Position numbers and translations under genes: made by a program
Shown here: positions 1 through 64,000 of the stretch, piece after piece
Layout: each line of letters begins with the position of its first letter
Numbering within the stretch: the first letter of the stretch is position 1
Source: Myxococcales bacterium
GTDB taxonomy: Bacteria > Myxococcota > Myxococcia > Myxococcales > 40CM-4-68-19
Assembly: GCA_020201435.1 (NCBI GenBank)
Contig: JAIVGS010000002.1
Coordinates: forward strand, 8,529 to 72,528
Length of the DNA: 64,000 bases
Direction: 5' to 3'
The notes under the pieces: generated by a model
Database searches by the model: none
What the model was told of the DNA's origin: nothing
What the model saw: only the letters and a program-made list of their open reading frames with translations

Positions 1-449
1 GGCAGCGCTTTCGACGTGACCGACAAAGTCAGAATCGGCGTATCTGCCGGATTTGACTTGGAATATGTCGGCGGCGCCGGCAGGGTGCGCGGGAGCAGAT
101 TCGACGAGGCGTTGATCGCCGCCTGCACGTCCTGCTCGGCGGCGTCGATGCTGCGGTCGAGCTCGAACTGCAGCGTGATCTGCGAGCTGCCGAAGCTCGA
201 CACCGAGGTCATCTGCGCCAGCGACGGCATCTGCCCGAACTGCCGCTCCAGCGGCGTGGTCACCGCCGACGCCATCGTCTCCGCGCTCGCCCCCGGCAAG
301 AGCGTCGACACCACGATGGTCGGGTAATCCACTTGAGGAAGCGCCGACACCGGCAACTGCCGATACCCGACGATCCCGGCCAGGAGCAGGCCGACCGTCA
401 GCAGCGCCGTCGCCACCGGCCGCCGGATGAATGGCTCGGAAATGCTCAA
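1..449 (-). CDS. RND efflux permease (AcrB/MdtB family), N-terminal part; the gene runs off the left edge
   Basis: Not in the ORF track because it is open at the window edge. My minus-strand translation from TTG (449-447) gives [74 protein letters not shown]..., a canonical RND N-terminus. There is an in-frame stop just upstream. It lies last in an OMP-MFP-RND gene order. Confidence 0.85.
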
Positions 450-548
450 ATCTCACCACGGAGGCACGGAGGCCACGGAGAAAAGCTTCGGGTTTCATGA
501 GGTGCAAACCAACCAAATCTCCGTGCTCTCCGCGCCTCCGTGGTGGGC
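450..548. repeat. Hairpin repeat element, copy E1 (ATCTCACC + octamer-reiterated arm, loop, complementary arm + GGTG)
   Basis: The left arm CACCACGGAGGCACGGAGGCCACGGAGA (454-481) is complementary to the right arm TCTCCGTGCTCTCCGCGCCTCCGTGGTG (518-545) at about 25/28 positions. Flanks and architecture match E2-E4. It sits in the spacer between the adaptor stop and the RND start. Confidence 0.75.
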
Positions 549-558
549 AGTTGCAGTT

Positions 559-1767
559 TCATCGGCCGCCTCGCTTCGGGGTGTCGGCCTTGGGGCCTTC
601 GCCCTCGCGTGGAGGGCGTTGCTGACCGCCGCCGGCGGGGCGCGCTGCGACTTTGGCCCCGGCGCGGAGCTGGTTCTGGCCGTCGGAGACGACCTTTTCG
701 CCCTCGGCGAGGCCGCGCGCGACGACGGCCAGGTCGCCCTCGGTGATCTCGACCTCGATCGGCCGCGGCTGGACCGTCTGGTCCTGCTGGATCACGTAGG
801 CGAACGTCCCTTCCGGGCCGCGCTGGGGCACCGTCGAGGGCACCACCAGCGCGTCCTTCCGCGTCGTGAGCAAGAGCCGCGCTTTCACGAACTGGTTCGG
901 CCACAACAGCCGTCCAGGATTCGGCACCACCGCCTTGAGCCGCATCGTCGCGGTCGCCGAGTTGATCTGGTTGTCGACCAGCTCCAGCCGCCCCGACGAG
1001 AGCCGCTGCGCGCCGTCGCGGCTCCAGGCCTCGACCGGCAGCTGCCCGTTCTGCAGCTGCGCCATCACCCGCGGCAGCTCGTCCTGCGGCAGGCTGAAGA
1101 TCACCGCGATCGGATCGAGCTGGGTGATCACCACGATCCCGTTCGCGTCGGACGCGTGGACGAGATTGCCGGGGTCGACCTGCCGGATGCCGGTCACGCC
1201 GTCCGCCGGCGAGCGGATCGACGCGTAATCGAGGTTGAGCCTGGCGGCGTCGATCGTCGCCCGATCGACCTCGACCGCGCCCTCGAGCTGCCCGACCAGC
1301 GCGGCCTGATCGTCGGCCTGCTGGGGCGCGATCAGCTTCTGCTGCGCAAGGTTGCGATATCGTTCGAGATTCAGCTTGGCGCCCTTGAGCTGCGCCACGT
1401 CCCGCGCGAGCGCGCCCTCGCCCTGCTTGAGCTGGTTCTGGAACGGACGCGGATCGATCTGCGCGAGAAGATCGCCCGCGTGCACCGGCTGGCCCTCGCG
1501 GAACAGCACCTTGTCCAGCCGGCCGTCGACCTGCGAACGGACGGTCACGGTCTTGAGAGCGGTCACGGTGCCGAGCCCGTCGAGGAAGATGGGCACGTCC
1601 TTCTTCTGCACCGTCGCCTCGACGACCGGGACCTGCCGATTCGCGGCCTGCTGCTGCTCGCGCGCCGCGCCCGCCTGCTGCGCGCTGGTGCGTTTGCGGA
1701 CGAAGAACGCGATCGCGGCGATCACGACCACCGCGACCACGATCAAAATGACTCTGCGGTCCTTCAC
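559..1767 (-). CDS. Efflux RND periplasmic adaptor subunit (membrane fusion protein, HlyD/MdtA family)
   Basis: ORF 559..1827. It has an N-terminal TM segment (ILIVVAVVVIAAIAFF), then a coiled-coil/lipoyl/beta-barrel type sequence (VRSQVDGRL..., RSPADGVTG, ATMRLKAVVPNP). The start is set at GTG 1767, preceded by GGAGG and 4 nt after the upstream gene's stop. Confidence 0.9.
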   Translation of the reverse strand: MKDRRVILIVVAVVVIAAIAFFVRKRTSAQQAGAAREQQQAANRQVPVVEATVQKKDVPIFLDGLGTVTALKTVTVRSQVDGRLDKVLFREGQPVHAGDLLAQIDPRPFQNQLKQGEGALARDVAQLKGAKLNLERYRNLAQQKLIAPQQADDQAALVGQLEGAVEVDRATIDAARLNLDYASIRSPADGVTGIRQVDPGNLVHASDANGIVVITQLDPIAVIFSLPQDELPRVMAQLQNGQLPVEAWSRDGAQRLSSGRLELVDNQINSATATMRLKAVVPNPGRLLWPNQFVKARLLLTTRKDALVVPSTVPQRGPEGTFAYVIQQDQTVQPRPIEVEITEGDLAVVARGLAEGEKVVSDGQNQLRAGAKVAARPAGGGQQRPPREGEGPKADTPKRGGR

Positions 1768-1771
1768 GGAA

Positions 1772-3046
1772 TTACCTCCGTCCCAGCGCGCGCAACAGCT
1801 GCGCCCGCGCCTTGGACAGCGTGTCATCGGCCTGCACCAGCTGCGCCGCGGCCTGCGTCACCGCGACCTGCGCGTCGCCCAGCTCGATCGCGCTGCCGAC
1901 GCCGACCTGGTAGCGCTGCTCGGCGAGCGTCAGGCGCACCTTGGCGTTGGTCAGCGCTTCCTGCGCGGCCGAGATCGACTCCTTCGCCCCCCGCACCGCG
2001 AGCCGCGCGCTGTCGACGTCGCTGCGCAGCGTCTGCTTGAGGAGGTCGAGCTGGGCGACCTCGCTGCCGACGTTGGCTTCGGCCTCGGCCACCTGCGCGC
2101 GCGTGGAGCCGCCCTGGAAGATCTGCCAGGTGGCGACGACTCCGACGGTCGCGTTCCAGCCGAGGTCGGAGAGGCTGGTGCCGCTCTGGGCGACGCCCGC
2201 GCTGCCGCTGATCGAGGGCCAGTACTGCCCCTGCAGCGATCGGACGGTCAGCTCGTCGGCGTGGACCAGCGCCTCGATCGAGGCGAACTCCGGGCGGTCC
2301 TTGACGGCCTCGTCGTAGAGCGGCTGGGTGTCGGCGTCCTCGTTCTGGACCGCGGGCATGGCTTCGTCGGCGACGTCGTAGTCGGTGGTGCCGAGGATCC
2401 CCATCGCCGAGTTGAGCGTGACCTTCGCGGTCTCGTACGTATTCTGCGAGTTGATCAACGCGACCCGCGCGTTGGCGGTGTCGGTGCGGGCCTGGGCGAG
2501 GTCGATCTCCGGGTGGGTGCCGGCCTTGACGAAGCCTTCGGTCTGCTGGAGGTGCTTCTGCTGGTTGGCGAGCGTGTCGGCAGCGACCTGGACCAGCGCC
2601 TTGTCGGCCCGCGCGTCGAAGTAGGCGGAGCGGACGGTGAAGTCGACCGAAAGCTCGGTGGCGCGCTCGGTCGCGGCCTGCGCGTCGGCCTGGGCCTTCG
2701 CCGCTTCCCAGCGGTTCGGCGTCGAGAAGAAGTCGAACAGAAGCAGCGAGGCGGTGAGGCTGTCGGACCAGGTGTTGCCGCTCGCGACGCCGGTCGGACA
2801 CGGGGCGGTCGGGTCGGTGGAGCAGGAGGCGCTGCGGACCGTCACCGTGCCGGCGCTGTGCTGGAAGCCGGCGCGCGCGGAGACCTGCGGGAGCATCGGC
2901 GCGAACGCCTGCTGCGCGCGGGCGGCGGCTGCCTGGGAGCCGGCGCGGGCCTGGCGGAGCTGCGGCTGGTTGGCGCGAGCGCTGTCGACGGCCTGCTGCA
3001 GCGTGACGACGCGCGCCGCGGCCAGCACCGCCAGGAGCAAATTCAC
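1772..3046 (-). CDS. TolC-family outer membrane efflux protein
   Basis: ORF 1772..3046 (424 aa). It begins with a signal-like N-terminus, LTLQQAVDSARANQPQLRQA, followed by the two repeated alpha-helical/beta halves typical of OMF proteins. It is the first structural gene of the efflux operon. Confidence 0.85.
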   Translation of the reverse strand: MNLLLAVLAAARVVTLQQAVDSARANQPQLRQARAGSQAAAARAQQAFAPMLPQVSARAGFQHSAGTVTVRSASCSTDPTAPCPTGVASGNTWSDSLTASLLLFDFFSTPNRWEAAKAQADAQAATERATELSVDFTVRSAYFDARADKALVQVAADTLANQQKHLQQTEGFVKAGTHPEIDLAQARTDTANARVALINSQNTYETAKVTLNSAMGILGTTDYDVADEAMPAVQNEDADTQPLYDEAVKDRPEFASIEALVHADELTVRSLQGQYWPSISGSAGVAQSGTSLSDLGWNATVGVVATWQIFQGGSTRAQVAEAEANVGSEVAQLDLLKQTLRSDVDSARLAVRGAKESISAAQEALTNAKVRLTLAEQRYQVGVGSAIELGDAQVAVTQAAAQLVQADDTLSKARAQLLRALGRR

Positions 3047-3510
3047 GCGTCACCTCCGGCGGCTGCGGGGCCCTCGTCCGGCGCGAACTCCGCGAGATTG
3101 CGCACCACCTTACGCAACGCGGCGCGGAACATTTCCTGTTCGCGGGCCGACATCCCTTGCACGACGGCGGACCGGACGCCAGTGGCGATGGGGGCGATCC
3201 GTTGGGCGAGCCGCACTCCGGCGGCGGTCAGCGTCACGCGGACGACGCGGCGATCGCGCGGGTCCGGTTCGACCCTCAGCAGGCCGCGCCCGGCGAGGCT
3301 CTCGGCGATGCGCGAGGCGGTCGGAGGATCCATGTGCTGGCGGCGCGCGATCTCGCCGAGTGACGCGCCGGGGAGCTCGCGATTCGCGTTGAGGAACCAG
3401 AATTGCGGCAGAGTGAGGTGGCGGGGGCGGACGGCGCGCTGGACCGCCTGCTTGATGCTGCGGCGGGCGGCGCCGATGAGGAGGCCGACGTATTCTTGTT
3501 CCTGCAACAT
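3043..3510 (-). CDS. MarR family transcriptional regulator
   Basis: This is the C-terminal 155 aa of ORF 3043..3717, starting at MLQEQEYVGLLIGAARR... The winged-helix core reads LTLPQFWFLNANRELPGASLGEIARRQHMDPPTASRIAESLAGRGLLRVEPDPRDRRVVRVTLT. It has a GTGA overlap with the OMP start. The upstream part of the ORF translates a tandem repeat and was rejected. Confidence 0.85.
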   Translation of the reverse strand: MLQEQEYVGLLIGAARRSIKQAVQRAVRPRHLTLPQFWFLNANRELPGASLGEIARRQHMDPPTASRIAESLAGRGLLRVEPDPRDRRVVRVTLTAAGVRLAQRIAPIATGVRSAVVQGMSAREQEMFRAALRKVVRNLAEFAPDEGPAAAGGDA

Positions 3511-3597
3511 TTGCGGTGGCAAGTAACGACTCGGCGGGCGTCGGGTCAAGCGAATGAAACAAAGGGAAACTCGAAAAAAGCAAAGGACGATGCGGCC

Positions 3598-3759
3598 GCA
3601 GTGACAGTCGAAGGCTCGCGCGAGGCTGCTTCTGATTGCTTCTGCGAGAGGGAAGCGAAAAGGAGAAGGAAAACGAAAAGGAGAAGGAAAACGAAAAGGA
3701 GAAGGAGAAGGAAACAAAAGGATTGGGAGCCCTCGCGCCAGCGCTTCGGGCTGTCACTG
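3598..3759. repeat. Long imperfect inverted repeat enclosing a purine-rich tract (marR/clc divergent intergenic region)
   Basis: The left arm GCAGTGACAGTCGAAGGCTCGCGCGAGGCT (3598-3627) pairs with the right arm AGCCCTCGCGCCAGCGCTTCGGGCTGTCACTG (3728-3759). Paired blocks are CAGTGACAG/CTGTCACTG, CGAAG/CTTCG and GCGCGAGG(G)CT/AGCC(C)TCGCGC. Confidence 0.7.
3656..3714 (+). repeat. Tandem 18-bp purine repeat (CGAAAAGGAGAAGGAAAA), 2 perfect units plus an expanded third
   Basis: Read directly: units at 3656-3673, 3674-3691 and 3692-3714. It is embedded in an ~85 nt near-homopurine run on the + strand. It generates the spurious KEKENEKEKEN and FSFSFSFS ORF translations. Confidence 0.9.
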
Positions 3760-3830
3760 TCGCTGCATTGAAAAGCCTTTTGCTGAAATGCGCGACACCG
3801 TACGCGATTCGTGCCAAAGAAGATGCCGCC

Positions 3831-5795
3831 GTGAGCAGGGTGTCTCCGAAACTGCCGTGGGAACGCGCGGTTGTGATGCTGGTCGCGGCGGTCGTCGGCC
3901 TCTACGGCGGCATCGCGGCGGGGCTGTTTGCGGTCTGCATCCGGTTCGTGCAGCTCTTCCTGTTCCGCGGGCGCGAAGTGGCGATGACGCTCTTCGGACC
4001 GGAGCGCGAGATGTGGGTGCGCTATTTCGCCGAGCGGCTGACGGCGGCGCGGTGGCACCTCGAGTTCGCGGCGCTGGCGGCGCTGATTCTCGCGGCGGCG
4101 GTGGTGCTCGACCGGTTGGGGGGCACGCGGCTGCCGGTCTTCGAGGCGCGGCGGCTGCGGGCGGTGGCGCTCGCGGCGTCGCTCGGGCTCGCGCTCTACT
4201 ACCCACTGGTCCTGGTCAAGACGTTCAACGGCACGTTTCACGAGACCGACGGCGGGCTCTACGAGCTGCTCGCGAATGCGCCGCGATGGATCTGGCTGAT
4301 TGCGCCGGCGATCGGGGCGCTGCTCGCGGCGCTGCTCGTCCGACATGTCAGCCCCGAGAGCGGCGGACACGGAGTCGTCGAGGTGATCGAAGCGGTCCAC
4401 GAGCGCACGCCGATCAAGGGCCGGGTCGCGATCTGGAAGTCGCTGGCAGCGGGCCTCGTCATCGGCTCGGGGGGGAGCGCGGGGCGGGAAGGGCCGGTCG
4501 TGCACCTCGGCGGCGCGGTCGCATCGTCCTTGAGCCGCTTTCTCGAATTGCCGCGCAGCGAGACGTCGATCCTGCTCGCGGCCGGAGCCGGGGCGGGGAT
4601 CGCGGCGTCGTTTCAGGCGCCGCTCGCGGGATCGCTGTTTGCGCTGGAGATCGTCCTGGCGGATTTCGACGTCCGACGCTTCGCGCCGGTGGTGCTGGCG
4701 TGCGTGACGGCGACCGCGACCTCGCGCGCGCTGCTCGGCGGCGGAACCGATCTGCGGCCGGTGAGCTGGACGCTGAACCACCCCTCCGAGATCGCGGTCT
4801 ACCTGCTCCTCGGCATCGTCGCGGGACTGTGCGGGATCGTCTACGTCAAGGCCGTCCATGGCGCGGAGGAGCGGATCCACGCGGTCAAGCTCGGGGCGGT
4901 CACCAAAGCGGCGCTCGGCGGGCTCGTGGTCGGCGCCATCGGCCTCGTCGCCCCGCGCGTCCTCGGGACCGGGATCGAGTCGATGAACGCCGCGCTCGCC
5001 GGCCAGCTGACGTTCGCCGCGCTCCTGCTCGCGCTCGTCGCGAAGATGGTCGCGACCTCGGCCACGCTCGGTTCCGGATCGCCGGGCGGCAGCTTTTTTC
5101 CCGCCGTCTTCCTCGGGGCGATGCTCGGCGGCGCCTTCGGCCACGTCGCCCATGCGGCGCTGCCCGGCATCGTCTCGGGCGCCGATGCGTATGCGGCGGT
5201 CGGCATGGGGGCGGTCGTCGCGGGCGCGACGCTCGCGCCGCTGACCGGCGTGCTGATGATGTTCGAGCTGACCGGCAGCTACCAGATCGTGCTGCCGCTG
5301 CTGGTGGCGTGCGGCGTCGCCGCGGCCATCGCCCACGGCGTCCTGGGCGGGTCGATCTACACCATCGGCGCGCGCCGCCGCGGCATCCGGTTGTCGCGAA
5401 GCGGCCCGCAGCTCTCCGATCTCTCCGTCGCGCAAGCGCTCGATCAGGTCGACCCGATCCCGGCCGATCTTCCCTACGCAGAGCTGCTGCGCGTGATCGG
5501 TCCGACGCTGCACGCGGCGTTTCCGGTGGTCGCCGACGCGCAGGGCGTGATCGGCCTGCTCTCGGTCCGCGAGGTCCGGCGCGCGCTGCTCGATCCGGCC
5601 GTCGACAAGTCCTCGACTGCCCGCAGCTTCACCAAGGCCGCGCAATCGCTGCTGCCCGACGACGACCTCGGCACCGCCGTCCAGCGGCTGGCGGAGACGG
5701 GCGAAGCGCTCGTCGTCGACGCCGAAAACCGCCCGGTCGGCATCATCACCCGAGAGGGTATTCTCGACGCTTGGCGCCGCGCGACCGGGACCTAG
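3831..5795 (+). CDS. ClC family chloride channel / H+-Cl- antiporter with C-terminal CBS-domain pair
   Basis: ORF 3636..5795. It carries ClC signatures GSGGSAGREGP, GIAASFQAPLAG and GSPGGSFFP across many TM segments. The C-terminal CBS pair reads (...AFPVVADAQGVIGLLSVREV..., ...ALVVDAENRPVGIITREGIL). The start was chosen at GTG 3831 (ATG 3876 is the alternative), because upstream codons translate the purine repeat. Confidence 0.85.
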   Translation: MSRVSPKLPWERAVVMLVAAVVGLYGGIAAGLFAVCIRFVQLFLFRGREVAMTLFGPEREMWVRYFAERLTAARWHLEFAALAALILAAAVVLDRLGGTRLPVFEARRLRAVALAASLGLALYYPLVLVKTFNGTFHETDGGLYELLANAPRWIWLIAPAIGALLAALLVRHVSPESGGHGVVEVIEAVHERTPIKGRVAIWKSLAAGLVIGSGGSAGREGPVVHLGGAVASSLSRFLELPRSETSILLAAGAGAGIAASFQAPLAGSLFALEIVLADFDVRRFAPVVLACVTATATSRALLGGGTDLRPVSWTLNHPSEIAVYLLLGIVAGLCGIVYVKAVHGAEERIHAVKLGAVTKAALGGLVVGAIGLVAPRVLGTGIESMNAALAGQLTFAALLLALVAKMVATSATLGSGSPGGSFFPAVFLGAMLGGAFGHVAHAALPGIVSGADAYAAVGMGAVVAGATLAPLTGVLMMFELTGSYQIVLPLLVACGVAAAIAHGVLGGSIYTIGARRRGIRLSRSGPQLSDLSVAQALDQVDPIPADLPYAELLRVIGPTLHAAFPVVADAQGVIGLLSVREVRRALLDPAVDKSSTARSFTKAAQSLLPDDDLGTAVQRLAETGEALVVDAENRPVGIITREGILDAWRRATGT

Positions 5796-5905
5796 GTCGG
5801 AGATTCGGGGACACAATACTTATCTCCGACTTTAGCGCGGCCCCTTCCCCCGGCATGTATGACTCCCTGAGTCGGAGTTGAGTATTGTGTCCCCATAACT
5901 CCGAC
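5796..5905. repeat. Nested inverted repeat: two 35-bp hairpin units in inverted orientation separated by 40 bp
   Basis: Unit A (5796-5830) is GTCGGAGATTCGGGGACACAATACTTATCTCCGAC. Unit B (5871-5905) is GTCGGAGTTGAGTATTGTGTCCCCATAACTCCGAC. Each has a perfect 9-bp stem and a 17-nt loop. B matches the reverse complement of A at 30/35 positions. Confidence 0.85.
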
Positions 5906-5923
5906 GTGCATCGGAGGTGGGTG

Positions 5924-7420
5924 ATGGAGAGGTTCAACATCGGGGCGGAGTTGATCGAGCGGAACCTGCGGGAGGGCCGCGGGCGGAGCCCGGCCATCTG
6001 GGCGGCGGGGAAGACGCTGACGTACGGCGAGCTGTCGGCGCTGGTAGACCGGGTGGGCGCCGCGTTTCTGAAGGCGGGAGTGAAGCCGGAGCAGCGCGTG
6101 CTGATGGTGATGCCGGACTCGCCGGAGCTCGCCGCCTGCTATCTCGCGGCGATGAAGATCGGGGCCGTCGCGGTGCCCTGCAATCCGCTGCTGCGGACGG
6201 CTGACTACGCGTATTTCCTCGAGGAATCGCGCGCGGCGCTGGTCGTCACCGCGGCTGCGCTGCGCGAAAAGCTGCCCCGGCACGACAAGCCGATGCTGGT
6301 CACCGGCGTCGACTTCGAGAAAGCGCTCGCCGAAGTTCCCGAGCAGAAACTGGAGGCGGCGCCGACGAGCAAGGACGAGGCCGCGTTCTGGCTCTGGACG
6401 AGCGGCTCGACCGGCAAGCCGAAAGCTGCCGTCCACGCGCACCAGGACTGGCCGCACTGCTGCGAGCTCTACGGGCAAGGCATCCTGAACCTCCAGCCGA
6501 AAGACCGCTGCTACTCGGCTTCCAAGCTCTTCCACGCCTACGGTCTCGGCAACGCGCTCGCCTTCCCGTTCTGGGTCGGCGCGAGCACGATCCTTTCGCC
6601 CGACCGCCCCACCCCCGACGTCGTCTACAAGGCCATCGCGGACGGCCGGCCGACGATCTTCTTCGGCGTCCCCACGCTCTACGCCGCGATGCTGCAGGCA
6701 AAGGGCGATCCGGAGGTGGAGAGCCTGCGCGTCTGCGTCTCGGCCGGCGAGCCGCTCCCGGGCGATCTCTTCAGCCGCTGGAAGTCGCGCTTCGGCACCG
6801 AGATCCTCGACGGAATCGGTTCCACCGAAGTCCTGCACATCTACGTTTCACCCCGAATGGGCGCGGCCAAGCCCGGCTCGACCGGCCTTCCCGTCGACGG
6901 CTACCAGGTCCGTATCGTCGACGAGCTCGGAAACGACGTGCGCGAAGGTGAGACCGGCGACCTCGTCGTCCGCGGCGCCTCGACCGCGCTCTTCTACTGG
7001 AACCGCAAGGACCAGAGCCGCCAGAAGATGCGGGGCGAGTGGTTCTTCTCGGGCGACAAGTTCCGCCAGACCGAGGACGGCGAGTTCCACTACGTCGGCC
7101 GCTCGGACGACATGTTCAAGACCGCGGGCGAGTGGATCTCCCCCGCCGACGTCGAGTCAGCGCTGATCTCACATGGCGCGGTCCTCGAGTGCGCGGTGGT
7201 GGCGAAGAAGAGCGAGGACGGGCTGCTCAGGCCGCGCGCGCACGTCGTCCTCGTCCAGGGCAAGCAGGGCTCGCCCGAGCTCGCCGAGGAGCTCAAGCAG
7301 CACGTCCGCGGCAAGTGCGCGGGCTACATGGTGCCGCGCGACATCGTCTTCGCAACCGAGCTGCCGAAGACGGCGACCGGCAAGATCCAGCGATTCCTGC
7401 TGCGCGACGCGGATGTCTGA
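5924..7420 (+). CDS. AMP-forming acyl-CoA ligase, benzoate-CoA ligase family
   Basis: ORF 5885..7420, start at ATG 5924 after GGAGG. It has the AMP-binding motifs WLWTSGSTGKPKAAVH, YGLGN and GEWFFSGDKF, and a C-terminal PKTATGKIQRF. Overall similarity is to aromatic-acid CoA ligases. Confidence 0.85.
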   Translation: MERFNIGAELIERNLREGRGRSPAIWAAGKTLTYGELSALVDRVGAAFLKAGVKPEQRVLMVMPDSPELAACYLAAMKIGAVAVPCNPLLRTADYAYFLEESRAALVVTAAALREKLPRHDKPMLVTGVDFEKALAEVPEQKLEAAPTSKDEAAFWLWTSGSTGKPKAAVHAHQDWPHCCELYGQGILNLQPKDRCYSASKLFHAYGLGNALAFPFWVGASTILSPDRPTPDVVYKAIADGRPTIFFGVPTLYAAMLQAKGDPEVESLRVCVSAGEPLPGDLFSRWKSRFGTEILDGIGSTEVLHIYVSPRMGAAKPGSTGLPVDGYQVRIVDELGNDVREGETGDLVVRGASTALFYWNRKDQSRQKMRGEWFFSGDKFRQTEDGEFHYVGRSDDMFKTAGEWISPADVESALISHGAVLECAVVAKKSEDGLLRPRAHVVLVQGKQGSPELAEELKQHVRGKCAGYMVPRDIVFATELPKTATGKIQRFLLRDADV

Positions 7421-7778
7421 CCTCCAGGTCGATGGAGCGCGGATCCCCTACCAGGACGCCGGCGGGCCCGGCCCGGCGATCGTCTTTTCGCACGGCCTCC
7501 TCTGGAGGACGGCGATGTACAGGTTCCAGATCGAGGCGTTCCGGAAAGACTTCCGCCCGCATCGCGTACGAGGAGTACGCCGACGCACGACGCACTGCCC
7601 GACGATCGTGACCTCCGGCGCCGAGGACGGCGTCGTTCCGGCACGCAGCGAGCGGACCGCTCCAAAAATCCCGGGCGCGAAGTTCATGTCGATTCCGCGC
7701 CCCGGACACACCTCGAGCATCGAGGAGCCCGAGGCGGTGAACGCCGCACTTCGTGAGTTCTGGTCGCACATCGGGTGA
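7413..7778 (+). pseudogene. alpha/beta hydrolase remnant with an apparent internal deletion (121 aa, no nucleophile elbow)
   Basis: The N-terminus (GPAIVFSHGLLWRTAMYRFQIEAFRKDFR) and C-terminus (PTIVTSGAEDGVVPARSERTAPKIPGAKFMSIPRPGHTSSIEEPEAVNAALREFW) are those of a ~270 aa alpha/beta-fold hydrolase. The middle, including GxSxG, is missing. Confidence 0.5.
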
Positions 7779-7825
7779 CCTTCACTCACAGCGAAAATCC
7801 CCCTCGAAGCGTGTAAGATCTCCTG

Positions 7826-10768
7826 ATGCTGGCGGTAGTTACGGCGTTCGTGCTGCTGGCGGCCGTCCCCGCCGAGCCGCCCGGCCGATTCGCGTTCCGC
7901 AGCTACGCCAGCGAGCAGGGATTGGAGAACCTATCGGTCCTCGCCATCGTCCAGGATCGCGAAGGATTCCTGTGGGTTGCGACCGAGGACGGCCTCTACC
8001 GCTACGACGGCGACCGCTTCCACCGGTTCGGCGCCGAGGACGGCCTGCCGTCCAACCAGATGACCTCGATCGCTCTCGGCGACGACGGCCGGTTGTGGGC
8101 CGGCACGTTCCGCGGCGTGGCGCTCTTCGACCAGGGCCGCTTCCGCCAGGTGGCGAAGTCGCTTCCCGATCTGCTCATCAAAGGGCTCGCCCCGGCCCCC
8201 GGCGGCGCGCTCTGGGTCGCGACCGGCGCGGGGCTTTTCTTCGAGTCGAGCCGCGAAAAATTCGACGCCGTCCCGGGGTGGCCGGCGGCCGTGTCCGCGA
8301 CGGCGGTCTGGGCCGACGCGCGCGGGATCGTCGCCGCCACTCCCGGCCGCCTCTACACGCAAAAAGAGCGACGGTGGGTCGCGCACGAGGCCGAGCCGGA
8401 GCGCATCGACGCGGTCGTCCGCGATCGCCGCGGTACCATCTGGGCGCGCTCCGCCGGCCATCTCTGGGCGCTCGCCGATGGGATGGAAAAGCTGGAGGAC
8501 TTCACCCACGTCCTGCCCGGCTCCAGCGACACCGGGTACCTCTCCCTCGACCAGCAGGGCACCCTCTGGGTCCCGACCGACTCGGGCCTCCTCTACAAGG
8601 AGGAGGGTGGACCGTGGAGCGTGATCGGACCCGCGCAGGGCCTGCCGGCCTCGTGGGCGCGCACCGCGGCCGAGGATCGCGAAGGCTCGATCTGGATCGG
8701 CGTCACCGGCCTGCACCGCGCCGTCGGCCGCGGGCTGTGGCGCGTCTATTCGACCCGCGAAGGGCTGCCCAGCGAGGTGGTGTGGACCGAATGGCGCGAC
8801 AAGAAAGGAGCGCTCTACGTCGGCACCGATCGCGGTCTGGTCCGCGCGGCCAACTCCCGCTTCGAGCTCGTCCGCGGCAGCGAAGGCCACGCCATCCGCT
8901 CGGTGACCCAGCTGAAGGACGGCGCGCTCTGGATGGGCGGCAGCCCGCCGGAACTGCTCAGGATCGACGAGGGCAGGGTCGACCGCTTCCCGATCCGCGC
9001 CCGGAAGGTGTTGACGCTCCTCGCCTCCAGCCGCGACGAGCTGTTCGTCGGCACCGACGGCGGCGGACTGCTCGAGCTGCAGGGCAACGAGCTGGTGCCG
9101 GTCGCGGTCCCCGGCGGCAGCGTGCAGGAGCGCTTCAGCCACGTGATCGAGGATCGGACCGGGCGCATCTGGGCGGCCGGCGAGCTCGGACTCGCCTTCC
9201 GCGGCAAGAACGGCGAGTGGCATCGGCTCGGCACCGCCGACGGCCTGCGCGACGAGCGCACCGCGTACCTGCTCGAGCGCCGCTCGGGCGACATCTGCGT
9301 CGCGTACCGCGAGACGATCGGTTTCTCCTGCTTCCGGCCCACCGCGCAGGGACTGCGCGCCGTGCAGCACATCGACGCGTCGAACGGCCTGCAGAACGCC
9401 CGCGTCTACCTGCTCGGCGAGGACCGCAACGGCCGGCTCTGGGTCGGCACCGGCCAGGGCGCGGACGTCTTCGACGCGCATGGCACCGAGCACTTCGGCC
9501 AGGCGCGCGGCATGGCCGGCGACGACTGCGACGCCAACGCGTTCCTCGCCGATCCCAACGGCGACGTCTGGCTCGGCACCAGCACCGGCCTGGCGCGCTT
9601 CATCGGCGGAAACTACGCAGGGCCCCCCGATCCGCCGCACCCGGTGATCGTCGAGGCCCGGGTCGGCAACTCGCGGCTGCTCGGCAAGGAGCTGCACAAG
9701 GTCGAAGGGCGCAATCCCGCGCTGGAGGTGCACTTCGCGGGCCTCTCGTTCCTCGACGAGGCGCGGGTGCAGCACCAGGTGCGCCTGTTGCCGCTCGAGC
9801 CGGAATGGCGGCAGGCCAGCGTGCGCGAGGCGCGGTACAGCGCGCTCGGGCCGGGCAGCTACGTGTTCGAGGTGCGGGCGCGGATGGCGCCGGGCGCCTG
9901 GAGCGAGCCGGCGCGGCTCGATTTCGTCCTTTTGCCGCAGTGGTGGCAGACGGTATGGTTCCGGGTCTCCGTCTCCCTGGCCGCGGCGGCGCTGCTCGGG
10001 TGGGTCGTCAACTGGCGCGTGCGGCGGCTGCAGCAGCGCAATCGCGAGCTGGAAAGCCAGGTGAACGTCCGGACCGGCGAGCTGGCCTCGGCGAACCAGG
10101 CGCTGCGGGATCTGGCGGTGAGCGACCCGCTGACCGGGCTCAAGAACCGGCGATACCTCGAGCTGGCGATGCCGGAGACGGTCGCGCAGGTGATGCGCCA
10201 CCACCGCGGCCCGAGACCGGCCAAAGCCAACGCCGACCTGCTGCTGCTGATCATCGACCTCGACGATTTCAAGAGGATCAACGACACCTGGGGCCACGGC
10301 GCGGGCGACCGCGTGCTGCAGCAGGCCGGGAAACTGGTGGCGCAGATCTGCCGCGAGTCGGACTCGCCGGTGCGCTGGGGCGGCGAGGAGTTCGTCGTCG
10401 TCGCGCGCAACGCCGACCGCGCGATGGCCGCGAGCGTGGCGGAGCGCATCTGCGAGCTGTTCCGCGAGCACGACTTCGACGTCGGCGGCGGACAGACGGT
10501 CGACGTCACCTGCTCGGTGGGGCTGGCGGCGTTTCCGTTCGCCGACCTGCCGTGGGAGGACGTGATCGAGCTCGCCGACCATTGCCTCTACGCGGCGAAG
10601 CGCGCGGGCAAGGACTGCTGGGCGATGGCGACCCCTTCTCCGGCGCTGCAGGCCGCCGACTTGAGCCGCCGACTGCGCGGCGAATTCGCCCAGCTCGTCT
10701 CCGAGCGCCAGATCGTGCTCACGCTCTCCGCAGAAGTCCCGTCCGTCCTCGCGCAGGCCGGCCACTAG
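7826..10768 (+). CDS. Sensor diguanylate cyclase: periplasmic two-component-regulator propeller repeats + Y_Y_Y-like region + TM + GGDEF
   Basis: ORF 7826..10768 (980 aa). It has a signal peptide, many repeats of the GLPSN...D..G.LWVGT type, and a TM segment (WFRVSVSLAAAALLGWVV). The GGDEF domain reads DPLTGLKNRRY...IIDLDDFKRINDTWGHGAGD...RWGGEEFVVV. Confidence 0.9.
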   Translation: MLAVVTAFVLLAAVPAEPPGRFAFRSYASEQGLENLSVLAIVQDREGFLWVATEDGLYRYDGDRFHRFGAEDGLPSNQMTSIALGDDGRLWAGTFRGVALFDQGRFRQVAKSLPDLLIKGLAPAPGGALWVATGAGLFFESSREKFDAVPGWPAAVSATAVWADARGIVAATPGRLYTQKERRWVAHEAEPERIDAVVRDRRGTIWARSAGHLWALADGMEKLEDFTHVLPGSSDTGYLSLDQQGTLWVPTDSGLLYKEEGGPWSVIGPAQGLPASWARTAAEDREGSIWIGVTGLHRAVGRGLWRVYSTREGLPSEVVWTEWRDKKGALYVGTDRGLVRAANSRFELVRGSEGHAIRSVTQLKDGALWMGGSPPELLRIDEGRVDRFPIRARKVLTLLASSRDELFVGTDGGGLLELQGNELVPVAVPGGSVQERFSHVIEDRTGRIWAAGELGLAFRGKNGEWHRLGTADGLRDERTAYLLERRSGDICVAYRETIGFSCFRPTAQGLRAVQHIDASNGLQNARVYLLGEDRNGRLWVGTGQGADVFDAHGTEHFGQARGMAGDDCDANAFLADPNGDVWLGTSTGLARFIGGNYAGPPDPPHPVIVEARVGNSRLLGKELHKVEGRNPALEVHFAGLSFLDEARVQHQVRLLPLEPEWRQASVREARYSALGPGSYVFEVRARMAPGAWSEPARLDFVLLPQWWQTVWFRVSVSLAAAALLGWVVNWRVRRLQQRNRELESQVNVRTGELASANQALRDLAVSDPLTGLKNRRYLELAMPETVAQVMRHHRGPRPAKANADLLLLIIDLDDFKRINDTWGHGAGDRVLQQAGKLVAQICRESDSPVRWGGEEFVVVARNADRAMAASVAERICELFREHDFDVGGGQTVDVTCSVGLAAFPFADLPWEDVIELADHCLYAAKRAGKDCWAMATPSPALQAADLSRRLRGEFAQLVSERQIVLTLSAEVPSVLAQAGH

Positions 10769-10890
10769 AAAAGCAACATCTCACCGCGAAGGCGCGAAGA
10801 CGCGAAGGGGTTGGGACTCTTGCAACAATCGCCGCTCCGCGAACATCCCGAAACCTTCGCGTCTTCGCGCCTTCGCGGTGCGCTTTTGTA
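10769..10890. repeat. Hairpin repeat element, copy E2
   Basis: There is a perfect 27-bp stem: CACCGCGAAGGCGCGAAGACGCGAAGG (10782-10808) pairs with CCTTCGCGTCTTCGCGCCTTCGCGGTG (10854-10880). The outer flanks AAAAGC/GCTTTT are also complementary. It lies between the DGC stop and the marR-2 start. Confidence 0.85.
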
Positions 10891-10931
10891 GTTGGTTGTA
10901 AGAGCAACGAATTCGGTGTACGTGCCGGGGG

Positions 10932-11369
10932 GTGCCGGACAAGGAACCGGTGGGGCTGTTGATCGGGGCGGCGCGCAGGAGGATGAAGCGCGCGGTCACC
11001 GACCGGGTGAAGCCGCACGGCCTCACCGCGCAGCAGTTCTGGGCGCTGGTCAACATCGACGAAGCCGACGGGTCGTCGCTGGGCGAGGTCGCCGACCGCC
11101 TGCGGATGGACGCGCCCACCGCCTCCCGTGCCGTCACCCAGCTTCTGCGCCGCAAGCTGGTCAAGGCCGAAGGCGATCGCGGCGATCGCCGCCGGCTGCG
11201 CCTGCGGTTGACACCGGCCGGCCGCGCGCGGATGCCGCCCTTGCGCGCGCTCGCCGCCGAGCTTCGCGGCGCCGCCGTGCACGGCCTTTCCGGCGACGAG
11301 GAAGCTGCGTTGCGCGGCCTGTTGCGCAAGGTGATCGCGAACCTCGACGCGCTGATCCGGCCCTCCTAG
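10932..11369 (+). CDS. MarR family transcriptional regulator (paralog of 3043..3510)
   Basis: ORF 10932..11369 (145 aa). The sequence PVGLLIGAARRRMKRAV...LTAQQFWALVNI...SLGEVADRLRMDAPTASRAVTQLLRRKLV...DRRRLRLRLTPAG aligns along its length with the first MarR. Confidence 0.85.
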   Translation: MPDKEPVGLLIGAARRRMKRAVTDRVKPHGLTAQQFWALVNIDEADGSSLGEVADRLRMDAPTASRAVTQLLRRKLVKAEGDRGDRRRLRLRLTPAGRARMPPLRALAAELRGAAVHGLSGDEEAALRGLLRKVIANLDALIRPS

Positions 11370-11383
11370 CGCCGTGGTCGAAT

Positions 11384-12544
11384 CTATTCGACGACGAGCT
11401 CGGCGTTGCCGAACGCGAGCGCGGAGAGCGCCATCGACCGCAGGTGCGCCGGGAAGGGCGAGAGCGCTTCCTGCGCGGTCTCGGCCAGCGTGCGGCCGCC
11501 CTTGAGCAGCTCCCGCGAGAGCGCGTCGAGCGCGGGCTGGACGTCGGTCGCGACGCCGTGATCGAGCGGCTTCGCGATGTGCGCTTTCTGCAGGAAGAGC
11601 GAGAGCACGCCGATCAGCGGCGAGGCGCCCTGGAAGAGCTCGGTCGCGGCGCGCAGGCCCGGCGCGGTCCGCCGCGCGACGTGCGCGGCCTCGAGCAGGT
11701 GGGCGGCGGCGAGCAGGTGGCGCGGCAGCATCTGGATGGTCCCCGGATACGGCCCCGCCTCGCGGTTCAGGATCATGCTCAGCCGCCAGGAGCAGGTGAG
11801 CAGCGCCGCCTGCCGCGAAGCGGTGCGCGCCGCATCGGCGAGCCGCGGATCGCCCGCGACGCCGTGATGGACCCGCCAGCTCTCGAGGAGCGAGCGCAGG
11901 TATTCGGCGCGGTCGAGGACCTGCGGGGAGTGGTGCGCCGGCATCGGCTGCCGCCGCATCACCGCGATCATCGCTTCCTCCTGGAAGGCGGCGAACGCGG
12001 CGTAGTCGGGCTCGTCGAGATGGGCGTCGATCGCGTCGCGGACGAGCTGCTCGTGCGCCGCCCAGCCGAGCTCGATCGCGCCCTCCGGCGGCGAAATGTC
12101 GCCGCGGCCGAAGAAGGTCGGCCCCTCGGCGTCGATCTGCTTCTGCAGATCGGCCCAGCTCTGTCCGTTGCGCGCCTCCGACGAATCGGTCAGCGGGCAG
12201 ATCTTCGAGTTGAAATCGACGACCCGGACGTCGCCGACCTGGAAGATGCGGTTGAACGGAAAGAACCGGCAGGTGTGGGGCTTGTCGTCGTAGCCGTGGT
12301 CGGTCTCGATCGAGCAGAGGCCGTCGGGCCGTAGCATCCAGCAGCCGTCGGTCACGTCCATGATCTGGGCGAACCGCGAATTGAGCGGATAGACCAGCGA
12401 CGCCATCCGCGGCTCGAGCCGGGCGAAGCGGACGACCTCGTCGCGCGCCTCGAGCGCGACGCCCTTGCCCTTGCAGCAGAACGAGCCGCAGGAGGGGCAG
12501 TCGTACTTCAGCGCGCGGTCGGAGAAGGTGAAGAAGCTCTGCAT
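11384..12544 (-). CDS. YkgJ-family cysteine-cluster (CxxCGxxCC) protein with a long C-terminal extension
   Basis: ORF 11384..12544 (386 aa). The N-terminus has CPSCGSFCCKG ... GCWMLRPDGLCSIE ... HTCRFFPF, the putative zinc/iron-chelating domain pattern. I did not recognise the C-terminal ~230 aa. Confidence 0.6.
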   Translation of the reverse strand: MQSFFTFSDRALKYDCPSCGSFCCKGKGVALEARDEVVRFARLEPRMASLVYPLNSRFAQIMDVTDGCWMLRPDGLCSIETDHGYDDKPHTCRFFPFNRIFQVGDVRVVDFNSKICPLTDSSEARNGQSWADLQKQIDAEGPTFFGRGDISPPEGAIELGWAAHEQLVRDAIDAHLDEPDYAAFAAFQEEAMIAVMRRQPMPAHHSPQVLDRAEYLRSLLESWRVHHGVAGDPRLADAARTASRQAALLTCSWRLSMILNREAGPYPGTIQMLPRHLLAAAHLLEAAHVARRTAPGLRAATELFQGASPLIGVLSLFLQKAHIAKPLDHGVATDVQPALDALSRELLKGGRTLAETAQEALSPFPAHLRSMALSALAFGNAELVVE

Positions 12545-12604
12545 CCGTCCATGCTAGCGGATGTGGCGGGCGTTCAGAAAGCGACACAGGCCTCGAAGCG
12601 AACG

Positions 12605-12631
12605 AAGGCCGCATCGGTCGGATGCGGCCTT
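12605..12631 (-). terminator. Candidate intrinsic terminator hairpin downstream of 12697..13620
   Basis: AAGGCCGCATC-GGTCG-GATGCGGCCTT forms an 11-bp perfect stem with a 5-nt loop, about 66 nt past the minus-strand stop. The trailing sequence on the minus strand is only weakly T-rich (TTCGTTCGCTTCG). Confidence 0.5.
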
Positions 12632-12696
12632 CTAATCGGAACGGACCGGCGCTGACGCGCCGGGGCCCCGGACCTCAGCCTTCCCGGGCTCCAAGC

Positions 12697-13620
12697 TTAT
12701 TTCTTGGCGGCGGCAGGCGCCGGCGCGGCGGCGGGAGTCGCGGCGGTCACCGGAGGCTGCGTCTCGGCGGGCGGGTCGACCACCAGCCCGCACTTCGCGT
12801 TGGCCGGCTTGGGGACGCTGAACCACCGGTTGATGTCGTGGCAGGTGTAGCGGCAGACGCCGTTCTCGGCGCGGCCCTCGTCGGTCATCACGCACTTGCC
12901 GGGATTCTCGATCTCGAGGATCGCGGCCTTGATCAGGCCCTTCTCCTGCTGGTCCTGCTCGGCGGCGTAGGCCTTCTCGAGGTCGGGCCTGGCCGAGACG
13001 TCCTTGTGATTGCGGATGTGCTCGAGCATCAGCTCCTTCGCCTTCCAGTCCTGCTCGGTGGTGACCATCCCCGCGAGCTGCGCGTTGCTCCTCCAGCCGG
13101 GCACCTGCATCAGGCGGTAGAGCGCGCCGAGGTAGACGTTCTTGCGCGTCTTGTCGTGGTTGGTCAGCGCCTTCTCCATCACGGCGACGGCGTCCTTGCC
13201 GCCCTGGTCGGCGAGGGCGTCGAGCGCGAAGCAGGCGTAGACCGGGTACTCGTCCTTCACCACCGGGCAGCTCTCGAGCACCTGGGCGTAGACGGGGACG
13301 GCTTTCTCGCCGAGCGCCTTGACCGCGCGCCGCACGGTCGCGGGCTGGTTGCCGCGGATGCAGTCGTGCTCGATGATCCCGCGGCGGGTCTGGTCGTTCT
13401 CGAGATCGGCGGGAAGCCGCTGGTCGCGGCTGATGGCGATGGCGAAGAGCCGGGCGTTCACGCCCTGCGGGAAGCAGGACGGGGCCTTCACGTCGGGCGC
13501 CAGCTGCTCGATCTCCTTGAGCTCGCGGGCGTCCTTCGATTCCGGGCTGTTGTAGTCGTAATAGACGTACCCGCCGAGGGCGAGAGCGCCTGCGCCGATG
13601 AGGATCGTGGAGAGTTTCAT
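12697..13620 (-). CDS. Hypothetical membrane-anchored/secreted protein (helical-repeat-like, Pro/Ala-rich tail)
   Basis: ORF 12697..13620 (307 aa). It has an N-terminal hydrophobic anchor (MKLSTILIGAGALALGGYVYY), high third-position GC, several Cys pairs and a C-terminal PPAETQPPVTAATPAAAPAPAAAKK. I recognised no family. Confidence 0.6.
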   Translation of the reverse strand: MKLSTILIGAGALALGGYVYYDYNSPESKDARELKEIEQLAPDVKAPSCFPQGVNARLFAIAISRDQRLPADLENDQTRRGIIEHDCIRGNQPATVRRAVKALGEKAVPVYAQVLESCPVVKDEYPVYACFALDALADQGGKDAVAVMEKALTNHDKTRKNVYLGALYRLMQVPGWRSNAQLAGMVTTEQDWKAKELMLEHIRNHKDVSARPDLEKAYAAEQDQQEKGLIKAAILEIENPGKCVMTDEGRAENGVCRYTCHDINRWFSVPKPANAKCGLVVDPPAETQPPVTAATPAAAPAPAAAKK

Positions 13621-13691
13621 GGGTCCGGATGCTACTGCGCCGGCTGGGCAAGCGGCTAGAGCAAAGTGGTGTTAAGTTGCGCGGCCCGGTG

Positions 13692-14534
13692 ATGCTGCAG
13701 CTCGTCGAAAAGCCGTCGCAGGAGGAGCTCGAGAAAGGAGCGATCCTGCAATTTTCCCGCGCTCCGGTCGAGCTGCCGTCGGCGGAGGACCAGCAGTTTC
13801 TCAGAGAGGGATTGGCGCCGTATCTGCGCCGGAAGAACGTCTCCTGGTACCCGCGCGCCGGCAAGCTGACGGGCTTGCAGGCGCCTGCCGGGGTGGCCGC
13901 CCGGGCGAGGCGGATCCTTCGTGAGCACTCGCTGCGCGTTGGCGAGTTCCTGCGGCGGTCGATGCCGGAATTCACCCGCGACTGGGAGCCCGGGACGTCC
14001 AGCTTCCGGCCGCTGGAGGAGCGGGGGCGCGGCCTCTCGTCGCACGCGTCGAACGAGCTGGTGCATGTCGACGCGGGCGCGTACGGCGCGACGCACGGAG
14101 ACCGGATTCTGCGGTTTTTCGTGAACCTCAATCCGACGCGCGATCGGGTGTGGATCTCGCGCGGCAGCTTCGGGGAGTTGTGGAAGTCGTTCGGCGCCGA
14201 GGCGGGCGTGCCGGCGGGTGCGCTCGAGCCGACCGTCGCGGAGCGCGCGTACTCCGCGGTGGTGCGCGCCTTTCCGATGGGGCGGGTGATCGACACCTCG
14301 CCGTACGACCGCCGCATGCGCCGGTTTCACAACTGGATGAAGGAAACGCCGGCGTTCCAGCACGGGCCGGTCGAGCGGTTTTCGTTTCCGCCCTATTCGG
14401 CGTGGATGGTGCTGACCGACGGCGTGTCGCACGCCTGCATCGAGGGGCAGCACGCGCTGGTCGACACCTTCATCGTGCCGCTGCGCAACTGCAGGCTGCC
14501 GGCGCCCTACCACCTGCTTTCGGGGCGTGCTTGA
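13692..14534 (+). CDS. Kdo hydroxylase-like (KdoO family, Fe/2-oxoglutarate dioxygenase-like) protein
   Basis: ORF 13629..14534. The sequence SNELVHVDAGAYGATHGDRILRFFVNLNPTRDRVW resembles the KdoO HxD region. It is followed in the same operon by heptosyl- and glycosyltransferases. The start was moved to ATG 13692 because 13629 would leave only 8 bp to the divergent gene. Confidence 0.55.
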   Translation: MLQLVEKPSQEELEKGAILQFSRAPVELPSAEDQQFLREGLAPYLRRKNVSWYPRAGKLTGLQAPAGVAARARRILREHSLRVGEFLRRSMPEFTRDWEPGTSSFRPLEERGRGLSSHASNELVHVDAGAYGATHGDRILRFFVNLNPTRDRVWISRGSFGELWKSFGAEAGVPAGALEPTVAERAYSAVVRAFPMGRVIDTSPYDRRMRRFHNWMKETPAFQHGPVERFSFPPYSAWMVLTDGVSHACIEGQHALVDTFIVPLRNCRLPAPYHLLSGRA

Positions 14535-15556
14535 AGACCGTCCTCGTGCTGCGGTTTTCAGCGGTCGGCGACGTGGTCCTGACTTCGCCGGCGATCGACG
14601 CGCTCCGGGCGGCCTGGCCCGAGGCGCGGATCGTCTATGCGATCAAGGAGCGGCTCGCGCACCTCGTGCAGCACAATCCTCATGTCGATACCGTCGTCGG
14701 GCTGCGCGCGGGTGAAGGGCCGCTCTCCTACGCGAAACGGCTGCGGGCGATCAAGCCGGACGTGGTGCTCGATCTGCACGGAAAGATCCGCAGCAAAATC
14801 CTGCGCGCGTTGATGCCGGGCGTGCCGAAGGTGGTCTGGCACAAGCGCGACTTTCGCGACACGCTGCCCGTCAAGCTCGCGCTGCGGCCGTACCATTCGT
14901 CGATGCTCTTCGCCGACCGGTATCACGCGGCGGTCGAAGAGCTGGTCGGGCGATCGGTGCCGCGCGGGCGGCTGCAGTACTTTCTCGGGCCGGACGACCT
15001 GTTGGAGGCGGATCGCGTCATGCGCGCCTCGGGGCTCGATCCGTCGCGGCCGCTGCTCGGACTTTCACCGGGGGCGAACTGGGAGACCAAGCGGTGGCCG
15101 GCCGAGCGGTTCGCCGGCCTGGCGCGGCGGGCGCTGCTTCGCGGGATGCAGGTGGCGGTGCAGGGCAACGCGTCGGAAGCGCATCTCGGCCAGGCGATTG
15201 CGTCGGCGGCGCCCGGGGCAGTGGATTTGTGCGGCAAGCTCGACCTGCGCGGGCTGGGCGGATTCATCTCGCGGTGCACCGCGTTCGTCGCCAACGACAG
15301 CGGGCCGATGCACATGGCGCGCGCGCTGGGGGTGCCGACGCTCGCGTTCTTCGGATCGACCGATCCGACGATGTTCGCGTTCGACGGACATCGCGTGCTG
15401 TTCGCGGCCGTGCCGTGCGCGCCGTGCTCGTTCTTCGGCCGGCGCCGCTGCCCGCGCGGGCATTTTCGCTGCATGCTCGATCTGGACGAGGAGCGCGCCT
15501 GGGCCGCGCTCTCGCCGCTCTTTTCCGCCGGCCGGCTGCCGCTGCTCTCCGCGTGA
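14531..15556 (+). CDS. Glycosyltransferase family 9 (LPS heptosyltransferase)
   Basis: This is the C-terminal part of ORF 14150..15556, with a TTG start overlapping the upstream stop. Motifs are KTVLVLRFSAVGDVVLTSPAI, GANWETKRWPAERF and FVANDSGPMHMARALGVPTLAFFGSTDP. Confidence 0.85.
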   Translation: MKTVLVLRFSAVGDVVLTSPAIDALRAAWPEARIVYAIKERLAHLVQHNPHVDTVVGLRAGEGPLSYAKRLRAIKPDVVLDLHGKIRSKILRALMPGVPKVVWHKRDFRDTLPVKLALRPYHSSMLFADRYHAAVEELVGRSVPRGRLQYFLGPDDLLEADRVMRASGLDPSRPLLGLSPGANWETKRWPAERFAGLARRALLRGMQVAVQGNASEAHLGQAIASAAPGAVDLCGKLDLRGLGGFISRCTAFVANDSGPMHMARALGVPTLAFFGSTDPTMFAFDGHRVLFAAVPCAPCSFFGRRRCPRGHFRCMLDLDEERAWAALSPLFSAGRLPLLSA

Positions 15557-16698
15557 GCTGGCCGCGCGCGCCCCTGCTCATGGTCTCGAGCTCGTCCCGG
15601 ACGGGGCCGGCGGAAGGATTGATCTCGCTCGCCCGCGAGCTGCGCTCTCTCGGTCTCGACGCGCGCTTCGGCGGCGACACGGTGCGGCCGGGCGAGAATC
15701 TCGGCGAGCACCTCGCCCATGCCGGGGTGCCGTGGGAGCAGGAGCTGCGGCTGTCGCGGAAGGTGCGGATTCGCGACTTGGTTCGCGACGTGCGATTGCT
15801 CCGGGAGTGGGCGCGGTCGGGGCGATTCGACCTGTTCCACGCCGCGTTTGCCCACGATCACTTCGTCTCGCTGCTCGCCTCACGGCGCGCTCCCGATCTG
15901 CGCCTGGTGCGAGCGGCGCAGCGGCGGATCGACCTCGAGCCCGGGTTCCTGCGGCGGCGGCTCTGGGCGCTGCGGCGCAGCGACGGGGTGGTCGTTCACT
16001 GCGAGTCGTACCGCCGGTTGCTTCTTGGTCAGCTGGCCAAGGAGCGGGTCGCGACCGTCTACGGGTCCGTCGACGGACACTGGTTTTCGCCGGGGCGCTC
16101 GCCGGAGCTGCGCGCGCGATGGGGAATTCCGTCGGCGGCGCCGCTCGCGGGCATCGTCGCGCGGATGAAGCCGGAGCGCGGCCACCGCACGCTGCTGCGC
16201 GCCTTCGTGCGCGCCTTGCGCGAGGTGCGCGACGCCTGGCTGGTGCTGGTCGGCCGCGGCGAGGAGGAGGAGCCGTTGCGCGCCTTGACGCGGGAGCTGG
16301 CGATCTCCGACCGCGTCGTCTTCGGCGGGTATTTGCGGGGGCCGGGGCTGGTGGAGGCGTACCGGGCGCTCGACGTCGCGGTCTGGCTCCGCGAGGGCAA
16401 CGACGGCGCCTGCCGCGGAGTGCTGGAGGCGATGGCGTGCGGAGTGCCGGTGATCGCGGGCGCCGCCGGCGCGCCTGCCGAGCTGGTGACGGCGGAGACC
16501 GGGCGCATCGTCGATCCCGACGACGCCGGGGCCATCGGCGACGCCTTGGCCGGGGTTCTTGGTCATTTGACCAAATCGCGCGAGCTGGGCCTGGCTGCAC
16601 GCGAGCGCGCGCTGCAGTTCACGCCGCGGCGCGCTGCGGAAGAGACGCTGGCCTTCTGGCGCCGCCTGCGCGATCTGCCGCGGGTATGGGGGGCTTGA
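15553..16698 (+). CDS. Glycosyltransferase family 4 (GT1/GT4 fold)
   Basis: This is the C-terminal part of ORF 15094..16698, with a GTGA overlap onto the GT9 stop. Motifs include ...LVLVGRGEEEE..., FGGYLRG and EGNDGACRGVLEAMACGVPVIAG (EX7E-type region). Confidence 0.8.
   Translation: MSWPRAPLLMVSSSSRTGPAEGLISLARELRSLGLDARFGGDTVRPGENLGEHLAHAGVPWEQELRLSRKVRIRDLVRDVRLLREWARSGRFDLFHAAFAHDHFVSLLASRRAPDLRLVRAAQRRIDLEPGFLRRRLWALRRSDGVVVHCESYRRLLLGQLAKERVATVYGSVDGHWFSPGRSPELRARWGIPSAAPLAGIVARMKPERGHRTLLRAFVRALREVRDAWLVLVGRGEEEEPLRALTRELAISDRVVFGGYLRGPGLVEAYRALDVAVWLREGNDGACRGVLEAMACGVPVIAGAAGAPAELVTAETGRIVDPDDAGAIGDALAGVLGHLTKSRELGLAARERALQFTPRRAAEETLAFWRRLRDLPRVWGA
16025..16040. repeat. TTGGTCA-NN-TGACCAA family copy (TTGGTCAGCTGGCCAA, 1 mismatch)
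   Basis: Read directly, inside the GT4 gene. It encodes LGQLAK. Confidence 0.7.
16559..16574. repeat. TTGGTCA-NN-TGACCAA family copy (TTGGTCATTTGACCAA, exact)
   Basis: Read directly, inside the GT4 gene. It encodes LGHLTK and is followed by ATCGCG. Confidence 0.9.
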
Positions 16699-16706
16699 CA
16701 GCGCCG

Positions 16707-16750
16707 GTGCTAATGGATTAGCACTATGATACGTGCTAATGGATTAGCAC
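16707..16750. promoter_or_regulatory. Two identical 18-bp palindromes (GTGCTAATGGATTAGCAC), candidate BlaI-type operators
   Basis: The copies lie at 16707-16724 and 16733-16750, separated by TATGATAC. They end 15 bp before the blaI-like ATG. TTGACA at 16695-16700 and the TATGAT between the palindromes are possible promoter hexamers, but their 24-nt spacing is not canonical. Confidence 0.6.
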
Positions 16751-16764
16751 CTCCGGGAGCAGGC

Positions 16765-17130
16765 ATGGAGCTGGGCAGGCGCGAGCGGCAGATCATGGAC
16801 GCGGTCTATCGGCTGGGACGGGCCACGGTCGCGGAAGTGCGGGCGCAGCTCGCCGACCCGCCGACCTACTCGGCGGTCCGCGGCATGCTTCGTTGGCTGG
16901 AGGAGAAAGGGCAGCTCCGCCACGTTCAGGAAGGGGCGAAATACGTCTACATTCCGACCGTTGCACCTTCCAAGGCGCGGCGATCCGCGCTGCAGCGGCT
17001 GGTGCGGACGTTCTTCGGCGGGTCGACGCGCGAGGCGGTGGCGGCGCTGCTCGAGGATCGCCGGCTCGACCCGGAGGATCTCGATCGGCTGCGCGAGTTG
17101 ATCGACCACGCGCGCAAGGAGGGACGCTGA
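16765..17130 (+). CDS. BlaI/MecI/CopY family transcriptional repressor
   Basis: ORF 16726..17130, from M14. The sequence reads MELGRRERQIMDAVYRLGRATVAEVRAQLADPPTYSAVRGMLRWLEEKGQLRH...YIP. It is translationally coupled (TGATG) to the M56 protein. Confidence 0.85.
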   Translation: MELGRRERQIMDAVYRLGRATVAEVRAQLADPPTYSAVRGMLRWLEEKGQLRHVQEGAKYVYIPTVAPSKARRSALQRLVRTFFGGSTREAVAALLEDRRLDPEDLDRLRELIDHARKEGR

Positions 17131-19184
17131 TGGACGCCCTGCTGGTTCTTTGGTGGAAGGCGGCGGTGGTGCTCGCGGCGGGTGGGGCGGCAGCCGTCGT
17201 GGCCTGGCGGGCTTCGGCGGCGACGCGGCATCTGATCTGGACGGCGGCCCTGGCGGGCGCGCTGTTGTTGCCGGCGGCCATCGTCGTCCTGCCGTCGGTG
17301 CGCGTGGTCGCGCTGCCGGCGCGTCGGGCGAAGCCGGTCCCTTCGGTCGCGCGGATGCCGGTGCCCGTCGCGCCTGTCCGGGCCGTCGTGGCGCGGCCCC
17401 CGACGGTGAGCGAGGCTTTGGTGCCCGCCGCGCCTTTGAAGCGTGTTCGCCGGCCGATCGATTGGCGGCGCGTGGCGCCGTTCGTCTGGCTCGCGGGCGC
17501 GCTCGCGCTGCTCTTGCGCATCGCCGCCGGATCGCTGCAGCTGCGCGCGATGGGTCGGCGCGCGGTTGAGATCGTCGATCCGGCGTGGCGCCGGCTGCTG
17601 GTCGAGTCGGCCGCATGCCTCGGCGTGCGGGGGGAAGTGACGCTGCTCGAGAGCGCGGAGATCGAAGTGCCGGCGACCTGGGGATCGCTCCGTCCGGTCG
17701 TCGTCCTGCCGCCGGCGGCGTCGCGCTGGTCCGATGCGCAAAAGCGCGCGGTGCTGGTGCACGAGCTCGCGCACGTCGCCCGCCGCGACGCCGCCACGCA
17801 GCTGGTCGCGCGCGTCGCCTGCGCCGTCCACTGGGTGAATCCGCTCGCCTGGGCCGCGGCGGCGGCGATGCGGGCCGAGCGTGAGCGGGCATGCGACGAC
17901 TCCGTGCTCGAGGCCGGGGCGCGGCCGACTGACTACGCGACCAACCTGCTCGACGTCGCGCGCGCCGCGCTGCGCGACGGGGCGCCGGCCACTGCGCTGG
18001 CGATGGCGCGCCGGTCGCAGCTCGAAGGCCGGTTGCTGGCGGTGCTCGATCCGCGCCGTGACCGGCGGCCGCTGAGCGCGCGGCGCGCCATCGGAGTGGC
18101 GTGCGGGGCGGCGTGTCTGGTGTTGCCGCTCGCGGCGGTGCGCGCCGAGCGCGCGAGGGCACCCGAGCCCGTCATGGCGACCGTCCCGGAGCCGGAGCCG
18201 GCGGTCGCGCCCGAGCCGCTTCCCACGCCGTCGCCGGTCCGTCGCGCGCGGCGCGCGGTCGCGCAGTCGAGCGTCTCGGTGAGCTCGAGCAGCGGCGACG
18301 TGTACGCCCCGGTCCCGCCGACGCCGCCTTCCGCGCCCACGCCGCCGACGCCGCCTTCCGCGCCCACGCCTCCGACGCCGCCGACTCCACCGTCTCCGCC
18401 CTCGGCGCCGAGCGGCAACTTCAGCCAGCACATCGTTTCGAACGACGGCAGCAGGGTGTGGACCGCCGAGGCGCGGTTCCCGCGGCTCTATCGCGAGCAG
18501 GGCGCCCGCGGCGTGCTCGAGCAGGCCGGCAAGCTGCAGTCGGACTACGCCTTGCGGCGTTATCTGTCGCTGTTGATCGAGGCCGACCCGATGCAGGAGT
18601 CGACCGCGATCGCGGTGGTCGAGAGCGCGTCGCGGATGCACGGCGACTACGACCGCGCCGAGATCCTCAAGGCCGTGGCCGCCAGGGCACGGCTCGACAG
18701 CGACGCTGCGCGCGAGGCGTTCCTGCGCGCGTGCAACGGGATCTCCGGCGACTACGAGCATGCGCGCGTGCTGCACGTCCTCGCCGATCAGTCGACGCTT
18801 TCACCCGCGCTCACCCGCGGCGTGCTCGAGTCGGCCTCGACGATCCGCGGCGACTACGAGAAGTCGGGCCTGTTGATCGCTCTCGCCGGCCGCCATCCGG
18901 TCGATCCGTCCGAATACCTGCGTGCCGCGTCGACGCTCTCGGGGGATTACGAGCGCAGCCGGTCGCTGAAGGCGCTGATCGCGGCCCAGCGGTTGCCGGA
19001 GTCGTCGCAGGTCGACCTCATCCGCCAGGCGGCCCGACTCGGCGATTACGAATCGGCCGAGGTGCTGCTCGCGCTGGCGGCGAAACAGCCTCCCTCGGGC
19101 GAGGCGCTGCGCGAATACGAAAGTGCGGCCCGACGCCTGGGCGACTACTCGCGCCAGCGGGTGCTCGCCGCGCTGCACAAGTAG
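17130..19184 (+). CDS. BlaR1/MecR1-like M56 family membrane metalloprotease-sensor with a non-PBP C-terminal repeat domain
   Basis: This is the C-terminal 684 aa of ORF 16893..19184. It has N-terminal TM segments, the HELAHVARRD zinc motif, a Pro-rich linker, then about 7 repeats of ~33-36 aa each containing GDY[DE]. Confidence 0.8.
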   Translation: MDALLVLWWKAAVVLAAGGAAAVVAWRASAATRHLIWTAALAGALLLPAAIVVLPSVRVVALPARRAKPVPSVARMPVPVAPVRAVVARPPTVSEALVPAAPLKRVRRPIDWRRVAPFVWLAGALALLLRIAAGSLQLRAMGRRAVEIVDPAWRRLLVESAACLGVRGEVTLLESAEIEVPATWGSLRPVVVLPPAASRWSDAQKRAVLVHELAHVARRDAATQLVARVACAVHWVNPLAWAAAAAMRAERERACDDSVLEAGARPTDYATNLLDVARAALRDGAPATALAMARRSQLEGRLLAVLDPRRDRRPLSARRAIGVACGAACLVLPLAAVRAERARAPEPVMATVPEPEPAVAPEPLPTPSPVRRARRAVAQSSVSVSSSSGDVYAPVPPTPPSAPTPPTPPSAPTPPTPPTPPSPPSAPSGNFSQHIVSNDGSRVWTAEARFPRLYREQGARGVLEQAGKLQSDYALRRYLSLLIEADPMQESTAIAVVESASRMHGDYDRAEILKAVAARARLDSDAAREAFLRACNGISGDYEHARVLHVLADQSTLSPALTRGVLESASTIRGDYEKSGLLIALAGRHPVDPSEYLRAASTLSGDYERSRSLKALIAAQRLPESSQVDLIRQAARLGDYESAEVLLALAAKQPPSGEALREYESAARRLGDYSRQRVLAALHK
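18315..18368 (+). repeat. Perfect in-frame 27-bp tandem duplication (CCGCCGACGCCGCCTTCCGCGCCCACG x2) in the BlaR1-like linker
   Basis: Read directly. It encodes PPTPPSAPT twice and is followed by a degenerate third unit. Confidence 0.85.
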
Positions 19185-19194
19185 ATCCGCCGGG

Positions 19195-20091
19195 ATGACT
19201 CCGGGGATCTACCTCGTCCACAAGCCCGCCGGGCAGACCAGCTTTTCGCTGGTGCAGGCGTTCATGGAAGAAGTGCGCGCGTCGGGCCTGCGGCGCGACA
19301 AGCTGCCGGCCTGCCACGGCGGCGCGCTCGATCCGTTCGCCGATGGGCTGCTGCTCATCCTCGCGGGACAGGCGACGCGCCTGATGGATCTGCTGCACCC
19401 GATCCCCAAGACGTACGTCGCCGAGATCGCCTGGGGCAGCGAGACCGACAGCGGAGACTCTCTTGGCCAAATGACCAAATCGACCAAATCGCTTACGGTG
19501 ACCGAGCGGGACCTCACCGCCGCTCTGGAGCAGTTCGTCGGTTGGCGCGAGCAGGTCCCCCCGTCGACGAGCAACAAGCGCGTGGACGGTGAACGCGCGT
19601 ACCGGAAGGCGCACCGGGGGGAAACCGTCGTCCTGCCGCCTTCGCGCGTGTATCTCCACTCGGCGCGCTGGCGCTCGCACGACCTCCCCCGCGGCAGCGT
19701 GCTCGAGATCGTCACCGGCGGCGGGTACTACGTCCGCTCGCTCGCGCGGGACCTCGGGCGTGCCACTGGCGCATTTGGTCATTTGACCAAATTGCACCGG
19801 ACCGCGATCGGGCCGTGGTCCGATCCCCGGGACGGCCGCGAGCTGATCCGCGGCGCGCAGCTCTATCCCTGGTGTCCCTCGGTCGAGATCGACGAGCGCG
19901 AGCTGGCCCTCCTGCGCGGCGGCCGCGGCATCGAGCGCCGGCCGCCGACGGCGCCCGAGTGGAAATTGCCCGACGGTTTTCCCGACCCGCACGCGCCGCT
20001 TCGGGCGTTGATCGCCGGCCGGATCGTCGCCCTGCTGCGCGAGCGCGACGGCAAGCTGCACGCCGCGCCGGTCCTGCGCGGGCCGCTGTGA
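19195..20091 (+). CDS. truB: tRNA pseudouridine(55) synthase
   Basis: ORF 19123..20091, from M25. Motifs are GIYLVHKPAGQTSF, CHGGALDPFADGLLLIL (catalytic Asp), KTYVAEIAWG and VPPSTSNKRVDGERAY. Confidence 0.9.
   Translation: MTPGIYLVHKPAGQTSFSLVQAFMEEVRASGLRRDKLPACHGGALDPFADGLLLILAGQATRLMDLLHPIPKTYVAEIAWGSETDSGDSLGQMTKSTKSLTVTERDLTAALEQFVGWREQVPPSTSNKRVDGERAYRKAHRGETVVLPPSRVYLHSARWRSHDLPRGSVLEIVTGGGYYVRSLARDLGRATGAFGHLTKLHRTAIGPWSDPRDGRELIRGAQLYPWCPSVEIDERELALLRGGRGIERRPPTAPEWKLPDGFPDPHAPLRALIAGRIVALLRERDGKLHAAPVLRGPL
19463..19497. repeat. TTGGTCA-NN-TGACCAA family, long (35-nt) form: TTGGCCAAATGACCAAATCGACCAAATCGCTTACG
   Basis: Read directly, inside truB. It encodes LGQMTKSTKSLT. Confidence 0.85.
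19775..19790. repeat. TTGGTCA-NN-TGACCAA family copy (TTGGTCATTTGACCAA, exact)
   Basis: Read directly, inside truB. It encodes FGHLTK. Confidence 0.9.
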
Positions 20092-20092
20092 T

Positions 20093-20118
20093 CTGATTTG
20101 GTCAAATGACCAAATCAG
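20093..20118. repeat. 26-bp palindrome CTGATTTGGTCAAATGACCAAATCAG containing an exact family copy (20098-20113)
   Basis: Read directly. It starts 2 nt after the truB stop and contains the ligD stop codon (20115-20117) in its right arm. Confidence 0.9.
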
Positions 20119-21974
20119 AGGCCGGCGACCGCCGCGAGCGCCTGGGCCGTCAGCCGCTGGTGACTCTTCCAGTATTCCTTCCACGGGTCGGCGCGCAGCC
20201 GCGGCACCGTCTGTACGGTGAATTTCAGCGGATCGAGACGCGCCGACAGCTCGTCCCACGCGATCGGGACCGAAACCGGCGCGCCCGGCCGCGCCCGCGG
20301 CGAGTACGCCGCGATCGAGGTGTTGGTCCGGTTGTTGCGCAGGTAATCGATCAGGATCTTCTTCTCCCGCCCGGCCTTCGCGTACTCCGTGGTGTACGAC
20401 GCGCGATGCTGTCGCTCGACGGCCCGCGCCAGGTCGCGCGAAAAAGCGAGACAGTCGGTCCAGTCGCGCTCCGGAGCGAGCGGCACCACCACGTGCAACC
20501 CGCGGCCGCCGGTGGTCTTGACGAAGCTCTCGAGACCGAGGGCCCGCAGCGCCGACCGCAAGAGCCGCGCGCCCCCGACCACCTGGCGCCATCGCACCTC
20601 CGGACCCGGATCGAGATCGATCACGATTCGATCCGGCAGCTCGACCGCCTCGTCGCGCGTGTTCCAGGTATGGAACTCGATCACGTCCATCTGCACCAGC
20701 GCGAGCACCGCCTCGGGAGTATCGGCGATCAGGTACTCGCCGAGCTTCTTCTTCTCCTGAATCCGCACTCGCCGCAGGGCATCGGGGGCCCAAACCTTGG
20801 AGTGCTTCATGAACGTGCAGTCGTCGCCGATCGCGCCGGGGCAGCGCAGGAGCGTGAGCGGCCGCCCGCGCAGGTGCGGCAGCTCACGCTCGGCGACGCG
20901 GTCGTGATAGCGAGCCAGGTCGAGCTTGGAGAGGGCCTCCGCGGGAAAGACGACGCGCTCCGGATGGCTGAGCGAAATCCCGCGAACGGCGGGCCGCTCG
21001 CGGCCGACCTCGCGCGGCGCCTTGTCCTCGCGCAGTCCCTGAAAGGACGGATGGCGCAGGTTTCCGCCTTCGGTCCACTCGGTGAACATGACCTCCGCGA
21101 TCAACGCCGGTTTCACCCAGCGCGCGTTCCGCCCGAGCCAGCCCGGCGGCCGCTCGTCGAACGGGCACTCGCGCGTGCGCAGCGGCTCGAAGCGCGCGCG
21201 CAGCGACCGCGCCGCGGAGCGCGTGTAGCCGGTGCCGACCTTGCCCGCGAATCGAAGCTTGCCCGCCTCGTTCACGCCGACGAGCAGCGCCCCGATCGCC
21301 TTGCCGGGCTCGCGGGACGATTCGGTGAAACCGCCGACGACGAACTCCTGCCGGCGGACGCACTTCGTCTTGACCCACGCCGTGCTACGCCCCTCGTGGC
21401 GGGGAGAATCGAGCCGCTTGGAGACGATCCCTTCGAAACCGAGCCGGCAGGCCTCGCGAAGGACCGACGCGCCGCCGCCGAGCCAGTGCTGCGCGAGACG
21501 GACCATGCCGGTCCGCGGAACGGCTGCCGCGAGCGCGCGCGTGCGATCGCGCAGCGGCATGCGTGACAGATCGCGGCCGTCGAGCTCGAGCGCGTCGAAG
21601 ACGAAATAGACCAGCTCGCCGCGCCGGTCCCCGGCGATCCAGTTCTGCAGCGCCTGAAAGCTGGTGCGCCCATCGGCGAGGAGGACCGCGATCTCGCCGT
21701 CGAGGAGGGCGCTGGACACGGGAAGGCTGCGAGCGGCCGCCGCGACTTCGGGAAAATCACGCGTCCAGTCGTTCCCCTTGCGGCTCAGGAGCCGTACGCC
21801 GGCGCGCGCGACGCGGCATCCGATCCGGTACCCGTCGTACTTGATCTCGTGCAGCCAATCGTCGCCATCGGGAGGCGCCGGGACGAGCGTCGCGAGCTGC
21901 GGCCGGTACACGCTCACGTCGTTAGAGAGCCGGTGATGCTCGGTCGACGCCATTGCGGCAACATCGTCGTCCAA
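20115..21974 (-). CDS. ligD: Bifunctional LigD-type ATP-dependent DNA ligase + primase-polymerase (no phosphoesterase domain seen)
   Basis: ORF 20115..21974 (619 aa). The ligase motif is EIKYDGYR, with EGIVSKR. The C-terminal Pol domain has KTTGGRGLHVVVPL and LIDYLRNNRTNTSIAAYSPR. ATG 21953 is an alternative start. Confidence 0.85.
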   Translation of the reverse strand: MDDDVAAMASTEHHRLSNDVSVYRPQLATLVPAPPDGDDWLHEIKYDGYRIGCRVARAGVRLLSRKGNDWTRDFPEVAAAARSLPVSSALLDGEIAVLLADGRTSFQALQNWIAGDRRGELVYFVFDALELDGRDLSRMPLRDRTRALAAAVPRTGMVRLAQHWLGGGASVLREACRLGFEGIVSKRLDSPRHEGRSTAWVKTKCVRRQEFVVGGFTESSREPGKAIGALLVGVNEAGKLRFAGKVGTGYTRSAARSLRARFEPLRTRECPFDERPPGWLGRNARWVKPALIAEVMFTEWTEGGNLRHPSFQGLREDKAPREVGRERPAVRGISLSHPERVVFPAEALSKLDLARYHDRVAERELPHLRGRPLTLLRCPGAIGDDCTFMKHSKVWAPDALRRVRIQEKKKLGEYLIADTPEAVLALVQMDVIEFHTWNTRDEAVELPDRIVIDLDPGPEVRWRQVVGGARLLRSALRALGLESFVKTTGGRGLHVVVPLAPERDWTDCLAFSRDLARAVERQHRASYTTEYAKAGREKKILIDYLRNNRTNTSIAAYSPRARPGAPVSVPIAWDELSARLDPLKFTVQTVPRLRADPWKEYWKSHQRLTAQALAAVAGL

Positions 21975-21989
21975 CGCGTCAGCTCACCC

Positions 21990-23285
21990 TCACCATGGCC
22001 GCGCTTGCGCGGTCTCGCGGATGAAGGCCTCGAATCCCGCGCGATCCCGCGCGGCCTGCGCGATGCGCTGCACCGCCTCGCGCAGGTCGGCGATGCCGGT
22101 CGCGACCGAAAGGCGCAGAAACTGCTCCCGGTCGGCGCCGATGCGCCCGAACGACTTGCGGTCCAGCGTCGCCACACCGTGGCGCATGAGCAGGAACATC
22201 TGGAACAGCGTCACCGGTGTCGTGCGCGCGCGCTCGTCCTCGGGGAGCTCGCCGTGCGCGGCGAAGACGCCGAGCTTCTCACAGACCCCGCGCACGTTCG
22301 GCCAGACGTAGAACGCGCCCGGCGGCAGCGCGCAGCGGATCCCCTCGACGCGGCTGAGCCCCTCGACGACGAGGTCGCGCCGCTCGCGGAAGGAATCGAC
22401 CATCCGCTTCAGGGTCGGCGCGCGCAGCGGCGAGTCCAGCGCGACGCGCGCCGCTTCCTGGGTATACGCGGCAACGCACGAGAAGTAGTTGATGTTGAGG
22501 TTGCGGAAGACCTGCGCCTCCGCGACGGTCGGCAGGAGCGCCCAGCCGACGCGGCCGCCCGTCCAGGCGTAGCTCTTCGAGACGCCGGAGACGACGATCG
22601 TGCGCTCCGACATGCCCGGAAGCGCGGCGATCGATCGGTGTCCCCCGTCGAAGACGATGTCCTCGTAGATCTCGTCGGAAAAGACCCGGGCGCCCGGGGG
22701 AAGCCTGGTACGGAGGACTTCGGCGATGCCGTCCAGATCTTCCGGCGACGGAACGCCGCCGGTCGGATTGGAGGGGAAATTGAGATAGACCAGCCGCGTC
22801 CGCGGCGTGATCAGCCGCGCGAGATCCTCGGCGGCGAACGCGAAGCCGCGATCCTCGCGCAGGTAGAGCGGCACCGGCACCGCGTCGATGAAGCCGGTGA
22901 ACGACTCGTAGATCGGAAATCCGGGCGAGGGATAGATGATCTCGTCGCCCGGATTCGCATACGTCTGCTGCGCGAATCCGATCGGAACCTTCGCTCCCGG
23001 AAAGATCACCACGCGTTCGGGCGCGGCGTCGATGCCCTGCGCGCGCATGTGCCGTGCCACCGCGTCGCGCAGCGAGAGCACGCCCTGCGGCTCGCAGTAG
23101 TGCGTGTTGCCCGCGTCGAGCTGGCGCTTGATCTCGTCGCGGATGTGATCGGGCAAAGGAAAATCCGGCTCGCCGATGTTGCAGCGGATGACGCGCAGCC
23201 CGCGCGACTCTGCCTGCGCGATCATCGGCCCGAGCCGGAACGCATTCTCGGTGCCGAGGCGGGCAACGCGGTCTGCGTACATCAT
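21990..23285 (-). CDS. Pyridoxal-phosphate-dependent aminotransferase (class I/II)
   Basis: ORF 21990..23285 (431 aa). Motifs are NIGEPDFPLP, NFPSNPTGG and the SGVSKSYAWTGGRVGW Lys motif. Confidence 0.85.
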   Translation of the reverse strand: MMYADRVARLGTENAFRLGPMIAQAESRGLRVIRCNIGEPDFPLPDHIRDEIKRQLDAGNTHYCEPQGVLSLRDAVARHMRAQGIDAAPERVVIFPGAKVPIGFAQQTYANPGDEIIYPSPGFPIYESFTGFIDAVPVPLYLREDRGFAFAAEDLARLITPRTRLVYLNFPSNPTGGVPSPEDLDGIAEVLRTRLPPGARVFSDEIYEDIVFDGGHRSIAALPGMSERTIVVSGVSKSYAWTGGRVGWALLPTVAEAQVFRNLNINYFSCVAAYTQEAARVALDSPLRAPTLKRMVDSFRERRDLVVEGLSRVEGIRCALPPGAFYVWPNVRGVCEKLGVFAAHGELPEDERARTTPVTLFQMFLLMRHGVATLDRKSFGRIGADREQFLRLSVATGIADLREAVQRIAQAARDRAGFEAFIRETAQARPW

Positions 23286-24502
23286 CGGCTCCGGAACCGC
23301 GAAAGCACGGCGAGCACCTCGTCGATGTCCGACGCCGTATGATCGGCGGAAACCTGGAAGCGGATCAATTGTTCGCCCTTCGGGACCACCGGATAGTTGA
23401 GGCCGGTGGCGAGCACTCCGCTCTCACGCAGGAACCGCACCAGCGCGCGGGTGCGGTCGGTGTCGCGCACGAGGAGCGGGACGACCGGGTGCTGGCCGTC
23501 GATCGTCTCGTAGCCGAGGGTCTTGATGCCGTCCCGGAAGCGCCTGGTCATCTCGCGCAGGTGCGAGAGCAATCGCGCGCCGTTGCGGATGATCTCGAGC
23601 GCCGCGAGCGCGGCGGCGGCCTCGCCCGGCGCGATCGGATTGGAATAGATGTAGAAGGGGTTCTTCTCGCGCAGGTACCGGATCACGCTCCCGTCCGAGC
23701 AGATGTACCCGCCGTTGACGCCGATCGCCTTGCCGAGCGTGCCGACCAGGACGTCGGCGCGGCCGCCGGTGATCTCCTCGGTCCCGCGGCCGGTGGCGCC
23801 GAACGCACCGACGCCGTGGGAGTCGTCGACGACCAGCACCACGCCGCGAGCGAAGCGGCCGTCGAACCGGGCGACGATCTCCTGGATCCGATCTACCGGC
23901 GCGTGATCGCCCCGCATGCTGAAGACGCCGTCGGTGATGACGATCGCGCTGTCGCATTGTCCGACGCACTCCTCGAGCTGGTTTTGCAAGGCCTGCAGAT
24001 TCAGGTGCGGGTAGATCTTGCGCAGCTTGGCGCGCGCCAGCTTCATGCCGTTGACGATGCAGTTGTGGTTCAGCTCGTCGCTGATCAGCGCCGTCTCCGG
24101 TGTCGAGAGGCTGAAGAGGACTCCGGCCACCGCGGTGTACGCCGAGCCCGCTGCCATCGCCGCCGGCCGCGCGTGGAACTGGGCCAGGGCAGCCTCGAGC
24201 CGGACGTGAGGCTGGTACGTGCCGCTGATGAACCGCACCGCGCCGGGTCCGACTCCGTACGCGTGCGCCGCCGTCTCTTCCGCGCGCGCCAGCTCGGGAC
24301 GCAGGGTGAGCCCGAGGTAGGAGTTCGAGTTCATCCGGATGAACTCGCGATCGCCCTCACCCTCGAGGACGAAGCGCGGCCCGCGCCCTTCGCGCGCCGG
24401 TAGCACCTTCACCACGATCGATTCGGCGCCTTTCGCGGTGCCGGCGTTGTCGAGCTCGCGGAGCTGCGTTTCCAAATCCTGTACGAATTTCGCAAGCGGC
24501 AT
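23282..24502 (-). CDS. kbl: Glycine C-acetyltransferase (2-amino-3-ketobutyrate CoA ligase)
   Basis: ORF 23282..24502 (406 aa). It belongs to the alpha-oxoamine synthase family (NSNSYLGL, DDSHGVGAFGATGRG, GTLGKAIG). It is adjacent to the threonine dehydrogenase gene. Confidence 0.8.
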   Translation of the reverse strand: MPLAKFVQDLETQLRELDNAGTAKGAESIVVKVLPAREGRGPRFVLEGEGDREFIRMNSNSYLGLTLRPELARAEETAAHAYGVGPGAVRFISGTYQPHVRLEAALAQFHARPAAMAAGSAYTAVAGVLFSLSTPETALISDELNHNCIVNGMKLARAKLRKIYPHLNLQALQNQLEECVGQCDSAIVITDGVFSMRGDHAPVDRIQEIVARFDGRFARGVVLVVDDSHGVGAFGATGRGTEEITGGRADVLVGTLGKAIGVNGGYICSDGSVIRYLREKNPFYIYSNPIAPGEAAAALAALEIIRNGARLLSHLREMTRRFRDGIKTLGYETIDGQHPVVPLLVRDTDRTRALVRFLRESGVLATGLNYPVVPKGEQLIRFQVSADHTASDIDEVLAVLSRFRSR

Positions 24503-24527
24503 GTTGCAAAATCTCCTATATAAATAT

Positions 24528-25466
24528 TCACAAAAGCTGGCGCAGCATGTCCTCGGTCATCGCCGCAAGCGAATAGCGCGGCGACCACCGCCACTCCTCG
24601 CGCGCGGCCGAGTCGTCTAGCGTCTCGGGCCACGAGTCGGCGATCGACTGCCGGCGCGGATCGACGGCGTAGTCGATGCGGAAGTCGGGAATGTGCGCGC
24701 GGATCGAATCGGCCAGCTCGGCGGGCGTGAAGTCGATGGCGCCGAGGTTGTAGGCGTTCCGGTGCTTGAGCTTGCCGGGCTCCGCTTCCATCAGCTCGAT
24801 CATCGCGCGGATCGCGTCGGGCATGTACATCATCGGAAGCCGCGAATCGGCGCGCAGATAGCAGGTGTACTGCTTGTGCGCGATCGCCTGCCGGTAGATG
24901 TCGACCGCATAGTCGGTGGTGCCGCCCCCGGGATCGGTCTTGTAGGAGATCAATCCGGGAAAGCGCAGCCCGCGGGTGTCCATGCCGAAGCGGCGGTGGT
25001 AGTCGTCGCAGAGCAGCTCCCCGACGACTTTCGTGACACCGTACATGGTGGTCGGGCGCTGGATCGTGACTTGCGGCGTCTTCTTGCGCGGAGTCTCCGG
25101 ACCGAACGCGCCGATCGAGCTGGGAAAGAAGAGCGCGCAGCCGTATTGCCGACCGGCTTCGAGCATGTTGACGACTCCGTCGACATTCAGCTGCCAGGCC
25201 TGCAGCGGCCGCGTCTCGCCGACCGCGGACAGCAGCGCGGCGAGATGGAAGATGGTGTCGATGCGATGCATCTGCATCGCCCGGGTGATGTGGTGCGGGT
25301 TGAGGCAGTCGATGAACTCGAAGGGCCCGCTGTCGCGCAGCGCCGGATCGGAGGGGAGCTTGACGTCGCTCGCCACCACCGCGGAATCGCCGTAGCGCTG
25401 GCGGAGCGCGACCGTCAGCTCCGAGCCGATCTGTCCCACCGCTCCGGTGACCAGGATGCGTTTCAT
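24528..25466 (-). CDS. tdh: L-threonine 3-dehydrogenase, NAD-dependent epimerase/SDR type
   Basis: This is the C-terminal 312 aa of ORF 24528..26756. Motifs are MKRILVTGAVGQIGSEL, the YGVTKVVGE (YxxxK) motif and a GLISYKTDPGGGTTDYAV loop. It is paired with kbl. Confidence 0.8.
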   Translation of the reverse strand: MKRILVTGAVGQIGSELTVALRQRYGDSAVVASDVKLPSDPALRDSGPFEFIDCLNPHHITRAMQMHRIDTIFHLAALLSAVGETRPLQAWQLNVDGVVNMLEAGRQYGCALFFPSSIGAFGPETPRKKTPQVTIQRPTTMYGVTKVVGELLCDDYHRRFGMDTRGLRFPGLISYKTDPGGGTTDYAVDIYRQAIAHKQYTCYLRADSRLPMMYMPDAIRAMIELMEAEPGKLKHRNAYNLGAIDFTPAELADSIRAHIPDFRIDYAVDPRRQSIADSWPETLDDSAAREEWRWSPRYSLAAMTEDMLRQLL

Positions 25467-25477
25467 GGCGGCGCACT

Positions 25478-26749
25478 CTACGCCGCCTCGTCCGGTCTGC
25501 GGTGGGCGAATTGCGCGAACAGCAGCAAATCGTACGCGGCCTTGAGGATGCCGGCGCAGATCAGCGGCCATCCGTACGTCGTTCGATCGAGCAGCGCGCC
25601 GGCGATCAGCGGCGCCACCGCGGCCGCGAGGCTGCGCGGCACGTTGGTCACGCTCGCCGCCGCCGCGCGCTCCTCGCGCGGCACCATCGCCATCACGTAG
25701 GCCTGGCGCGCCGGGACGTCCATCTGCGAGAGCGCGGATCGCAGGAGCAGGAACAGCACGGCGAGCGGCAGCGTGGGCATCACTCCCGCGAGGATGACGA
25801 AGGCGTTCGAAGGGAGGTGGGTGTAGACCATCGTCCGCACGTGCCCGATCCGCTGCGCGACGCGCGCCGAGATCAGCTGGGAGATCGCGCCGAGCAGATT
25901 CACCGCGAAAAAGATCGCCGCCGCCGTCGTCACCGGCAGCGCGAAACGGCGGAAGAGCCAGAGGACGAGCAGCGACTGCACGATGAATCCGCCGCCGAAC
26001 GAGTCGAGGCTGAAGAGTGTTGCGAGCTGGAGCACGACGCTCCGCGACTGCGCGAGCGCCGCCGTCTTCTCCCGCGGCGGCGGCTCGACGGCGGGGCTGA
26101 GCTCGCGATAGAGGACGGCGCTGATCGCGCCGATGATCGCGTAGACGATGAAGCCCAGCCGCTCGGCCTGGTCGACCTGGATCTGCATCACGCGCGCGAG
26201 CTGCTCGGGACCGCCGGCGGCCAGCGCTCCCAGCGCGCCGGCGAGCGCCCCCGCGAGGTTGTACCAGGCGAAGATCTCCGTCCGATCGCGCGGCGCGACC
26301 GTCTCGGCGAGGACCGCCTGTTCGGTCGGAAGGAAGAGCGTCACGTCGCCCGACGACGGATTGAGCGTGCCGACGAAGGCGATCGCCAGCAGCGGCCAGA
26401 ACCGGGTCGCGGAAAAGAAGCCGAGGCCGGTCAGGAACATCAGCGCGGAGGCGCCGAGCAAAACCGCGCGCCGCGGCCAGCGGTGGCCGGCGAGACCGAC
26501 GGCGAGCATCAGCAGCGCGGACCCGAGCAGCGTCGCGGTGACGATGGCGCCGACCTCCAGCGCCGAGAAGCCGAGCCGCGTCAAATGGCTCGCCAGGAGC
26601 ACGCTGGCGATCCCGTCCGCGAATCCGCGTGCCGCCCGCGTCGCGACGAGCCGCGCTGCGTCTGGCGTCGCGGTCGAGGGCAGCACACGCACACCATAAC
26701 GCAACGCATCCGCGACGGCGGGCTGGGAACCTTTGACGCGTTCGGGCAT
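25478..26749 (-). CDS. MFS transporter
   Basis: ORF 25478..26749 (423 aa). It has about 12 hydrophobic segments and an MFS-like loop motif near the N-terminus. Confidence 0.8.
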   Translation of the reverse strand: MPERVKGSQPAVADALRYGVRVLPSTATPDAARLVATRAARGFADGIASVLLASHLTRLGFSALEVGAIVTATLLGSALLMLAVGLAGHRWPRRAVLLGASALMFLTGLGFFSATRFWPLLAIAFVGTLNPSSGDVTLFLPTEQAVLAETVAPRDRTEIFAWYNLAGALAGALGALAAGGPEQLARVMQIQVDQAERLGFIVYAIIGAISAVLYRELSPAVEPPPREKTAALAQSRSVVLQLATLFSLDSFGGGFIVQSLLVLWLFRRFALPVTTAAAIFFAVNLLGAISQLISARVAQRIGHVRTMVYTHLPSNAFVILAGVMPTLPLAVLFLLLRSALSQMDVPARQAYVMAMVPREERAAAASVTNVPRSLAAAVAPLIAGALLDRTTYGWPLICAGILKAAYDLLLFAQFAHRRPDEAA

Positions 26750-26758
26750 CCTTCACGC

Positions 26759-27907
26759 ATGCCCGACTTCGACTATCTGATCGTCGGCGGCGGCATGACC
26801 TCCGCCGCTGCAGCGAGAGGCATCCGCGAAGTCGACGCCGCCGGAAAGATCGGTATCCTCGGCGCCGAGTCGCACAAGCCCTACGCGCGCCCGCCGCTCT
26901 CGAAAGCGCTCTGGACGCAGGGGAAGCCGGAAGAGAGCGTGTGGCTCGATCTGCCGCAGGGCCTCGAGCTCCTCCCGGGACGCCGCGCGGTTTCGATCGA
27001 GGGAAAGGCGCACGTGGTCCGCGACGATCGCGGCGATACCCACCGCTACCGCAAGCTCCTGCTCGCCACCGGCGGGTCGCCGCGACAGCTGCCGTTCGGC
27101 AAGGACGTGATCTATTTCCGAACGCTCGACGATTATCGAAATTTGCGAAAGATCGGCGGCGACCGCGTCGCGGTGATCGGCGGCGGCTTCATCGGCTCGG
27201 AAATCGCCTCTGCGCTGGCGCAGAACGGCAAGAAAGTGACCATGGTGTTCCCCGAGGACGGCGTCTGCGCCCGCGCTTTTCCAAACGATCTGACCGCGTT
27301 CGTCACCGACTATTATCGGGAGAAGGGCGTCGACGTGCGCGCGCGGGAGAGCGTCAGCGGTATCGAGGGCGCCGCGGTCGTGACCAGGACCGGCCGCATC
27401 GAGGCGGACGCGATCGTCGCCGGCATCGGCATCGTTCCCGCGATCGATCTCGCCAGGCAGGCGGGTCTGACTGTCAGCGACGGCGTCGACGTGAACGACG
27501 CGCTGCAGACTTCGGACCCCGACATCTACGCCGCCGGCGACGTCGCGAACTTCGCCAATCCCGCGCTCGGCAGGCGAATCCGGGTCGAGCACGAGGACAA
27601 CGCCAACACCATGGGCGCGGCGGCGGGCCGTTCGATGGCCGGCGCGAGGGTGCGCTACGACCACCTGCCGTTCTTCTATTCCGATCTCTTCGATCTCGGC
27701 TACGAAGCAGTCGGCGAGATCGACGCGCGCCACCGGACCGTCGCCGACTGGAAGACGCCGTTTCGCGAGGGTGTCGTCTACTATCTCGATCGCGATCGCG
27801 TGCGCGGCGTGCTTCTCTGGAACACATGGGGCCAGGTCGACAACGCCCGCGCCCTGATCGCGGAAGCGCGTGCGCCCGCCGATCTGAAGGGGCGCTTGCC
27901 GCGCTAG
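26759..27907 (+). CDS. FAD-dependent pyridine nucleotide-disulfide oxidoreductase (ferredoxin reductase / AIF-like)
   Basis: This is the C-terminal 382 aa of ORF 25502..27907. Motifs are DYLIVGGGMTSAAAA (FAD), VAVIGGGFIGSEIA (NAD) and IYAAGDVA. Confidence 0.85.
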   Translation: MPDFDYLIVGGGMTSAAAARGIREVDAAGKIGILGAESHKPYARPPLSKALWTQGKPEESVWLDLPQGLELLPGRRAVSIEGKAHVVRDDRGDTHRYRKLLLATGGSPRQLPFGKDVIYFRTLDDYRNLRKIGGDRVAVIGGGFIGSEIASALAQNGKKVTMVFPEDGVCARAFPNDLTAFVTDYYREKGVDVRARESVSGIEGAAVVTRTGRIEADAIVAGIGIVPAIDLARQAGLTVSDGVDVNDALQTSDPDIYAAGDVANFANPALGRRIRVEHEDNANTMGAAAGRSMAGARVRYDHLPFFYSDLFDLGYEAVGEIDARHRTVADWKTPFREGVVYYLDRDRVRGVLLWNTWGQVDNARALIAEARAPADLKGRLPR

Positions 27908-27911
27908 GCCG

Positions 27912-28271
27912 GTGCTGCGCGGAGAACGACAAGAGGCGCCTGAGACCGGCGGCGTCGCCGCGGTCGAGCCGGTGTGGCGCTGCGCCGCGTGCGGACACGG
28001 CATCGCGCGGCAGCGCATTCCGCTCGACGGCGCCGAGACGCGCGCGTTCGTGAATCCGGCCGGGATCGAATACGTCATCGGCGGGTTCCGCGATGCGCCG
28101 GGATGCCGGCTGGTCAGCGAGCAGTCGTCGTACTGGGGATGGTTTCCGGGCTTCGCCTGGCAGATCGCGGACTGCGGCAAGTGCGACGTTCACCTCGGCT
28201 GGAGCTTCAGCAGCGAGTCGGAGCGGTTCTATGGGTTGATCCTCGATCGGCTGATCGCGCCCAGCACGTAA
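27912..28271 (+). CDS. Cereblon-family (CULT domain) protein
   Basis: ORF 27912..28271 (119 aa). It has CAACGH ... WFPGFAWQIADCGKCDVHLGWSF ... FYGLILDRL: the CxxC/CxxC zinc site and the aromatic-cage tryptophans of the cereblon thalidomide-binding domain. Confidence 0.8.
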   Translation: MLRGERQEAPETGGVAAVEPVWRCAACGHGIARQRIPLDGAETRAFVNPAGIEYVIGGFRDAPGCRLVSEQSSYWGWFPGFAWQIADCGKCDVHLGWSFSSESERFYGLILDRLIAPST

Positions 28272-28945
28272 GGAACCGCGACCTCGACGCGCAGCGTGCG
28301 CGGGCCGAGCGTGAAGGGTGTGAAGCCATGCTGCTCGAGCAGCGCGATCTCGAATGGGACCCATCCCCCTTCCGGCCCGATCGCAAGCACCGCGCGGCCG
28401 GCCGCCGGCGGCGTTTGTGCCGCGGCGGCCGGATGGGCGAGGAGGCGTACCGGATCGGGAAACATCGAATCGAGCTCGTCCTCGACGTACGGGCGGAAGC
28501 GTTCGCGCACGATCACTTCCGGCGGGATCGTGTCGCGCGCCTGCTCGAGCCCGAGCAGGAGCAGCTCCTCGATCGAGGCCATCACCCTCGAATCGAAGTA
28601 GCTCTTCTCGACGCGGTTGGCGTTGATCAACACCAGGCGATCGACTCCGAGGGATGCGACCGCCGGCAGGACCTTCCGCAGCGCTTTCGGCCGCGGAATC
28701 GCGAGCAGCAGCGAGACGCCCGGGCGCGGCGGAGGCGGCTCGGAAAAAGTCGCGCGCAGCACCAGCTCGGTCGTGGAAAGCGCGAGGACTTCCGCGCTTC
28801 CCTGCGGACCGCCGAGCACGCCCGCGCGAAGCTCGTCGCCCGCCGATGCGCGCAGAACTTCGCGCGCGTGGAGCAGCCGGCGGCCGGTGAGCCGCGCGGT
28901 CCCATCCGGCGCAATCTCCTCGGGCCGCAGCAGGAGCAGGTTCAT
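28229..28945 (-). CDS. rsmE: 16S rRNA (uracil1498-N3)-methyltransferase
   Basis: This is the C-terminal 238 aa of ORF 28229..30088. It shows the RsmE pattern, including AIGPEGGWVPFEIALLEQHGFTPFTLGPRTLRVEVA. Confidence 0.85.
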   Translation of the reverse strand: MNLLLLRPEEIAPDGTARLTGRRLLHAREVLRASAGDELRAGVLGGPQGSAEVLALSTTELVLRATFSEPPPPRPGVSLLLAIPRPKALRKVLPAVASLGVDRLVLINANRVEKSYFDSRVMASIEELLLLGLEQARDTIPPEVIVRERFRPYVEDELDSMFPDPVRLLAHPAAAAQTPPAAGRAVLAIGPEGGWVPFEIALLEQHGFTPFTLGPRTLRVEVAVPYVLGAISRSRINP

Positions 28946-30495
28946 GCGCGCAAAAGCGACAGCTTGTTCCGAGCGGCTTTCGCAAGCTTGCCGCGGCGTC
29001 CGCTCAACTCCTCGAGCAGCGCGATGCCCTGCGCGCGCACCTCCGGCGAAGCGTGCTCGGCGAAGTGAAAGGCGGCGTGATAGCGCGCGTCGTCGCCGAG
29101 CGATCGGTCCTTCGAGATCGATGCCGCGAGGGCGAACCCGGAGGCCGCCAGCTTTTCCAGCTCGGCGAGCGCGGGATCGGACTGCCGCGCGCGGGGATGT
29201 GGATCGAGCGACGAACCACGCAGCAAGAGGCTCGCGTGCATGTAACGATCCTGCGGCGTCCCCTGGTTCGACCTCGCCAGCAATTCCCAGACCGCCTCGG
29301 GATGCGGCGACTTGCGCGCAGCGTCGCGCAGCAATTGCGCCCATCCCTGCGGATCGGCGCGCCGGACCGCCTCGAGCTGCCGCCGCGCGATGGCGAAGCT
29401 CTTCTTGAGCATCGCCGCGCCGGCAGTCCTCAGCCTGGCCACTTCCTTCGGCGAGATCTGCACCCGCTCGAGCGCCTCGGCGAGGGCGTGCGCGCCGGCT
29501 TCCTCTTTCACCGATGCCATCGCCGAGACGAGGACCGGTCCCGCTCCGGGGAGCTCGCTCAGCGCTCGAACCGCCGCTTCGGCGCGCCCCCGATCGGCGC
29601 CGCCCGCGAGCGAGGCGAGCTCCTTTGAAGCGCCGAGCGCGCGAAGCCGCTCGATCGCCCAAAGCGCCAGCTCGCCGCCGCCGGCTTGCGCGAGCCGCAG
29701 CAGCTCCGACGGCGTCACGCCGGGCACTACGGTGAGCGTGTCCCGCGCGGCGCGCGCGACGAGCGCGTCGGGATCCTCGAGCAGCTTGATCAGCGTGTGC
29801 AGCGGTTTCGAGGCCGGCTTCCGGCCGAGCGCGAAGCGAAGCGCGGTGATCGCCTCGATGCGCACGGCCGCGGTCTGCCGCGAGGAGAGAAACGGCTCGA
29901 TCGACCTCACCGTCTCCGGCAGCTCGAGGTAGCCGAGGATCTTGATCGTCCCGCGCAGCGCCGGCTCGTCGTCCCGCAGCTTCTTGATCAGCGACGTCGC
30001 CTGCCTGGCCATCGCCTTGCGCTCGGCGGGAGAAGCGCCGCGCGCCGTTTGACGTACCGACAGCGCGACCTTGCTGACGGCGTCCCACGGCTGGCCGCGC
30101 AGTCCGTCGAGCACCATCGCAAACGATCCACGCAGCGCGGGCAGCAGGCCGGAGACCGCCGCGCGCATCTCGGGCGTGGCCTTCGCCATCCGATCGCGCA
30201 GCGCCGGCAGCACGTCCTCTCCCAGCGCGGCGATGGCCTCCGACGCAGCGTGCGACAGGTCCTTCCGCTCCAGCGCGTCGAGCAGGACCGGCAGCGCACC
30301 GCGGGCGCCCAGCTTGCCGAGCGCTTCGACCGCGGGCTCGGCGATCGCTGAGAGCTCGTCGCGCGCCATTTTCGACAGCGCCGAGATCACCGGCGGCGCC
30401 TTCGCACCCAGCTCACCGAGGACGACCGCGGCGGCGATCCGTTTGCGCGGCGAGTCATCGGAAAGGAGCGCCACGATACGTTCGACCGCGTCCAT
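28942..30495 (-). CDS. HEAT-repeat protein
   Basis: This is the C-terminal 517 aa of ORF 28942..31230. It contains repeated RIAAAVVLGELG... and AVEALGKLGARGALPVLLDAL type helical repeats. It has an ATGA overlap with rsmE. Confidence 0.65.
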   Translation of the reverse strand: MDAVERIVALLSDDSPRKRIAAAVVLGELGAKAPPVISALSKMARDELSAIAEPAVEALGKLGARGALPVLLDALERKDLSHAASEAIAALGEDVLPALRDRMAKATPEMRAAVSGLLPALRGSFAMVLDGLRGQPWDAVSKVALSVRQTARGASPAERKAMARQATSLIKKLRDDEPALRGTIKILGYLELPETVRSIEPFLSSRQTAAVRIEAITALRFALGRKPASKPLHTLIKLLEDPDALVARAARDTLTVVPGVTPSELLRLAQAGGGELALWAIERLRALGASKELASLAGGADRGRAEAAVRALSELPGAGPVLVSAMASVKEEAGAHALAEALERVQISPKEVARLRTAGAAMLKKSFAIARRQLEAVRRADPQGWAQLLRDAARKSPHPEAVWELLARSNQGTPQDRYMHASLLLRGSSLDPHPRARQSDPALAELEKLAASGFALAASISKDRSLGDDARYHAAFHFAEHASPEVRAQGIALLEELSGRRGKLAKAARNKLSLLRA

Positions 30496-30531
30496 GGCGT
30501 GAAGTCTACCCGCTCGCGTTAGAATCGGCTC

Positions 30532-31251
30532 GTGCGCCTCTTGCAGCATCGCATCGCCGGTCCGGAACCGTGTCCGTACCTGCCGGGTCTCCAGTCGACG
30601 ACCGAGACGCTCCTCATGACCGGCGTCAGTCCCGAGGAGCTGGAGCACCTGCTCGAGCGCGGTTGGCGGCGGTTCGGGCCGGTCTATTTCCGGCCGGTCT
30701 GCAAGGGCTGCTCGGAATGCGTCTCGGTCCGCGTGCCGGTGCAGGCGTTCGTTGCGTCGCCGAATCTGAAGCGCGTGATGCGGCGCGCCGCGCACGTGCG
30801 CATGGAAGTGGGCGCGCCGCAGGTCGACGACGTCCGCCTCGCGCTCTACCGCCGCTGGCACGCGTCGCGCGAAGTCGAGCGCGGCTGGAAGCCGGATCGG
30901 ATCGGCGTCGAGTCGTACGCGATGCAGTTCTGCTTCCCGCACCCGGCGGCGCGCGAGTTCAGCTACTGGGAAGGAGAGACGCTGGTCGGCATCGGCATCG
31001 CCGACGAAACGCCGCGCGCGCTCTCCGCGGTGTACTGCTACCACGACCCCTCGCGCAGCCGGCTTTCGCTGGGAACGCTGAACGTCCTGCGCGCGATCGA
31101 ATACGCGCGGAGGCGCGGCATCGCGCACGTCTATCTCGGCTACTGCGTCGAAGGTTGTGAATCGCTGCGATACAAGTCGCGCTTCCGCCCGCAGGAAAAG
31201 CTCGTCGGCCGCGTCGACGACGGGCGGCACCCGCGCTGGGATCCGGTGTGA
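30532..31251 (+). CDS. bpt: Arginyl/leucyl-tRNA--protein transferase (bacterial Ate1 homolog, Bpt type)
   Basis: ORF 30532..31251 (239 aa). Motifs are CPYLPG, GWRRFGPVYFRPVCKGCSECVSVRV and YLGYCVEGCESLRYKSRFRP. Confidence 0.8.
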   Translation: MRLLQHRIAGPEPCPYLPGLQSTTETLLMTGVSPEELEHLLERGWRRFGPVYFRPVCKGCSECVSVRVPVQAFVASPNLKRVMRRAAHVRMEVGAPQVDDVRLALYRRWHASREVERGWKPDRIGVESYAMQFCFPHPAAREFSYWEGETLVGIGIADETPRALSAVYCYHDPSRSRLSLGTLNVLRAIEYARRRGIAHVYLGYCVEGCESLRYKSRFRPQEKLVGRVDDGRHPRWDPV

Positions 31252-31664
31252 AGACGCACCAGGAACACGTCCGCATCGAGCCGCGAGGCCCGGGGTTGCA
31301 CGACGTGACCGCGCAGATCGCGCGCGTTGTCAAGGCTTCCGGCGTGCGGACGGGGATGTGTAACGTGTTCGTGCAGCATACCAGCGCATCGCTGGTGGTC
31401 CAGGAAAACGCGGACCCCGCGGTGCAGCGCGATCTGCAGCGGTTTCTCGCGCGGCTCGCTCCGGAGAGCGCGGATTACGAGCACGACGCCGAGGGGCCCG
31501 ACGACATGCCGGCGCACATCCGCGCGGCGCTGACCAGGACCTCCGAGTCGATCCCGGTCGCCGGCGGGGAGCTCGCCCTCGGCACCTGGCAGGCAGTCTA
31601 CCTCTGGGAGCACCGGCGGGCTGCTCACACGCGAACAGTGGTGGTCACCGTCTGGGGCACATGA
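31248..31664 (+). CDS. yjbQ: YjbQ family (secondary thiamine-phosphate synthase enzyme / UPF0047) protein
   Basis: ORF 31248..31664 (138 aa). Motifs are GMCNVFVQHTSASLVVQENADP, DDMPAHIRAALT and LGTWQAVYLWEHR. Confidence 0.85.
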   Translation: MKTHQEHVRIEPRGPGLHDVTAQIARVVKASGVRTGMCNVFVQHTSASLVVQENADPAVQRDLQRFLARLAPESADYEHDAEGPDDMPAHIRAALTRTSESIPVAGGELALGTWQAVYLWEHRRAAHTRTVVVTVWGT

Positions 31665-31670
31665 CTTTTT

Positions 31671-32204
31671 ATGTGCGCTCAGGCACGGGCAAGGCCTAAA
31701 CTTCAGGCGATGAGGCTGAACCGCCGCATGGAGGGTTACCTCACCGACTTGCGCAGCCGCGAGGTCGAGGCCGATTTTCCCGCGGCCGGAAAGGGCCCGG
31801 ACGTCCAGATCGTCGAGACCGGCGGGTGCGTGCTGTTGCGCGGATTCGTCAAGAAGCCGCACCTGAGCCCGAGCGATTTTCCCGATCAGACGGGGCTCGA
31901 GTGCAGCGCGAACAAGCTGCGGATGGAGGCGATGTTCCCGGCGCGGCTGGTGATGTCGTGCCCGCTGCTGCTCCTGACCGCGGGCCTTCTCACCGCGCGC
32001 GCGCTGTCGGTCGAGCTGGCCCGGCTGCCGGGAAGGTTCAACGTGATCGTGTCGTACGACGGCGACAGCTGCGCGGTCCGTTTCCACAAGATCCGCGCCG
32101 GCCAGCGCTGGCTCGCCGACGATCTCGAAGGCTACGTCGACGAAGGCGTCCTGGTCTTCGAGGCCGGCCAGGAGCTGCCGATGCCCGCGCTCCTCACCGC
32201 GTAG
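31671..32204 (+). CDS. Hypothetical protein
   Basis: ORF 31671..32204 (177 aa). It shows high third-position GC and one hydrophobic segment (SCPLLLLTAGLLTA). I recognised no family. The start is uncertain (ATG 31671, 31710 or 31728). Confidence 0.45.
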   Translation: MCAQARARPKLQAMRLNRRMEGYLTDLRSREVEADFPAAGKGPDVQIVETGGCVLLRGFVKKPHLSPSDFPDQTGLECSANKLRMEAMFPARLVMSCPLLLLTAGLLTARALSVELARLPGRFNVIVSYDGDSCAVRFHKIRAGQRWLADDLEGYVDEGVLVFEAGQELPMPALLTA

Positions 32205-32228
32205 CTCTCAGATGCACAACTTGATTGC

Positions 32229-32813
32229 ATGGCCCGCGAGGAGCACTCGCCCGCTCGTCCGGAGGGCGAGCAGAACCAGGAACAGCGGCGGCCGGTGATC
32301 GGCGTGATCGGCGACGGCATGCCCGGGTCCGACCGCGAGCGGATGGCGGCGGAAGTGGGCGCCGCGCTCGCGCGCGCCGGCGTGCATCTGGTCTGCGGCG
32401 GCCTCGGCGGCTGCATGGCAGGTGCGTCACGCGGGTACAAAGAGGCGAACGGCCCCGGGATCTGCCTTGGGCTGTTGCCCGGCACCTCGCGCGACGAAGC
32501 GAATCCATGGGTCGATCTCGCGATCCCGACCGGCGTCAACTCGGCGCAGGGCGCGCTGGTCGCGATGGCCGTCGACGCCGCGATCGTCCTCGGCGGCGGC
32601 GGCGGCACGTTGAGCGAGGTCGGTCTTCTCCTGCGCGACGGCAAACCGGTCGTCGCGCTCGACGGAACCGGCGGTGCGGCCGGACTGATCGGCGGCCAGC
32701 AGTTGGGAAAGACGAAGGTCCCGCTCGCGCACGGTGCCGACCAAGCCGTGCGCATGGTGCTCGACGCGCTGAGGGCGCACGAAAACGTCCGCGCGCTGGA
32801 CGAGAGCGACTAG
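32229..32813 (+). CDS. TIGR00725/LOG-like Rossmann-fold protein
   Basis: ORF 32229..32813 (194 aa). Motifs are VIGVIGDG..., HLVCGGLGGCMAGASRGY and IVLGGGGGTLSEVG. Confidence 0.7.
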   Translation: MAREEHSPARPEGEQNQEQRRPVIGVIGDGMPGSDRERMAAEVGAALARAGVHLVCGGLGGCMAGASRGYKEANGPGICLGLLPGTSRDEANPWVDLAIPTGVNSAQGALVAMAVDAAIVLGGGGGTLSEVGLLLRDGKPVVALDGTGGAAGLIGGQQLGKTKVPLAHGADQAVRMVLDALRAHENVRALDESD

Positions 32814-32823
32814 CGGCGCTGCT

Positions 32824-34449
32824 TCATGCGGTCCTCGCCGCCGGCTGGTCGCCGAAGTACTCGCGGATCTTGGCGTCAGCGTCGTCGCCGAAGAGGATCC
32901 GACAGGCTTCGCGCAGGCCGGGCGCGGAGCGGATCTCTTCGCGGCGCACGACGAGCGCGATCTTCGATCGCCGCCGAAGGAAGTCCTCCAGCTTGACGAC
33001 CATCTCGCGCTGCGCCGCTTCGTCGAGCTCGCAGCGGATGTACTCGCTGGTCTCGATGATCACTTCCGCCATCCGCGGATCGCGGCGGATCGCTTCCAGC
33101 AGGCCGAGCGCTTCCGCTCCATAGCGGCGCCACAGACGCGTCGAGAGCATCTCCGACGAGTGCGGCGAGGTCATCGCGTCGAGTCCCATCAGGCGCGCCT
33201 GGTGGAAGTACTCCTCGCGCACCGCCGGCGGCGGCTCGCCGCACCAGACCTTGTCCGCGTAGGGCAGGGCGACGCCGAGCTTTCGCACGATCGCGCAGAT
33301 CTCCTCGCCGACGTTCAGGCAGTCGGTGAGCTTGCCGCCGAAGATGGTGATCCGATCGCCTTCGACCTCGATGGCGTGCTTGCGCGAGAGCTGCATCCAG
33401 TCGCGCGCCCCCGCCCCCGCGCCGGTGACGACCAGCGGCCGCACGCCGCAGCGCTCGGCGATGATGTCGCGATCGCCCAACGGGCGCTGCAGCCGCAACC
33501 GCTTGTTGATGTTGTCGAGGACGAAGCGCCGATCCTCGGGCGTCACCTCGACTTCGGGCCGCTCGACGCGGGTGTCGGTGGTGCCGATGCAGGTCTTGGC
33601 GCCCATCGGGATCACGAAGAAGAGGCGGCCGTCGTCGGCGAAGAAGGTCAGCACCCGGTGGTTGGGGGTCAGCCGATCGACGAGGATGTGGATGCCCTTC
33701 GAGAACACGTGCCGATGCACGGTGCTCACCCGATCGCGCGCGTTGACCTCGTCGGCGTACGGCCCGCAGGCGTTGATCAGCAGCTTCGAATGAATGCTCA
33801 CCTCGCGGCCGGAGATCACGTCGCGCGCGCGCGTGACCCAACCCGATTCCGATCGCGAGGATCCGACCGCCTCGACGTAGTTGGCCGCCGCGCAGCCGCG
33901 GTCGAGCGCGGAGCGGATGAAGCTCCAGACGAAGCGCGCGTCGTTGTCGTGCAGGTAGGCGTCCGAGTATTCGAATCCACCGTCGAGCGCCGCGGTATTG
34001 ACGATCGGCTCTTCGACGGCGATGTCGCGCACCGAGAGCAGGCGCGGCTTGCGCGTGAAGAAGCTGCCGATCGCCCAGTAGAGCCACGCGCCGAGGAGCA
34101 GCTTCCAGCGCCCGTGCCGGAAGCCGCGCTCGTGCGAGACGTAGAAGCGGATCTCCTGCACGATCGAAGGAAACGATCGGATCAGCCTGTTGCGCGCGAG
34201 GCACAGCTTGCGCACCAGGCCGAGCTCGAGCGTCTCGAGGTACTTGATCCCGCCCCAGGCGAGATTCGAGGACTGCTGCGAGGTGACCGAGGCGAAGTCG
34301 CCCCGATCGATCAGCGCCACTTTCGCGCCGCGCCCCGCGAGCGCGGCCGCCGACACCGCTCCGTTGATGCCGCCGCCGAGGACCAGCACGTCGAACCGCT
34401 GTTCAGCCAGCCGGAGGATGTTCGTGTCCCGCAGCTTGCGGTAAGGCAT
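32824..34449 (-). CDS. glpD: FAD-dependent glycerol-3-phosphate dehydrogenase
   Basis: This is the C-terminal 541 aa of ORF 32824..35634. It has FDVLVLGGGINGAVSAAALAGRG, SSNLAWGGIKYLE and a C-terminal alpha-helical GlpD domain. Confidence 0.8.
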   Translation of the reverse strand: MPYRKLRDTNILRLAEQRFDVLVLGGGINGAVSAAALAGRGAKVALIDRGDFASVTSQQSSNLAWGGIKYLETLELGLVRKLCLARNRLIRSFPSIVQEIRFYVSHERGFRHGRWKLLLGAWLYWAIGSFFTRKPRLLSVRDIAVEEPIVNTAALDGGFEYSDAYLHDNDARFVWSFIRSALDRGCAAANYVEAVGSSRSESGWVTRARDVISGREVSIHSKLLINACGPYADEVNARDRVSTVHRHVFSKGIHILVDRLTPNHRVLTFFADDGRLFFVIPMGAKTCIGTTDTRVERPEVEVTPEDRRFVLDNINKRLRLQRPLGDRDIIAERCGVRPLVVTGAGAGARDWMQLSRKHAIEVEGDRITIFGGKLTDCLNVGEEICAIVRKLGVALPYADKVWCGEPPPAVREEYFHQARLMGLDAMTSPHSSEMLSTRLWRRYGAEALGLLEAIRRDPRMAEVIIETSEYIRCELDEAAQREMVVKLEDFLRRRSKIALVVRREEIRSAPGLREACRILFGDDADAKIREYFGDQPAARTA

Positions 34450-34488
34450 GCCTCCGAAGATACACTGCCTTGTTCGGGGGCGGATGCC

Positions 34489-35712
34489 ATGGGCGATCGC
34501 ATCGTCGGCGGAGTGATCTCGGAAAAGAACCTGGTCGGAATCCTGGTGGGCATGCTCCATCGCGGCGACCTCGACGCCGCGACGCAGCTCTACGAGCAGG
34601 GCGGCCGCGCGATCGCCGAACAAATGCTCAGCGCGTTGCAGAAGGCGGACCCGCAGATGCGCGACGCGGCGGCGCGGATGTACGTGCAGGCCCGGGACTT
34701 CGCCCGCGGCGCGCGTTTGTACGAGCAGGCCCGCTTCTGGCCGGACGCGGCGAAGCTGTACGAAGAGGCGGGCGATCTCGCTTCCGCCGCGCGCTGCTGG
34801 AAGAAGGCCGGCGAGCCGCAGAAAGCCGCCCGCGCGCTGCACGCCTCGGGAGCGGTGGAGGAAGCCGCCGCGCTCTACCAGGAGCTGAAGCAGCCCGACG
34901 CGCGCGCGGCGGTCCTGGCGCGCGGCGAGCGGTGGCTCGAATCGGCGAAGGCGTATCGCGACGCGGGAAACACCCGCGCGGAGACCGACGTGCTGCGCAC
35001 GGTTCCGGTGGAGCACCCGGATCGCGTCCCGGCGGTGAAGCGGCTCGCCGAGATCCTGCTCAAGCGAAATCGCGCCAGCGAGGCCGCGCAGCTGGTGGCC
35101 GACGCGGCGCGCGACAACGAGACGGGCCGCACCGACGTCGAATTGCACGATCTCCTCGCTTCGCTGTTCGATCAGATCGGTCAGGCCGGCCATGCGGAGC
35201 GCGTGCGCCTGCGGGCGCAGCGGCTCCGCGCGCGGCAGGCCACTCCGGAGGCGGTGCCCGCCGGCGAGACGCCGCCGCCCGAGCAGGATGGTTACCGGTT
35301 CCTCAAGCAGATCCCGATCTTCGCCCGGCTCACGCTCGGCGACATGCGCGATTTGCATCGCCTCGCCACCGAGGAGACCTGGACGCCGGGTCAGCAGATC
35401 GTCGATGCCGGCATCGATGCTCCCGGACTCGTGATCCTGCTCGACGGCGACGCCGAGGTGTATGCGCTGGGGCCCTCGGGTGCGCGGCATCTCAACAGCC
35501 TCGGCCCCGGCGCGCACGTCGGAGAGATCTCGCTGCTGACGAAATCGCTGACCTCGGCGCGCGTGACCGCTTCGACCGAGGTCCGCGGGCTGCGGATCGA
35601 TCGCGAGCGGTTCGAGATGTATCTCGCCAGCCATCCCGCGGCGGCGCTGCGCATCTACCAGCTGTTCAGCGAGGGCCTCGCCGAGCGCGTCCGCGCGCTC
35701 AGCGTTCCGTGA
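34489..35712 (+). CDS. TPR-like helical domain + cyclic-nucleotide-binding domain protein
   Basis: This is the C-terminal 407 aa of ORF 33160..35712. The N-terminal part has helical repeats (ARLYEQARFWPDAAKLYEEAGDLASAARCWKKAG...). The C-terminal cNMP domain reads (FLKQIPIFARLTLGDMRDL...GAHVGEISLLT...RSARVTA). Confidence 0.7.
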   Translation: MGDRIVGGVISEKNLVGILVGMLHRGDLDAATQLYEQGGRAIAEQMLSALQKADPQMRDAAARMYVQARDFARGARLYEQARFWPDAAKLYEEAGDLASAARCWKKAGEPQKAARALHASGAVEEAAALYQELKQPDARAAVLARGERWLESAKAYRDAGNTRAETDVLRTVPVEHPDRVPAVKRLAEILLKRNRASEAAQLVADAARDNETGRTDVELHDLLASLFDQIGQAGHAERVRLRAQRLRARQATPEAVPAGETPPPEQDGYRFLKQIPIFARLTLGDMRDLHRLATEETWTPGQQIVDAGIDAPGLVILLDGDAEVYALGPSGARHLNSLGPGAHVGEISLLTKSLTSARVTASTEVRGLRIDRERFEMYLASHPAAALRIYQLFSEGLAERVRALSVP

Positions 35713-36769
35713 AGCTCAGTGCGACGTCCGACCAGAGCGCGCGGAAGCGGGCGTCGTCGAAATCCGAGCCGGACCGCAGGAAGGTGGCGCCGACCGATTC
35801 GTAGTGGCCGATGACGTCGAGGTGATCGCCGAGGACGATCCCGGCCGCATCGCCGCGCAGCGTCTGCGACCACGCCGGAACGATGCCGTCGTTCGACGTG
35901 TCGGTCAGCGCGATGCGACGTGCGCCGATCCACGGCCCTCGCGGCACCGGCGAGCCGTCGCGCGGCGGCGACGCCGTCAGCGCGTACGTCAGATCGTAGA
36001 GCGCGCGATGCAGGGGCGCGGTGGCGAACGCGATCGGCGAGAAGCCAGCATGCGGCGAGACCGAGACGAAGTTGCGCGGCTCGACGCGGTCGCCGCCTTC
36101 GAGGCCGCGGTTGAGCTCGCCCATCGCCTCCGGCGTGAGGTCGTCGACCAGGCCGTGATCGCGCGAGACGTCCTCGAGAAAGCGGCGGATCTGGTGCGCG
36201 GTCTCGTCGTCGACGTCGGCGAGCTGGGCGATCAGCTGATCGGTCGGCGTCGGCTGCTGCAGGGTGGCCCGCTTGAGCAGATTCGCCACCGTCGCCACCT
36301 GGCCGGCGAGCCTCAGCCGGCCGCGCGAAGCGAGGATGCTGCCGAACCACAGCGCCGGCACCGCCAGCCACGCGCCGCGGCCGATCCGGCGCGCGAGCGG
36401 CGTGCCCTTGAACGGAGCGGAGATCGTCGTCAGCGTCGCGATTCGGCCCAGCATCTCGCCGCGCGGAGGCACCGCGGAATACTTCTCGTTGGCGAGCAGG
36501 CGCGCGTCGAGGCCGCCGCTCGAATGGCCGACGAGGTGCAGTTTGCGCGCGCCGGCCGCGATCAGCTCGGCGATCCTGTCATGCAGGGATCGAACGCGTT
36601 CGGCGAGGGATCCCGCCGGCGGCGGCTGGTGGACCGCGAATCGCATCGGCCGCACGTGTGCGCGCAGCAGGGCGTCCTCGACCCGCGCGAAATATTCGAT
36701 CAGGGGTCGATCCGGATGGCCGAACGCGCCGAACCCGAAGAAGCCGGGCACGAAGACGACCACTTCCAT
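35699..36769 (-). CDS. alpha/beta hydrolase (lipase-like)
   Basis: ORF 35699..36769 (356 aa). It has VVFVPGFFGF and the nucleophile elbow LVGHSSGG. Confidence 0.7.
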   Translation of the reverse strand: MEVVVFVPGFFGFGAFGHPDRPLIEYFARVEDALLRAHVRPMRFAVHQPPPAGSLAERVRSLHDRIAELIAAGARKLHLVGHSSGGLDARLLANEKYSAVPPRGEMLGRIATLTTISAPFKGTPLARRIGRGAWLAVPALWFGSILASRGRLRLAGQVATVANLLKRATLQQPTPTDQLIAQLADVDDETAHQIRRFLEDVSRDHGLVDDLTPEAMGELNRGLEGGDRVEPRNFVSVSPHAGFSPIAFATAPLHRALYDLTYALTASPPRDGSPVPRGPWIGARRIALTDTSNDGIVPAWSQTLRGDAAGIVLGDHLDVIGHYESVGATFLRSGSDFDDARFRALWSDVALSFTER

Positions 36770-37464
36770 CAGCCGCTGCCCAGCCGCTTCTTCAGCTCCT
36801 CGCGGGTGATGAAGCCGAGGTCGATCAGCACCTGGCAGAGCACGTTGAGCGCGTGGTGATCCTTTTCCGCGATCTGCTCGAGCCGCTCGACCCGCGCGAG
36901 CAGCCCGGCGAACTGCGGAGTGGAGAGCATCTTCTCCAGCCGCGCGACGCGATCGCGGAGATCGTCCGGCTGCTCGGGTTCGGGATGGATTTCGGGAGGA
37001 ATCTCCGGTTCAGCCTCCGCTGGCGGCGCGCCGAACGCCACCCGGATCGCCCCGGCGATCGAGTCCGCGGTCGCGGCTGCGGCTTCGATGCGAAAGCCGC
37101 TCAACTGCCCGATCATCGCCAGCCGTTCGGGATTCGCGGGCGCGGAGGTCGCGACGCGGAGCAGCTTCGCTTCCATATTCCCGCTGACCGGGATCACGCC
37201 GTATCGCTTGCACAACGCTTCGGTCAGCGCGGCGGCGAGCTCGCGCGGCGGCGGCGTCAGTTCCGGATTGACCATCGGAATGCCCAGCTGGTGCGCCTGC
37301 GCGCGCAGCATCACCTCTTCGTTGACGAAGCCGAGGTCGACGAGCAGGCTGGCGAGGTCGCCGCCGACCTTCTTCTGGTGATCGCGCGCATAGCGCAGCT
37401 GCTCGTCGTCGATGGCGCGATGGCGCAGGAGGAGGTCTTCGATCGCGATCCGCGGTCGCGCCAT
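36769..37464 (-). CDS. Stand-alone GspE/MshE N-terminal (T2SSE_N) domain protein
   Basis: ORF 36769..37464 (231 aa). Motifs are LLLRHRAIDDEQLRYARDHQKKVGGDLASLLVDLGFVNEEVMLRAQAHQLGIPMV... and a C-terminal VLIDLGFITREELKKRL. There is no ATPase domain. Confidence 0.65.
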   Translation of the reverse strand: MARPRIAIEDLLLRHRAIDDEQLRYARDHQKKVGGDLASLLVDLGFVNEEVMLRAQAHQLGIPMVNPELTPPPRELAAALTEALCKRYGVIPVSGNMEAKLLRVATSAPANPERLAMIGQLSGFRIEAAAATADSIAGAIRVAFGAPPAEAEPEIPPEIHPEPEQPDDLRDRVARLEKMLSTPQFAGLLARVERLEQIAEKDHHALNVLCQVLIDLGFITREELKKRLGSG

Positions 37465-37514
37465 CGCCCGATCCTGCGCCGGACAGCGGCGGCAGTCCAG
37501 AATATGCTCGCCAC

Positions 37515-38579
37515 ATGTTGAAGCCGCCGATCGCGCCGATGCTGGCCAAGCTCTCGACTGCGCTGCCCGAGGGGGACGGGTGGCTGTACGAGCCGAAATG
37601 GGACGGTTTTCGCGCGCTGGTCTTCCGCGACGGTTCGGACGTCTACCTGCAGAGCCGCGATCTGAAGCCGTTGAACCGGTATTTTCCCGAGCTGCTCGGA
37701 CCGCTGGGTGCGCAGCTGCCGGCGGGGTGCGTGCTGGATGGGGAGATCGTGATCGCCGACCCGTCGGGGCATCTCGACTTCGACGCGCTGCTGCTGCGGA
37801 TCCATCCGGCCGAATCGCGGATCAAGCTGCTCGCTTCGCAGACGCCGGCGTCGTACGTCGCGTTCGATCTCCTCGCGCGAGACGGCGAGGATCTGACCGG
37901 AACGGCGCAGGCGAAGCGGCGCGAGCTGCTGGAGAAGATCCTCTCACGGGCGACGCCCCCGCTGTACCTGACGCCGGCGACGCGCAACCGTTCGGTTGCG
38001 GGAGACTGGTTCTCCCGCTTCGAGGGTGCGGGCCTCGACGGTGTGGTCGCCAAGCGGCTGGAAGAGGCGTACCAGCCTGACAAGCGCGTCATGCTCAAGG
38101 TGAAGCACGCCCGCACCGCGGACTGCGTGGTCGCCGGTTTTCGCTGGCACAAGAACGGGCCGGGAACGATGGTCGGATCTCTCCTGCTCGGGCTCTACGA
38201 CGACTCCGGGACGCTGCACCACGTCGGCGTGACGTCCTCGTTCACCACCGCGGCGCGCAAGCAGCTCGTCGCGGAGCTCGAGCCGCTCCGCGCCGGCGCC
38301 GCGGAGAACCATCCCTGGCGCGATTGGGCTTCGTGGGCCGGCGAGCAGCGGATGCCGGGCGCGACTTCGCGCTGGAATCGCGGCAAAGACCTCTCGTGGG
38401 AACCGCTGCGCATCGAGCGGGTGTGCGAGGTTGCCTACGACCATCTGCAGGGCGACCGGTTCCGCCACGCGACCACCTTCAAGCGCTGGCGTCCGGACAA
38501 GCCGCCGTCCGAGTGCCGCTACGATCAACTCGAGGAGACGCCCGCTGCGGAGCTGAAGCAGATCTTCGGCGCGCGTTGA
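37515..38579 (+). CDS. ligC: ATP-dependent DNA ligase (LigC-like, ligase domain only)
   Basis: ORF 37515..38579 (354 aa). Motif I is YEPKWDGFR. Further motifs are LDGEIV, DGVVAKR and MLKVKH. Confidence 0.85.
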   Translation: MLKPPIAPMLAKLSTALPEGDGWLYEPKWDGFRALVFRDGSDVYLQSRDLKPLNRYFPELLGPLGAQLPAGCVLDGEIVIADPSGHLDFDALLLRIHPAESRIKLLASQTPASYVAFDLLARDGEDLTGTAQAKRRELLEKILSRATPPLYLTPATRNRSVAGDWFSRFEGAGLDGVVAKRLEEAYQPDKRVMLKVKHARTADCVVAGFRWHKNGPGTMVGSLLLGLYDDSGTLHHVGVTSSFTTAARKQLVAELEPLRAGAAENHPWRDWASWAGEQRMPGATSRWNRGKDLSWEPLRIERVCEVAYDHLQGDRFRHATTFKRWRPDKPPSECRYDQLEETPAAELKQIFGAR

Positions 38580-38619
38580 CGCTTGCCTGCGGCGACTTGT
38601 CCATTTTCACGGGCTCCGT

Positions 38620-39636
38620 ATGCTGAAAAGCGTGCCGGCGCGCAAGGAGCTGCTCCAGGTCGAAGGCCGCGAGGTCGCGATCTCGAATCCCGACAAGGTC
38701 TTTTTCCCGCAGCGCGCGATCACCAAGCTCGACCTGGTCAAGTACTACCTCGCGGTCGCCGCGGGCGCGCTGCGCGGAGCGGGCGGCCGGCCGATGGCGC
38801 TCAAGCGCTACGTCAACGGCGCCGAGGGAGCATTCTTCTTCCAGAAGCGCGCGCCGGAAGCGCGGCCGCTGTGGATCGAGGTCGTGGAGCTGAAGTTTCC
38901 CTCCGGGCGCACCGCGCGGGAGATCGTGCTGCGCGATGCGGCGCAGCTGGCATGGATCGTCAACCTCGGCTGCATCGATCTGCATCCGCACCCGGTGCGC
39001 GCGGAGGATCTCGATCATCCCGACGAGCTGCGCGTCGATCTCGATCCGGTCCCGAACGTGCCCTTCTCGCAGGTCCGCGAGGTCGCGCTGCTGGCGCGCG
39101 AGGTGCTGCGCGAGCACCGCCTGGAAGGATTTCCCAAGACCTCGGGTTCGCGCGGGATTCACGTCAACGTGCGGATTCAACCGCGCTGGACCTTCCAAGA
39201 CGTGCGCGCGGCTGCGCTCGCGCTCGCGCGCGAAGTGGAGCGCCGCGCGCCATCGCTGGCGACGTCGAAGTGGTGGAAGGAAGAGCGGCATGGCGTGTTC
39301 ATCGACTACAACCAGAACGCGAAGGATCGGACGGTCGCGTCCGCGTATTCGGTGCGGCCCACGCCCGACGCGCGAGTCTCGACGCCCCTCGGCTGGGACG
39401 AAGTTCCGAACGTCGACCCTGCGGAGTTCACGCTCGAGACGGTGCCACGGCGCTTCGCGGCGCTCGGCGATCCGCACGCGAAGATCGAGGAGGAGAAGGG
39501 CTCGCTCGAATCGCTGCTCGAGCTGTCGGCGCGGCAGAAATCGGAAGGGCAGGGCGATGCGCCGTGGCCGCCGCATTACGCCAAGCAGGACGACGAACCG
39601 CCGCGCGTGCAGCCCTCGAAGCGCCGCAAGCGCTAG
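38620..39636 (+). CDS. LigD-polymerase-domain-like primase-polymerase (Prim-Pol)
   Basis: ORF 38620..39636 (338 aa). Motifs are ISNPDKVFFP, DLDP, KTSGSRGIHVNVRI and FIDYNQNAKDRTVASAYSVRP. Confidence 0.85.
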   Translation: MLKSVPARKELLQVEGREVAISNPDKVFFPQRAITKLDLVKYYLAVAAGALRGAGGRPMALKRYVNGAEGAFFFQKRAPEARPLWIEVVELKFPSGRTAREIVLRDAAQLAWIVNLGCIDLHPHPVRAEDLDHPDELRVDLDPVPNVPFSQVREVALLAREVLREHRLEGFPKTSGSRGIHVNVRIQPRWTFQDVRAAALALAREVERRAPSLATSKWWKEERHGVFIDYNQNAKDRTVASAYSVRPTPDARVSTPLGWDEVPNVDPAEFTLETVPRRFAALGDPHAKIEEEKGSLESLLELSARQKSEGQGDAPWPPHYAKQDDEPPRVQPSKRRKR

Positions 39637-40013
39637 TGCCACTCCTGGTTGCGCACGATGACGCCGCCGGTCATCGTCGGCGGACCCGGGCGTACCGCCG
39701 CTTCCAGTTTTTCCACCAGCGCCGGCGGGTCGATCGCGATCCGCACGCCTGCCTGAGCGGCGCCGGCGAGCACCGTGACCATCGCCGCGGTCCGCAACGC
39801 CTCGCGGAAAACCGGGCGTCCTTCGCGGAGCACGAATCGGACGCACGGCGGTTCGCTGGTCGACAACAGCCGCGCCGCCTCCTCGCGCGTGAAGGTCGAG
39901 AGATCGAGCACGTCGCGTCCGCACACCTTGCAGTGCGAAACCGGTTCCTGGAATTCGGCAGCCAGTGGGCAGGGTGTGAGGACCCGCAAAGTGTCCAGCG
40001 ATCGCTTCGCCAT
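39633..40013 (-). CDS. Hypothetical small Cys-containing protein
   Basis: This is the C-terminal 126 aa of ORF 39633..42221. The N-terminal pattern CP...HCKVCGRDVLDLSTFTREEAARLL is followed by a hydrophobic segment. The family is not named. Confidence 0.45.
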   Translation of the reverse strand: MAKRSLDTLRVLTPCPLAAEFQEPVSHCKVCGRDVLDLSTFTREEAARLLSTSEPPCVRFVLREGRPVFREALRTAAMVTVLAGAAQAGVRIAIDPPALVEKLEAAVRPGPPTMTGGVIVRNQEWH

Positions 40014-40157
40014 CCGGGGCAGAACGCGCGATGTCGTTCCGCGATCTATCGATCGTAGATCCCGCCGCAAGTGAAAAGCCAACGAGTACGGCAGGATAGG
40101 CACGGCACGCGGCGTGAATTGGCGGACTTCAACCCTTTTCGGAGCCGGAGCCCGCCG

Positions 40158-42410
40158 ATGAACCGCATTGCGACATTGCTCTTCCTTTTCGCCGCCCCTT
40201 CGTTCGCGCAAGCCCAGGGTGCGCTGTTCGAACGCGCGCAAACCGGGCCGAGCCCGAATCTGCGCGCGGTCGCCGAGCGCGTGCGGGTGACGATCGATCA
40301 CCAGTATGCGGAGACCGTGCTCGAGCAGGAATTCGAAAACACGTCGGGCGCGCGACTCGAGGGTCGCTACCTCCTGCGCACCGCGGGCGCGACCGTCGAA
40401 GGATTCGCCTACTGGAACGGCGAGCAGAAGATCGTCGGCGAGGTCTTCGAGAAGCAGCAGGCGCGCAACCTCTACGAGAACGTCGTCGGCCGCAGGCGCG
40501 ACCCGGGGTTGCTCGAGCAGATCGGCGAAGGAAGCTTCGCGTTCAACGTCTTTCCGATCGAGCCGCGCGAGAGGAAGCGCGTCGAGGTCCGCTTCGGCCA
40601 GCGGCTCGCGCGCGAAGGCCGAACGATGCAGTACCGGCTGACGCTCGGTGGCGGCGAGAGCGACGTCGTCGCCGAGATCTCCGATCCGCATCCGATCCTG
40701 CGCATCGATTCGCAGAGTCATCGGCTCGACACCGAACGACTCGACGCGCGGCACGCGCGGGTGCGCGCCTTCGCCGGGCCATCGGGGACGCGAGACCTGA
40801 TCATCGACGTCGAGGTCAACGCCGATCCGTGGCAGCCGACCGCCGTCGTGCATCGCGATCCGGGCCAGGACCCCTACCTGGTGCTGCAGATGGCCGCGCC
40901 GGCGACGGTCGCGGCGAGCGAAGTCAGCCGCAAGGACGTGACCGTGGTGATCGATCGATCGGGCAGCATGACCGGCCCGCCGATGGACCAGGCCTGCGCT
41001 GCCGGCGAGCTGGTCGTGCGCCGGTTGCGGCGGGGCGATCGCGTCAACGTGATCGCCTTCGATCACACCGTCGATCCGCTGTTCACGAAGCCGCAGCCGG
41101 TCGAGACCGCGCGCGATGCGGCGCTGCAGTTCATCCATCGCATCCGCGCGGGCGGCGGCACCAACATCGCCGCGGCGCTCGACGCCGCGCTCCGCGCGCA
41201 GCACGGCGGGACCGAGCCTCACATCGTCCTCTTCCTCACCGACGGCCAGTCGGACAGTGAATCGGCGCTGCGGGTCGCTCACGACGATCGCGGCGACACG
41301 CGCGTGTTCACCTTCGGCCTCGGGAGCGAGGTGGAGAAGGCGCTTCTCTCGCGGCTCGCTTCGACCAAACGCGGGCGCTTCACGTACGTCGAGAGTCCGG
41401 AGGTCATCGAGCAGCGGGTGGGCCGCCTCTTCGACCAGATCGAGTCGCCCGCGCTGGTCGGGCTCTCGCTGGAGGCGCGGGGCGCGACGCTGCTGCGCAC
41501 GTATCCCCGGACGCTGCCGGATCTCTCGGCGGGCGACGACCTGCTCGTCGCGTCGCGGGTGATGGGCGCCCCGGGGTCGCAGCTCGAGCTGGTCGTGCAC
41601 GGCACGCTCGGCGGGCGGCAGGTTTCGTATCCGGTCAGCGTCACGCTGCCGGAGCGCGCCTCGCACCCGTGGGCGGGGCGGCTGTGGGCGAAGTCGCGCA
41701 TCGACGACGTGCTGGAGGAGATGGCGTTGACCCGCGATCCGCCCAACGAGCTGAAGGACGAGGTCATCGAGCTCGGGCTGGCGTACGACCTGGTGACCCC
41801 GTACACGTCGTTCCTCGCCGTGCCCGAGAGCGAGCTCGCCGGCGAGCAGGCGCTGACACTGGCGCAGATGCGCGAGCAGCGGGCGAAGGTCGTCGCGGCG
41901 AACGCCGACGCGGCGGCGCTGTCGCGCAAGAACATGCCGCCCGGCGATCCGCTGCTGACGGTGAACGCGCCGCGGGATGCCCTGCAGGTCACCGCATATT
42001 TCCCGTTCGGGCTGGTGCGCGACCTGAAATGGGACGATCACCTCGAGAAATGGACGCTGCGTTTCCTGGTGCCAGTCGGTGTCGCCGACGGCGATTACGA
42101 GGCGATGGTGGTCATCGTGCGCCGCGATCACACCATCGAGCTGGCGAAAGCGGCGTACACGATCGACAGCAAGGAGCCGGAGTTCGAGGTCGATGCCGCG
42201 CAGGCGATCTCCGGCGTGCACGTACGCGTAATCGCCGCCGAGCCGGCGCGGCGTGTGACCGTGGCTCTCGCCCGCGATCCGCGGCAGCGCATCGAGCTCG
42301 CCGGCGACGGCCGCGTGTTCGAAGGCGATCTTCCCGTGCGCGGCACGCTGCGGGTCGTGGTCGCGGACATGGCGCGGAACGAGACCTCGCGCGAGGTCGA
42401 GCCGCGATGA
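40158..42410 (+). CDS. Secreted VIT (vault/inter-alpha-trypsin) + von Willebrand factor A domain protein
   Basis: ORF 40071..42410, from M30. It has a signal peptide (MNRIATLLFLFAAPSFAQA), a VIT-like N-terminus and a VWA MIDAS motif (VVIDRSGSM...TNIAAAL...LFLTDGQSD). Confidence 0.8.
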   Translation: MNRIATLLFLFAAPSFAQAQGALFERAQTGPSPNLRAVAERVRVTIDHQYAETVLEQEFENTSGARLEGRYLLRTAGATVEGFAYWNGEQKIVGEVFEKQQARNLYENVVGRRRDPGLLEQIGEGSFAFNVFPIEPRERKRVEVRFGQRLAREGRTMQYRLTLGGGESDVVAEISDPHPILRIDSQSHRLDTERLDARHARVRAFAGPSGTRDLIIDVEVNADPWQPTAVVHRDPGQDPYLVLQMAAPATVAASEVSRKDVTVVIDRSGSMTGPPMDQACAAGELVVRRLRRGDRVNVIAFDHTVDPLFTKPQPVETARDAALQFIHRIRAGGGTNIAAALDAALRAQHGGTEPHIVLFLTDGQSDSESALRVAHDDRGDTRVFTFGLGSEVEKALLSRLASTKRGRFTYVESPEVIEQRVGRLFDQIESPALVGLSLEARGATLLRTYPRTLPDLSAGDDLLVASRVMGAPGSQLELVVHGTLGGRQVSYPVSVTLPERASHPWAGRLWAKSRIDDVLEEMALTRDPPNELKDEVIELGLAYDLVTPYTSFLAVPESELAGEQALTLAQMREQRAKVVAANADAAALSRKNMPPGDPLLTVNAPRDALQVTAYFPFGLVRDLKWDDHLEKWTLRFLVPVGVADGDYEAMVVIVRRDHTIELAKAAYTIDSKEPEFEVDAAQAISGVHVRVIAAEPARRVTVALARDPRQRIELAGDGRVFEGDLPVRGTLRVVVADMARNETSREVEPR

Positions 42411-43584
42411 TCGCGGCGCTTCTCCTCGCGGCGATCTTCACCGACACCGCGCAAGTCGAGAGCATTGCCACCGCCGGCGCGACCCTCTGGGCCGCGACCG
42501 GCGGCGGCGTCGAACGGTACGATCTCGCCACCGGCAAGCGGGTCCGCGTCCACACCATCGGGCCGACGCTGCGGATTTGGTCAAATGACCAAAACGGTCA
42601 AATCGCTCATGCGCGCACGCGGGATTCCGAGTGCATCCTCGAGGGCGAGACCGCAGAGTGCATTGCGGCGCCAGCGCTGCCGCCGTCGATCCCCTCGGTG
42701 ACTCCGCTGTTTCACGGAGCGCGCGAGACCGCACGCGTCGTCGCAAACGGCACGACCGTCGTCGCCACCGCGGGCAAGGGCATTTGGTCAAACGACCAAA
42801 TGCTCACCCCGCCAGGCCAGATCTGCGGCAATTACGTCGAGGCGCTGGCCGAATTCCAGGGAAAGCTGTGGGTCGGCGGGTTCGACGGCGGCCTCTGTGT
42901 CCTGGACGGGCAGCGTTTCCGAGCGGTGGCGGGGCCGTTCCGGATGATCAACGACCTGCGCACCACGCCGAAAGGCCTCTACGTCGCCTCGGCCGAGGGC
43001 CTCTACTTCACCCGCGACGGCCGCCGGTTCCGCCGCGAAGACCGCATCCGCGAGCGGGCCGTCAACCACCTCGCCGTCGGCGGCCGGTGGCTCTTCGCCA
43101 CCACGCCGTTCGCGCTGTACGCCGTCCGGCTCGATGGCCGGATCGTCAAGCGCTGGCGAAAGCCGGCCGGCTCGACCGCCCTGCAATCGGTCGCGGTGAG
43201 CGGACCGAATCTCTGGCTCGCGTCGGAAGACGTCGGCGTCATCCGCATGCGCCGAGGCAGGTTCGAAGCTTACGACCGCGCCTGGGGATTGCCGTCCAGC
43301 TGGACGGTCGACGTCGCACCGGCGTCCGACGGCGGCGTCTGGGCGGCGACGCTGCGCAACGGCTCGGTCCATCTCGACGCCAACGGACGCGTGATCGAGC
43401 TCGGCCCCGACCCGCACGCCTGGGGACTGCGCCTCTACCAGGACCGGGGCCGCACGCTCTTCGGCACGCAACAGGGCCTCGAAGGCATCGAGGGCCTCCC
43501 CGATCCGCACGTGCACGCGATCCTCCGGACACGCGACGGCCTCTGGATCGGCACCGAGGGCGGCCTGGTCCTGCTCGACGATGC

Positions 43585-43588
<4 letters not shown>
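42407..43588 (+). CDS. beta-propeller-like repeat protein (two-component-regulator-propeller-like)
   Basis: This is the C-terminal 393 aa of ORF 41669..43588, with an ATGA overlap onto the VWA gene. It carries repeated G.LW(V/A)(G/A)T / GL..... motifs. It contains two copies of the TTGGTCA palindrome. Confidence 0.6.
42577..42611. repeat. TTGGTCA-NN-TGACCAA family, long (35-nt) form: TTGGTCAAATGACCAAAACGGTCAAATCGCTCATG
   Basis: Read directly, inside the propeller gene. It encodes IWSNDQNGQIAHA. Confidence 0.9.
42781..42802. repeat. TTGGTCA-NN-TGACCAA family copy (CATTTGGTCAAACGACCAAATG; core 42784-42799, 1 mismatch)
   Basis: Read directly, inside the propeller gene. It encodes GIWSNDQM. Confidence 0.8.
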
Positions 43589-46764
<3,176 letters not shown>

Positions 46765-46797
46765 GACGCTTCAGTTTGCCACCGGTCGGCGCAACCG

Positions 46798-46910
46798 CCA
46801 AAAAGCAAAATCTCACCGCGAAGACGCGAAGGGTTAAGTTCGCAGGCCCAACGTCGCCGAGCAACCAACCCGAAACCTTTGCGCCTTCGCGCCTTCGCGG
46901 TGCGCAGTCG
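46798..46910. repeat. Hairpin repeat element, copy E3
   Basis: AAAAAGCAAAATCTCACCGCGAAGACGCGAAGGG (arm 46814-46833) pairs with CCTTTGCGCCTTCGCGCCTTCGCGGTG (46876-46902). It lies between the lon stop and the kinase start. Confidence 0.8.
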
Positions 46911-46913
46911 CTC

Positions 46914-49214
<2,301 letters not shown>

Positions 49215-49234
49215 ATTCTTCTCCTTCGCTGCGG

Positions 49235-49262
49235 AACGTAAGGCCCGCAAAGCTCGTGTCAA
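49235..49262 (-). promoter_or_regulatory. Candidate sigma70-type promoter for lon (TTGACA-N15/16-TTACGT)
   Basis: On the minus strand I read TTGACAcgagctttgcgggccTTACGTtcc about 20-45 nt upstream of the TTG start. The spacing is short and the -10 hexamer is weak. Confidence 0.3.
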
Positions 49263-49294
49263 ACGAAGCGCGTTTTGCAAAATTGTTTCGGTTA

Positions 49295-49320
49295 CCGAAG
49301 GGCAGGACTTCACCCTTCGG
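49295..49320 (-). terminator. Candidate hairpin (CCGAAGGG-N10-CCCTTCGG) upstream of the lon promoter
   Basis: This is an 8-bp GC-rich stem. On the minus strand it is followed at a distance by AATTTTG. It could insulate lon from upstream transcription. There is no canonical U-tract. Confidence 0.3.
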
Positions 49321-49360
49321 GTCGCTGCTTGGATGCTCGGCGGCCGTCGGAGATTCCGGC

Positions 49361-49605
49361 ATCGATCTCGTCGTCTCGCCGCCGTTCGCGACTCCGGCGC
49401 TGCCGCACGGCGGCGCGAAGAACTCGTCCTCGTGGCGAGCGCGAGCATGCTGTGGAACATCGCGCAGCTTCCCGCCGGCGTGGTGCCGGTAACGATGGTC
49501 CGGCCCGGCGAGGCCCGCCGCGACGGCGCGCGCGGTCTGCTCGGCAAGCTGGCGGCGAACGTCGACGCGCAGAGCGCCGGCCTGCCGGTCGGCGCGCAGC
49601 TCTCG
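49361..49605 (+). pseudogene. C-terminal relic of an amidase-signature (FAAH-like) gene, frameshifted and 5'-truncated
   Basis: Two frames read IDLVVSPPFATPALPHGG and then MLWNIAQLPAGVVPVTMVRPGE...GLPVGAQLS. These match the C-terminal region of amidase/FAAH-family enzymes. No N-terminal amidase signature lies upstream, because lon starts at 49214. Confidence 0.45.
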
Positions 49606-49703
49606 CCCCTAGGCGTAGTCGCTCGTCCTCGCAGCGATGGCGGCGGTGGAAGAGGAAGCGCGGCGCGACGCGGGCTGCCCGCGCACGCCGCGCCCCTGAA
49701 CGA

Positions 49704-50324
49704 CTAGTGCGCTTCTGCGGATGGCGGCGCTCCCTGCCCCTGTTGCGCCATCTGCGCCGCGAATTCCTCCCCGGCCTTGCGCTGCTGCTCGAACGTCATG
49801 TCCTTCTTGTGGGTCGCGACCATCCACACCTGGCCGTACGGGTCGGCGATCGCGCCCATCCGGTCACCCCAGAACATGTCGGCGAGCGGCATCGCCGCGC
49901 GGCCGCCCGCCTGGACGGCGGCGTTGAAGACCACGTCGCAGTCCGGGACGTAGAGCATGAAGCTCGACGTCGGCTTGTGGTTGGGGCCGGCGGCGGTGAC
50001 GAAGCCGGGGCCGCCCTGCATCTCGTCGTTGATCGCGACGATGGTGTCGCCGATCTTCAGCTCCGCGTGCCAGATGCTCTTCCCATCCGGCGCCGGATGC
50101 CGCGCGCGCTCCTCGGCGCCGAGCGCCTTCTTGTAGAACTCGATGGCGGAGGCCGCGTCGCGGACGGTGAGCTGGGTGATGACGTCCTGCGCGCCCGGGT
50201 TCTTGTACTTTGGCGCGGCAGACTTGCGCGGCGCGGACGCCTTGCGCGCGGGGCCGGCCTTGCGGGCAGGCTTGCGCGCCGCCTTCGTCGCGGCCGGCTT
50301 CTTCGCTTTCCTTGCTTTTGCCAT
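49704..50324 (-). CDS. VOC (glyoxalase/PhnB-like) family protein with a Lys/Ala/Pro-rich histone-H1-like N-terminal tail
   Basis: ORF 49704..50474, from M51. The tail is MAKARKAKKPAATKAARKPARKAGPARKASAPRKSAAPK. The VOC domain follows (LTVRDAASAIEFYKKALGAEE...HAELKIGDTIVAINDE...DMFWGDRMGAIADPYGQVWMVATH). Confidence 0.75.
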   Translation of the reverse strand: MAKARKAKKPAATKAARKPARKAGPARKASAPRKSAAPKYKNPGAQDVITQLTVRDAASAIEFYKKALGAEERARHPAPDGKSIWHAELKIGDTIVAINDEMQGGPGFVTAAGPNHKPTSSFMLYVPDCDVVFNAAVQAGGRAAMPLADMFWGDRMGAIADPYGQVWMVATHKKDMTFEQQRKAGEEFAAQMAQQGQGAPPSAEAH

Positions 50325-50376
50325 GTGTGGTTTCCCTCCAAAGAGCGGCGTATTCGGGCATGAGCGGGCCTCGTGG

Positions 50377-51297
50377 TCAAGGACGTCCGTGTGCGGCATC
50401 CTGCGTCCATTGCGCGACGATCTGGTCGAGCCCCTGGCGATAGCTGGGATACCGAGGCATCCACCTGAAATCACGTTTGAATTTGGCTGCGGTGGTGACC
50501 ATCGGCGTGCACAGGAAGTCGACGCTCATCCGCCCCGCGGCGAGCCGCGCGCTCCATTTCCGGACCGAGCGCGGAGCGGGCGCGCCGATGCGATCGGCGA
50601 GCGCGCGGAAGAAATCGGCCGACGTGGCGGGCTCGTCGTCGACGACGTGCCAGAGGCCGGGACCGGCGCGCTCGGCAGCGATCGCGAACGCGGCCGCGGC
50701 GTCGTCGAGGTGCAGGAAGGAGAGCCGGGCGGCGCCGCGGATCGCCGCAACCCGTCCGCGCCGCAACGACTCCGCCAAGGCGCGCGTCCCGGCGTCGGCG
50801 CCGTAAAACCATCCGCAGCGCAGCGTGCTGTAGCCGGCGTCGGCGATCATCCGCTCGCCGTCGAGCGCCGATCGCGCGACCGGGTCAGGTCCTGGCGCGG
50901 AAGTCTCGTCGAACGGCGCTCCGTCGGCCGGCCTCGCCGCCCAGACGATGCTCTGGAACACGACCCGCCGCGCGCCGACCGCGCGGGCGCAGTCGAGCAA
51001 GGCGCGCGTTCCCTCCCGGCGGATCCGATCATTGGCGGCGAAGTCGGCGAGCGAGACACGCTTCTTCTGCGGGATCGAGGTCGCGGCGTGGATCAGCACC
51101 TCGCATCCGTCGGCGGCGCGGGCGAGCGACTCCCCGTCGAAGAGATCGGCCGCTACCGGCGTGCCGCCCGCCCGCCGCACGCGCTCTTCCCCGCCGGCGC
51201 TGCGGGCGAGCCCCCGCACGTCGTGCCCGCGGCCGGCCAGAAGCCCGATCAGCCGGCGACCCAGCACACCGCTTGCTCCTGCGACGAAGACGTTCAT
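50377..51297 (-). CDS. NAD-dependent epimerase/dehydratase family (SDR) protein
   Basis: This is the C-terminal 306 aa of ORF 50377..52278. It begins MNVFVAGASGVLGRRL (Rossmann GxxGxxG). Confidence 0.8.
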   Translation of the reverse strand: MNVFVAGASGVLGRRLIGLLAGRGHDVRGLARSAGGEERVRRAGGTPVAADLFDGESLARAADGCEVLIHAATSIPQKKRVSLADFAANDRIRREGTRALLDCARAVGARRVVFQSIVWAARPADGAPFDETSAPGPDPVARSALDGERMIADAGYSTLRCGWFYGADAGTRALAESLRRGRVAAIRGAARLSFLHLDDAAAAFAIAAERAGPGLWHVVDDEPATSADFFRALADRIGAPAPRSVRKWSARLAAGRMSVDFLCTPMVTTAAKFKRDFRWMPRYPSYRQGLDQIVAQWTQDAAHGRP

Positions 51298-51336
51298 GGC
51301 ACGCAAATTTACCGATTCGTGTCCACATTGTGAGCC

Positions 51337-52995
51337 GTGCGCTATCTCGCCCTTGCGACGGATTACGATGGGACGCTCGCATTCCAGGGCACCGTCCGCG
51401 AGCAGACCTTCAACAGTCTCGTGCGGCTGCGCAAGAGCGGCCGCCGCACCATCCTGGTGACCGGACGCGAGCTCGACGACCTGCAACGCGTGTGCCCGCG
51501 GCTCGACCTGTTCGACCGCGTCGTCGCGGAGAACGGCGCGCTCCTCTACCGGCCGGAGACGCGCGAGGAGATCGTGCTCGCCGAGCCGCCGCCGCCCGAG
51601 CTCGCCGAACGGCTGCGCGCGCGCAAAGTTCCGATCTCGACCGGCAAGGTGATCGTCGCGATGCGAGAGCCGCACCAGCTCGAAGCCGTGGAGGTGATCC
51701 GCGAGCTCGGCCTCGAGCTGCAGGTGATCTTCAACAAGGGGGCGGTGATGCTCCTGCCCTCGGGGATCAACAAGCAGACCGGACTCGCCGGTGCGCTGCG
51801 AGAGCTCGGGCTCTCGGAGCGGAACACGGTCGCGGTCGGCGACGCGGAGAACGACCACGCGATGCTCGCGGCCAGCGAGTGCGGCGTCGCCGTCGCCAAC
51901 GCCCTCGACGCGCTCAAGGAGCGCGCCGACTTCGTCACCCGCGGGGCGCGCGGCGAAGGAGTCGAGGAGTTGATCGATCGGATGGTCAACGACGATCTGC
52001 GATCGGTGGTGGTCGCGCGCCATGCGCTCCTGCTCGGCATGCGGCGCGACGGCACCGAGGTCCGCATTGCGCCCGCCGGCCGCCGCGTGCTGGTCGCCGG
52101 TCCGTCGGGAAGCGGAAAGACCACCGCCGCCACCGGCTTCCTCGAACGGATCATGGGCGCCGGCTACCAGGTCTGCATCATCGATCCCGAGGGCGACTAC
52201 GAGGAGTTCGACGGCCTGGTCGGAATCGGCACCAGCGAGCGCGCGCCGTCGGTCGAGGAGGTCCTCGAGCTGCTGCAAAAGCCCGAAGTCAACGTCGCCG
52301 TCAACATGCTCGGGGTCTCAGTGGAGGAGCGGCCCGCTTTCTTCGCCGGCCTCCTGCCGCGGCTTCAGGAGATGCGCGCCAGATACGGGCGTCCGCACTG
52401 GATCGTGATCGACGAGGCCCATCATCTCCTCCCCGCCTCGTGGAAGCCGGCGCCGTTGACGGTCCCGCGCGAGCTCGGCGGCGTGATGCTGGTGACGGTG
52501 CATCCGGAGAACGTCTCGCCGGCGATGATGGAAGCGATCGACACCGTCCTCGCCGTCGGGGAGGCGCCGGAACGGACGCTCCGGCGATTCGGCGATGCTC
52601 CGCCCGTCGAGATGGAAGAGGGCGAAGTGCTCGCCTGGTCGAACGGCCAGATCGAGCCGTTGCGACTGGTGCCGGGCAAGGCGCAGCACATGCGCCACCG
52701 CCGCAAGTACGCCGCCGGCGACGTCCACGAGAAGGCATTCGTGTTCCGCGGCCCGGCCGGCAAGCTGAGCCTGCGGGCGCAGAACCTCTCGGTCTTCCTG
52801 CAGATGGCAGAGGGCGTGGACGAGGACACCTGGATGCACCACCTGCAGCAAAGCGACTATTCGCGCTGGTTCCGCGAGGCGATCAAGGACGAGGAGCTCG
52901 CCGAGGAAGCCGCCGAAATCGAGCGGCGTCATCCACCCCACAGCCGCGAGAAGATGCGCGAGGCGATCGAGAAGCGCTACACGCTGCCGGAGTGA
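51337..52995 (+). CDS. Fusion protein: HAD-IIB-type phosphatase domain + HerA/DUF87-like P-loop ATPase + conserved C-terminal domain
   Basis: ORF 51337..52995 (552 aa). HAD motifs are LATDYDGTL, the VTGR region and AVGDAENDHAML. ATPase motifs are Walker A VAGPSGSGKTT, CIIDPEGDYEEF and Walker B WIVIDEAHHLLP. The tail reads ...DEDTWMHHLQQSDYSRWFREAIKD. Confidence 0.75.
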   Translation: MRYLALATDYDGTLAFQGTVREQTFNSLVRLRKSGRRTILVTGRELDDLQRVCPRLDLFDRVVAENGALLYRPETREEIVLAEPPPPELAERLRARKVPISTGKVIVAMREPHQLEAVEVIRELGLELQVIFNKGAVMLLPSGINKQTGLAGALRELGLSERNTVAVGDAENDHAMLAASECGVAVANALDALKERADFVTRGARGEGVEELIDRMVNDDLRSVVVARHALLLGMRRDGTEVRIAPAGRRVLVAGPSGSGKTTAATGFLERIMGAGYQVCIIDPEGDYEEFDGLVGIGTSERAPSVEEVLELLQKPEVNVAVNMLGVSVEERPAFFAGLLPRLQEMRARYGRPHWIVIDEAHHLLPASWKPAPLTVPRELGGVMLVTVHPENVSPAMMEAIDTVLAVGEAPERTLRRFGDAPPVEMEEGEVLAWSNGQIEPLRLVPGKAQHMRHRRKYAAGDVHEKAFVFRGPAGKLSLRAQNLSVFLQMAEGVDEDTWMHHLQQSDYSRWFREAIKDEELAEEAAEIERRHPPHSREKMREAIEKRYTLPE

Positions 52996-53014
52996 GGTCC
53001 GAAGCCTGTAAGAT

Positions 53015-53857
53015 GTGACGATGGAATTCCGCAGGTTTCGCGGCACCGACCAGTATCTCACCTCGTCCGCGCTCGAGTCGGCGGTCAACTGCGCTCTCGC
53101 CCTCGAGCGCCCGCTGCTGGTGCGCGGCGAGCCCGGGACCGGCAAGACGCAGCTCGCGGAAGCGATCGCGTCCGGCCTCGGACTGCGCCTGATCCACTGG
53201 CCGGTGAAGTCGACGACCCGCGCCCAGGACGGCCTCTACGTCTACGACACCGTGCAGCGCCTCTACGACTCGCGATTCGGCGAGGGCGACGTGAAGGACA
53301 TCCGCCGCTACATCAAGTACGGCCCGCTCGGCAACGCGTTCGCGTCGCCGGATCGCTTGGTCCTGCTGATCGACGAGATCGACAAGGCCGATTTGGAATT
53401 TCCCAACGATCTGCTGCACGAGCTCGACCGGATGCGCTTCGTCGTCAACGAGACCGGCGACGAGATCGTCGCGCGGCACCGGCCGGTGGTGGTGATCACC
53501 TCGAACGCGGAGAAAGAGCTGCCCGACGCATTTTTGCGCCGCTGCGTCTTCCACTTCATCGAGTTTCCCGACAAGGAGCTGATGGCGCGCATCGTGCGCG
53601 TGCATCATCCCGATCTCGATCGCCAGCTCCTCGATCAGGCGTTGAAGGCGTTCTACGCGATCCGCGACACCGAAGGCCTGCGCAAGCGGCCCTCGACCAG
53701 CGAGCTGATCGACTGGATCGCCGTCCTCCGGCGGGCCGGAATCGCCAGCGTCGAGCTCGAGGCGGGGATGCCCTTCCTCGGCGCGCTCCTCAAGCGCGAG
53801 CAGGATCTGCTGGCATTCGCCGAAGCCGCCAACCGCGGCCACCGTCCGAGAGCGTGA
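53015..53857 (+). CDS. MoxR-like AAA+ ATPase (AAA_5 / CoxD-like)
   Basis: ORF 53015..53857 (280 aa). Motifs are Walker A GEPGTGKTQLA, Walker B LLIDEIDKAD, and ITSNAEKELPDAFLRRC. Confidence 0.85.
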   Translation: MTMEFRRFRGTDQYLTSSALESAVNCALALERPLLVRGEPGTGKTQLAEAIASGLGLRLIHWPVKSTTRAQDGLYVYDTVQRLYDSRFGEGDVKDIRRYIKYGPLGNAFASPDRLVLLIDEIDKADLEFPNDLLHELDRMRFVVNETGDEIVARHRPVVVITSNAEKELPDAFLRRCVFHFIEFPDKELMARIVRVHHPDLDRQLLDQALKAFYAIRDTEGLRKRPSTSELIDWIAVLRRAGIASVELEAGMPFLGALLKREQDLLAFAEAANRGHRPRA

Positions 53858-53861
53858 GCCG

Positions 53862-55043
53862 ATGTTCGTCGAGTTCCTCTACGAGCTGCGCGATCGGGGA
53901 GTCAAAGTCGGCCCCCAGGAGGCGATGTCGATCGCGCAGGCGCTGGAATTCGGCTTGCACAAAGGGACCCTCGACGGTTTCTACGAGACCGCGCGCGCCC
54001 TCTGCGTGCACCGCGAGCAGGATCTCGACGCGTTCGACCGGGCGTTCGCCCACCACTTTCGCGGCGTGCCCGACGAGGCGATCGCGCTGACCGAAGAGCT
54101 GATGGCATGGCTTCAGCAGCCGAAGTCTCGCCGGCAGTTGACCGAGCTCGAGCAGCAGCTTCTGCAACGGATGGATCTCGAGCAGGTCCGCCAGCAGATG
54201 CGCGAGCGGCTCGCGCAGCAGCGGCAGCGGCACGATCGCGGAAACCGCTGGATCGGCACCGGCGGCACGTCGCCGCACGGAAGCGGCGGGACGAATCCGG
54301 CCGGCATCAAGGTCGGCGACGCGCCCGGCGGCCGCGGCGCGATCGAGATCGCCGGCGAGCGCCATTTCAAGGACCTGCGCTCCGACGTCACCCTCGACAC
54401 CCGGCAGATCGAGGTCGCCCTCAGGCGGCTGCGCGCATTCGTCCGCGAGGGCGCGGAGGACGAGCTCGACATCGAAGGAACGATCGACAAGACCGCGCGC
54501 AACGCCGGCGAGCTGGAGCTCGAGCTGCGGCCGCAGCGGCGGTCGAATCTGCGCGTCCTGCTCCTCCTCGACGTCGGCGGATCGATGGACCCGCACGCCG
54601 AGGTCTGCGAACGGCTCTTCTCGGCGGCCAGGCGCGCGACCCATTTCAAGGAGCTGCGCACCTTGTATTTTCACAACTGCATCTACGGGCGCGTCTACGA
54701 GCGCGCTTCGCTGATGCACGGCATCGACGTGCTGCAGCTGTTGCAGGAGTGTGATCCGTCGTGGAGGCTGATCGTCGTCGGCGACGCGTTGATGAGCCCC
54801 TGGGAGCTGCAGTCAGCCGACCCGCGATGGAGCTGGAGCGACGATTCCGGCGCGCCGGGCATCGCCTGGCTGGCGCACCTCGGACAGCACTTTCCCCACT
54901 CGGCGTGGCTCAATCCCGAGCCGGAGGTCGCGTGGTACGGGACGGCCGAGGTCATCCGCCGCGTGTTTCCGATGTACCGCTTGACGCAGGACGGCCTCCT
55001 CGAAGCCGTCCACCACCTGATGCGCGGCGGAGCGCGGCGTTAG
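53862..55043 (+). CDS. VWA-domain protein, CoxE-like
   Basis: ORF 53862..55043 (393 aa). The N-terminus is MFVEFLYELRDRGVKVGPQE. The C-terminal VWA region has LLLLDVGGSM. It lies 5 nt after the MoxR gene. Confidence 0.8.
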   Translation: MFVEFLYELRDRGVKVGPQEAMSIAQALEFGLHKGTLDGFYETARALCVHREQDLDAFDRAFAHHFRGVPDEAIALTEELMAWLQQPKSRRQLTELEQQLLQRMDLEQVRQQMRERLAQQRQRHDRGNRWIGTGGTSPHGSGGTNPAGIKVGDAPGGRGAIEIAGERHFKDLRSDVTLDTRQIEVALRRLRAFVREGAEDELDIEGTIDKTARNAGELELELRPQRRSNLRVLLLLDVGGSMDPHAEVCERLFSAARRATHFKELRTLYFHNCIYGRVYERASLMHGIDVLQLLQECDPSWRLIVVGDALMSPWELQSADPRWSWSDDSGAPGIAWLAHLGQHFPHSAWLNPEPEVAWYGTAEVIRRVFPMYRLTQDGLLEAVHHLMRGGARR

Positions 55044-56455
55044 CTGTTCGCCCGCGCGAAGTGATCGGCGACCACGCTCGCCACGCACGCCGTCAGGCGC
55101 ACGCCGGTCGGGATATGCAGGAACTCGTTGGGGCCGTGCGCGTTGCTGCCCGGTCCCAGCACTCCGGTGATGAGGAACTGCGCCTCGGGAAATTGCTCGC
55201 CGAGCATGCCCATGAACGGGATCGTCCCGCCCTCGCCGAAGGCCATCGGCGGCTTGCCGAAACAGGCGAGCGACGCCCGCTCGACCGCCGACGAGAGCCA
55301 GGGGGCGAGCGGCGGCGCATCCCATCCGGTCGAGGACTTCTCCGCGTCGAACGTGACGCGCGCGCCGTACGGCGGATCTTCCTCGAACGTCTTCTTCACC
55401 AGCTTCGTCGCCTTCGCCGGATCGAGGCGGGGCGGAATCCGCAGCGAGATCTTGCAAGCAGTGTAGGGCCGGAGCACGTTGCCGGCGCTGCCCAACGGCG
55501 GCAGACCCTCGATGCCGGTGATCGAAAGGGCAGGGCGCCACGTCCGGTTGAGCACCAGCTCGAGCCGCTCGTGGGTCACCGGTTGCGCTCCGGGAGTGAA
55601 CGGGAACTTGTCGAACACCGCGTCGCCGAGCACTTCCGCGGTCGCGCGCGCCTGCTCGAGCCGCTCGCGCGGGACCTCGACCCGCAGCCCGGCGATCTTC
55701 ACCACGCCGGTGTTCTCGTCGTCGATGCGCGACAACAACCGGCGGAGGATCCGGAAGCTGGAAGGCACGATCCCGCTCGCGTCGCCGGAATGCACGCCTT
55801 CGGTTAGGATCTCGACGCGCAGGTTCCCAGCCACGATCCCGCGCAGCGACGTCGTCATCCACAGCTGGTCGTAATTTCCGCAACCGGAATCGAGACACAC
55901 GACCAGCGACGGCGAGCCGATCCGCGACGACAGGTGCTCGATGTACGCCGGCAGATCGGTCGATCCGCTCTCCTCGCAGGCCTCGATGAGGACGACGCAC
56001 CGCGCGTGGGGCGCCTTCTGCTCTTGCAGCAACCGCAGCGCCGCGAGCGAGGCAAACGACGAATACCCGTCGTCCGCGGCGCCGCGGCCGTAGAGCTTCT
56101 CTCCCTCCAGCACCGGCTCCCACGGCGACAATCCCTGCCGCCACCCGGTCATCTCCGGCTGTTTGTCGAGATGTCCGTAGAGCAGCACCGTCTCGCTCGA
56201 GTCGCCGGGCAGCTCCATGAAGATCACCGGCGTGCGCTTCTCGAGCCGCACCACCTCGACGCGCAGTCCCTGGAGCGGCTGCTTGCGGCACCACCGCTCG
56301 ATCAGCGCGACTGCGCGATCCATGTTCGCCTGCCAGTTCGGCTCGTACGCGGGCGACTTGTTGGGTATGCGGATGTACTCGCGCAAGGCGGGCAGGATCT
56401 CGCTTTCCCAGATCCGGCCCGATTCCTTCAGCGCCTGTTTGGGGTCGAAGCTCAT
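55040..56455 (-). CDS. M20 family metallopeptidase (dipeptidase)
   Basis: ORF 55040..56482. The start was chosen at ATG 56455 (56482 is the alternative). Motifs are LLYGHLDKQP, GRGAADDG, EACEESGS and PNEFLHI. Confidence 0.85.
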   Translation of the reverse strand: MSFDPKQALKESGRIWESEILPALREYIRIPNKSPAYEPNWQANMDRAVALIERWCRKQPLQGLRVEVVRLEKRTPVIFMELPGDSSETVLLYGHLDKQPEMTGWRQGLSPWEPVLEGEKLYGRGAADDGYSSFASLAALRLLQEQKAPHARCVVLIEACEESGSTDLPAYIEHLSSRIGSPSLVVCLDSGCGNYDQLWMTTSLRGIVAGNLRVEILTEGVHSGDASGIVPSSFRILRRLLSRIDDENTGVVKIAGLRVEVPRERLEQARATAEVLGDAVFDKFPFTPGAQPVTHERLELVLNRTWRPALSITGIEGLPPLGSAGNVLRPYTACKISLRIPPRLDPAKATKLVKKTFEEDPPYGARVTFDAEKSSTGWDAPPLAPWLSSAVERASLACFGKPPMAFGEGGTIPFMGMLGEQFPEAQFLITGVLGPGSNAHGPNEFLHIPTGVRLTACVASVVADHFARANS

Positions 56456-56564
56456 CGCCGGCGGTCTCCTATCACGACGCATCGACGCCGTCCCACGTCC
56501 GCGGGACCGAAAGTCTCGGTCCGGAAAGTCTGATCGAAAGCGCCGATCAAATAAGCTGCCGGGC

Positions 56565-57413
56565 GTGCTGCTGCGCCTCGTCCGCGATTTCCGCCGCGCG
56601 ATGGACCTGTCGCTGGTGCTCGATCAGGAGAAGATCGAGCACCAGCTGCGCAGCGTCGGCGAGGAGCAGTGGGCGCTCACGATCGGCGACGAGGCGGACG
56701 CCGAGCGGGCAGAGAAGGCTTTGATCGCGTTCGAGCGGGAAAATCCGCCGGTCGCAAGCCGCAAGCCGCAGGCCCCGCTGTCCGACGGCATCGGCGCCGG
56801 CGTGGTCTTCGGCCTCGCGCTGCTCGCGCTGCAGATCTGGACTGGCCCCGAATCGGACAACGCGTGGTTCGTCCGCGGCAGCGCCGAGGCATCGCAGATC
56901 GTGCGCGGCGAGTGGTGGCGCGCGATCACCGCGCTCACGCTGCACGCCGACGCCGGACATGCGGTCGGAAACGCGCTCCTCGGCGGCCTGTTGCTCACCC
57001 TGCTCGCCCGGCGCCTCGGCTCCGGCGTCGCCTCCGCGGCGATGTTGCTCGCCGGCATGCTCGGCACGTTTGCCGCCGCCGAGCTGATGCGGCGCCACTT
57101 CGTTTCCGTCGGCGCCTCGACCGCGGTGTTCGGCGGGCTCGCCGAGCTCGCCGCGCTGCAGGCGGCCGATCCCGAATCGCGCCGGCGCGCCTGGATCCCT
57201 CTCGGGGCCGGCGTCGCGCTGCTCGGGTTTCTCGGATCGTCGAAGCGCGCCGATCTCGCCGGCCATCTCTGCGGTTTCGCCGCCGGCGTCGCGATCGGCT
57301 TCGCGGTCTCGCGCCTTCCACGGCTGCGGAGCAAGGCCGCCCAGTCGGCGCTCGCCTGCGCCGCCGCATGTACGCCGGTCATCGCCTGGCTGCGCGCTCT
57401 CTTGGTCAACTGA
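56565..57413 (+). CDS. Rhomboid family intramembrane serine protease
   Basis: This is the C-terminal part of ORF 56217..57413. Motifs are WWRAITALTLHAD, the catalytic VGASTAVFGG and AGHLCGFAAG. The start is GTG 56565 (ATG 56601 is the alternative). Confidence 0.7.
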   Translation: MLLRLVRDFRRAMDLSLVLDQEKIEHQLRSVGEEQWALTIGDEADAERAEKALIAFERENPPVASRKPQAPLSDGIGAGVVFGLALLALQIWTGPESDNAWFVRGSAEASQIVRGEWWRAITALTLHADAGHAVGNALLGGLLLTLLARRLGSGVASAAMLLAGMLGTFAAAELMRRHFVSVGASTAVFGGLAELAALQAADPESRRRAWIPLGAGVALLGFLGSSKRADLAGHLCGFAAGVAIGFAVSRLPRLRSKAAQSALACAAACTPVIAWLRALLVN

Positions 57414-57417
57414 CCAA
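57402..57417. repeat. TTGGTCA-NN-TGACCAA family copy (TTGGTCAACTGACCAA, exact)
   Basis: Read directly. It contains the rhomboid stop codon (57411-57413) and ends 20 nt before the glgB ATG. Confidence 0.9.
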
Positions 57418-57437
57418 CGCGGTCCATATTCCCCGCC

Positions 57438-59312
<1,875 letters not shown>

Positions 59313-59404
59313 CGCTGCTGCACGCCGCCGAGCGCTCGGGCCGCAGTGCAGGCAGGCGACCGCCCGCAATTGTAGCGGTGTCGCGCAGGCCACAGCTTTC
59401 CCAC

Positions 59405-60367
59405 ATGCGCTTCGGCTTCCTGATGGATCCGCTCGAGCACGTCCGCGTCGACCACGACACCACCTTCGCGCTCATGCTCGAGTGTCGCCGCCGCGGCATC
59501 GAGGTGCGCGAGCTGCGGCAGGAGTGGCTCTTCCTCGCCGGCGGACGGGCGCGGTCGCGGATGCGGACCGTCGACGTCGATCGCGGCGGCGATCCGCATT
59601 TCCGCGTGCTCGCCGACTGCGACGCGCCGCTCGCCGATCTCGACGTGCTCTTCCTGCGCAAGGATCCGCCGGTCGACGTCGACTTCCTCCGCGCGACGCA
59701 GATGGTCGAGCTCGGCCCCGGACCGCTCTGGATCAATCATCCCGCCGGCCTGCGCGCCGCCAACGAGAAGCTGCTCGCGCTGCGCTTCGCCGATCTCGGT
59801 CCACCGTCGATCGTGACCCGGGAGATGACGCGGCTGCGTTCGTTCATCGCGGCTGCCGGAGGCGACGCGGTCGTGAAACCGCTCGATGGCTGCGGAGGGC
59901 AGGGCGTGGTCCGCGTGCGCGAGGGCGATCCGAACTTCAACGCGCTGCTCGAGATCGCGACCGGAGGCGGGCGCACGCCGGTCCTGGCGCAGTCGTTTCT
60001 GCCGGCGGTCCGCGAAGGTGACAAGCGCATCATCGTCCTAGACGGCGAGCCGGTGGGCGCGGTCCTGCGGGTGCCGAAGCAAGGCGAGCTGCGGGCCAAC
60101 TTCGCGGCCGGCGGTCGCGCCGCCGCGGCGCCGATCACCGCGCGCGATCGCGAGATCTGCCGCCGGCTCGCGCCCGATCTGCGCGCGCTCGGCCTCTGGC
60201 TCGCCGGGATCGACGTCATCGGCGGCAAGCTCACCGAGGTGAACGTGACCAGCCCGACCGGCCTCGTCGAGATCGACGCGCTCTCCGGAGGCTCGCTCGA
60301 GGCGCGGGTGATCGATTTCGCGCTCGCTCGCGCCGGATTGCGCGGCCGGGCCGCCGCGGGTCTGTGA
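59405..60367 (+). CDS. gshB: Glutathione synthetase (prokaryotic ATP-grasp type)
   Basis: This is the C-terminal 320 aa of ORF 56669..60367. Motifs are MRFGFLMDPLEHVRVDHDTTFALMLE, VVKPLDGCGGQGV, GDKRIIVLDGEPVGA and LTEVNVTSPTG. Confidence 0.85.
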   Translation: MRFGFLMDPLEHVRVDHDTTFALMLECRRRGIEVRELRQEWLFLAGGRARSRMRTVDVDRGGDPHFRVLADCDAPLADLDVLFLRKDPPVDVDFLRATQMVELGPGPLWINHPAGLRAANEKLLALRFADLGPPSIVTREMTRLRSFIAAAGGDAVVKPLDGCGGQGVVRVREGDPNFNALLEIATGGGRTPVLAQSFLPAVREGDKRIIVLDGEPVGAVLRVPKQGELRANFAAGGRAAAAPITARDREICRRLAPDLRALGLWLAGIDVIGGKLTEVNVTSPTGLVEIDALSGGSLEARVIDFALARAGLRGRAAAGL

Positions 60368-60963
60368 GGCTGGTGAACGCCGTTCACCGCGCGGCCGCGA
60401 TCCTTCTCGCCGGCGCTGCCTGCGGCAACGACGCGGGCGCCGGCGCCACCTTCGAGGGGTCCATCCACGGCTTGGCCATGCAGCCAAAAGACGCCATCTC
60501 CTCGCCGGCGACGGTCGCGTTCTCCTCCGGCTCGGCGCCAGTCGCCGCGATCGTGATCGGCGACGTGCCCCAACTCTGCGCGAAGGTGAGCGCCAACCTC
60601 GAGCCCAGGAGCTCGACGCTGCTGCTGCTCTTCCTCGCCGACGTGAACCCGGTCAGCGGCGCGATCCAGCCGGCGGCCGGAACCGGATCGTTTCCGGTCT
60701 TCAGGATCGGCAACGGCGCCGCCCCACCTCACTTCGCCATGGCCTCGTTCGGAGCGAACGACGCGACCTGCCACGCCATCGACGCCGATTCCGCCGACGC
60801 GGTCACCGGCTCCGTCACGCTCACCGCCAACGGGGCGGGGGCGTACAGCGGCATGTACGATCTCACCTTCGACAGCGGCGACCACGTCACCGGTTCGTTC
60901 CACACCGGTACCTGCCAGGCTTTGAGCGACTACCTCACCCGGTTCACGCACGATTGCGGGTGA
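60364..60963 (+). CDS. Hypothetical secreted protein / possible lipoprotein
   Basis: ORF 60364..60963 (199 aa). It has a signal-like N-terminus ending ILLAGAACGN (weak lipobox), Cys pairs, and an ATGA-type overlap with gshB. Confidence 0.55.
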   Translation: MRLVNAVHRAAAILLAGAACGNDAGAGATFEGSIHGLAMQPKDAISSPATVAFSSGSAPVAAIVIGDVPQLCAKVSANLEPRSSTLLLLFLADVNPVSGAIQPAAGTGSFPVFRIGNGAAPPHFAMASFGANDATCHAIDADSADAVTGSVTLTANGAGAYSGMYDLTFDSGDHVTGSFHTGTCQALSDYLTRFTHDCG

Positions 60964-60968
60964 AGTTC

Positions 60969-61003
60969 TTGGTCAAATGACCAAATCGTTCAAATCGCTC
61001 AAG
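60969..61003. repeat. TTGGTCA-NN-TGACCAA family, long (35-nt) form: TTGGTCAAATGACCAAATCGTTCAAATCGCTCAAG
   Basis: Read directly. It is intergenic, between two convergent stops (60963 and 61015). Confidence 0.9.
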
Positions 61004-61014
61004 CGGGCTCGAGT

Positions 61015-61521
61015 TCAACGGCGTGGCTTGACGGGCTCGAGCCGGATCTGCGTCCGCTCGTCCTCGTTCTCGTCGGCGACCTCGGTGAGCCGGTTGCCGG
61101 CGCGGCGGAGCCGCCGGCAGAGCTCGCGGTTGATGTTCTGCAGCACCAGCACGTAGCCTTTCACGTCGTCGCGGTAGAGCTGGTACAGGTCGAGGTTGGT
61201 CAGCTCCCAGAGGCGCGCGTCGCGCTCGACGACCACCGTGAACGGCCGCGGCTGCATCTCGATCAGCGTCATCTCGCCGAAGAAATCTCCCTCGAAGAAC
61301 CGCATCAACCGCACGGTCCCGCCCGACCCGCCGGCCTGGTTCGCGACCAGCTCACCGGAGTGGACGACGTACATCGACTTGCCGGCCTCGCCCTCGCGGA
61401 AGACGTCCGAGCCGGTCTCGTAGCTGCGCTCGACCAGCATCTTCACCAGCCGGTTCATCGTCTCGTCCGGCAGGCCGCCGAAGAACGGCGTGCGCGAGAG
61501 GAATTCCTTCAGCTCGCTCAT
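61015..61521 (-). CDS. Cyclic-nucleotide-binding domain protein (single domain)
   Basis: ORF 61015..61785, from M89. The sequence reads FLSRTPFFGGLPDETMNRLVKML...GDFFGEMTLIE...RPFTVVV. No HTH is seen. Confidence 0.75.
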   Translation of the reverse strand: MSELKEFLSRTPFFGGLPDETMNRLVKMLVERSYETGSDVFREGEAGKSMYVVHSGELVANQAGGSGGTVRLMRFFEGDFFGEMTLIEMQPRPFTVVVERDARLWELTNLDLYQLYRDDVKGYVLVLQNINRELCRRLRRAGNRLTEVADENEDERTQIRLEPVKPRR

Positions 61522-61582
61522 GATCGGACTGTAGCGCACCCGGGGCGCGGCGGCCGCGGCGGCGGCCGGATAACTTGGCCGG

Positions 61583-62128
61583 ATGACCAAGGCCGACAAG
61601 GCGAGCGACCTGTCCGAGGCCGCGCTGGCCCTCGACCACGAGCTGCGCCGCTTCGAAGACCTCGCCGCGCAGGCCGCCCGGATCCGCCTCAACACCGAAA
61701 AGAACGTCGAGCGCGCGACCGACGCGCTCTCTCGCGCCGCCGAGAGCCAGGACCGGATCAACGCCATCGTCCAGCAGTTGGTCAAGGCGGTGGGTGCGGC
61801 GCGTCAGAAGCAGGAATCCGACGCCGCCGCGCTGATCGCCCGCGCCCAGGAGATCGCGGCCCGCCGCAAGCAGTTTGCCGACGTGCTGCAGCGGATGGCC
61901 GGCCTTGGTCAAATGGCCAAGGAAGTGCAGGAGCTGCTCAAGTCCGGCCCCGGGAACTTCGACGAGATCCAGCAGCGGATGCAGAGAGTGGCCGACGACG
62001 CCGCCGAGATCGGCAAGGCAGCGCAAGACCAGGACATGGAAGACCTCTCCCGCCAGGCCGACGTCCTCCGCCAGCAGGTCCTCTCCGCGAAGAACAAGGT
62101 TTCGATCCTCGCCGCCAAAAAAAGCTGA
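61583..62128 (+). CDS. Hypothetical coiled-coil protein
   Basis: ORF 61583..62128 (181 aa). It is Ala/Gln/Glu-rich with a heptad-like sequence and good codon bias. It contains one palindrome copy. Confidence 0.55.
   Translation: MTKADKASDLSEAALALDHELRRFEDLAAQAARIRLNTEKNVERATDALSRAAESQDRINAIVQQLVKAVGAARQKQESDAAALIARAQEIAARRKQFADVLQRMAGLGQMAKEVQELLKSGPGNFDEIQQRMQRVADDAAEIGKAAQDQDMEDLSRQADVLRQQVLSAKNKVSILAAKKS
61905..61920. repeat. TTGGTCA-NN-TGACCAA family copy (TTGGTCAAATGGCCAA, 1 mismatch)
   Basis: Read directly, inside the coiled-coil gene. It encodes LGQMAK. Confidence 0.75.
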
Positions 62129-62236
62129 ACTGCGCACCGCGAAGACGCGAAGGGGCTGGGTTTGGCAACCAACGCCGCCACGCATGAACCGGAAACCTTT
62201 GCGCCTTCGCGCCTTCGCGGTGCGATTTTGTTTTAG
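62118..62236. repeat. Hairpin repeat element, copy E4
   Basis: The arm CACCGCGAAGACGCGAAGGGG (62135-62154) pairs with CCTTTGCGCCTTCGCGCCTTCGCGGTG (62196-62222). It lies between two convergent stops (62128 and 62240). Confidence 0.8.
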
Positions 62237-62239
62237 CCT

Positions 62240-64000
62240 TTAGGAGACGGCCCGCAGACGCGCCTGCTTGCGGGGCACGCGCAGGACGAACTCCGCCCCC
62301 GGACCGGGGCGCACTTCGAGCGTCCCGCCGAGACTTTGCATGACTCGCCACGCGATCGTCAGCCCCAGCCCCATCCCGCGCCCGGGCCCCTTGGTGGTGA
62401 AGAACGGCGTGAAAATCCGCGCCATCTCTTCCGCCTTCACGCCCGGCCCGTTGTCCTTCACCGACATCACGACGCTTTCGCCCTCGACGTACCCGCGCAC
62501 TCGAACCAGCCCGCTCACGTCGGGCGAGGCCTCGATCGCGTTCTGCAACAGGTTGGTCAGGACCTGGTTGAACTCCTCCGGCACGCACTCCACCGTCCCG
62601 TCTCCGATCAGGTCGGTCTCGACCTTCACCGCCCGCCCCGTCGCCGGCAGGACCATCGCGATCGCCTCCCGCGCCGCCGCGAACACGTCGTGCGGCCGGA
62701 TCGCCCGCGTATACCCCGCCCGCCCGTACGACGACATCAGCTCGACCGTCCCCGCGATCCGCTTGATCCCGCTCTCGGCGATGTCGAACAGCTCGCGCAT
62801 CCGCGCCGCCGTCTTCGAAACCTCCTCGGCAGACAGCTTCCCCTCGACCAGCGCGGAAGCGTCGATCCGCACCCTCGCGAGCGCATTCTTCAAGTAATTC
62901 AACGGGTTATTGATCTCGTGCGCGAGCCCGCCGGCGACGATCTCGAGCGAGTCCATCCGCTGCGTCAGCACGATGTCCGCGGTCGTCGCCTGCTGCTGCA
63001 CGAGCGCCCGCGCATTCGTCAACAGCTCGCGCGGCGAAAAGGGCTTCGCCAGGTACGCATTGACGCCCGTCTCGATGCCCTGCACCCGCGCGTCGAGGTC
63101 GCCGCGAGCCGTGAGCATCAGGATCGGAATGTGCCGCGTCTCTTCCGACGCCCGCAGCCGCCGGGTCAGCTCGAGCCCATCGATCCCCGGCATCATGAGA
63201 TCGGCGATGATCAGCGAGGGCCGCTCGCGCACGGCCATCTCCAGGCCCTTCAAGCCGTCCTCGGCGGAGACGACCTTGAAGTGCGACCGCAGCGACTGGT
63301 GCACGAGGCGAATGATGTCCGGCGTATCGTCGACCACGAGCGCCACGTGCGGCCGGAGGTGCTCGTCGATGTCCCGCAGCGACACGCGCCGCTCGGTCGC
63401 CTCGGCGATGTCGAGCAGCCGGTATTCGTCCCGCGCCGCCATCTGCACCGCGAAGTCCATCAGCCCCCGGTCGTTCGCGCGCGCCCCCGCCGGCACGTCC
63501 CGCGTCGGCCCGCGCCGCTCGAGCACCTCGGTCCGGAAGTGCTCGCGGTCCTTCATCAGCTCGACCGTGAACCGCGCGCCGGAAACCGACTCGGCGCGGA
63601 TCCGGCCGCCGTGCAGCCCGACGATCTCCTTCGCCAGCGCGAGCCCGATCCCGGTCCCCCCGTACCGCCGCGTCCCGCCCATGTCGACCTGGTAGAAGCG
63701 CTCGAAGATCTGCTCCGCCTTCTCCGGCGGAAAGCCCGGCCCGTCGTCCTGGACCAGCACCAGCACCGACGCCCCGACGTCGTCGAGCCGCACCAGGATG
63801 TGCCCGCCCGGCGGGGTGAACTTGGTCGCGTTCGACAGCAGGTTCAAGAAGACCCGCTCGAGCCGCTCGATGTCGCACCAGACCATACACTTCTCTTCCG
63901 GCACCGACAGCCGCAGCTCGATCCCCTTCCGCTCCGCCAGCGGCTGCACCTGCGCGACCAGGCCGCGCAGGTACTCCCCGAGGTCCTGCTCCGCGATCTT
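62240..64000 (-). CDS. Hybrid sensor histidine kinase/response regulator (HATPase - REC - HisKA - HATPase); the 5' end lies beyond the window
   Basis: ORF 62240..63949, and the frame stays open to 64000. The first ATPase has NLLSNATKFTPPGG...DDGPGF...GGTGIGLA. The REC domain has VVDDTPD...DLMMPGIDG...KPF. The second core has GGLAHEINNPL and NLLQNAIEA...DNGPGV...GMGLGL. Confidence 0.85.
   Translation of the reverse strand, partial: KIAEQDLGEYLRGLVAQVQPLAERKGIELRLSVPEEKCMVWCDIERLERVFLNLLSNATKFTPPGGHILVRLDDVGASVLVLVQDDGPGFPPEKAEQIFERFYQVDMGGTRRYGGTGIGLALAKEIVGLHGGRIRAESVSGARFTVELMKDREHFRTEVLERRGPTRDVPAGARANDRGLMDFAVQMAARDEYRLLDIAEATERRVSLRDIDEHLRPHVALVVDDTPDIIRLVHQSLRSHFKVVSAEDGLKGLEMAVRERPSLIIADLMMPGIDGLELTRRLRASEETRHIPILMLTARGDLDARVQGIETGVNAYLAKPFSPRELLTNARALVQQQATTADIVLTQRMDSLEIVAGGLAHEINNPLNYLKNALARVRIDASALVEGKLSAEEVSKTAARMRELFDIAESGIKRIAGTVELMSSYGRAGYTRAIRPHDVFAAAREAIAMVLPATGRAVKVETDLIGDGTVECVPEEFNQVLTNLLQNAIEASPDVSGLVRVRGYVEGESVVMSVKDNGPGVKAEEMARIFTPFFTTKGPGRGMGLGLTIAWRVMQSLGGTLEVRPGPGAEFVLRVPRKQARLRAVS

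Follow-up and report, generated by a model that had tools for sequence, protein, structure and literature searches.

On balance, though by no great margin of confidence, we read the 16-bp palindrome TTGGTCA-(AA/TT)-TGACCAA as a DNA-level site, most likely one bound with high affinity by a dimeric, sequence-specific DNA-binding protein in one clade of uncultured soil Myxococcota. Its copies look like docking sites for such a protein rather than a jumping element, and an action at the nucleic-acid level is supported by the comparison of related lineages, in which these sites recur at orthologous positions. These comparisons show sites that were built in place, within genes and at their ends, through nucleotide substitutions and minor in-frame changes, and that have been kept nearly unchanged in related lineages since then.

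Palindrome sites in the window

Allowing at most one mismatch to TTGGTC-N4-GACCAA, we found 11 sites against 0.08 expected in the window, by which we mean the whole 64-kb stretch of DNA analyzed. Five of the 11 are exact 16-mers and seven lie within coding sequence. The three 35-nt copies described below are longer versions of the 16-mer, TTGGTCA-AA-TGACCAA. Sites are clustered, at a density of ~1 per 6 kb across the window, and both orientations occur. Because half-sites alone are not enriched (0–1 8-mers outside full sites in the window vs. 0.25–0.57 expected), the dyad is the unit; an excess of 7-mer half-sites in the window consists of the ordinary codon strings CTG GTC AAG and CTG ACC AAC.

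Across 49 distinct site sequences, a logo gave invariant arms (TTGGTC/GACCAA), an AAAT center, and weak AT or GA flanks, and the sites are by far closer to invariance than typical transcription-factor sites. At the first site of the propeller gene, the center flips between AA and TT in orthologs (L101 vs. the window). This flip, together with the use of both orientations, indicates that dyad symmetry is what matters. Only two codon phases of the palindrome are possible inside genes, because the third reads TGA in either orientation, and these are the two phases seen. The third phase occurs at gene ends only, as at 57402, where it forms the stop codon of a rhomboid gene.

The short site in truB (19775–19790, minus strand; plus strand TTGGTCATTTGACCAA, peptide FGHLTKL) is the oldest, and it is the only site in L013, the most distant site-bearing relative. 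Between the stops of truB and a convergent LigD gene, a short site extends into a perfect 26-bp palindrome, CTGATTTGGTCAAATGACCAAATCAG (20093–20118), and a site after truB is also found in L004, L011 (as an opposite-strand long-form variant), L105, and L106. Near the 3′ end of a group-1 glycosyltransferase gene (15553–16698), the site at 16559–16574 (minus strand) is read LGHLTK and has counterparts in L011 (4313) and L012 (890). The second propeller site (42784–42799, plus strand, TTGGTCAAACGACCAA, read GIWSNDQ) lies 207 nt past the long copy in that gene, in the same frame. The rhomboid stop is provided by TTGGTCAACTGACCAA (57402–57417, plus strand), which sits 21–36 nt upstream of the glgB start codon and has an exact orthologous site in L003 (900). 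Two sites are associated with a DUF2780 gene (61583–62128). One, TTGGTCAAATGGCCAA (61905–61920, plus strand), is read LGQMAK, and L003 and L005 carry the same one-mismatch form at the orthologous place. The other, TTGGCCGGATGACCAA (61575–61590, plus strand), is decayed in the window, where its ATG is the start codon of the gene, and is an exact palindrome in L003 (5095), L005 (2007), and L006 (872). Finally, a weak site with one mismatch in the arms and a different center, TTGGTCAGCTGGCCAA (16025–16040, plus strand, read LGQLAK), could represent a proto-site, a site in decay, or a chance match.

The 35-nt long form

An earlier note on this DNA had reported three 35-nt copies starting at 19463, 42577, and 60969, and we found all three, all on the plus strand, with the coding and non-coding contexts it described. 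The first (19463–19497) lies in truB (ORF 19195–20091; Pfam TruB_N match, 1.1e-31) and joins TTGGCCAAATGACCAA to ATCGACCAAATCGCTTACG, read LGQMTKSTKSLT. The second (42577–42611) lies in the propeller gene (ORF 42407–43588; Reg_prop match) and joins TTGGTCAAATGACCAA to AACGGTCAAATCGCTCATG, read IWSNDQNGQIAHA. The third (60969–61003), TTGGTCAAATGACCAA followed by ATCGTTCAAATCGCTCAAG, is non-coding and falls between convergent genes, starting 5 nt past the stop of ORF 60364–60963 and ending 11 nt before the stop of ORF 61015–61599. All three fall in one 42-kb interval, and they were the only window matches to the 35-nt consensus with three mismatches allowed (100 shuffles, 0.00).

In the long form, the palindrome is followed by 9 nt in which its right arm recurs (CGNNCAAAT after TGACCAAAT) and then by a conserved CGCTCAC; the resulting 19-nt tail is the same in the three copies. 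Since CAAATCGCTCA in the tail is invariant across species at the three loci, with variation at its two N positions, and since the tail was never found without the palindrome, it has a constraint of its own.

In public genome and metagenome scans, the strict long form was found at these three loci only, the source genome itself lying outside the collection searched in the genome scan. The truB copy is orthologous and strict in L001 and L004 and a one-mismatch variant in L011. The propeller copy has orthologous copies in L007 and L100, and L101 has the short form only, 9 nt (three codons) shorter. The earlier note's condition of further long-form copies elsewhere in the genome essentially fails for a repeat family: beyond the three orthologous loci, there was one variant after truB in a relative (L011, 10922, on the opposite strand), in addition to one copy inferred from a peptide. 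The long form is, it appears, a rare variant at three or four loci and not a dispersed family. Moreover, its variants are locus-specific, with AAACG in the propeller copies of the window, L007, and L100 and AATCG in the truB and intergenic copies, except for the intergenic copy of L006 (AGCG). These variants are older than the species splits.

Conservation and competing explanations

At the truB site at 19775, the codons GGT CAT TTG ACC AAA TTG are invariant in seven lineages. In the codon alignment of these lineages, the amino acid is invariant at 146 codons, of which only 34 are invariant in nucleotides too, compared with all six consecutive codons of the site. The latter are rare, AT-ending codons (the probability of the codon string given the peptide is 6.8e-7) that have stayed frozen in the seven lineages, whereas other synonymous sites have diverged. 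At the intergenic long copy, the columns TTGGTC...CGCTCA are invariant in five sequences except for one T-to-G change, and both flanks contain indels.

The encoded residues, meanwhile, are derived. Compared with TruB homologs that lack the site, ancestral GRVVARGDAS has become GQMTKSSKSL at the first long copy, and AHLRAL has become GHLTKL at site 19775. At the second propeller site, GLWLDGRR, still read in distant homologs, has become GIWSNDQM. Protein length is unchanged in all three cases, and TruB homologs also show the intermediates GQVVAR, GQVTK, and GQTTK. This bears out the claim that the shared string is not explicable by protein homology: the comparison of orthologs, by which that claim might have failed, gave the opposite outcome, with nucleotides rather than amino acids held fixed. 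The suggestion that truB was recoded and not lengthened by an insertion stands as well, because homologs without the site have the same length. Close relatives carry 2–8 sites per 13–21-kb locus; among distant relatives, L013 has one site, and L102, L103, and L104 have none in 62 kb. In these comparisons, the sites are restricted to one clade.

These sites have the format of an operator for a helix-turn-helix dimer, which is 15–17 bp long with arms of ~7 nt, as judged from the 49-sequence logo. More specifically, the 7-nt inverted arms, 2-nt center, and pattern TTG..CA-nn-TG..CAA suggest a TetR-type dimer. Clusters of near-perfect sites in genes, by analogy with SlmA sites, matS, and parS, suggest a chromosome-organizing or multi-operator role over the control of a single promoter. 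The long form would then be a composite version of the same palindromic site, with the extra half-site and tail recruiting one more protomer, another dimer, or a partner protein, so that three or four special sites would stand among ordinary ones. Of the readings offered in the earlier note, such a composite site (“dimer plus one”) appears to fit best. Neither TetR_N nor ParB domains were found in the window (Pfam) or in the annotations of related loci, and no candidate binder is encoded there. Near-invariance, however, fits the behavior of parS or of uptake sequences as well as that of an operator, and conservation as such does not distinguish selection for binding from a drive that keeps restoring the motif.

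Such a drive, in which the palindrome accumulates and is kept because some process favors DNA that carries it and not because of any binding function of its own, seems to us unlikely. It could operate through biased DNA uptake of the DUS/USS kind, or a cut or nick could lead to short-patch gene conversion from a second copy, and the long form would have spread by conversion between copies. The origin of sites in place by multi-nucleotide replacement at unchanged length, the intermediates among TruB homologs, and the near-invariant, clade-specific, clustered sites all agree with this explanation, and the same 19-nt tail at three loci is more easily explained by copying than by convergence. A TfoX_N gene is also present in the locus of one relative. 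In addition, the second propeller site of P0184 reads SWSFDQNVQIAHG, with six extra residues, and its first site has no extension, a pattern that looks like transfer between two sites 200 nt apart, although this case is inferred from protein sequence only. Still, known uptake sequences are asymmetric, mostly single units, and occur ~1 per kb, unlike the clustered dyads described here. The long-form variants have also stayed distinct across species, so homogenization is not continuing, and no nuclease or competence machinery was linked to the sites.

A speculative and unlikely option is an undescribed, clade-specific chromosomal system. In it, near-perfect sites for a DNA-binding protein (or for a binding-plus-repair activity) would be actively written into coding sequence and retained there, with the long forms serving as a landmark. 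The long forms could then be a loading or nucleation center, and the palindromes would make up a new family of sites to be set beside parS or matS. Perhaps the system would even propagate itself, as an “operator drive” overwriting genes through short-patch conversion.

It is quite improbable that the element acts at the RNA level, with the palindrome forming a small transcript hairpin and the tail offering a single-stranded stretch where an RNA-binding protein or small RNA could land, with effects on mRNA stability, 3′-end formation, or translation. The three long copies in the window are all sense relative to the transcript that contains them, but the fourth (L011, 10922) is antisense to both neighboring genes. 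Several sites (20098, 57402, and 60969 in the window; 13534 and 13599 in L101) lie at stops or just past them and between convergent genes, yet no terminator-like T tract was found. After truB, the palindrome in its 26-nt extended form reaches a folding energy of −15.4 kcal/mol (z = −7.9). The core, however, forms a weak hairpin (−6.4 kcal/mol) whose stem is 5 bp long, and a change in the truB copy breaks that stem; this copy is no more stable when folded than shuffled sequence is (z = +0.33). What is conserved is sequence and not pairing, with no compensatory change among the 49 distinct site sequences, and a search of Rfam returned nothing at the gathering threshold and, at E<10, noise only.

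A mobile element, whether an RPE- or MITE-like element inserting in frame (a miniature insertion element being one option in the earlier note) or a REP/REPIN moved by a RAYT (Y1) transposase, is very improbable and already largely refuted: target-site duplications were sought around the copies and no duplicated flanks were seen, length is unchanged in truB and at the second propeller site, copies are all at orthologous positions in relatives, and the locus variants are older than the species splits. The palindrome is indeed a short repeat in many copies, but 7 of the 11 window sites are intragenic, against the extragenic expectation for REP/REPIN, and a GTAG-type REP head is absent. Y1_Tnp genes occur in two related loci (L105 and L106), but with no palindrome within several hundred bases, and Pfam found none in the window. 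The long form does exceed the short one by 9 nt in the propeller gene and by 18 nt in P0184 (protein only); however, these differences are multiples of the internal 9-nt repeat and are thus explained by tandem duplication.

If the docking-site reading is true, truB and other housekeeping genes have had their codon usage, and even their amino-acid sequence, overridden again and again by a 16-bp site to which a protein binds, across a whole clade of uncultured soil myxobacteria. This would be a clean natural case of DNA-level vs. protein-level selection and would point to a protein that binds DNA at many places on the chromosome. With the three long-form sites, the 16-mer and the 35-mer offer a contrast in stoichiometry that can be tested at once, and the boundary between site-rich genomes and site-free relatives offers a handle on the protein through phylogenetic profiling.

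Comparison with known site families

The sites of ParB (parS), SlmA, and MatP (matS) are short, near-invariant palindromes that are often intragenic, kept at orthologous positions, and clustered along tens of kilobases; SlmA itself has a TetR fold and binds as a dimer of dimers. The palindromes described here resemble them in each of these features of size, invariance, location, and clustering, but have no sequence similarity to parS (TGTTNCACGTGAAACA), SlmA-binding sites (GTGAGTACTCAC), or matS (GTGACRNYGTCAC), and no parAB, slmA, or matP genes were found in the window. A one-sided extension of 19 nt is not known from any of the three families. A parS/ParB centromere was rejected on direct comparison with the parS consensus, along with the absence of ParB or ParA domains from the window.

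In form, a close comparison is RutR, a TetR-family protein of Escherichia coli with the consensus TTGACCAnnTGGTCAA, most of whose sites are intragenic (PMC2475637). Both boxes are 16 bp long with 7-nt inverted arms and a 2-nt center, 12 of the 14 arm positions are common in form (TTG..CA / TG..CAA), and most sites of both lie in coding sequence, where they are read as different peptides. However, positions 4, 5, 12, and 13 depart from the RutR box, and the palindrome does not match the RutR consensus. The inner arm dinucleotide is swapped (GT/AC here vs. AC/GT in RutR), and positions 4 and 13 are key RutR contacts. RutR-pattern matches in the window, with three mismatches, comprised three palindrome sites and two unrelated sequences only. 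RutR sites are also degenerate (7–13 of 14 positions matched) and show little sign of function (PMC2475637), whereas here they are nearly exact, use rare codons, are conserved across species, and have no TetR gene seen nearby. On 45 Acinetobacter plasmids, a hydrolase/TetR-AcrR operon is preceded by an exact ATTGGTCAAATGACCAAAT and a second palindrome, ATTGGTCGATTGACCAAAT, whose starts are 36 nt apart. This link to a TetR-type operator draws on context and not on statistics, the 18-mer match having a BLAST E of 4.

HIP1 of cyanobacteria (GCGATCGC) is 8 bp long, occurs more than once per gene, and is tied to methyltransferase sites (PMC5861425, PMC4390886). Like HIP1 and DUS/USS, the palindrome is lineage-specific, written over coding sequence through the choice of codons and residues, conserved past what codon usage predicts, and created in place and not inserted. 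A DUS/USS-type uptake unit was nevertheless rejected, given the unenriched single half-sites and the 11 sites per 64 kb; DUS/USS are asymmetric and dense, whereas a 16-bp dyad is the unit here and its half-sites do not occur in isolation. Rickettsia palindromic elements are alike in being palindromic and in frame inside unrelated genes, but they are insertions of ~100–150 bp that lengthen the host protein and form a scattered mobile family. By contrast, the element described here is 16–35 nt long, mostly replaces existing codons, and is fixed at orthologous positions.

Sites, reading frames and surroundings

The palindrome was specific to one clade, conserved at the DNA level, built in place and clustered. 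All three of the 35-nt strings described in the earlier note were found exactly where it had placed them, as the sole consensus matches within the window (0.00 expected from shuffles). Each of these long forms joins the 16-bp palindrome TTGGTCA-AA-TGACCAA (arms TTGGTC-N4-GACCAA) to a 19-nt tail on one side, and because they are AT-rich in a window of ~70% G+C, they are conspicuous. With genes called by a codon-statistics model and then checked against Pfam, the copy at 19463 falls in truB (19195-20091), where it reads LGQMTKSTKSLT, and the copy at 42577 falls in a Reg_prop propeller gene (42407-43588), where it reads IWSNDQNGQIAHA. The third, at 60969, takes up nearly the whole of a 51-nt gap between two convergent genes. 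Allowing at most one arm mismatch, we counted 11 palindromic sites in the window vs. 0.08 expected; five were exact 16-mers, for any one of which the composition-based estimate in 64 kb is ~1e-6. Sites came in clusters of one to three (~5 clusters in 70 kb), and three or four of them carried a one-sided, separately conserved extension.

The two codon phases reported by the earlier note were borne out, and they are the sole phases open to coding copies because the third contains TGA in either orientation. Five coding sites read L-G-Q/H-M/L-T/A-K and two read I-W-S-N-D-Q. The TGA phase was confined to gene ends, such as 57402-57417, where the palindrome forms the TGA stop of a rhomboid gene. In a related propeller locus (L101), palindromes at 13534-13549 and 13599-13614, 65 nt from each other, provide the stop codons of a convergent gene pair. 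At 61575-61590, the palindrome contributes the ATG start of a DUF2780 gene and is exact in the related locus L003 (position 5095).

Several other features of the window were recorded. It holds two separate end-joining loci: a fused LigD (ligase plus primase-polymerase) at 20115-21974 on the minus strand, convergent with truB, and a split ligase/primase-polymerase pair at 37515-39636 on the plus strand; the window showed no Ku gene. At 3652-3724, a purine-rich repeat of GAAAAGGAGAAGGAAAAC units would give (EKEKEN)n at the start of a predicted ClC channel ORF (3636-5795), whose true start may lie downstream of the repeat. At 24468-24548 (81 nt), G+C drops to 18% in a 28-nt window, vs. 70% for the genome. 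This segment covers the start of an aminotransferase gene (23282-24502, minus strand) and the 3' end of an epimerase gene (24528-25466, minus strand), and could serve as a strong promoter or in regulation.

Age, distribution and origin in place

The window stems from a MAG labelled 'Myxococcales bacterium', to which assembly GCA_046262975.1 is 99.9% identical over the part they share. For each of the window TruB, propeller and GshB proteins, a 100% identical entry was found on a 76-kb contig. The nearest cultured relative by GshB was Cystobacter at 57% identity, so the lineage belongs to a deep uncultured soil clade. In each close relative looked at, short and long sites stood at matching orthologous positions. 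In truB, three sites (two internal, one just past the stop) recurred in L004, L011, L105 and L106, and the two internal ones in L012; both propeller sites recurred in L007, L100 and L101; and four more recurred in L003 and L005, at the stop codon of the rhomboid gene, at the intergenic spot, and at the start codon and in the interior of the DUF2780 gene. Total counts in farther relatives were three (L012), four (L105) and three (L106). L013 had only the second truB site (19775 in the window), and L102, L103 (from VBLC01) and L104, with GshB 78%, 72% and 64% identical, had zero sites in 62 kb.

Details of the long form followed the locus. The variant AAACG marked the propeller copies of the window, L007 and L100, and AATCG marked the truB and intergenic copies, except the intergenic copy of L006 (AGCG). 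These locus-specific details are older than the species splits, so the copies are not being homogenised. The earlier note had offered a miniature insertion/conversion element or a composite site (dimer plus one). Mobile insertion did not hold, since the sites are old and fixed at orthologous positions and no flanking duplications were visible; the composite site survives as the reading that the sequences favor.

A AAATGACCAAANCGNNCAAATCG pattern scan of JGI metagenome contigs and 185,579 species-representative genomes (a collection outside which the window's source genome lies) returned ten contigs. Seven were orthologues of the three window loci, two of truB (L001, L004), four of the intergenic spot (L003, L005, L006, L009) and one of the propeller gene (L007), and three were chance matches without a palindrome (L002, L008, L010). 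A relaxed look at all fetched loci added one long-form locus in L011, directly 3' of truB on the opposite strand (TTGGTCACTTGACCAA-ATCGCTCATATCGCTCAC). At the protein level, the second site of a propeller homologue (P0184, from JGI 3300047160) reads SWSFDQNVQIAHG, the exact product of the long form there, and has six extra residues, and so this gene presumably contains a further copy. The tail CGNNCAAATCGCTCA was never found without an adjoining palindrome in any fetched locus. In these public data, the pattern search foreseen in the earlier note and the relaxed look together gave copies at orthologues of the window loci plus the L011 variant, with no dispersed family. Judged from this distribution, the long form is a rare site variant rather than a dispersed repeat. 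Because the scan recovered every known locus one to four times and other loci zero times, each genome likely has few or no additional copies of the strict long form. If so, all strict long forms would lie within one 41.5-kb interval.

Comparison with proteins lacking the sites indicated how they arose. Among 120 TruB homologues classed by loop pattern, eight had the strict long form, 11 were long-like, eight had the palindrome only (e.g., LGQMTKSADAARLT), eight were partial (GQVTK, GQTTK), 77 had no site and eight did not match the loop pattern. The loop reads GD-P-LGRVVARGDAS-LT without the site and GD-L-LGQMTKSSKSL-LT with it, at equal length, which confirms against site-free homologues the earlier claim that the truB segment does not lengthen the protein. 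At the second truB site, GALAHLRALRRT became GA(F/L)GHLTKLRRT; at the second propeller site (42784), GLWLDGRRIT became GIWSNDQMLT, laid over a pre-existing W..D. The long form at the first propeller site exceeds the short form of L101 by 9 nt (CAAATCGTG-CAC to CAAAACGGT-CAAATCGCT-CAC), as expected from tandem duplication of a 9-nt unit. Internally, the long form is a 9-nt repeat (TGACCAAAT / CGNNCAAAT / CGCTCAnnn), perfect in the window truB copy (GACCAAATC twice).

Nucleotide-level constraint and the kind of element

We aligned truB codons across seven lineages whose synonymous codons were 55-64% identical to those of the window. Of 146 codons invariant in amino acid, 34 were also invariant in nucleotide sequence, and these included all six consecutive site codons GGT CAT TTG ACC AAA TTG. 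Assuming codon independence, a run of six would arise with a chance of ~0.23^6 = 1.6e-4. Nearly all remaining invariant codons ended in G or C. Site codons are rare in the window, where GGT, TTG, AAA, CAA and TCA make up 6%, 7%, 15%, 9% and 2% of the codons for their respective amino acids, and the codon string seen at the site has a probability, given the peptide FGHLTKL, of 6.8e-7. The propeller copies were equally frozen, including the tail CAA ATC GCT CAC. The non-coding long copy was invariant from TTGGTC to CGCTCA across four distinct sequences, one T-to-G change aside, and its flanking spacers differed by indels (0-14 nt and 19 nt). By these sequence comparisons, selection is acting on the nucleotides.

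Half-sites alone were not enriched in window counts, the AA center flipped to TT between orthologues with the arms unchanged, and sites occurred in either orientation. In a logo built from 49 distinct site sequences, the arms were invariant and the flanks weak and symmetric (AT or GA). Together, these features point to a putative dimer that recognizes a DNA dyad.

The chief competing explanation is a drive, through biased uptake or short-patch conversion, under which the motif is continually rewritten. It draws some support from the tail common to the long copies and from P0184, but the stability of the locus-specific variants and the absence of isolated half-sites count against it. At 20718-20900 of L106, a gene with the competence-regulator domain TfoX_N adjoins an ATP-dependent ligase gene, which is relevant solely to the uptake version of this rival.

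An RNA element fared worse. The core forms only a weak 5-bp hairpin with the tail unpaired, the truB copy disrupts the stem, no compensatory change was seen among the site sequences and one long copy runs antisense to the genes on either side. Scans at the sites found no known Rfam family, sigma-70 promoter or intrinsic terminator. A likeness of CGTTCAAATCG to the tRNA T-loop was dropped after inspection and folding: a supporting stem is missing, as is UUC in the truB copy. A rare-codon pause signal was also rejected, given that these 16 nt turn up in two frames and outside coding sequence as well.

Y1_Tnp genes (IS200/RAYT-type, ~200 aa) adjoin a MarR gene in L105 (829-1443) and L106 (4015-4620), and the window has none at the corresponding place (MarR 10932-11369). 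A RAYT/REP link was rejected, as the palindrome is not near either gene. Phage origin was dismissed because all 86 IMG/VR 16-mer matches were chance hits, never two to a contig, in contigs of low GC (median 0.38, none >0.6). A literature search on the motif string yielded only unrelated plant papers.

Possible roles and known analogues

We propose that a dimeric DNA-binding protein would sit on the palindromes and that long sites could engage one more protomer, dimer or partner through the third half-site and the CGCTCAC tail. The near-perfect sites, their clustering and their intragenic position suggest a chromosome-level role, similar to SlmA sites, matS or parS. Multi-operator looping is an alternative, and simple promoter control is less likely. 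Cumulative GC skew peaked at ~42 kb, near the propeller sites, and fell thereafter, which is weak evidence over 64 kb; the dif/terminus idea drawn from this peak was discarded when an AT-rich 28-mer scan contained no dif-like site. That scan picked up an unrelated sequence, the 18-bp palindrome GTGCTAATGGATTAGCAC, present twice, 28 nt apart, at 16707-16752. This pair lies just 5' of a BlaI-type repressor gene (16765-17130), followed by a BlaR1-type sensor gene (17130-19184), and is probably the operator pair of that BlaI/BlaR1-type system.

Neither the window nor any related locus encodes a TetR, a ParB or another obvious partner. CdbA, a myxobacterial nucleoid protein with >500 sites, was rejected as a match because its motif is a GC-rich direct repeat. 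In a plasmid collection searched by BLAST, 45 Acinetobacter plasmids carried the exact 18-mer TTGGTCAAATGACCAAAT. On one, Acinetobacter radioresistens pAR3 (NZ_CP038025.1, 2501-2555), the starts of an exact ATTGGTCAAATGACCAAAT and a second site, ATTGGTCGATTGACCAAAT, are separated by 36 nt. Downstream of both, at a distance of 120-175 nt, comes an operon of three genes, for a metal-dependent hydrolase, a TetR/AcrR regulator with a typical TetR fold and a BtrH-domain protein. This pair, on pAR3 and the 44 other plasmids, shares its core with the myxobacterial palindrome and looks like an unannotated TetR operator pair.

The palindrome may thus be the sort of sequence used by a TetR-type dimer, a link drawn from resemblance and one unrelated plasmid context, and offered as context, not proof. 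Its layout is also the same as that of the box TTGACCAnnTGGTCAA bound by RutR, a TetR-family protein of E. coli (PMC2475637); positions 4, 5, 12 and 13 differ. Of the 20 targets of RutR in vivo, 14 are intragenic (PMC2475637).

Follow-up and report, generated by a model that had tools for sequence, protein, structure and literature searches.

A predicted TetR-family operator word conserved within the coding sequence of truB in a soil lineage of Myxococcota

Results

Three copies of a palindromic word in and just after truB

The window (the whole 64-kb stretch of DNA that was analysed, with a G+C content of ~70%) carries truB, whose product is 100% identical to P0001, a protein from a soil MAG labelled 'Myxococcales bacterium'. 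A sequence-only reading of this DNA had reported three copies of a palindrome in and just after the gene, and all three were located, at 19462, 19774 and 20097:

19195-20091, + strand: truB (tRNA pseudouridine-55 synthase), 298 aa, a called gene with Pfam domains TruB_N and TruB_C_2
19462-19479: copy 1, CTTGGCCAAATGACCAAA, in the loop after WGSETD, reading L-G-Q-M-T-K
19462-19495: copy 1 with its 3' extension TCGACCAAATCGCTTA (third half-site), reading LGQMTKSTKSL
19774-19791: copy 2, TTTGGTCATTTGACCAAA, perfect, reading F-G-H-L-T-K within GAFGHLTKLHRT, in the conserved GxxGHLxxLRRT segment
20097-20114: copy 3, TTTGGTCAAATGACCAAA, perfect, five bases past the truB stop (20089-20091)
20093-20118: 26-nt palindrome CTGATTTGGTCAAATGACCAAATCAG enclosing copy 3, between the convergent truB and ligD stops

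Copy 1 departs from the 16-nt core by a single mismatch (GGC for GGT, the relatives having GGT). The same reading had placed both intragenic copies in conserved regions, which holds for copy 2, whereas the loop that contains copy 1 is variable, just as the body of that reading had itself described it. The three copies are 312 and 323 bp apart, and the stop codon of the convergent ligD (20115-20117) shares one base with the 20-mer form of copy 3. No sigma-70-like promoter was found in 16300-20500, and the two terminator-like matches are at chance level.

In its full form the word is a 20-mer, ATTTGGTCA-WW-TGACCAAAT, in which the central two bases are AA or TT; its core is TTGGTCA-AA-TGACCAA, with flanks A-T/T-C on the left and A-T/G-A on the right, so that at truB it can be written (A/T)YTTGGTCA-AA/TT-TGACCAAR and, as a scan pattern, YTTGGTCAWWTGACCAAR. 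The window holds seven good and three weak copies; 100 dinucleotide-preserving shuffles of it yielded 0 matches at <=2 mismatches, against 7 observed. Besides the truB trio, the good copies begin at 16558, 42576, 42783 and 60968 and the weak ones at 57401, 61574 and 61904 (counterparts in relatives are given by locus and position):

16558-16575: CTTGGTCATTTGACCAAA, in a family-1 glycosyltransferase gene near its 3' end, reading LGHLTK, ~140 bp 5' of the blaI promoter; orthologous word at L001:4312
42576-42609: perfect copy, extended by a third half-site (ACGGTCAAATCGCTCA), towards the 5' end of a Reg_prop beta-propeller gene, reading IWSNDQ; orthologous word at L068:2556
42783-42800: TTTGGTCAAACGACCAAA, one mismatch, in the Reg_prop gene 207 bp 3' of the 42576 copy and in the same frame; the orthologue, L068:2754, is a perfect word
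57401-57418: decayed copy CTTGGTCAACTGACCAAC, with a TGA at which the rhomboid gene stops, 20 bp ahead of the ATG of glgB (57438); perfect in relatives L072:899, L215, L218 and L225
60968-61001: CTTGGTCAAATGACCAAA with extension TCGTTCAAATCGCTCA, in the gap separating two convergent genes; orthologous word at L072:4508
61574-61591: decayed copy CTTGGCCGGATGACCAAG, at whose central ATG a 181-aa gene (61583-62128) starts; perfect at L072:5094 and L140:13393
61904-61921: weak copy CTTGGTCAAATGGCCAAG, within the same 181-aa gene, reading LGQMAK; identical sequence at L072:5424, perfect at L140:13063

The copies are clustered at particular loci, with none at 1-16 kb, 20-42 kb or 43-57 kb of the window, and six of the ten are intragenic. 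The genes that bear them (those for an LPS-core glycosyltransferase, TruB, the Reg_prop protein, the rhomboid protein and GlgB, and a DUF2780-like protein) have no evident common function. Convergent genes flank the copies at 20097 and 60968, a setting that offers a repressor no promoter to act on. In one frame the midpoint of the word falls between two codons, giving x-G-(H/Q)-(L/M)-T-K on either strand (16558, 19462, 19774 and 61904); the second frame, I-W-S-N-D-Q, is used at both 42576 and 42783, and the third contains the TGA that ends the rhomboid gene at 57401. Every copy in the window has an orthologous word in relatives (about 75-84% nucleotide identity). Several window copies (19462, 42783, 57401 and 61574) are more decayed than their orthologues, and this decay may reflect a weaker constraint in this genome. 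A look-up of the product of the VWA gene at 40071-42407 returned no record.

The truB words use rare codons

The codons that spell the word are uncommon in the window's genes. Among their ~12,500 codons, TTT makes up 14% of those for Phe, GGT 5.5% of those for Gly, CAT 17% for His, TTG 6% for Leu, AAA 12% for Lys and CAA 6% for Gln. Given the amino acids and this local usage, the FGHLTK spelling at site 2 has P = 5e-6, that of LGHLTK at 16558 has P = 1.5e-6, and that of LGQMTK, as the relatives spell site 1, has P = 9e-6. Codons ending in A or T make up 7/12 of those inside the two intragenic words of truB, as opposed to 29/286 of those outside.

The spelling is retained across relatives. Eleven truB orthologues were fetched as DNA and aligned by codon. 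Site 2, GCA TTT GGT CAT TTG ACC AAA TTG, is nucleotide-invariant across nine clade sequences, and in L236 (69% identity), where it is the sole word at truB, it deviates in two flank codons alone (GCT CTT). Site 1 reads CTT GGT CAA ATG ACC AAA ... TCC AAA TCG CTC across the clade. Synonymous positions nearby vary freely (GGG/GGC, CGT/CGC/CGG, ACC/ACG, CCG/CCC/CCT). When the comparison was confined to columns in which the 7 full-length clade members (72-84% amino-acid identity) all share a degenerate amino acid, a single codon was used in 10/12 columns inside the words and in 38/151 outside (Fisher p = 9e-5), and the codons retained inside the words are the rare ones. The outgroup L237, at 70% amino-acid identity and 71% G+C, spells the site 2 segment CTC GCC CAC TTG CGC GCG CTG; it has G+C-rich codons at both truB places, and the word is absent from its 18.5 kb even at 4 mismatches.

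These figures agree with two earlier claims about the locus. The proposal that an A+T-rich spelling replaces the G+C-rich norm is borne out by the improbability of the site 2 spelling and the excess of A/T-ending codons, and the proposal that the DNA word itself is under selection by the fixed codon columns, the retention of rare codons and the wordless outgroup. Relatives with the rare codons form the full palindrome at the truB sites, and most of them hold the word elsewhere too. Selection at the DNA level constraining the spelling of the housekeeping gene truB is thus supported.

TruB homologues are plentiful in soil metagenomes. In a protein alignment, the clade down to ~70% identity keeps QMTK(S/T)xKS and FGHLTK, and more distant TruB proteins have RVVARGD and ALAHLxAL at the word positions, with their length unchanged. 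Because TruB is equally long with and without the words, these arose in place by substitution rather than by insertion. The genes 5' of truB vary among relatives (blaR, a divergent metallo-beta-lactamase-fold gene or a GMC oxidoreductase gene), as do those 3' of it (ligD, a GFA-domain gene, a Pyr_redox gene or an aminotransferase gene). The words stay in truB despite these differing neighbours, which links the constraint to truB or its DNA. A word right after the truB stop is also found in L001, L012, L094, L133 and L231.

The word is linked to the start of a TetR-family gene

In the lineage MAG JAYWAJ01, a locus without similarity to the window (L039) carries four words in a span of 1.2 kb. 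The 70 bp that separate an EamA transporter gene from the gene of a regulator contain two of these: the start ATG of the regulator lies inside one, and the second lies 54 bp upstream. The regulator has the domains TetR_N and TetR_C_24; its best solved relatives are 4mxm/4mo7, 3vpr and KstR2, FadR-type proteins included, and it scores below every cut-off of the NCBIfam equivalogs. The TetR_C_24 class includes the acyl-CoA-sensing regulators FadR and KstR2.

This association recurs. Among 229 loci fetched solely for containing the word, the start of a TetR-family gene lies <=140 bp from a word in 14, about 9-10 of them independent, against ~1.1 expected (P = 8e-12). The lineage contributes six distinct tetR loci (L039/L238, which are one locus, L239, L240/L241, L242, L243 and L244), with proteins 72-100% identical and 3 to 5 words per locus. 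Twin promoter words 54-55 bp apart occur in 6/6 of these loci, and a word covers the start codon in all of them. Further words lie at the 3' end of tetR, where they are often imperfect (L039/L238, L239, L240/L241, L243 and L244), ~25-35 bp 5' of the start of an acyl-CoA dehydrogenase gene (L239, L240/L241 and L242) and at the beginning of a gene for an RlmI-like methyltransferase (L039/L238, L239, L240/L241 and L242), where the ATG of the word may be the true start codon.

Four of the 14 loci, L025 (Gemmatimonadaceae), L155, L161 and L210, encode distant orthologues of the regulator (43-47% identity), with the word over the start codon in all 4. Their layout is a -35 box TTGAC, ~17 nt, and a -10-like hexamer running into TTTGGTCATATGACCAAA, the ATG of which is the start. 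In the 64-kb window tblastn detected no orthologue of this tetR, which is known from metagenome contigs and related MAGs; the soil lineage commonly carries orthologues of 72-88% identity. Neighbouring words are spaced 54-55, 65, 169, 207, 234, 263, 312 or 323 bp apart, and no helical phase common to them was seen by eye across these spacings of 54-323 bp.

Discussion

Being conserved both at the nucleotide level and in position, and tightly linked across phyla to the start of a tetR gene, the word is most likely the operator of the repressor which that gene encodes. We consider it probable that the word serves this repressor, a TetR-family protein with a TetR_C_24 ligand domain and an uncharacterised member of the FadR/KstR2 class. 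As far as sequence can tell, the twin promoter words together with the overlap of the ATG are the usual mark of a TetR repressor that controls its own gene. The TetR protein would bind the words, and its ligand is presumably an acyl-CoA, a class suggested by the domain family and by the neighbouring dehydrogenase. Literature searches for TTGGTCA-AA-TGACCAA as an operator sequence brought up nothing relevant.

At its own gene, the repressor would act through two operators 54-55 bp apart, the first just 5' of the TTGAC -35 box and the second over the -10/start region, with the ATG start codon inside it; at three lineage loci a further operator would lie ahead of the adjacent acyl-CoA dehydrogenase gene. 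In the soil Myxococcota lineage, extra operators would have arisen by point substitution at fixed places. At truB there would be three such operators, two within the reading frame and one past the stop, and purifying selection for protein binding would keep them, imposing rare A+T-rich codons on a gene of 70% G+C.

This predicted system shares several features with the known TetR_C_24 repressors (Bacillus/Thermus FadR and KstR2), namely an inverted repeat of ~18 bp, twin operators in the repressor's own promoter, the combination of TetR_N and TetR_C_24, and an operator before a neighbouring acyl-CoA dehydrogenase gene, the last in three lineage loci. It differs from them in that many of its predicted operators lie deep in unrelated genes and are conserved there, and in that the regulator falls below every NCBIfam equivalog cut-off. 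Intragenic auxiliary operators, in which one sequence serves both protein coding and DNA binding, are familiar from lac O2 and gal OI. The predicted repressor operators of truB are likewise embedded in coding sequence; however, lac O2 and gal OI lie in the regulated operon near its promoter and act by looping, whereas here the neighbouring genes differ between relatives.

Most intragenic transcription-factor sites revealed by ChIP, such as those of RutR and PhoB, appear to be inert. The synonymous-site conservation described here argues that intragenic sites can be functional, and it offers a testable system for studying the action of intragenic operators. For E. coli RutR, itself of the TetR family, 14/20 in vivo targets are inside genes and far from start codons (PMC2475637). 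These intragenic sites had little measurable effect, and deep positional conservation was not shown for them (PMC2475637); the conserved synonymous positions of the truB words, in contrast, speak for a function. The 16-bp palindrome of RutR, TTGACCAnnTGGTCAA, uses the same half-site letters in the opposite order (TTGACCA..TGGTCAA in RutR, TTGGTCA..TGACCAA here).

What is unusual, if the operators are correctly predicted, is their deep conservation within a universal gene. At site 2 a predicted repressor site overrides a strong G+C codon bias in a conserved catalytic segment of truB, a case of natural dual coding, and the site remains fixed in a clade whose proteins diverge by about 25-30%. Moreover, a TetR_C_24 regulator that is common among uncultured soil Myxococcota, and so far uncharacterised, can now be given a specific predicted operator, which lets its regulon be predicted from sequence.

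The role of the truB copies themselves can be proposed only tentatively. The most economical reading would have the repressor bound at the three sites, 312 and 323 bp apart, as a roadblock or at auxiliary operators, and transcription of truB, or transcription across the convergent truB/ligD junction, would then respond to the repressor; we regard this as a reasonable possibility, though one on which we would not yet rely. RutR, RefZ and the intragenic lac O2 offer precedents. It seems unlikely that the TetR-family protein uses these clustered, fixed and mostly intragenic operators, the truB trio and those separating convergent genes among them, as architectural or roadblock elements rather than as promoter switches. 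Under such an arrangement, selection would have rewritten the codons of a universal housekeeping gene, and the operators might insulate convergent transcription or mark chromosome position in the manner of RefZ or SlmA.

A related alternative is that the words, bound by this protein or a paralogue, do not regulate genes but mark chromosome position, providing spatial cues to cell division or chromosome handling. The near-palindromic binding motifs of Bacillus RefZ keep their chromosomal position across the genus, and RefZ and E. coli SlmA both belong to the TetR family and have sites of this kind (PMC6657595); a TetR-family binder, putative in our case, and near-palindromic sites are common to those systems and to this one. 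Positional conservation was indeed found, with clusters at fixed, mostly intragenic places. All three loci of the MAG VBLM01 that match the exact 18-mer TTTGGTCAWWTGACCAAA are orthologous to this one window, the cumulative GC skew peaks at 42416, adjoining the word pair at 42.6 kb, and the NCBIfam RefZ model gives a weak N-terminal match to the regulator, far below cut-off. Still, we find this alternative decidedly unlikely. RefZ and SlmA act on FtsZ, whereas the gene context of the predicted regulator is metabolic: a TetR_C_24 ligand domain, and in three loci an acyl-CoA dehydrogenase gene with its own operator, make up an ordinary metabolic-repressor layout. In addition, the polarity of the KOPS-like octamer GGGNAGGG does not reverse across 42.4 kb, no dif-like sequence and no parS-like site (TGTTNCACGTGNAACA, at <=3 mismatches) occurs in the window, and the apparent regional restriction is weak, since the exact 18-mer search misses CTTGG...CCAAG variants. 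A parS/ParB centromere, which would come with a parAB neighbourhood, finds no support either: there is no parS-like site, and ParA and ParB are absent among the called genes.

The word might alternatively be the site of another DNA-binding protein, for instance one of GntR/FadR type, which would regulate tetR. Half-sites of GntR/FadR-type regulators also contain TGGT/ACCA, so that TTGGT...ACCAA resembles the boxes of that family, and the window lacks a tetR gene. Against this, a TetR-family gene is the only one that recurs beside the word across unrelated word-seeded loci, and an operator at a fixed offset over the tetR start is the classic layout of autoregulation, which leaves another binding protein improbable.

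The palindrome could, in principle, act as a REP-like hairpin, either stabilizing or terminating RNA 3' ends between convergent genes or structuring the mRNA internally. The copies at 20097 and 60968 directly follow stop codons between convergent genes, as metagenome copies in L166, L173 and L125 likewise follow stops, and the RNA of the copy at 20097 can form a stem of 12 bp (-30.5 kcal/mol, z = -5). However, window site 1 does not fold (z = +0.8) and is nevertheless conserved in relatives, the stems are not followed by a U-tract, and the word also covers tetR promoters in several taxa. The pattern of substitutions points the same way. Across 65-69 distinct lineage sites the 16-nt core TTGGTCAAATGACCAA hardly varies; in the set of 69, little or no variation is seen at six of its seven paired positions, and the seventh (T/A) is kept in 61. 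Deviations in the core are one-sided (T:G, C:A, A:C), unpairing one arm, with essentially no compensatory pairs, and the word is not a true palindrome, because its centre is AA/TT in 59/65 sites. An invariant core with one-sided deviations favours sequence-specific recognition by a protein over a hairpin. The low copy number per genome and the want of insertion polymorphism in TruB at both word positions also speak against a REP-like element, and a hairpin role appears quite improbable. Rfam families and tRNA genes were not found in the window.

REP and MITE palindromes are mostly extragenic, occur in tens to hundreds of copies and come and go by insertion, whereas 6/10 of the copies here are intragenic and each genome has few loci. 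A mobile insertion (REP or RPE-like, or MITE-type) was excluded on the grounds that TruB keeps its length and that the words occupy orthologous positions.

Hardly credible, finally, is an over-represented genome-wide word kept by molecular drive, as in DNA uptake sequences or HIP1-like iterated palindromes: such words reach densities of about one per 1-10 kb throughout a genome, whereas the exact 18-mer, in a search blind to CTTGG...CCAAG variants, was met in 109 stretches of 185,579 species genomes (nearly all of them singletons in unrelated taxa, mostly attributable to chance), the lineage MAGs VBLM01, JAYWAJ01 and JANXXR01 hold 1-3 exact-match loci each, and long lineage stretches (the flanks of L238, L239 and L242), like the three long intervals of the window, are free of the word.

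A further detail concerns the 3' side of the word. Three window copies (19462, 42576 and 60968) carry a conserved 16-nt extension, TCGnTCAAATCGCTCA, which takes the general form TCG-n-TCAAA-W-CGCTC and recurs in L072, L125, L166 and L173. A simple dimer operator does not account for it. In the extended copies, what resembles a third half-site, GGTCAAAT, lies 17 bp 3' of the word and may serve to recruit a second dimer.

Copies of the TetR word in the window and elsewhere

The TetR word, an 18-20 bp palindrome that is most likely the operator of the TetR_C_24 repressor, is unevenly preserved: the window copies at 19462, 42783, 57401 and 61574 have decayed further than their counterparts at orthologous positions in relatives. 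The copy at 19462 (site 1, within truB) reads GGC in the window versus GGT in relatives, and the copy at 57401 carries three mismatches, being perfect at the corresponding loci of relatives (L072, L215, L218 and L225). The decay of these four copies may mean that constraint has loosened at some sites of this genome. At site 1, the TruB of MAG JANXXR01 (locus L094) contains an in-frame insertion of 20 residues (2484-2543 of that locus), made up of tandem LEAV-type repeats (TETMDLRLEAVQLEAVRLEA...), which directly abuts the 3′ side of the extended operator.

Beyond these relatives, TTTGGTCAATTGACCAAA is present in AT-rich MAGs of the candidate divisions TA06 and WOR-3, unrelated lineages in which a nearly identical word has a use of its own (L058, 842 and 1218; L091, 6565 and 6941; L041, 926; L107, 7727). 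At the TA06 loci, it is embedded in a longer palindrome, ctcaTTTGG...CCAAAtgag, and paired at a spacing of 376 bp. In three further loci (L165, 3817; L082, 736; L099, 2356), the distance from the word to the N-terminus of another TetR-family gene is a constant ~747 bp, so that the word lies at the far end of that gene or before its neighbour. This placement suggests that further TetR subfamilies use the TetR word as an operator.

Genes and palindromes around blaI and truB

The TetR word copy at 16558 lies ~140 bp upstream of the blaI promoter, whose own palindromes differ from the TetR word and are presumably the operators of BlaI itself:

16696-16766, blaI promoter region of the textbook type, with TTGACA at 16696
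16707-16724 and 16733-16750, two copies of the 18-bp palindrome GTGCTAATGGATTAGCAC, one on each side of TATGAT
16766, blaI start codon (ATG)

The BlaR1-like M56 protein encoded upstream of truB is interrupted by a low-complexity Pro/Thr-rich tract, PPTPPSAPTPPTPPSAPTPPTPPTPPSPPSAP (18340-18460). Two LigD-type genes were identified in the window:

20115-21974, ligase and Prim-Pol fusion, convergent with truB
38557-39636, stand-alone Prim-Pol domain gene, separate from the ligase fusion

GC skew and possible replication landmarks

Across the whole window, cumulative GC skew climbs to a peak at 42416 and declines thereafter, largely independently of gene strand, the polarity that a replication terminus would be expected to show. 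A search for dif-like sites in the window gave none, and the KOPS-like octamer GGGNAGGG showed no reversal of polarity to the right of 42416 (left, +6/-1; right, +2/-1). Of all 28-mers in the window, AAAATCTCCTATATAAATATTCACAAAA (24508-24535, 5 G/C) has the highest A+T content; it does not resemble dif. This 28-mer overlaps the 5′ end of a minus-strand ORF (23282-24556), is located upstream of the aminotransferase genes and probably represents a promoter region.

Follow-up and report, generated by a model that had tools for sequence, protein, structure and literature searches.

A widespread HAD-IIB phosphatase–FtsK/HerA-type ATPase fusion and its MoxR–VWA neighbours in Myxococcales: probably two units and not one conserved system

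In a Myxococcales genome, a gene for a fusion of a phosphatase and a P-loop ATPase is directly followed by genes for a MoxR-type AAA+ ATPase and a CoxE-type VWA protein. We find that these genes very probably represent two independent units and not a conserved triad: a widespread, uncharacterised stand-alone tri-domain enzyme, and a MoxR–VWA pair. We favour two units over a conserved three-part system because the pair adjoins the fusion only in a Myxococcales clade. Taken as a whole, with the roles proposed below for each unit, we assign this explanation a probability of roughly 0.7. A sequence-only reading had joined the three genes into a single system; in our analysis it is the fusion family that is mildly interesting, and not the three-gene "system".

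The basic layout of the locus is given in Table 1, where positions refer to the window, that is, the whole 64,000-nucleotide stretch of DNA that was analysed. An ORF reading of the locus gives three plus-strand genes whose GC3 of 0.88–0.90 is typical for real genes in a window of ~70% GC. The earlier account of three genes and their domain types thus stands, with same-strand ORFs at these coordinates and with Pfam, NCBIfam and fold support. Its gaps of 20 and 5 nt need correcting. The MoxR protein has 280 aa when read from GTG 53015 and 278 aa when read from ATG 53021, and since homologues begin MDFRRF or MEFRRF, the ATG appears the more likely start; with this start the first gap is 25 nt, and the MoxR–VWA gap is 4 nt. 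The neighbours of the three genes in the window are epimerase, glyoxalase, Lon, M20 peptidase, rhomboid and GlgB. The epimerase/NmrA-like gene is divergent from the fusion, with its start ~39 nt from the fusion start, and is context outside any unit. The M20 peptidase gene is convergent, with a stop that overlaps the VWA stop, and it closes the transcription unit; within the Myxococcales clade it is syntenic context (loci L001–L004). Owing to the lineage-specific gene order, the fusion and the MoxR–VWA pair are probably co-transcribed in the window genome.

Table 1. Features of the locus and domains of the fusion protein.
Feature	Position	Strand	Evidence
NAD-dependent epimerase/NmrA-like gene	50377..51297	-	sequence reading; Pfam Epimerase 56.5 bits
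Tri-domain fusion protein, 552 aa	51337..52995	+	Pfam, NCBIfam, AF2, Foldseek
HAD-IIB phosphatase with small C2B-type cap	fusion residues ~1-222		
Minimal FtsK/HerA-superfamily P-loop ATPase	fusion residues ~231-410		
Conserved beta-hairpin + helical C-terminal domain, weak DUF5752 similarity	fusion residues ~430-552		
MoxR-type AAA+ ATPase, CoxD-like	53015..53857	+	Pfam AAA + AAA_5
CoxE-type VWA protein, 393 aa	53862..55043	+	Pfam VWA_CoxE
M20 peptidase gene	55040..56482	-	Pfam Peptidase_M20; junction sequence

The evidence for two units comes from comparing loci. The full-length fusion is found in at least 573 species-level genomes from many phyla, at 50–58% identity, and 80 of these loci were kept for neighbourhood comparison. 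When the window MoxR and VWA proteins are searched against the 80 loci by tblastn, matches are confined to three close Myxococcales relatives (L001, L002 and L004), and in none of the 76 non-myxobacterial species loci is there a MoxR or VWA gene within 6 kb of the fusion (61 of these loci extend for at least 2.5 kb downstream). In all-vs-all clustering no neighbour family reaches more than 12 of the 80 loci, the top one being generic histidine-kinase/response-regulator proteins, and in a Pfam scan of 119 immediate fusion neighbours every family occurs in 4 at most. VWA homologues that are 69% and 66% identical adjoin a MoxR gene without the fusion. The adjacency is confined to one Myxococcales clade in which the fusion is at least 69% identical. 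The three genes adjoin one another in the window, L002, L004 and L086; ~2.7 kb of inserted genes lie between fusion and MoxR in L001 and L087 (two genes in L087, both on the opposite strand), and at the L003 locus the pair is absent.

Within this clade the MoxR–VWA pair might nevertheless serve specifically to remodel or assemble the fusion, with the triad working together. The three genes are co-oriented and closely spaced both in the window and in L086 (gaps of 38 and 7 nt), whose fusion shares only 69% identity; no terminator-like site is seen between them in the window; and several metagenome contigs, one of only 4189 bp, appear from their matching lengths to carry both fusion and VWA. However, the genes inserted in L001 and L087, the missing pair at L003, the 76 other species loci where the fusion has no adjacent MoxR–VWA and the pairs found without a fusion all argue against such a machine, which we consider unlikely. 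Inherited synteny fits the pattern better than selection for an operon, and the linkage claimed for one system does not survive the comparison, an outcome that the first reading itself had named as grounds for refutation. The short gaps and the lack of a terminator-like site are compatible with a real operon, and a lineage-specific functional link could underlie the co-transcription.

Now we consider the fusion protein as a unit of its own. Its domains run in the order HAD-IIB phosphatase, FtsK/HerA-superfamily P-loop ATPase and conserved C-terminal domain, and the translation contains DYDGTL, GDAENDHA, GPSGSGKTT, IIDPEGDY and VIDEAHHL. For the HAD domain, profiles and fold agree with the original HAD-IIB call: it scores 94.6 bits with Pfam Hydrolase_3 and 83.1 bits with NCBIfam HAD-SF-IIB (TIGR01484, cutoff 41.8), and its best PDB match by Foldseek is PH1421 (1wr8; TM 0.81, 27% identity). 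The fold also resembles sugar phosphatases and superposes on the IIB structures 1wr8, 1rlm and 1ymq. The catalytic motifs in the window protein are D9-x-D11-G-T13, T42, K134 and G168-D169-A-E-N-D173, and the cap region (residues ~77–133) has a mixed alpha/beta fold in the AF2 model; with all four motifs, an above-cutoff profile and a C2B-type cap, the domain belongs to HAD subfamily IIB. It shares the four motifs and the small C2B-type cap with the Cof/SPP/PGP-type enzymes PH1421 and Thermoplasma TA0175 (1kyt). Known HAD-IIB phosphatases, however, stand alone at ~230–290 aa, whereas here the phosphatase shares one polypeptide with a P-loop ATPase and a further conserved domain. As an archaeal-type phosphoglycolate phosphatase it falls short of the cutoffs (100.2 bits vs 122.75 for TIGR01487; 95.1 vs 198 for PRK01158), and it scores below each cutoff for the phosphoglycolate, sucrose-P, sugar-P and mannosyl-3-phosphoglycerate phosphatase equivalogs.

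The ATPase domain carries Walker A (G255–T263), DPEGDY (283–288), Walker B (D359–E360) and a histidine pair (HH 362–363), and it scores 28.0 bits with the Pfam DUF87/HerA central domain (cutoff 23.2). Its top Foldseek matches are SIR2-HerA, Sulfolobus HerA, VirB4 and the STIV2 B204 packaging ATPase, and the top 50 are all HerA, VirB4, B204, EssC or TcpA (E from 5.6e-10 to 2.6e-6); the AF2 structures of the fusion regions are monomer models with pLDDT of 84.8 and 77.6. The domain has the ASCE RecA-like core, the Walker A, the Walker B D-E and the structural similarity that define the FtsK–HerA fold level, so that the HerA/DUF87-type assignment made from sequence holds at the level of the superfamily. 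It does not extend to HerA proper, since the HAS-barrel is absent: the N-terminus is occupied by the HAD domain, and only a short beta-hairpin (231–244) precedes the P-loop strand. The RecA-like ASCE core and Walker A are common to the fusion, VirB4, STIV2 B204 and HerA (of HerA-NurA, SIR2-HerA and DUF4297-HerA), and a DPxGxY strand after Walker A and a Walker B of the DEAHH type are found in FtsK–HerA ATPases and in the fusion alike. The compact B204 gives the best alignment (TM 0.72, normalised to target), while sequence similarity to PDB HerA is limited to the P-loop region. Unlike HerA systems, the fusion has an enzyme domain at its N-terminus and no NurA, SIR2 or DUF4297 partner gene; among 119 immediate neighbours and 80 loci, no HerA partner gene of these or similar kinds recurs. 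Three arginines (R332, R347 and R352) are conserved in the family alignment.

The C-terminal part, described earlier as conserved-looking, is indeed a conserved domain, with a basic conserved motif RHxRKYAxG. Against Pfam DUF5752 the window protein scores 20.5 bits (gathering score 23) over profile positions 52–95 of 208, and 19 of 35 diverse family members match at E <=0.01, the best at 5.2e-6, which suggests partial homology more than inclusion in the family. DUF5752 is a Pfam family of no known function. By eye, a hemerythrin-like extension can be made out at the C-terminus of some members of the fusion family.

Across the family the architecture of the fusion is essentially invariant, both active sites are fully conserved and the gene is solitary. 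In 79 family sequences, conservation reaches 95% or more at 103 of the 552 positions and in each of HAD motifs I–IV, Walker A, Walker B and DPEGDY, and the HAD catalytic Asp residues, whose integrity in homologues had been put forward as a check, are intact in all 79. An exhaustive search with residues 225–552 returns 414 clusters at 50% identity (E <=1e-30); among the 150 matches listed, complete proteins of ~560–580 aa match at ~228–568, which leaves room for an N-terminal HAD, and the short matches inspected are fragments. NCBI lists the identical protein as MCA1825406.1, "HAD-IIB family hydrolase [Myxococcales bacterium]", and this generic name is all that the family brings up: the match to a characterised housekeeping enzyme that the first reading had named as its other ground for refutation is not seen.

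What might such a protein do? The HAD-IIB phosphomonoesterase, presumably active, occupies the N-terminal position held by the HAS-barrel in true HerA, the ATPase may oligomerise like its relatives, and ATP binding or hydrolysis by the ATPase could gate or couple the phosphatase, which would act on a small substrate of the sugar-phosphate type in carbohydrate metabolism linked to stress (compatible-solute or alpha-glucan). The substrate class is suggested by the HAD-IIB cap type and the similarity to PH1421, and the sugar-phosphate/stress role is tentative, with the odds against it. FtsK/HerA-type ATPases normally move DNA or proteins, and we know of no precedent for one that gates a small-molecule phosphatase.

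Gene surroundings bear on this role. A TreZ-like gene and a GDE-type hydrolase lie upstream of the fusion in 5 planctomycete loci; GlgB adjoins it in L023 and is 2.4 kb away in the window; a GT4 gene, a GDE_N_bis/MGH1-like hydrolase and a trehalose-6-P-synthase-like gene cluster beside it in L060 and in Aminobacter; and in Caballeronia two GT4 genes sit just upstream, tightly spaced and co-oriented. GT4 and GDE genes are also near the fusion in L073, and a GDE-type hydrolase adjoins it in L030. Genes of stress type (USP, CBS, PRC-barrel, Mn catalase, Dps, cold-shock) are found near the fusion on five annotated replicons from proteobacteria and cyanobacteria. The cross-phylum link to carbohydrate genes is weak, because it concerns only ~15 of 86 loci, several of which share ancestry.

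The same protein could also be read as a nucleic-acid end-processing enzyme, in which a translocase ring of the HerA/FtsK type would deliver the ends of DNA or RNA to the HAD phosphatase, which would clear them of blocking 3'-phosphate or 3'-phosphoglycolate groups, by analogy with HerA-NurA or with the HAD plus P-loop layout of polynucleotide kinase-phosphatase (PNKP). By fold, the ATPase comes closest to DNA translocases and packaging ATPases, the enzymes that the HAD domain most resembles are archaeal and of the phosphoglycolate-phosphatase type (TIGR01487, 100 bits; 1wr8), and the C-terminal motif is basic; a 3'-5' exonuclease gene adjoins the fusion in 4 Nostocales loci, and LigD genes occur in the wider surroundings of the fusion in the window and in L087. 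Each of these two gene links, however, belongs to a single lineage, and the TIGR01487 score is under its cutoff. HAD enzymes that act on macromolecules are usually without a cap, whereas the fusion HAD shares the C2B type of cap with sugar phosphatases that act on small molecules. Neither Pfam nor NCBIfam detects a DNA-binding domain in the fusion, and its P-loop fold is ASCE/FtsK–HerA and not the PNKP kinase fold. We regard end processing as quite improbable.

A defence or conflict system, with the HerA-type ATPase as effector and MoxR–vWA as threshold switch, as in ternary vWA–MoxR or in SIR2-HerA/DUF4297-HerA anti-phage complexes, is most improbable: the ATPase fold is closest to HerA of anti-phage complexes (8wiv, 8woc, 8ziq), there is a weak PADLOC match to mad8, and conflict-type MoxR–vWA pairs are said to derive from CoxD–CoxE (PMC7159879), but the fusion is strongly conserved across phyla with a fixed architecture, unlike fast-diversifying conflict proteins, it has neither the HAS-barrel nor a nuclease or SIR2 partner, and its variable surroundings show recurring carbohydrate genes, stress genes on some replicons and no defence genes noted. 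PADLOC-DB 2.0 gives no full-length match; mad8 is partial (41.8 bits, residues 232–367), the others (HerA 15, IetA 29) are limited to P-loop segments, and VWA has no match. In vWA–MoxR ternary systems the third component is VMAP-N/C or an inactive STAND, and the vWA protein has variable C-terminal effectors (Kaur et al., 2020, PMC7159879). As there, a MoxR + vWA pair lies here beside a third, larger NTPase-containing gene; unlike there, that gene is HAD + FtsK/HerA-like, neither VMAP nor inactive STAND, the VWA protein is without a C-terminal effector and the triad is not conserved. The candidate VMAP/iSTAND models stay below threshold (nSTAND3, 18 bits vs 27.2, P-loop only; SAV_2336 N-terminal model, 49 vs 200).

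We return to the two-unit reading and its second unit. The MoxR protein scores 40.8 bits with Pfam AAA and 37.6 bits with AAA_5 (cutoff 22 for AAA_5), its translation has an intact Walker A (GEPGTGKT) and Walker B (LLIDEIDK), and with the VWA gene immediately downstream it is a MoxR AAA+ ATPase; its sequence matches in the PDB are midasin AAA modules only. The VWA protein has a conserved N-terminal domain and ends with its VWA domain, which scores 40.0 bits with Pfam VWA_CoxE (PF05762, cutoff 26.4) and places it in the CoxE family, so that both names proposed for the pair from the start are upheld. For the MoxR protein the NCBIfam MadB score stays far below its cutoff (108.9 bits vs 475), and MadC likewise falls short (24.7 vs 600). 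CoxD, of 295 aa, and CoxE, of ~44 kDa, are encoded by coxDEF, grouped immediately downstream of coxMSL (PMC3471820); CoxD is a member of the MoxR subfamily APE2220 (PMC3893208), and CoxD–CoxE pairs have been described as widespread among bacteria (PMC7159879). The window pair has the same order, an AAA+ gene and then an adjacent VWA_CoxE gene, and comparable products (280 + 393 aa). Unlike the CoxD–CoxE system, it has neither coxMSL nor coxF beside it, and the CO-dehydrogenase maturation layout is absent; in line with the earlier remark on missing cox genes, none of the 20 window ORFs scanned (10 annotated neighbours and 10 other large ORFs) is a Mo-hydroxylase or cox gene. By analogy with CoxDE, NorQD and RavA–ViaA, the pair may act as a CoxD/CoxE-like AAA+/VWA remodelling chaperone that matures or remodels some client protein. 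A protein 99% identical to the window VWA is annotated "VWA domain-containing protein [Myxococcales bacterium]". The metal-site motif of the VWA protein is the non-canonical D-V-G-G-S, DxGxS in place of the canonical DxSxS, and it is invariant in 12 homologues of 60–88% identity.

The three co-oriented genes that had been proposed to form one system, a 552-aa phosphatase-ATPase fusion followed by a MoxR AAA+ ATPase and a CoxE-type VWA protein, are indeed present side by side in the window ORF list, with only trivial corrections to their coordinates. In a window with a GC content of about 70%, their third-position GC (0.88–0.90) is like that of the other real genes. Every motif quoted in the sequence-only reading is found in the translations, and profile searches with Pfam and NCBIfam bear out the domain calls for all three. 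The gene order of the sequence-only reading stands; its gaps of 20 and 5 nt do not, since reading of the junctions gives 25 nt from the fusion stop to the likely MoxR start (an ATG at 53021, favored because homologues begin MDFRRF) and 4 nt from the MoxR stop to the ATG of the VWA gene. An M20 peptidase gene converges on the VWA gene, and the two stop codons overlap. Upstream, the start of the fusion is only some 39 nt from that of a divergent epimerase gene, so that a divergent promoter region would hardly fit between them. A further ORF upstream of the fusion was rejected as spurious because its translation is low-complexity (rich in Arg, Ala and Gly) and the real epimerase gene is on the other strand. 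Scans of 50300–55400 returned no Rfam family and no promoter-like site; the terminator scan of the same region gave a single terminator-like match, inside the fusion gene on the opposite strand, and this count is below the shuffle expectation, so that no site there is meaningful.

Coordinates of the features discussed (positions within the window unless a locus is named; L numbers denote loci that carry a fusion homologue)
Feature	Location	Strand	Remarks
Fusion gene	51337-52995	+	stop TGA at 52993-52995
MoxR gene	53015-53857	+	likely start ATG 53021; stop 53855-53857
VWA gene	53862-55043	+	ATG at 53862
NAD-dependent epimerase/NmrA-like gene	50377-51297	-	divergent, ~39 nt from fusion start
ORF rejected as spurious	50143-51333	+	
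Terminator-like match	51792-51778	-	inside fusion gene
Ser/Thr protein kinase with long WD40 array	43585-46764	-	1059 aa
VIT + VWA protein	40059-42410	+	783 aa
LigD-type ATP-dependent ligase + PrimPol gene	20115-21983	-	
Stand-alone PrimPol gene	38557-39636	+	
Ligase + PrimPol pair	L087 1303-3372		beyond Lon
GT4 / GDE_N_bis-MGH1-like / trehalose-6-P-synthase-like genes	L060 2279-7215; L092 1-4555; L090 3569-5743; L073 12101-13704; L030 6-743		
Stretch holding ORF with GNHVHLIVE motif	L001 7831-10333		between fusion and MoxR

Does this arrangement amount to a system? Had the proposal held, the locus would have encoded a new MoxR-VWA-linked machine. We scanned one genome per GTDB species with two conserved peptides of the fusion family, and relatives turned up in at least 573 loci. 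The best 80 of these all span essentially the entire query (residues 1 to ~551) and are spread over Myxococcales, Nostocales and other Cyanobacteria, Gemmatales, Isosphaerales, Pirellulales, Acidobacteriota, Chloroflexota, Nitrospirota, Gemmatimonadota, Nitrosomonas, Steroidobacter, Woeseiaceae, Acidimicrobiia and Clostridia, with 50–58% identity outside the Myxococcales clade. When the MoxR and VWA proteins of the window are searched against these 80 loci (tblastn, E <= 1e-5), both are found in L001, L002 and L004, three of the four loci from Myxococcales, and in 0 of the 76 others, where downstream sequence of at least 2.5 kb is available in 61 and at least 2.5 kb on both sides in 48. All-versus-all clustering of ORFs from the 80 loci gives no neighbor cluster in more than 12 loci, the largest being generic histidine-kinase/response-regulator proteins, and a Pfam scan of 119 immediate neighbors gives no family with more than four members, the top one being a 3'-5' exonuclease common to four syntenic Nostocales. 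Fusion homologues at 59–62% identity have unrelated neighbors. Conversely, VWA homologues at 69% identity occur as a MoxR-VWA pair beside PEPCK and those at 66% in the order MoxR-ACBP-VWA, in both cases with no fusion gene nearby, and a homologue at 61% has no annotated AAA gene alongside.

The arrangement also varies within the Myxococcales clade, defined here by fusions at least 69% identical. The three genes are adjacent in the window, in L002 and L004, and in a further locus, L086, where the gaps are 38 and 7 nt. In L001 and L087 about 2.7 kb of inserted genes separate the fusion from MoxR; those of L087 both run on the opposite strand and encode a 297-aa unknown protein and an MFS/PTR2 transporter. 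In L003 the MoxR-VWA pair is absent, and the fusion is separated from the M20 peptidase gene by an unrelated 642-aa opposite-strand gene instead. This is the pattern expected of inherited gene order and not of a selected three-gene module, and the linkage test thus does not support the claim of a single system. A true triad confined to this clade, for which the short gaps in the window and in L086 would speak, is unlikely given the interruptions and the loss. The evidence says that the triad is a clade-specific gene order only: the fusion and the MoxR-VWA pair are two separable units, and no conserved partner gene is required by the fusion. As a lesson for annotation, close packing of genes in a single genome is no evidence of a system. 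As an aside, the separating segment of L001 holds an ORF whose GNHVHLIVE motif, by eye, recalls Y1 transposases of the IS200/RAYT type; if it is one, the break in that locus would be an insertion event.

What is conserved is the fusion itself, with an invariant architecture. Of its 552 positions, 103 are at least 95% conserved in 79 sequences drawn from many phyla, among them HAD motifs I–IV (the sequence-only reading had asked whether the HAD catalytic Asp residues are kept in homologues) and the Walker A, DPEGDY and Walker B (DE..HH) motifs of the ATPase. Because these motifs are so widely kept, both catalytic centers are under selection, and the phosphatase and ATPase sites are intact. The family, in at least 573 species-level genomes, extends over Cyanobacteria, Planctomycetota, Acidobacteriota, Chloroflexota, Nitrospirota, Proteobacteria, Myxococcota and others. 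It is already numerous in the databases, where its sole name is the generic 'HAD-IIB family hydrolase'; the fusion of the window is identical to one such entry (MCA1825406.1, Myxococcales bacterium). Literature searches for an HAD phosphatase joined to an FtsK/HerA-type ATPase gave no account of such an architecture; their only match was an unrelated baculovirus paper.

We find that each half of the fusion belongs to a known kind. Residues 1–220 match Hydrolase_3 (94.6 bits) and NCBIfam HAD-SF-IIB (83.1 bits, cutoff 41.8) and do not reach the equivalog cutoff of any named phosphatase in NCBIfam. The whole protein gives a confident AlphaFold2 model (mean pLDDT 84.8, pTM 0.75), in which the HAD domain matches solved HAD-IIB phosphatases, best Pyrococcus PH1421 (1wr8; 27% identity, TM 0.81 on target), followed by E. 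coli YbiV/SupH/YidA, BT4131, trehalose-6-P phosphatases and Synechocystis sucrose phosphatase. The DUF87/HerA central domain is recognized at residues 248–321 (28.0 bits, cutoff 23.2). In a separate model of residues 225–552 (pLDDT 77.6), the fold search matches only the FtsK-HerA superfamily, including SIR2-HerA (8wiv, 8woc; E 5.6e-10), VirB4 (4ag6), Sulfolobus HerA (4d2i), DUF4297-HerA, HerA-NurA, EssC and TcpA, with the compact STIV2 packaging ATPase B204 as best alignment (TM 0.72 on target). At the level of sequence against the PDB, the P-loop region alone is recognizable. The modeled ATPase is thus FtsK-HerA-like in fold, and the earlier HerA-like call is sound at that level; the protein is not a HerA itself, because the HAS-barrel is missing and the HAD domain takes its N-terminal position. 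The best single-domain sequence match of the P-loop part is adenylyl-sulfate (APS) kinase (E 8e-6, residues 27–103). A PNKP-like kinase-phosphatase reading was rejected because by fold search the domain falls into the FtsK-HerA ASCE group and its Walker B is of the DEAHH form. That the fusion cleans nucleic-acid ends is a reading we consider improbable. The fusion is best classed as a variant that combines an HAD-IIB phosphatase with an FtsK-HerA ATPase.

The last ~120 residues are predicted to form a beta-hairpin followed by helices, and they carry motifs at least 95% conserved in the 79 sequences (RHxR.YAxG, FxFxG, NL and G.D..TW..HL). NCBIfam has no model for this region; Pfam DUF5752 shows partial, sub-threshold similarity in the window protein (20.5 versus 23 bits) that recurs in 19 of 35 diverse family members (best E 5.2e-6), and a literature search on DUF5752 found nothing. 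An HMM of the domain, run on all six-frame ORFs of the window and of 94 loci, hits fusion genes only, with no stand-alone copy, and tblastn against plasmids likewise gives fusion homologues only. A HMMER search of residues 225–552 against 1.84 billion representatives gives 414 clusters at E <= 1e-30; complete proteins of ~560–580 aa among the 150 best of these match at ~228–568, leaving room for an N-terminal HAD domain. Four of six inspected matches are fragments starting inside or just after the HAD domain, and short 'stand-alone ATPase' matches were rejected as such fragments. One complete protein from this search (P0242, 855 aa) has the HAD domain and, by eye, a hemerythrin-like C-terminal extension, and another (P0243, 578 aa) has the same extension and begins after the HAD domain. 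The repeated H..E, EEEHH and HHI.EEE motifs of this extension resemble, again by eye, a hemerythrin/HHE cation-binding domain; separately, Paraburkholderia (L091) has a hemerythrin gene close to its fusion gene.

Now we consider what surrounds the fusion elsewhere. In five planctomycete loci (L009, L027, L032, L038, L043), genes of TreZ-like GH13 and glycogen-debranching (GDE) type are found ~0.4–6 kb upstream. GlgB is directly upstream in a Korobacteraceae locus and 2.4 kb downstream in the window. GT4, GDE_N_bis/MGH1-like hydrolase and trehalose-6-P-synthase-like genes sit beside the fusion in a gammaproteobacterial MAG (L060) and on Aminobacter plasmid pAA02. Two tightly spaced, co-oriented GT4 genes are just upstream in Caballeronia, GT4 and GDE genes are 4 kb away in L073, a GDE-type hydrolase adjoins the fusion in L030, and three GT4 genes follow the VWA gene in L086. 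Such clusters recur in unrelated phyla; in the two that are annotated, no separate phosphatase gene can be seen, and the phosphatase step may be provided by the HAD domain of the fusion. On annotated proteobacterial and cyanobacterial replicons, the genes around the fusion include universal stress protein, CBS, PRC-barrel, Mn catalase, hemerythrin, cytochrome bd, Dps, rubredoxin and cold-shock proteins. In all, this theme covers roughly 15 of 86 loci, partly non-independent; its recurrence across phyla is weak, a lead and not a result.

Compatible solutes of the sugar type are usually made in two steps, by a glycosyltransferase and then an HAD-IIB phosphatase, and we therefore guess that the substrate would be a small sugar phosphate in stress-linked carbohydrate metabolism. 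The ATPase would oligomerize and either couple its nucleotide state to the phosphatase or deliver substrate to it, with MoxR-VWA acting, in its turn, as an ATP-driven remodeler of a client protein. A bolder possibility, which we regard as a long shot, is an undescribed kind of enzyme in which an FtsK/HerA-type ring motor threads a phosphorylated polymer (a phosphorylated alpha-glucan/glycogen chain or a blocked nucleic-acid end) to the tethered HAD phosphatase, the myxobacterial MoxR-VWA pair having possibly been recruited as an assembly factor. Alpha-glucan or glycogen is named here because GlgB, TreZ and debranching-type neighbors recur; if true, the fusion would be a bacterial ATP-driven polymer dephosphorylation machine. 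What remains of the locus is a well-defined, conserved and solitary protein family, for which the trehalose-/glucan-type and some stress neighbors give a testable starting point and which is a reasonable target for characterization in tractable hosts (culturable carriers include S. meliloti, Agrobacterium and Nostocales). In some of these the gene is on a secondary replicon (S. meliloti pSymB, A. tumefaciens pAt and a Synechococcus PCC 7502 plasmid; L089, L093 and L094), with cold-shock, universal-stress, CBS, Dps and rubredoxin genes as neighbors. A literature search for a link between S. meliloti RpoE2 and an HAD hydrolase found no paper.

As to the MoxR-VWA pair, it is an ordinary example of a kind already known. 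The MoxR protein matches AAA and AAA_5, and the protein encoded directly downstream matches VWA_CoxE (40.0 bits, cutoff 26.4), in agreement with how both had been named. Their sizes match those of CoxD (295 aa) and CoxE (~44 kDa) (PMC3471820), and CoxD belongs to the MoxR subfamily APE2220 (PMC3893208). Unlike in the cox system, the defining coxMSL and coxF context is absent: no cox gene, as had been claimed, and no Mo-hydroxylase gene is near, none being among the annotated neighbor ORFs of the locus or ten further large window ORFs scanned (ClC channel, acyl-CoA synthetase, GGDEF, BlaR1-type M56, LigD, aminotransferase, DAO, VIT-VWA, PrimPol and MFS). The VWA family is strongly conserved (60–88% identity over 12 homologues), and a 99% identical protein comes from a Myxococcales MAG. 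While the canonical VWA metal site is DxSxS, residues 237–241 read DVGGS (DxGxS), invariant in the 12 homologues. The best NCBIfam matches, MadB for MoxR and MadC for VWA, are far below cutoff, as is SAV_2336, and a literature search on the biology of MadB/MadC traced nothing. The neighbors of the pair differ between loci, and we read the two proteins as ones that would act together as a chaperone or in the maturation of some client protein. CoxD-CoxE pairs are described as widespread and as ancestors of conflict-type vWA-MoxR systems (PMC7159879), and PADLOC gives P-loop-level matches only; that the locus is a defense system is highly improbable.

The wider neighborhood in the window holds a glyoxalase-fold gene, Lon protease, the giant Ser/Thr kinase-WD40 gene, the M20 peptidase, a rhomboid gene, GlgB, a cNMP-binding protein and DUF2780. 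The kinase with its long WD40 array and the VIT + VWA protein are both encoded upstream of Lon. The ligase and PrimPol genes of the window and of L087 are probably non-homologous end-joining genes in synteny with the Lon-fusion region.
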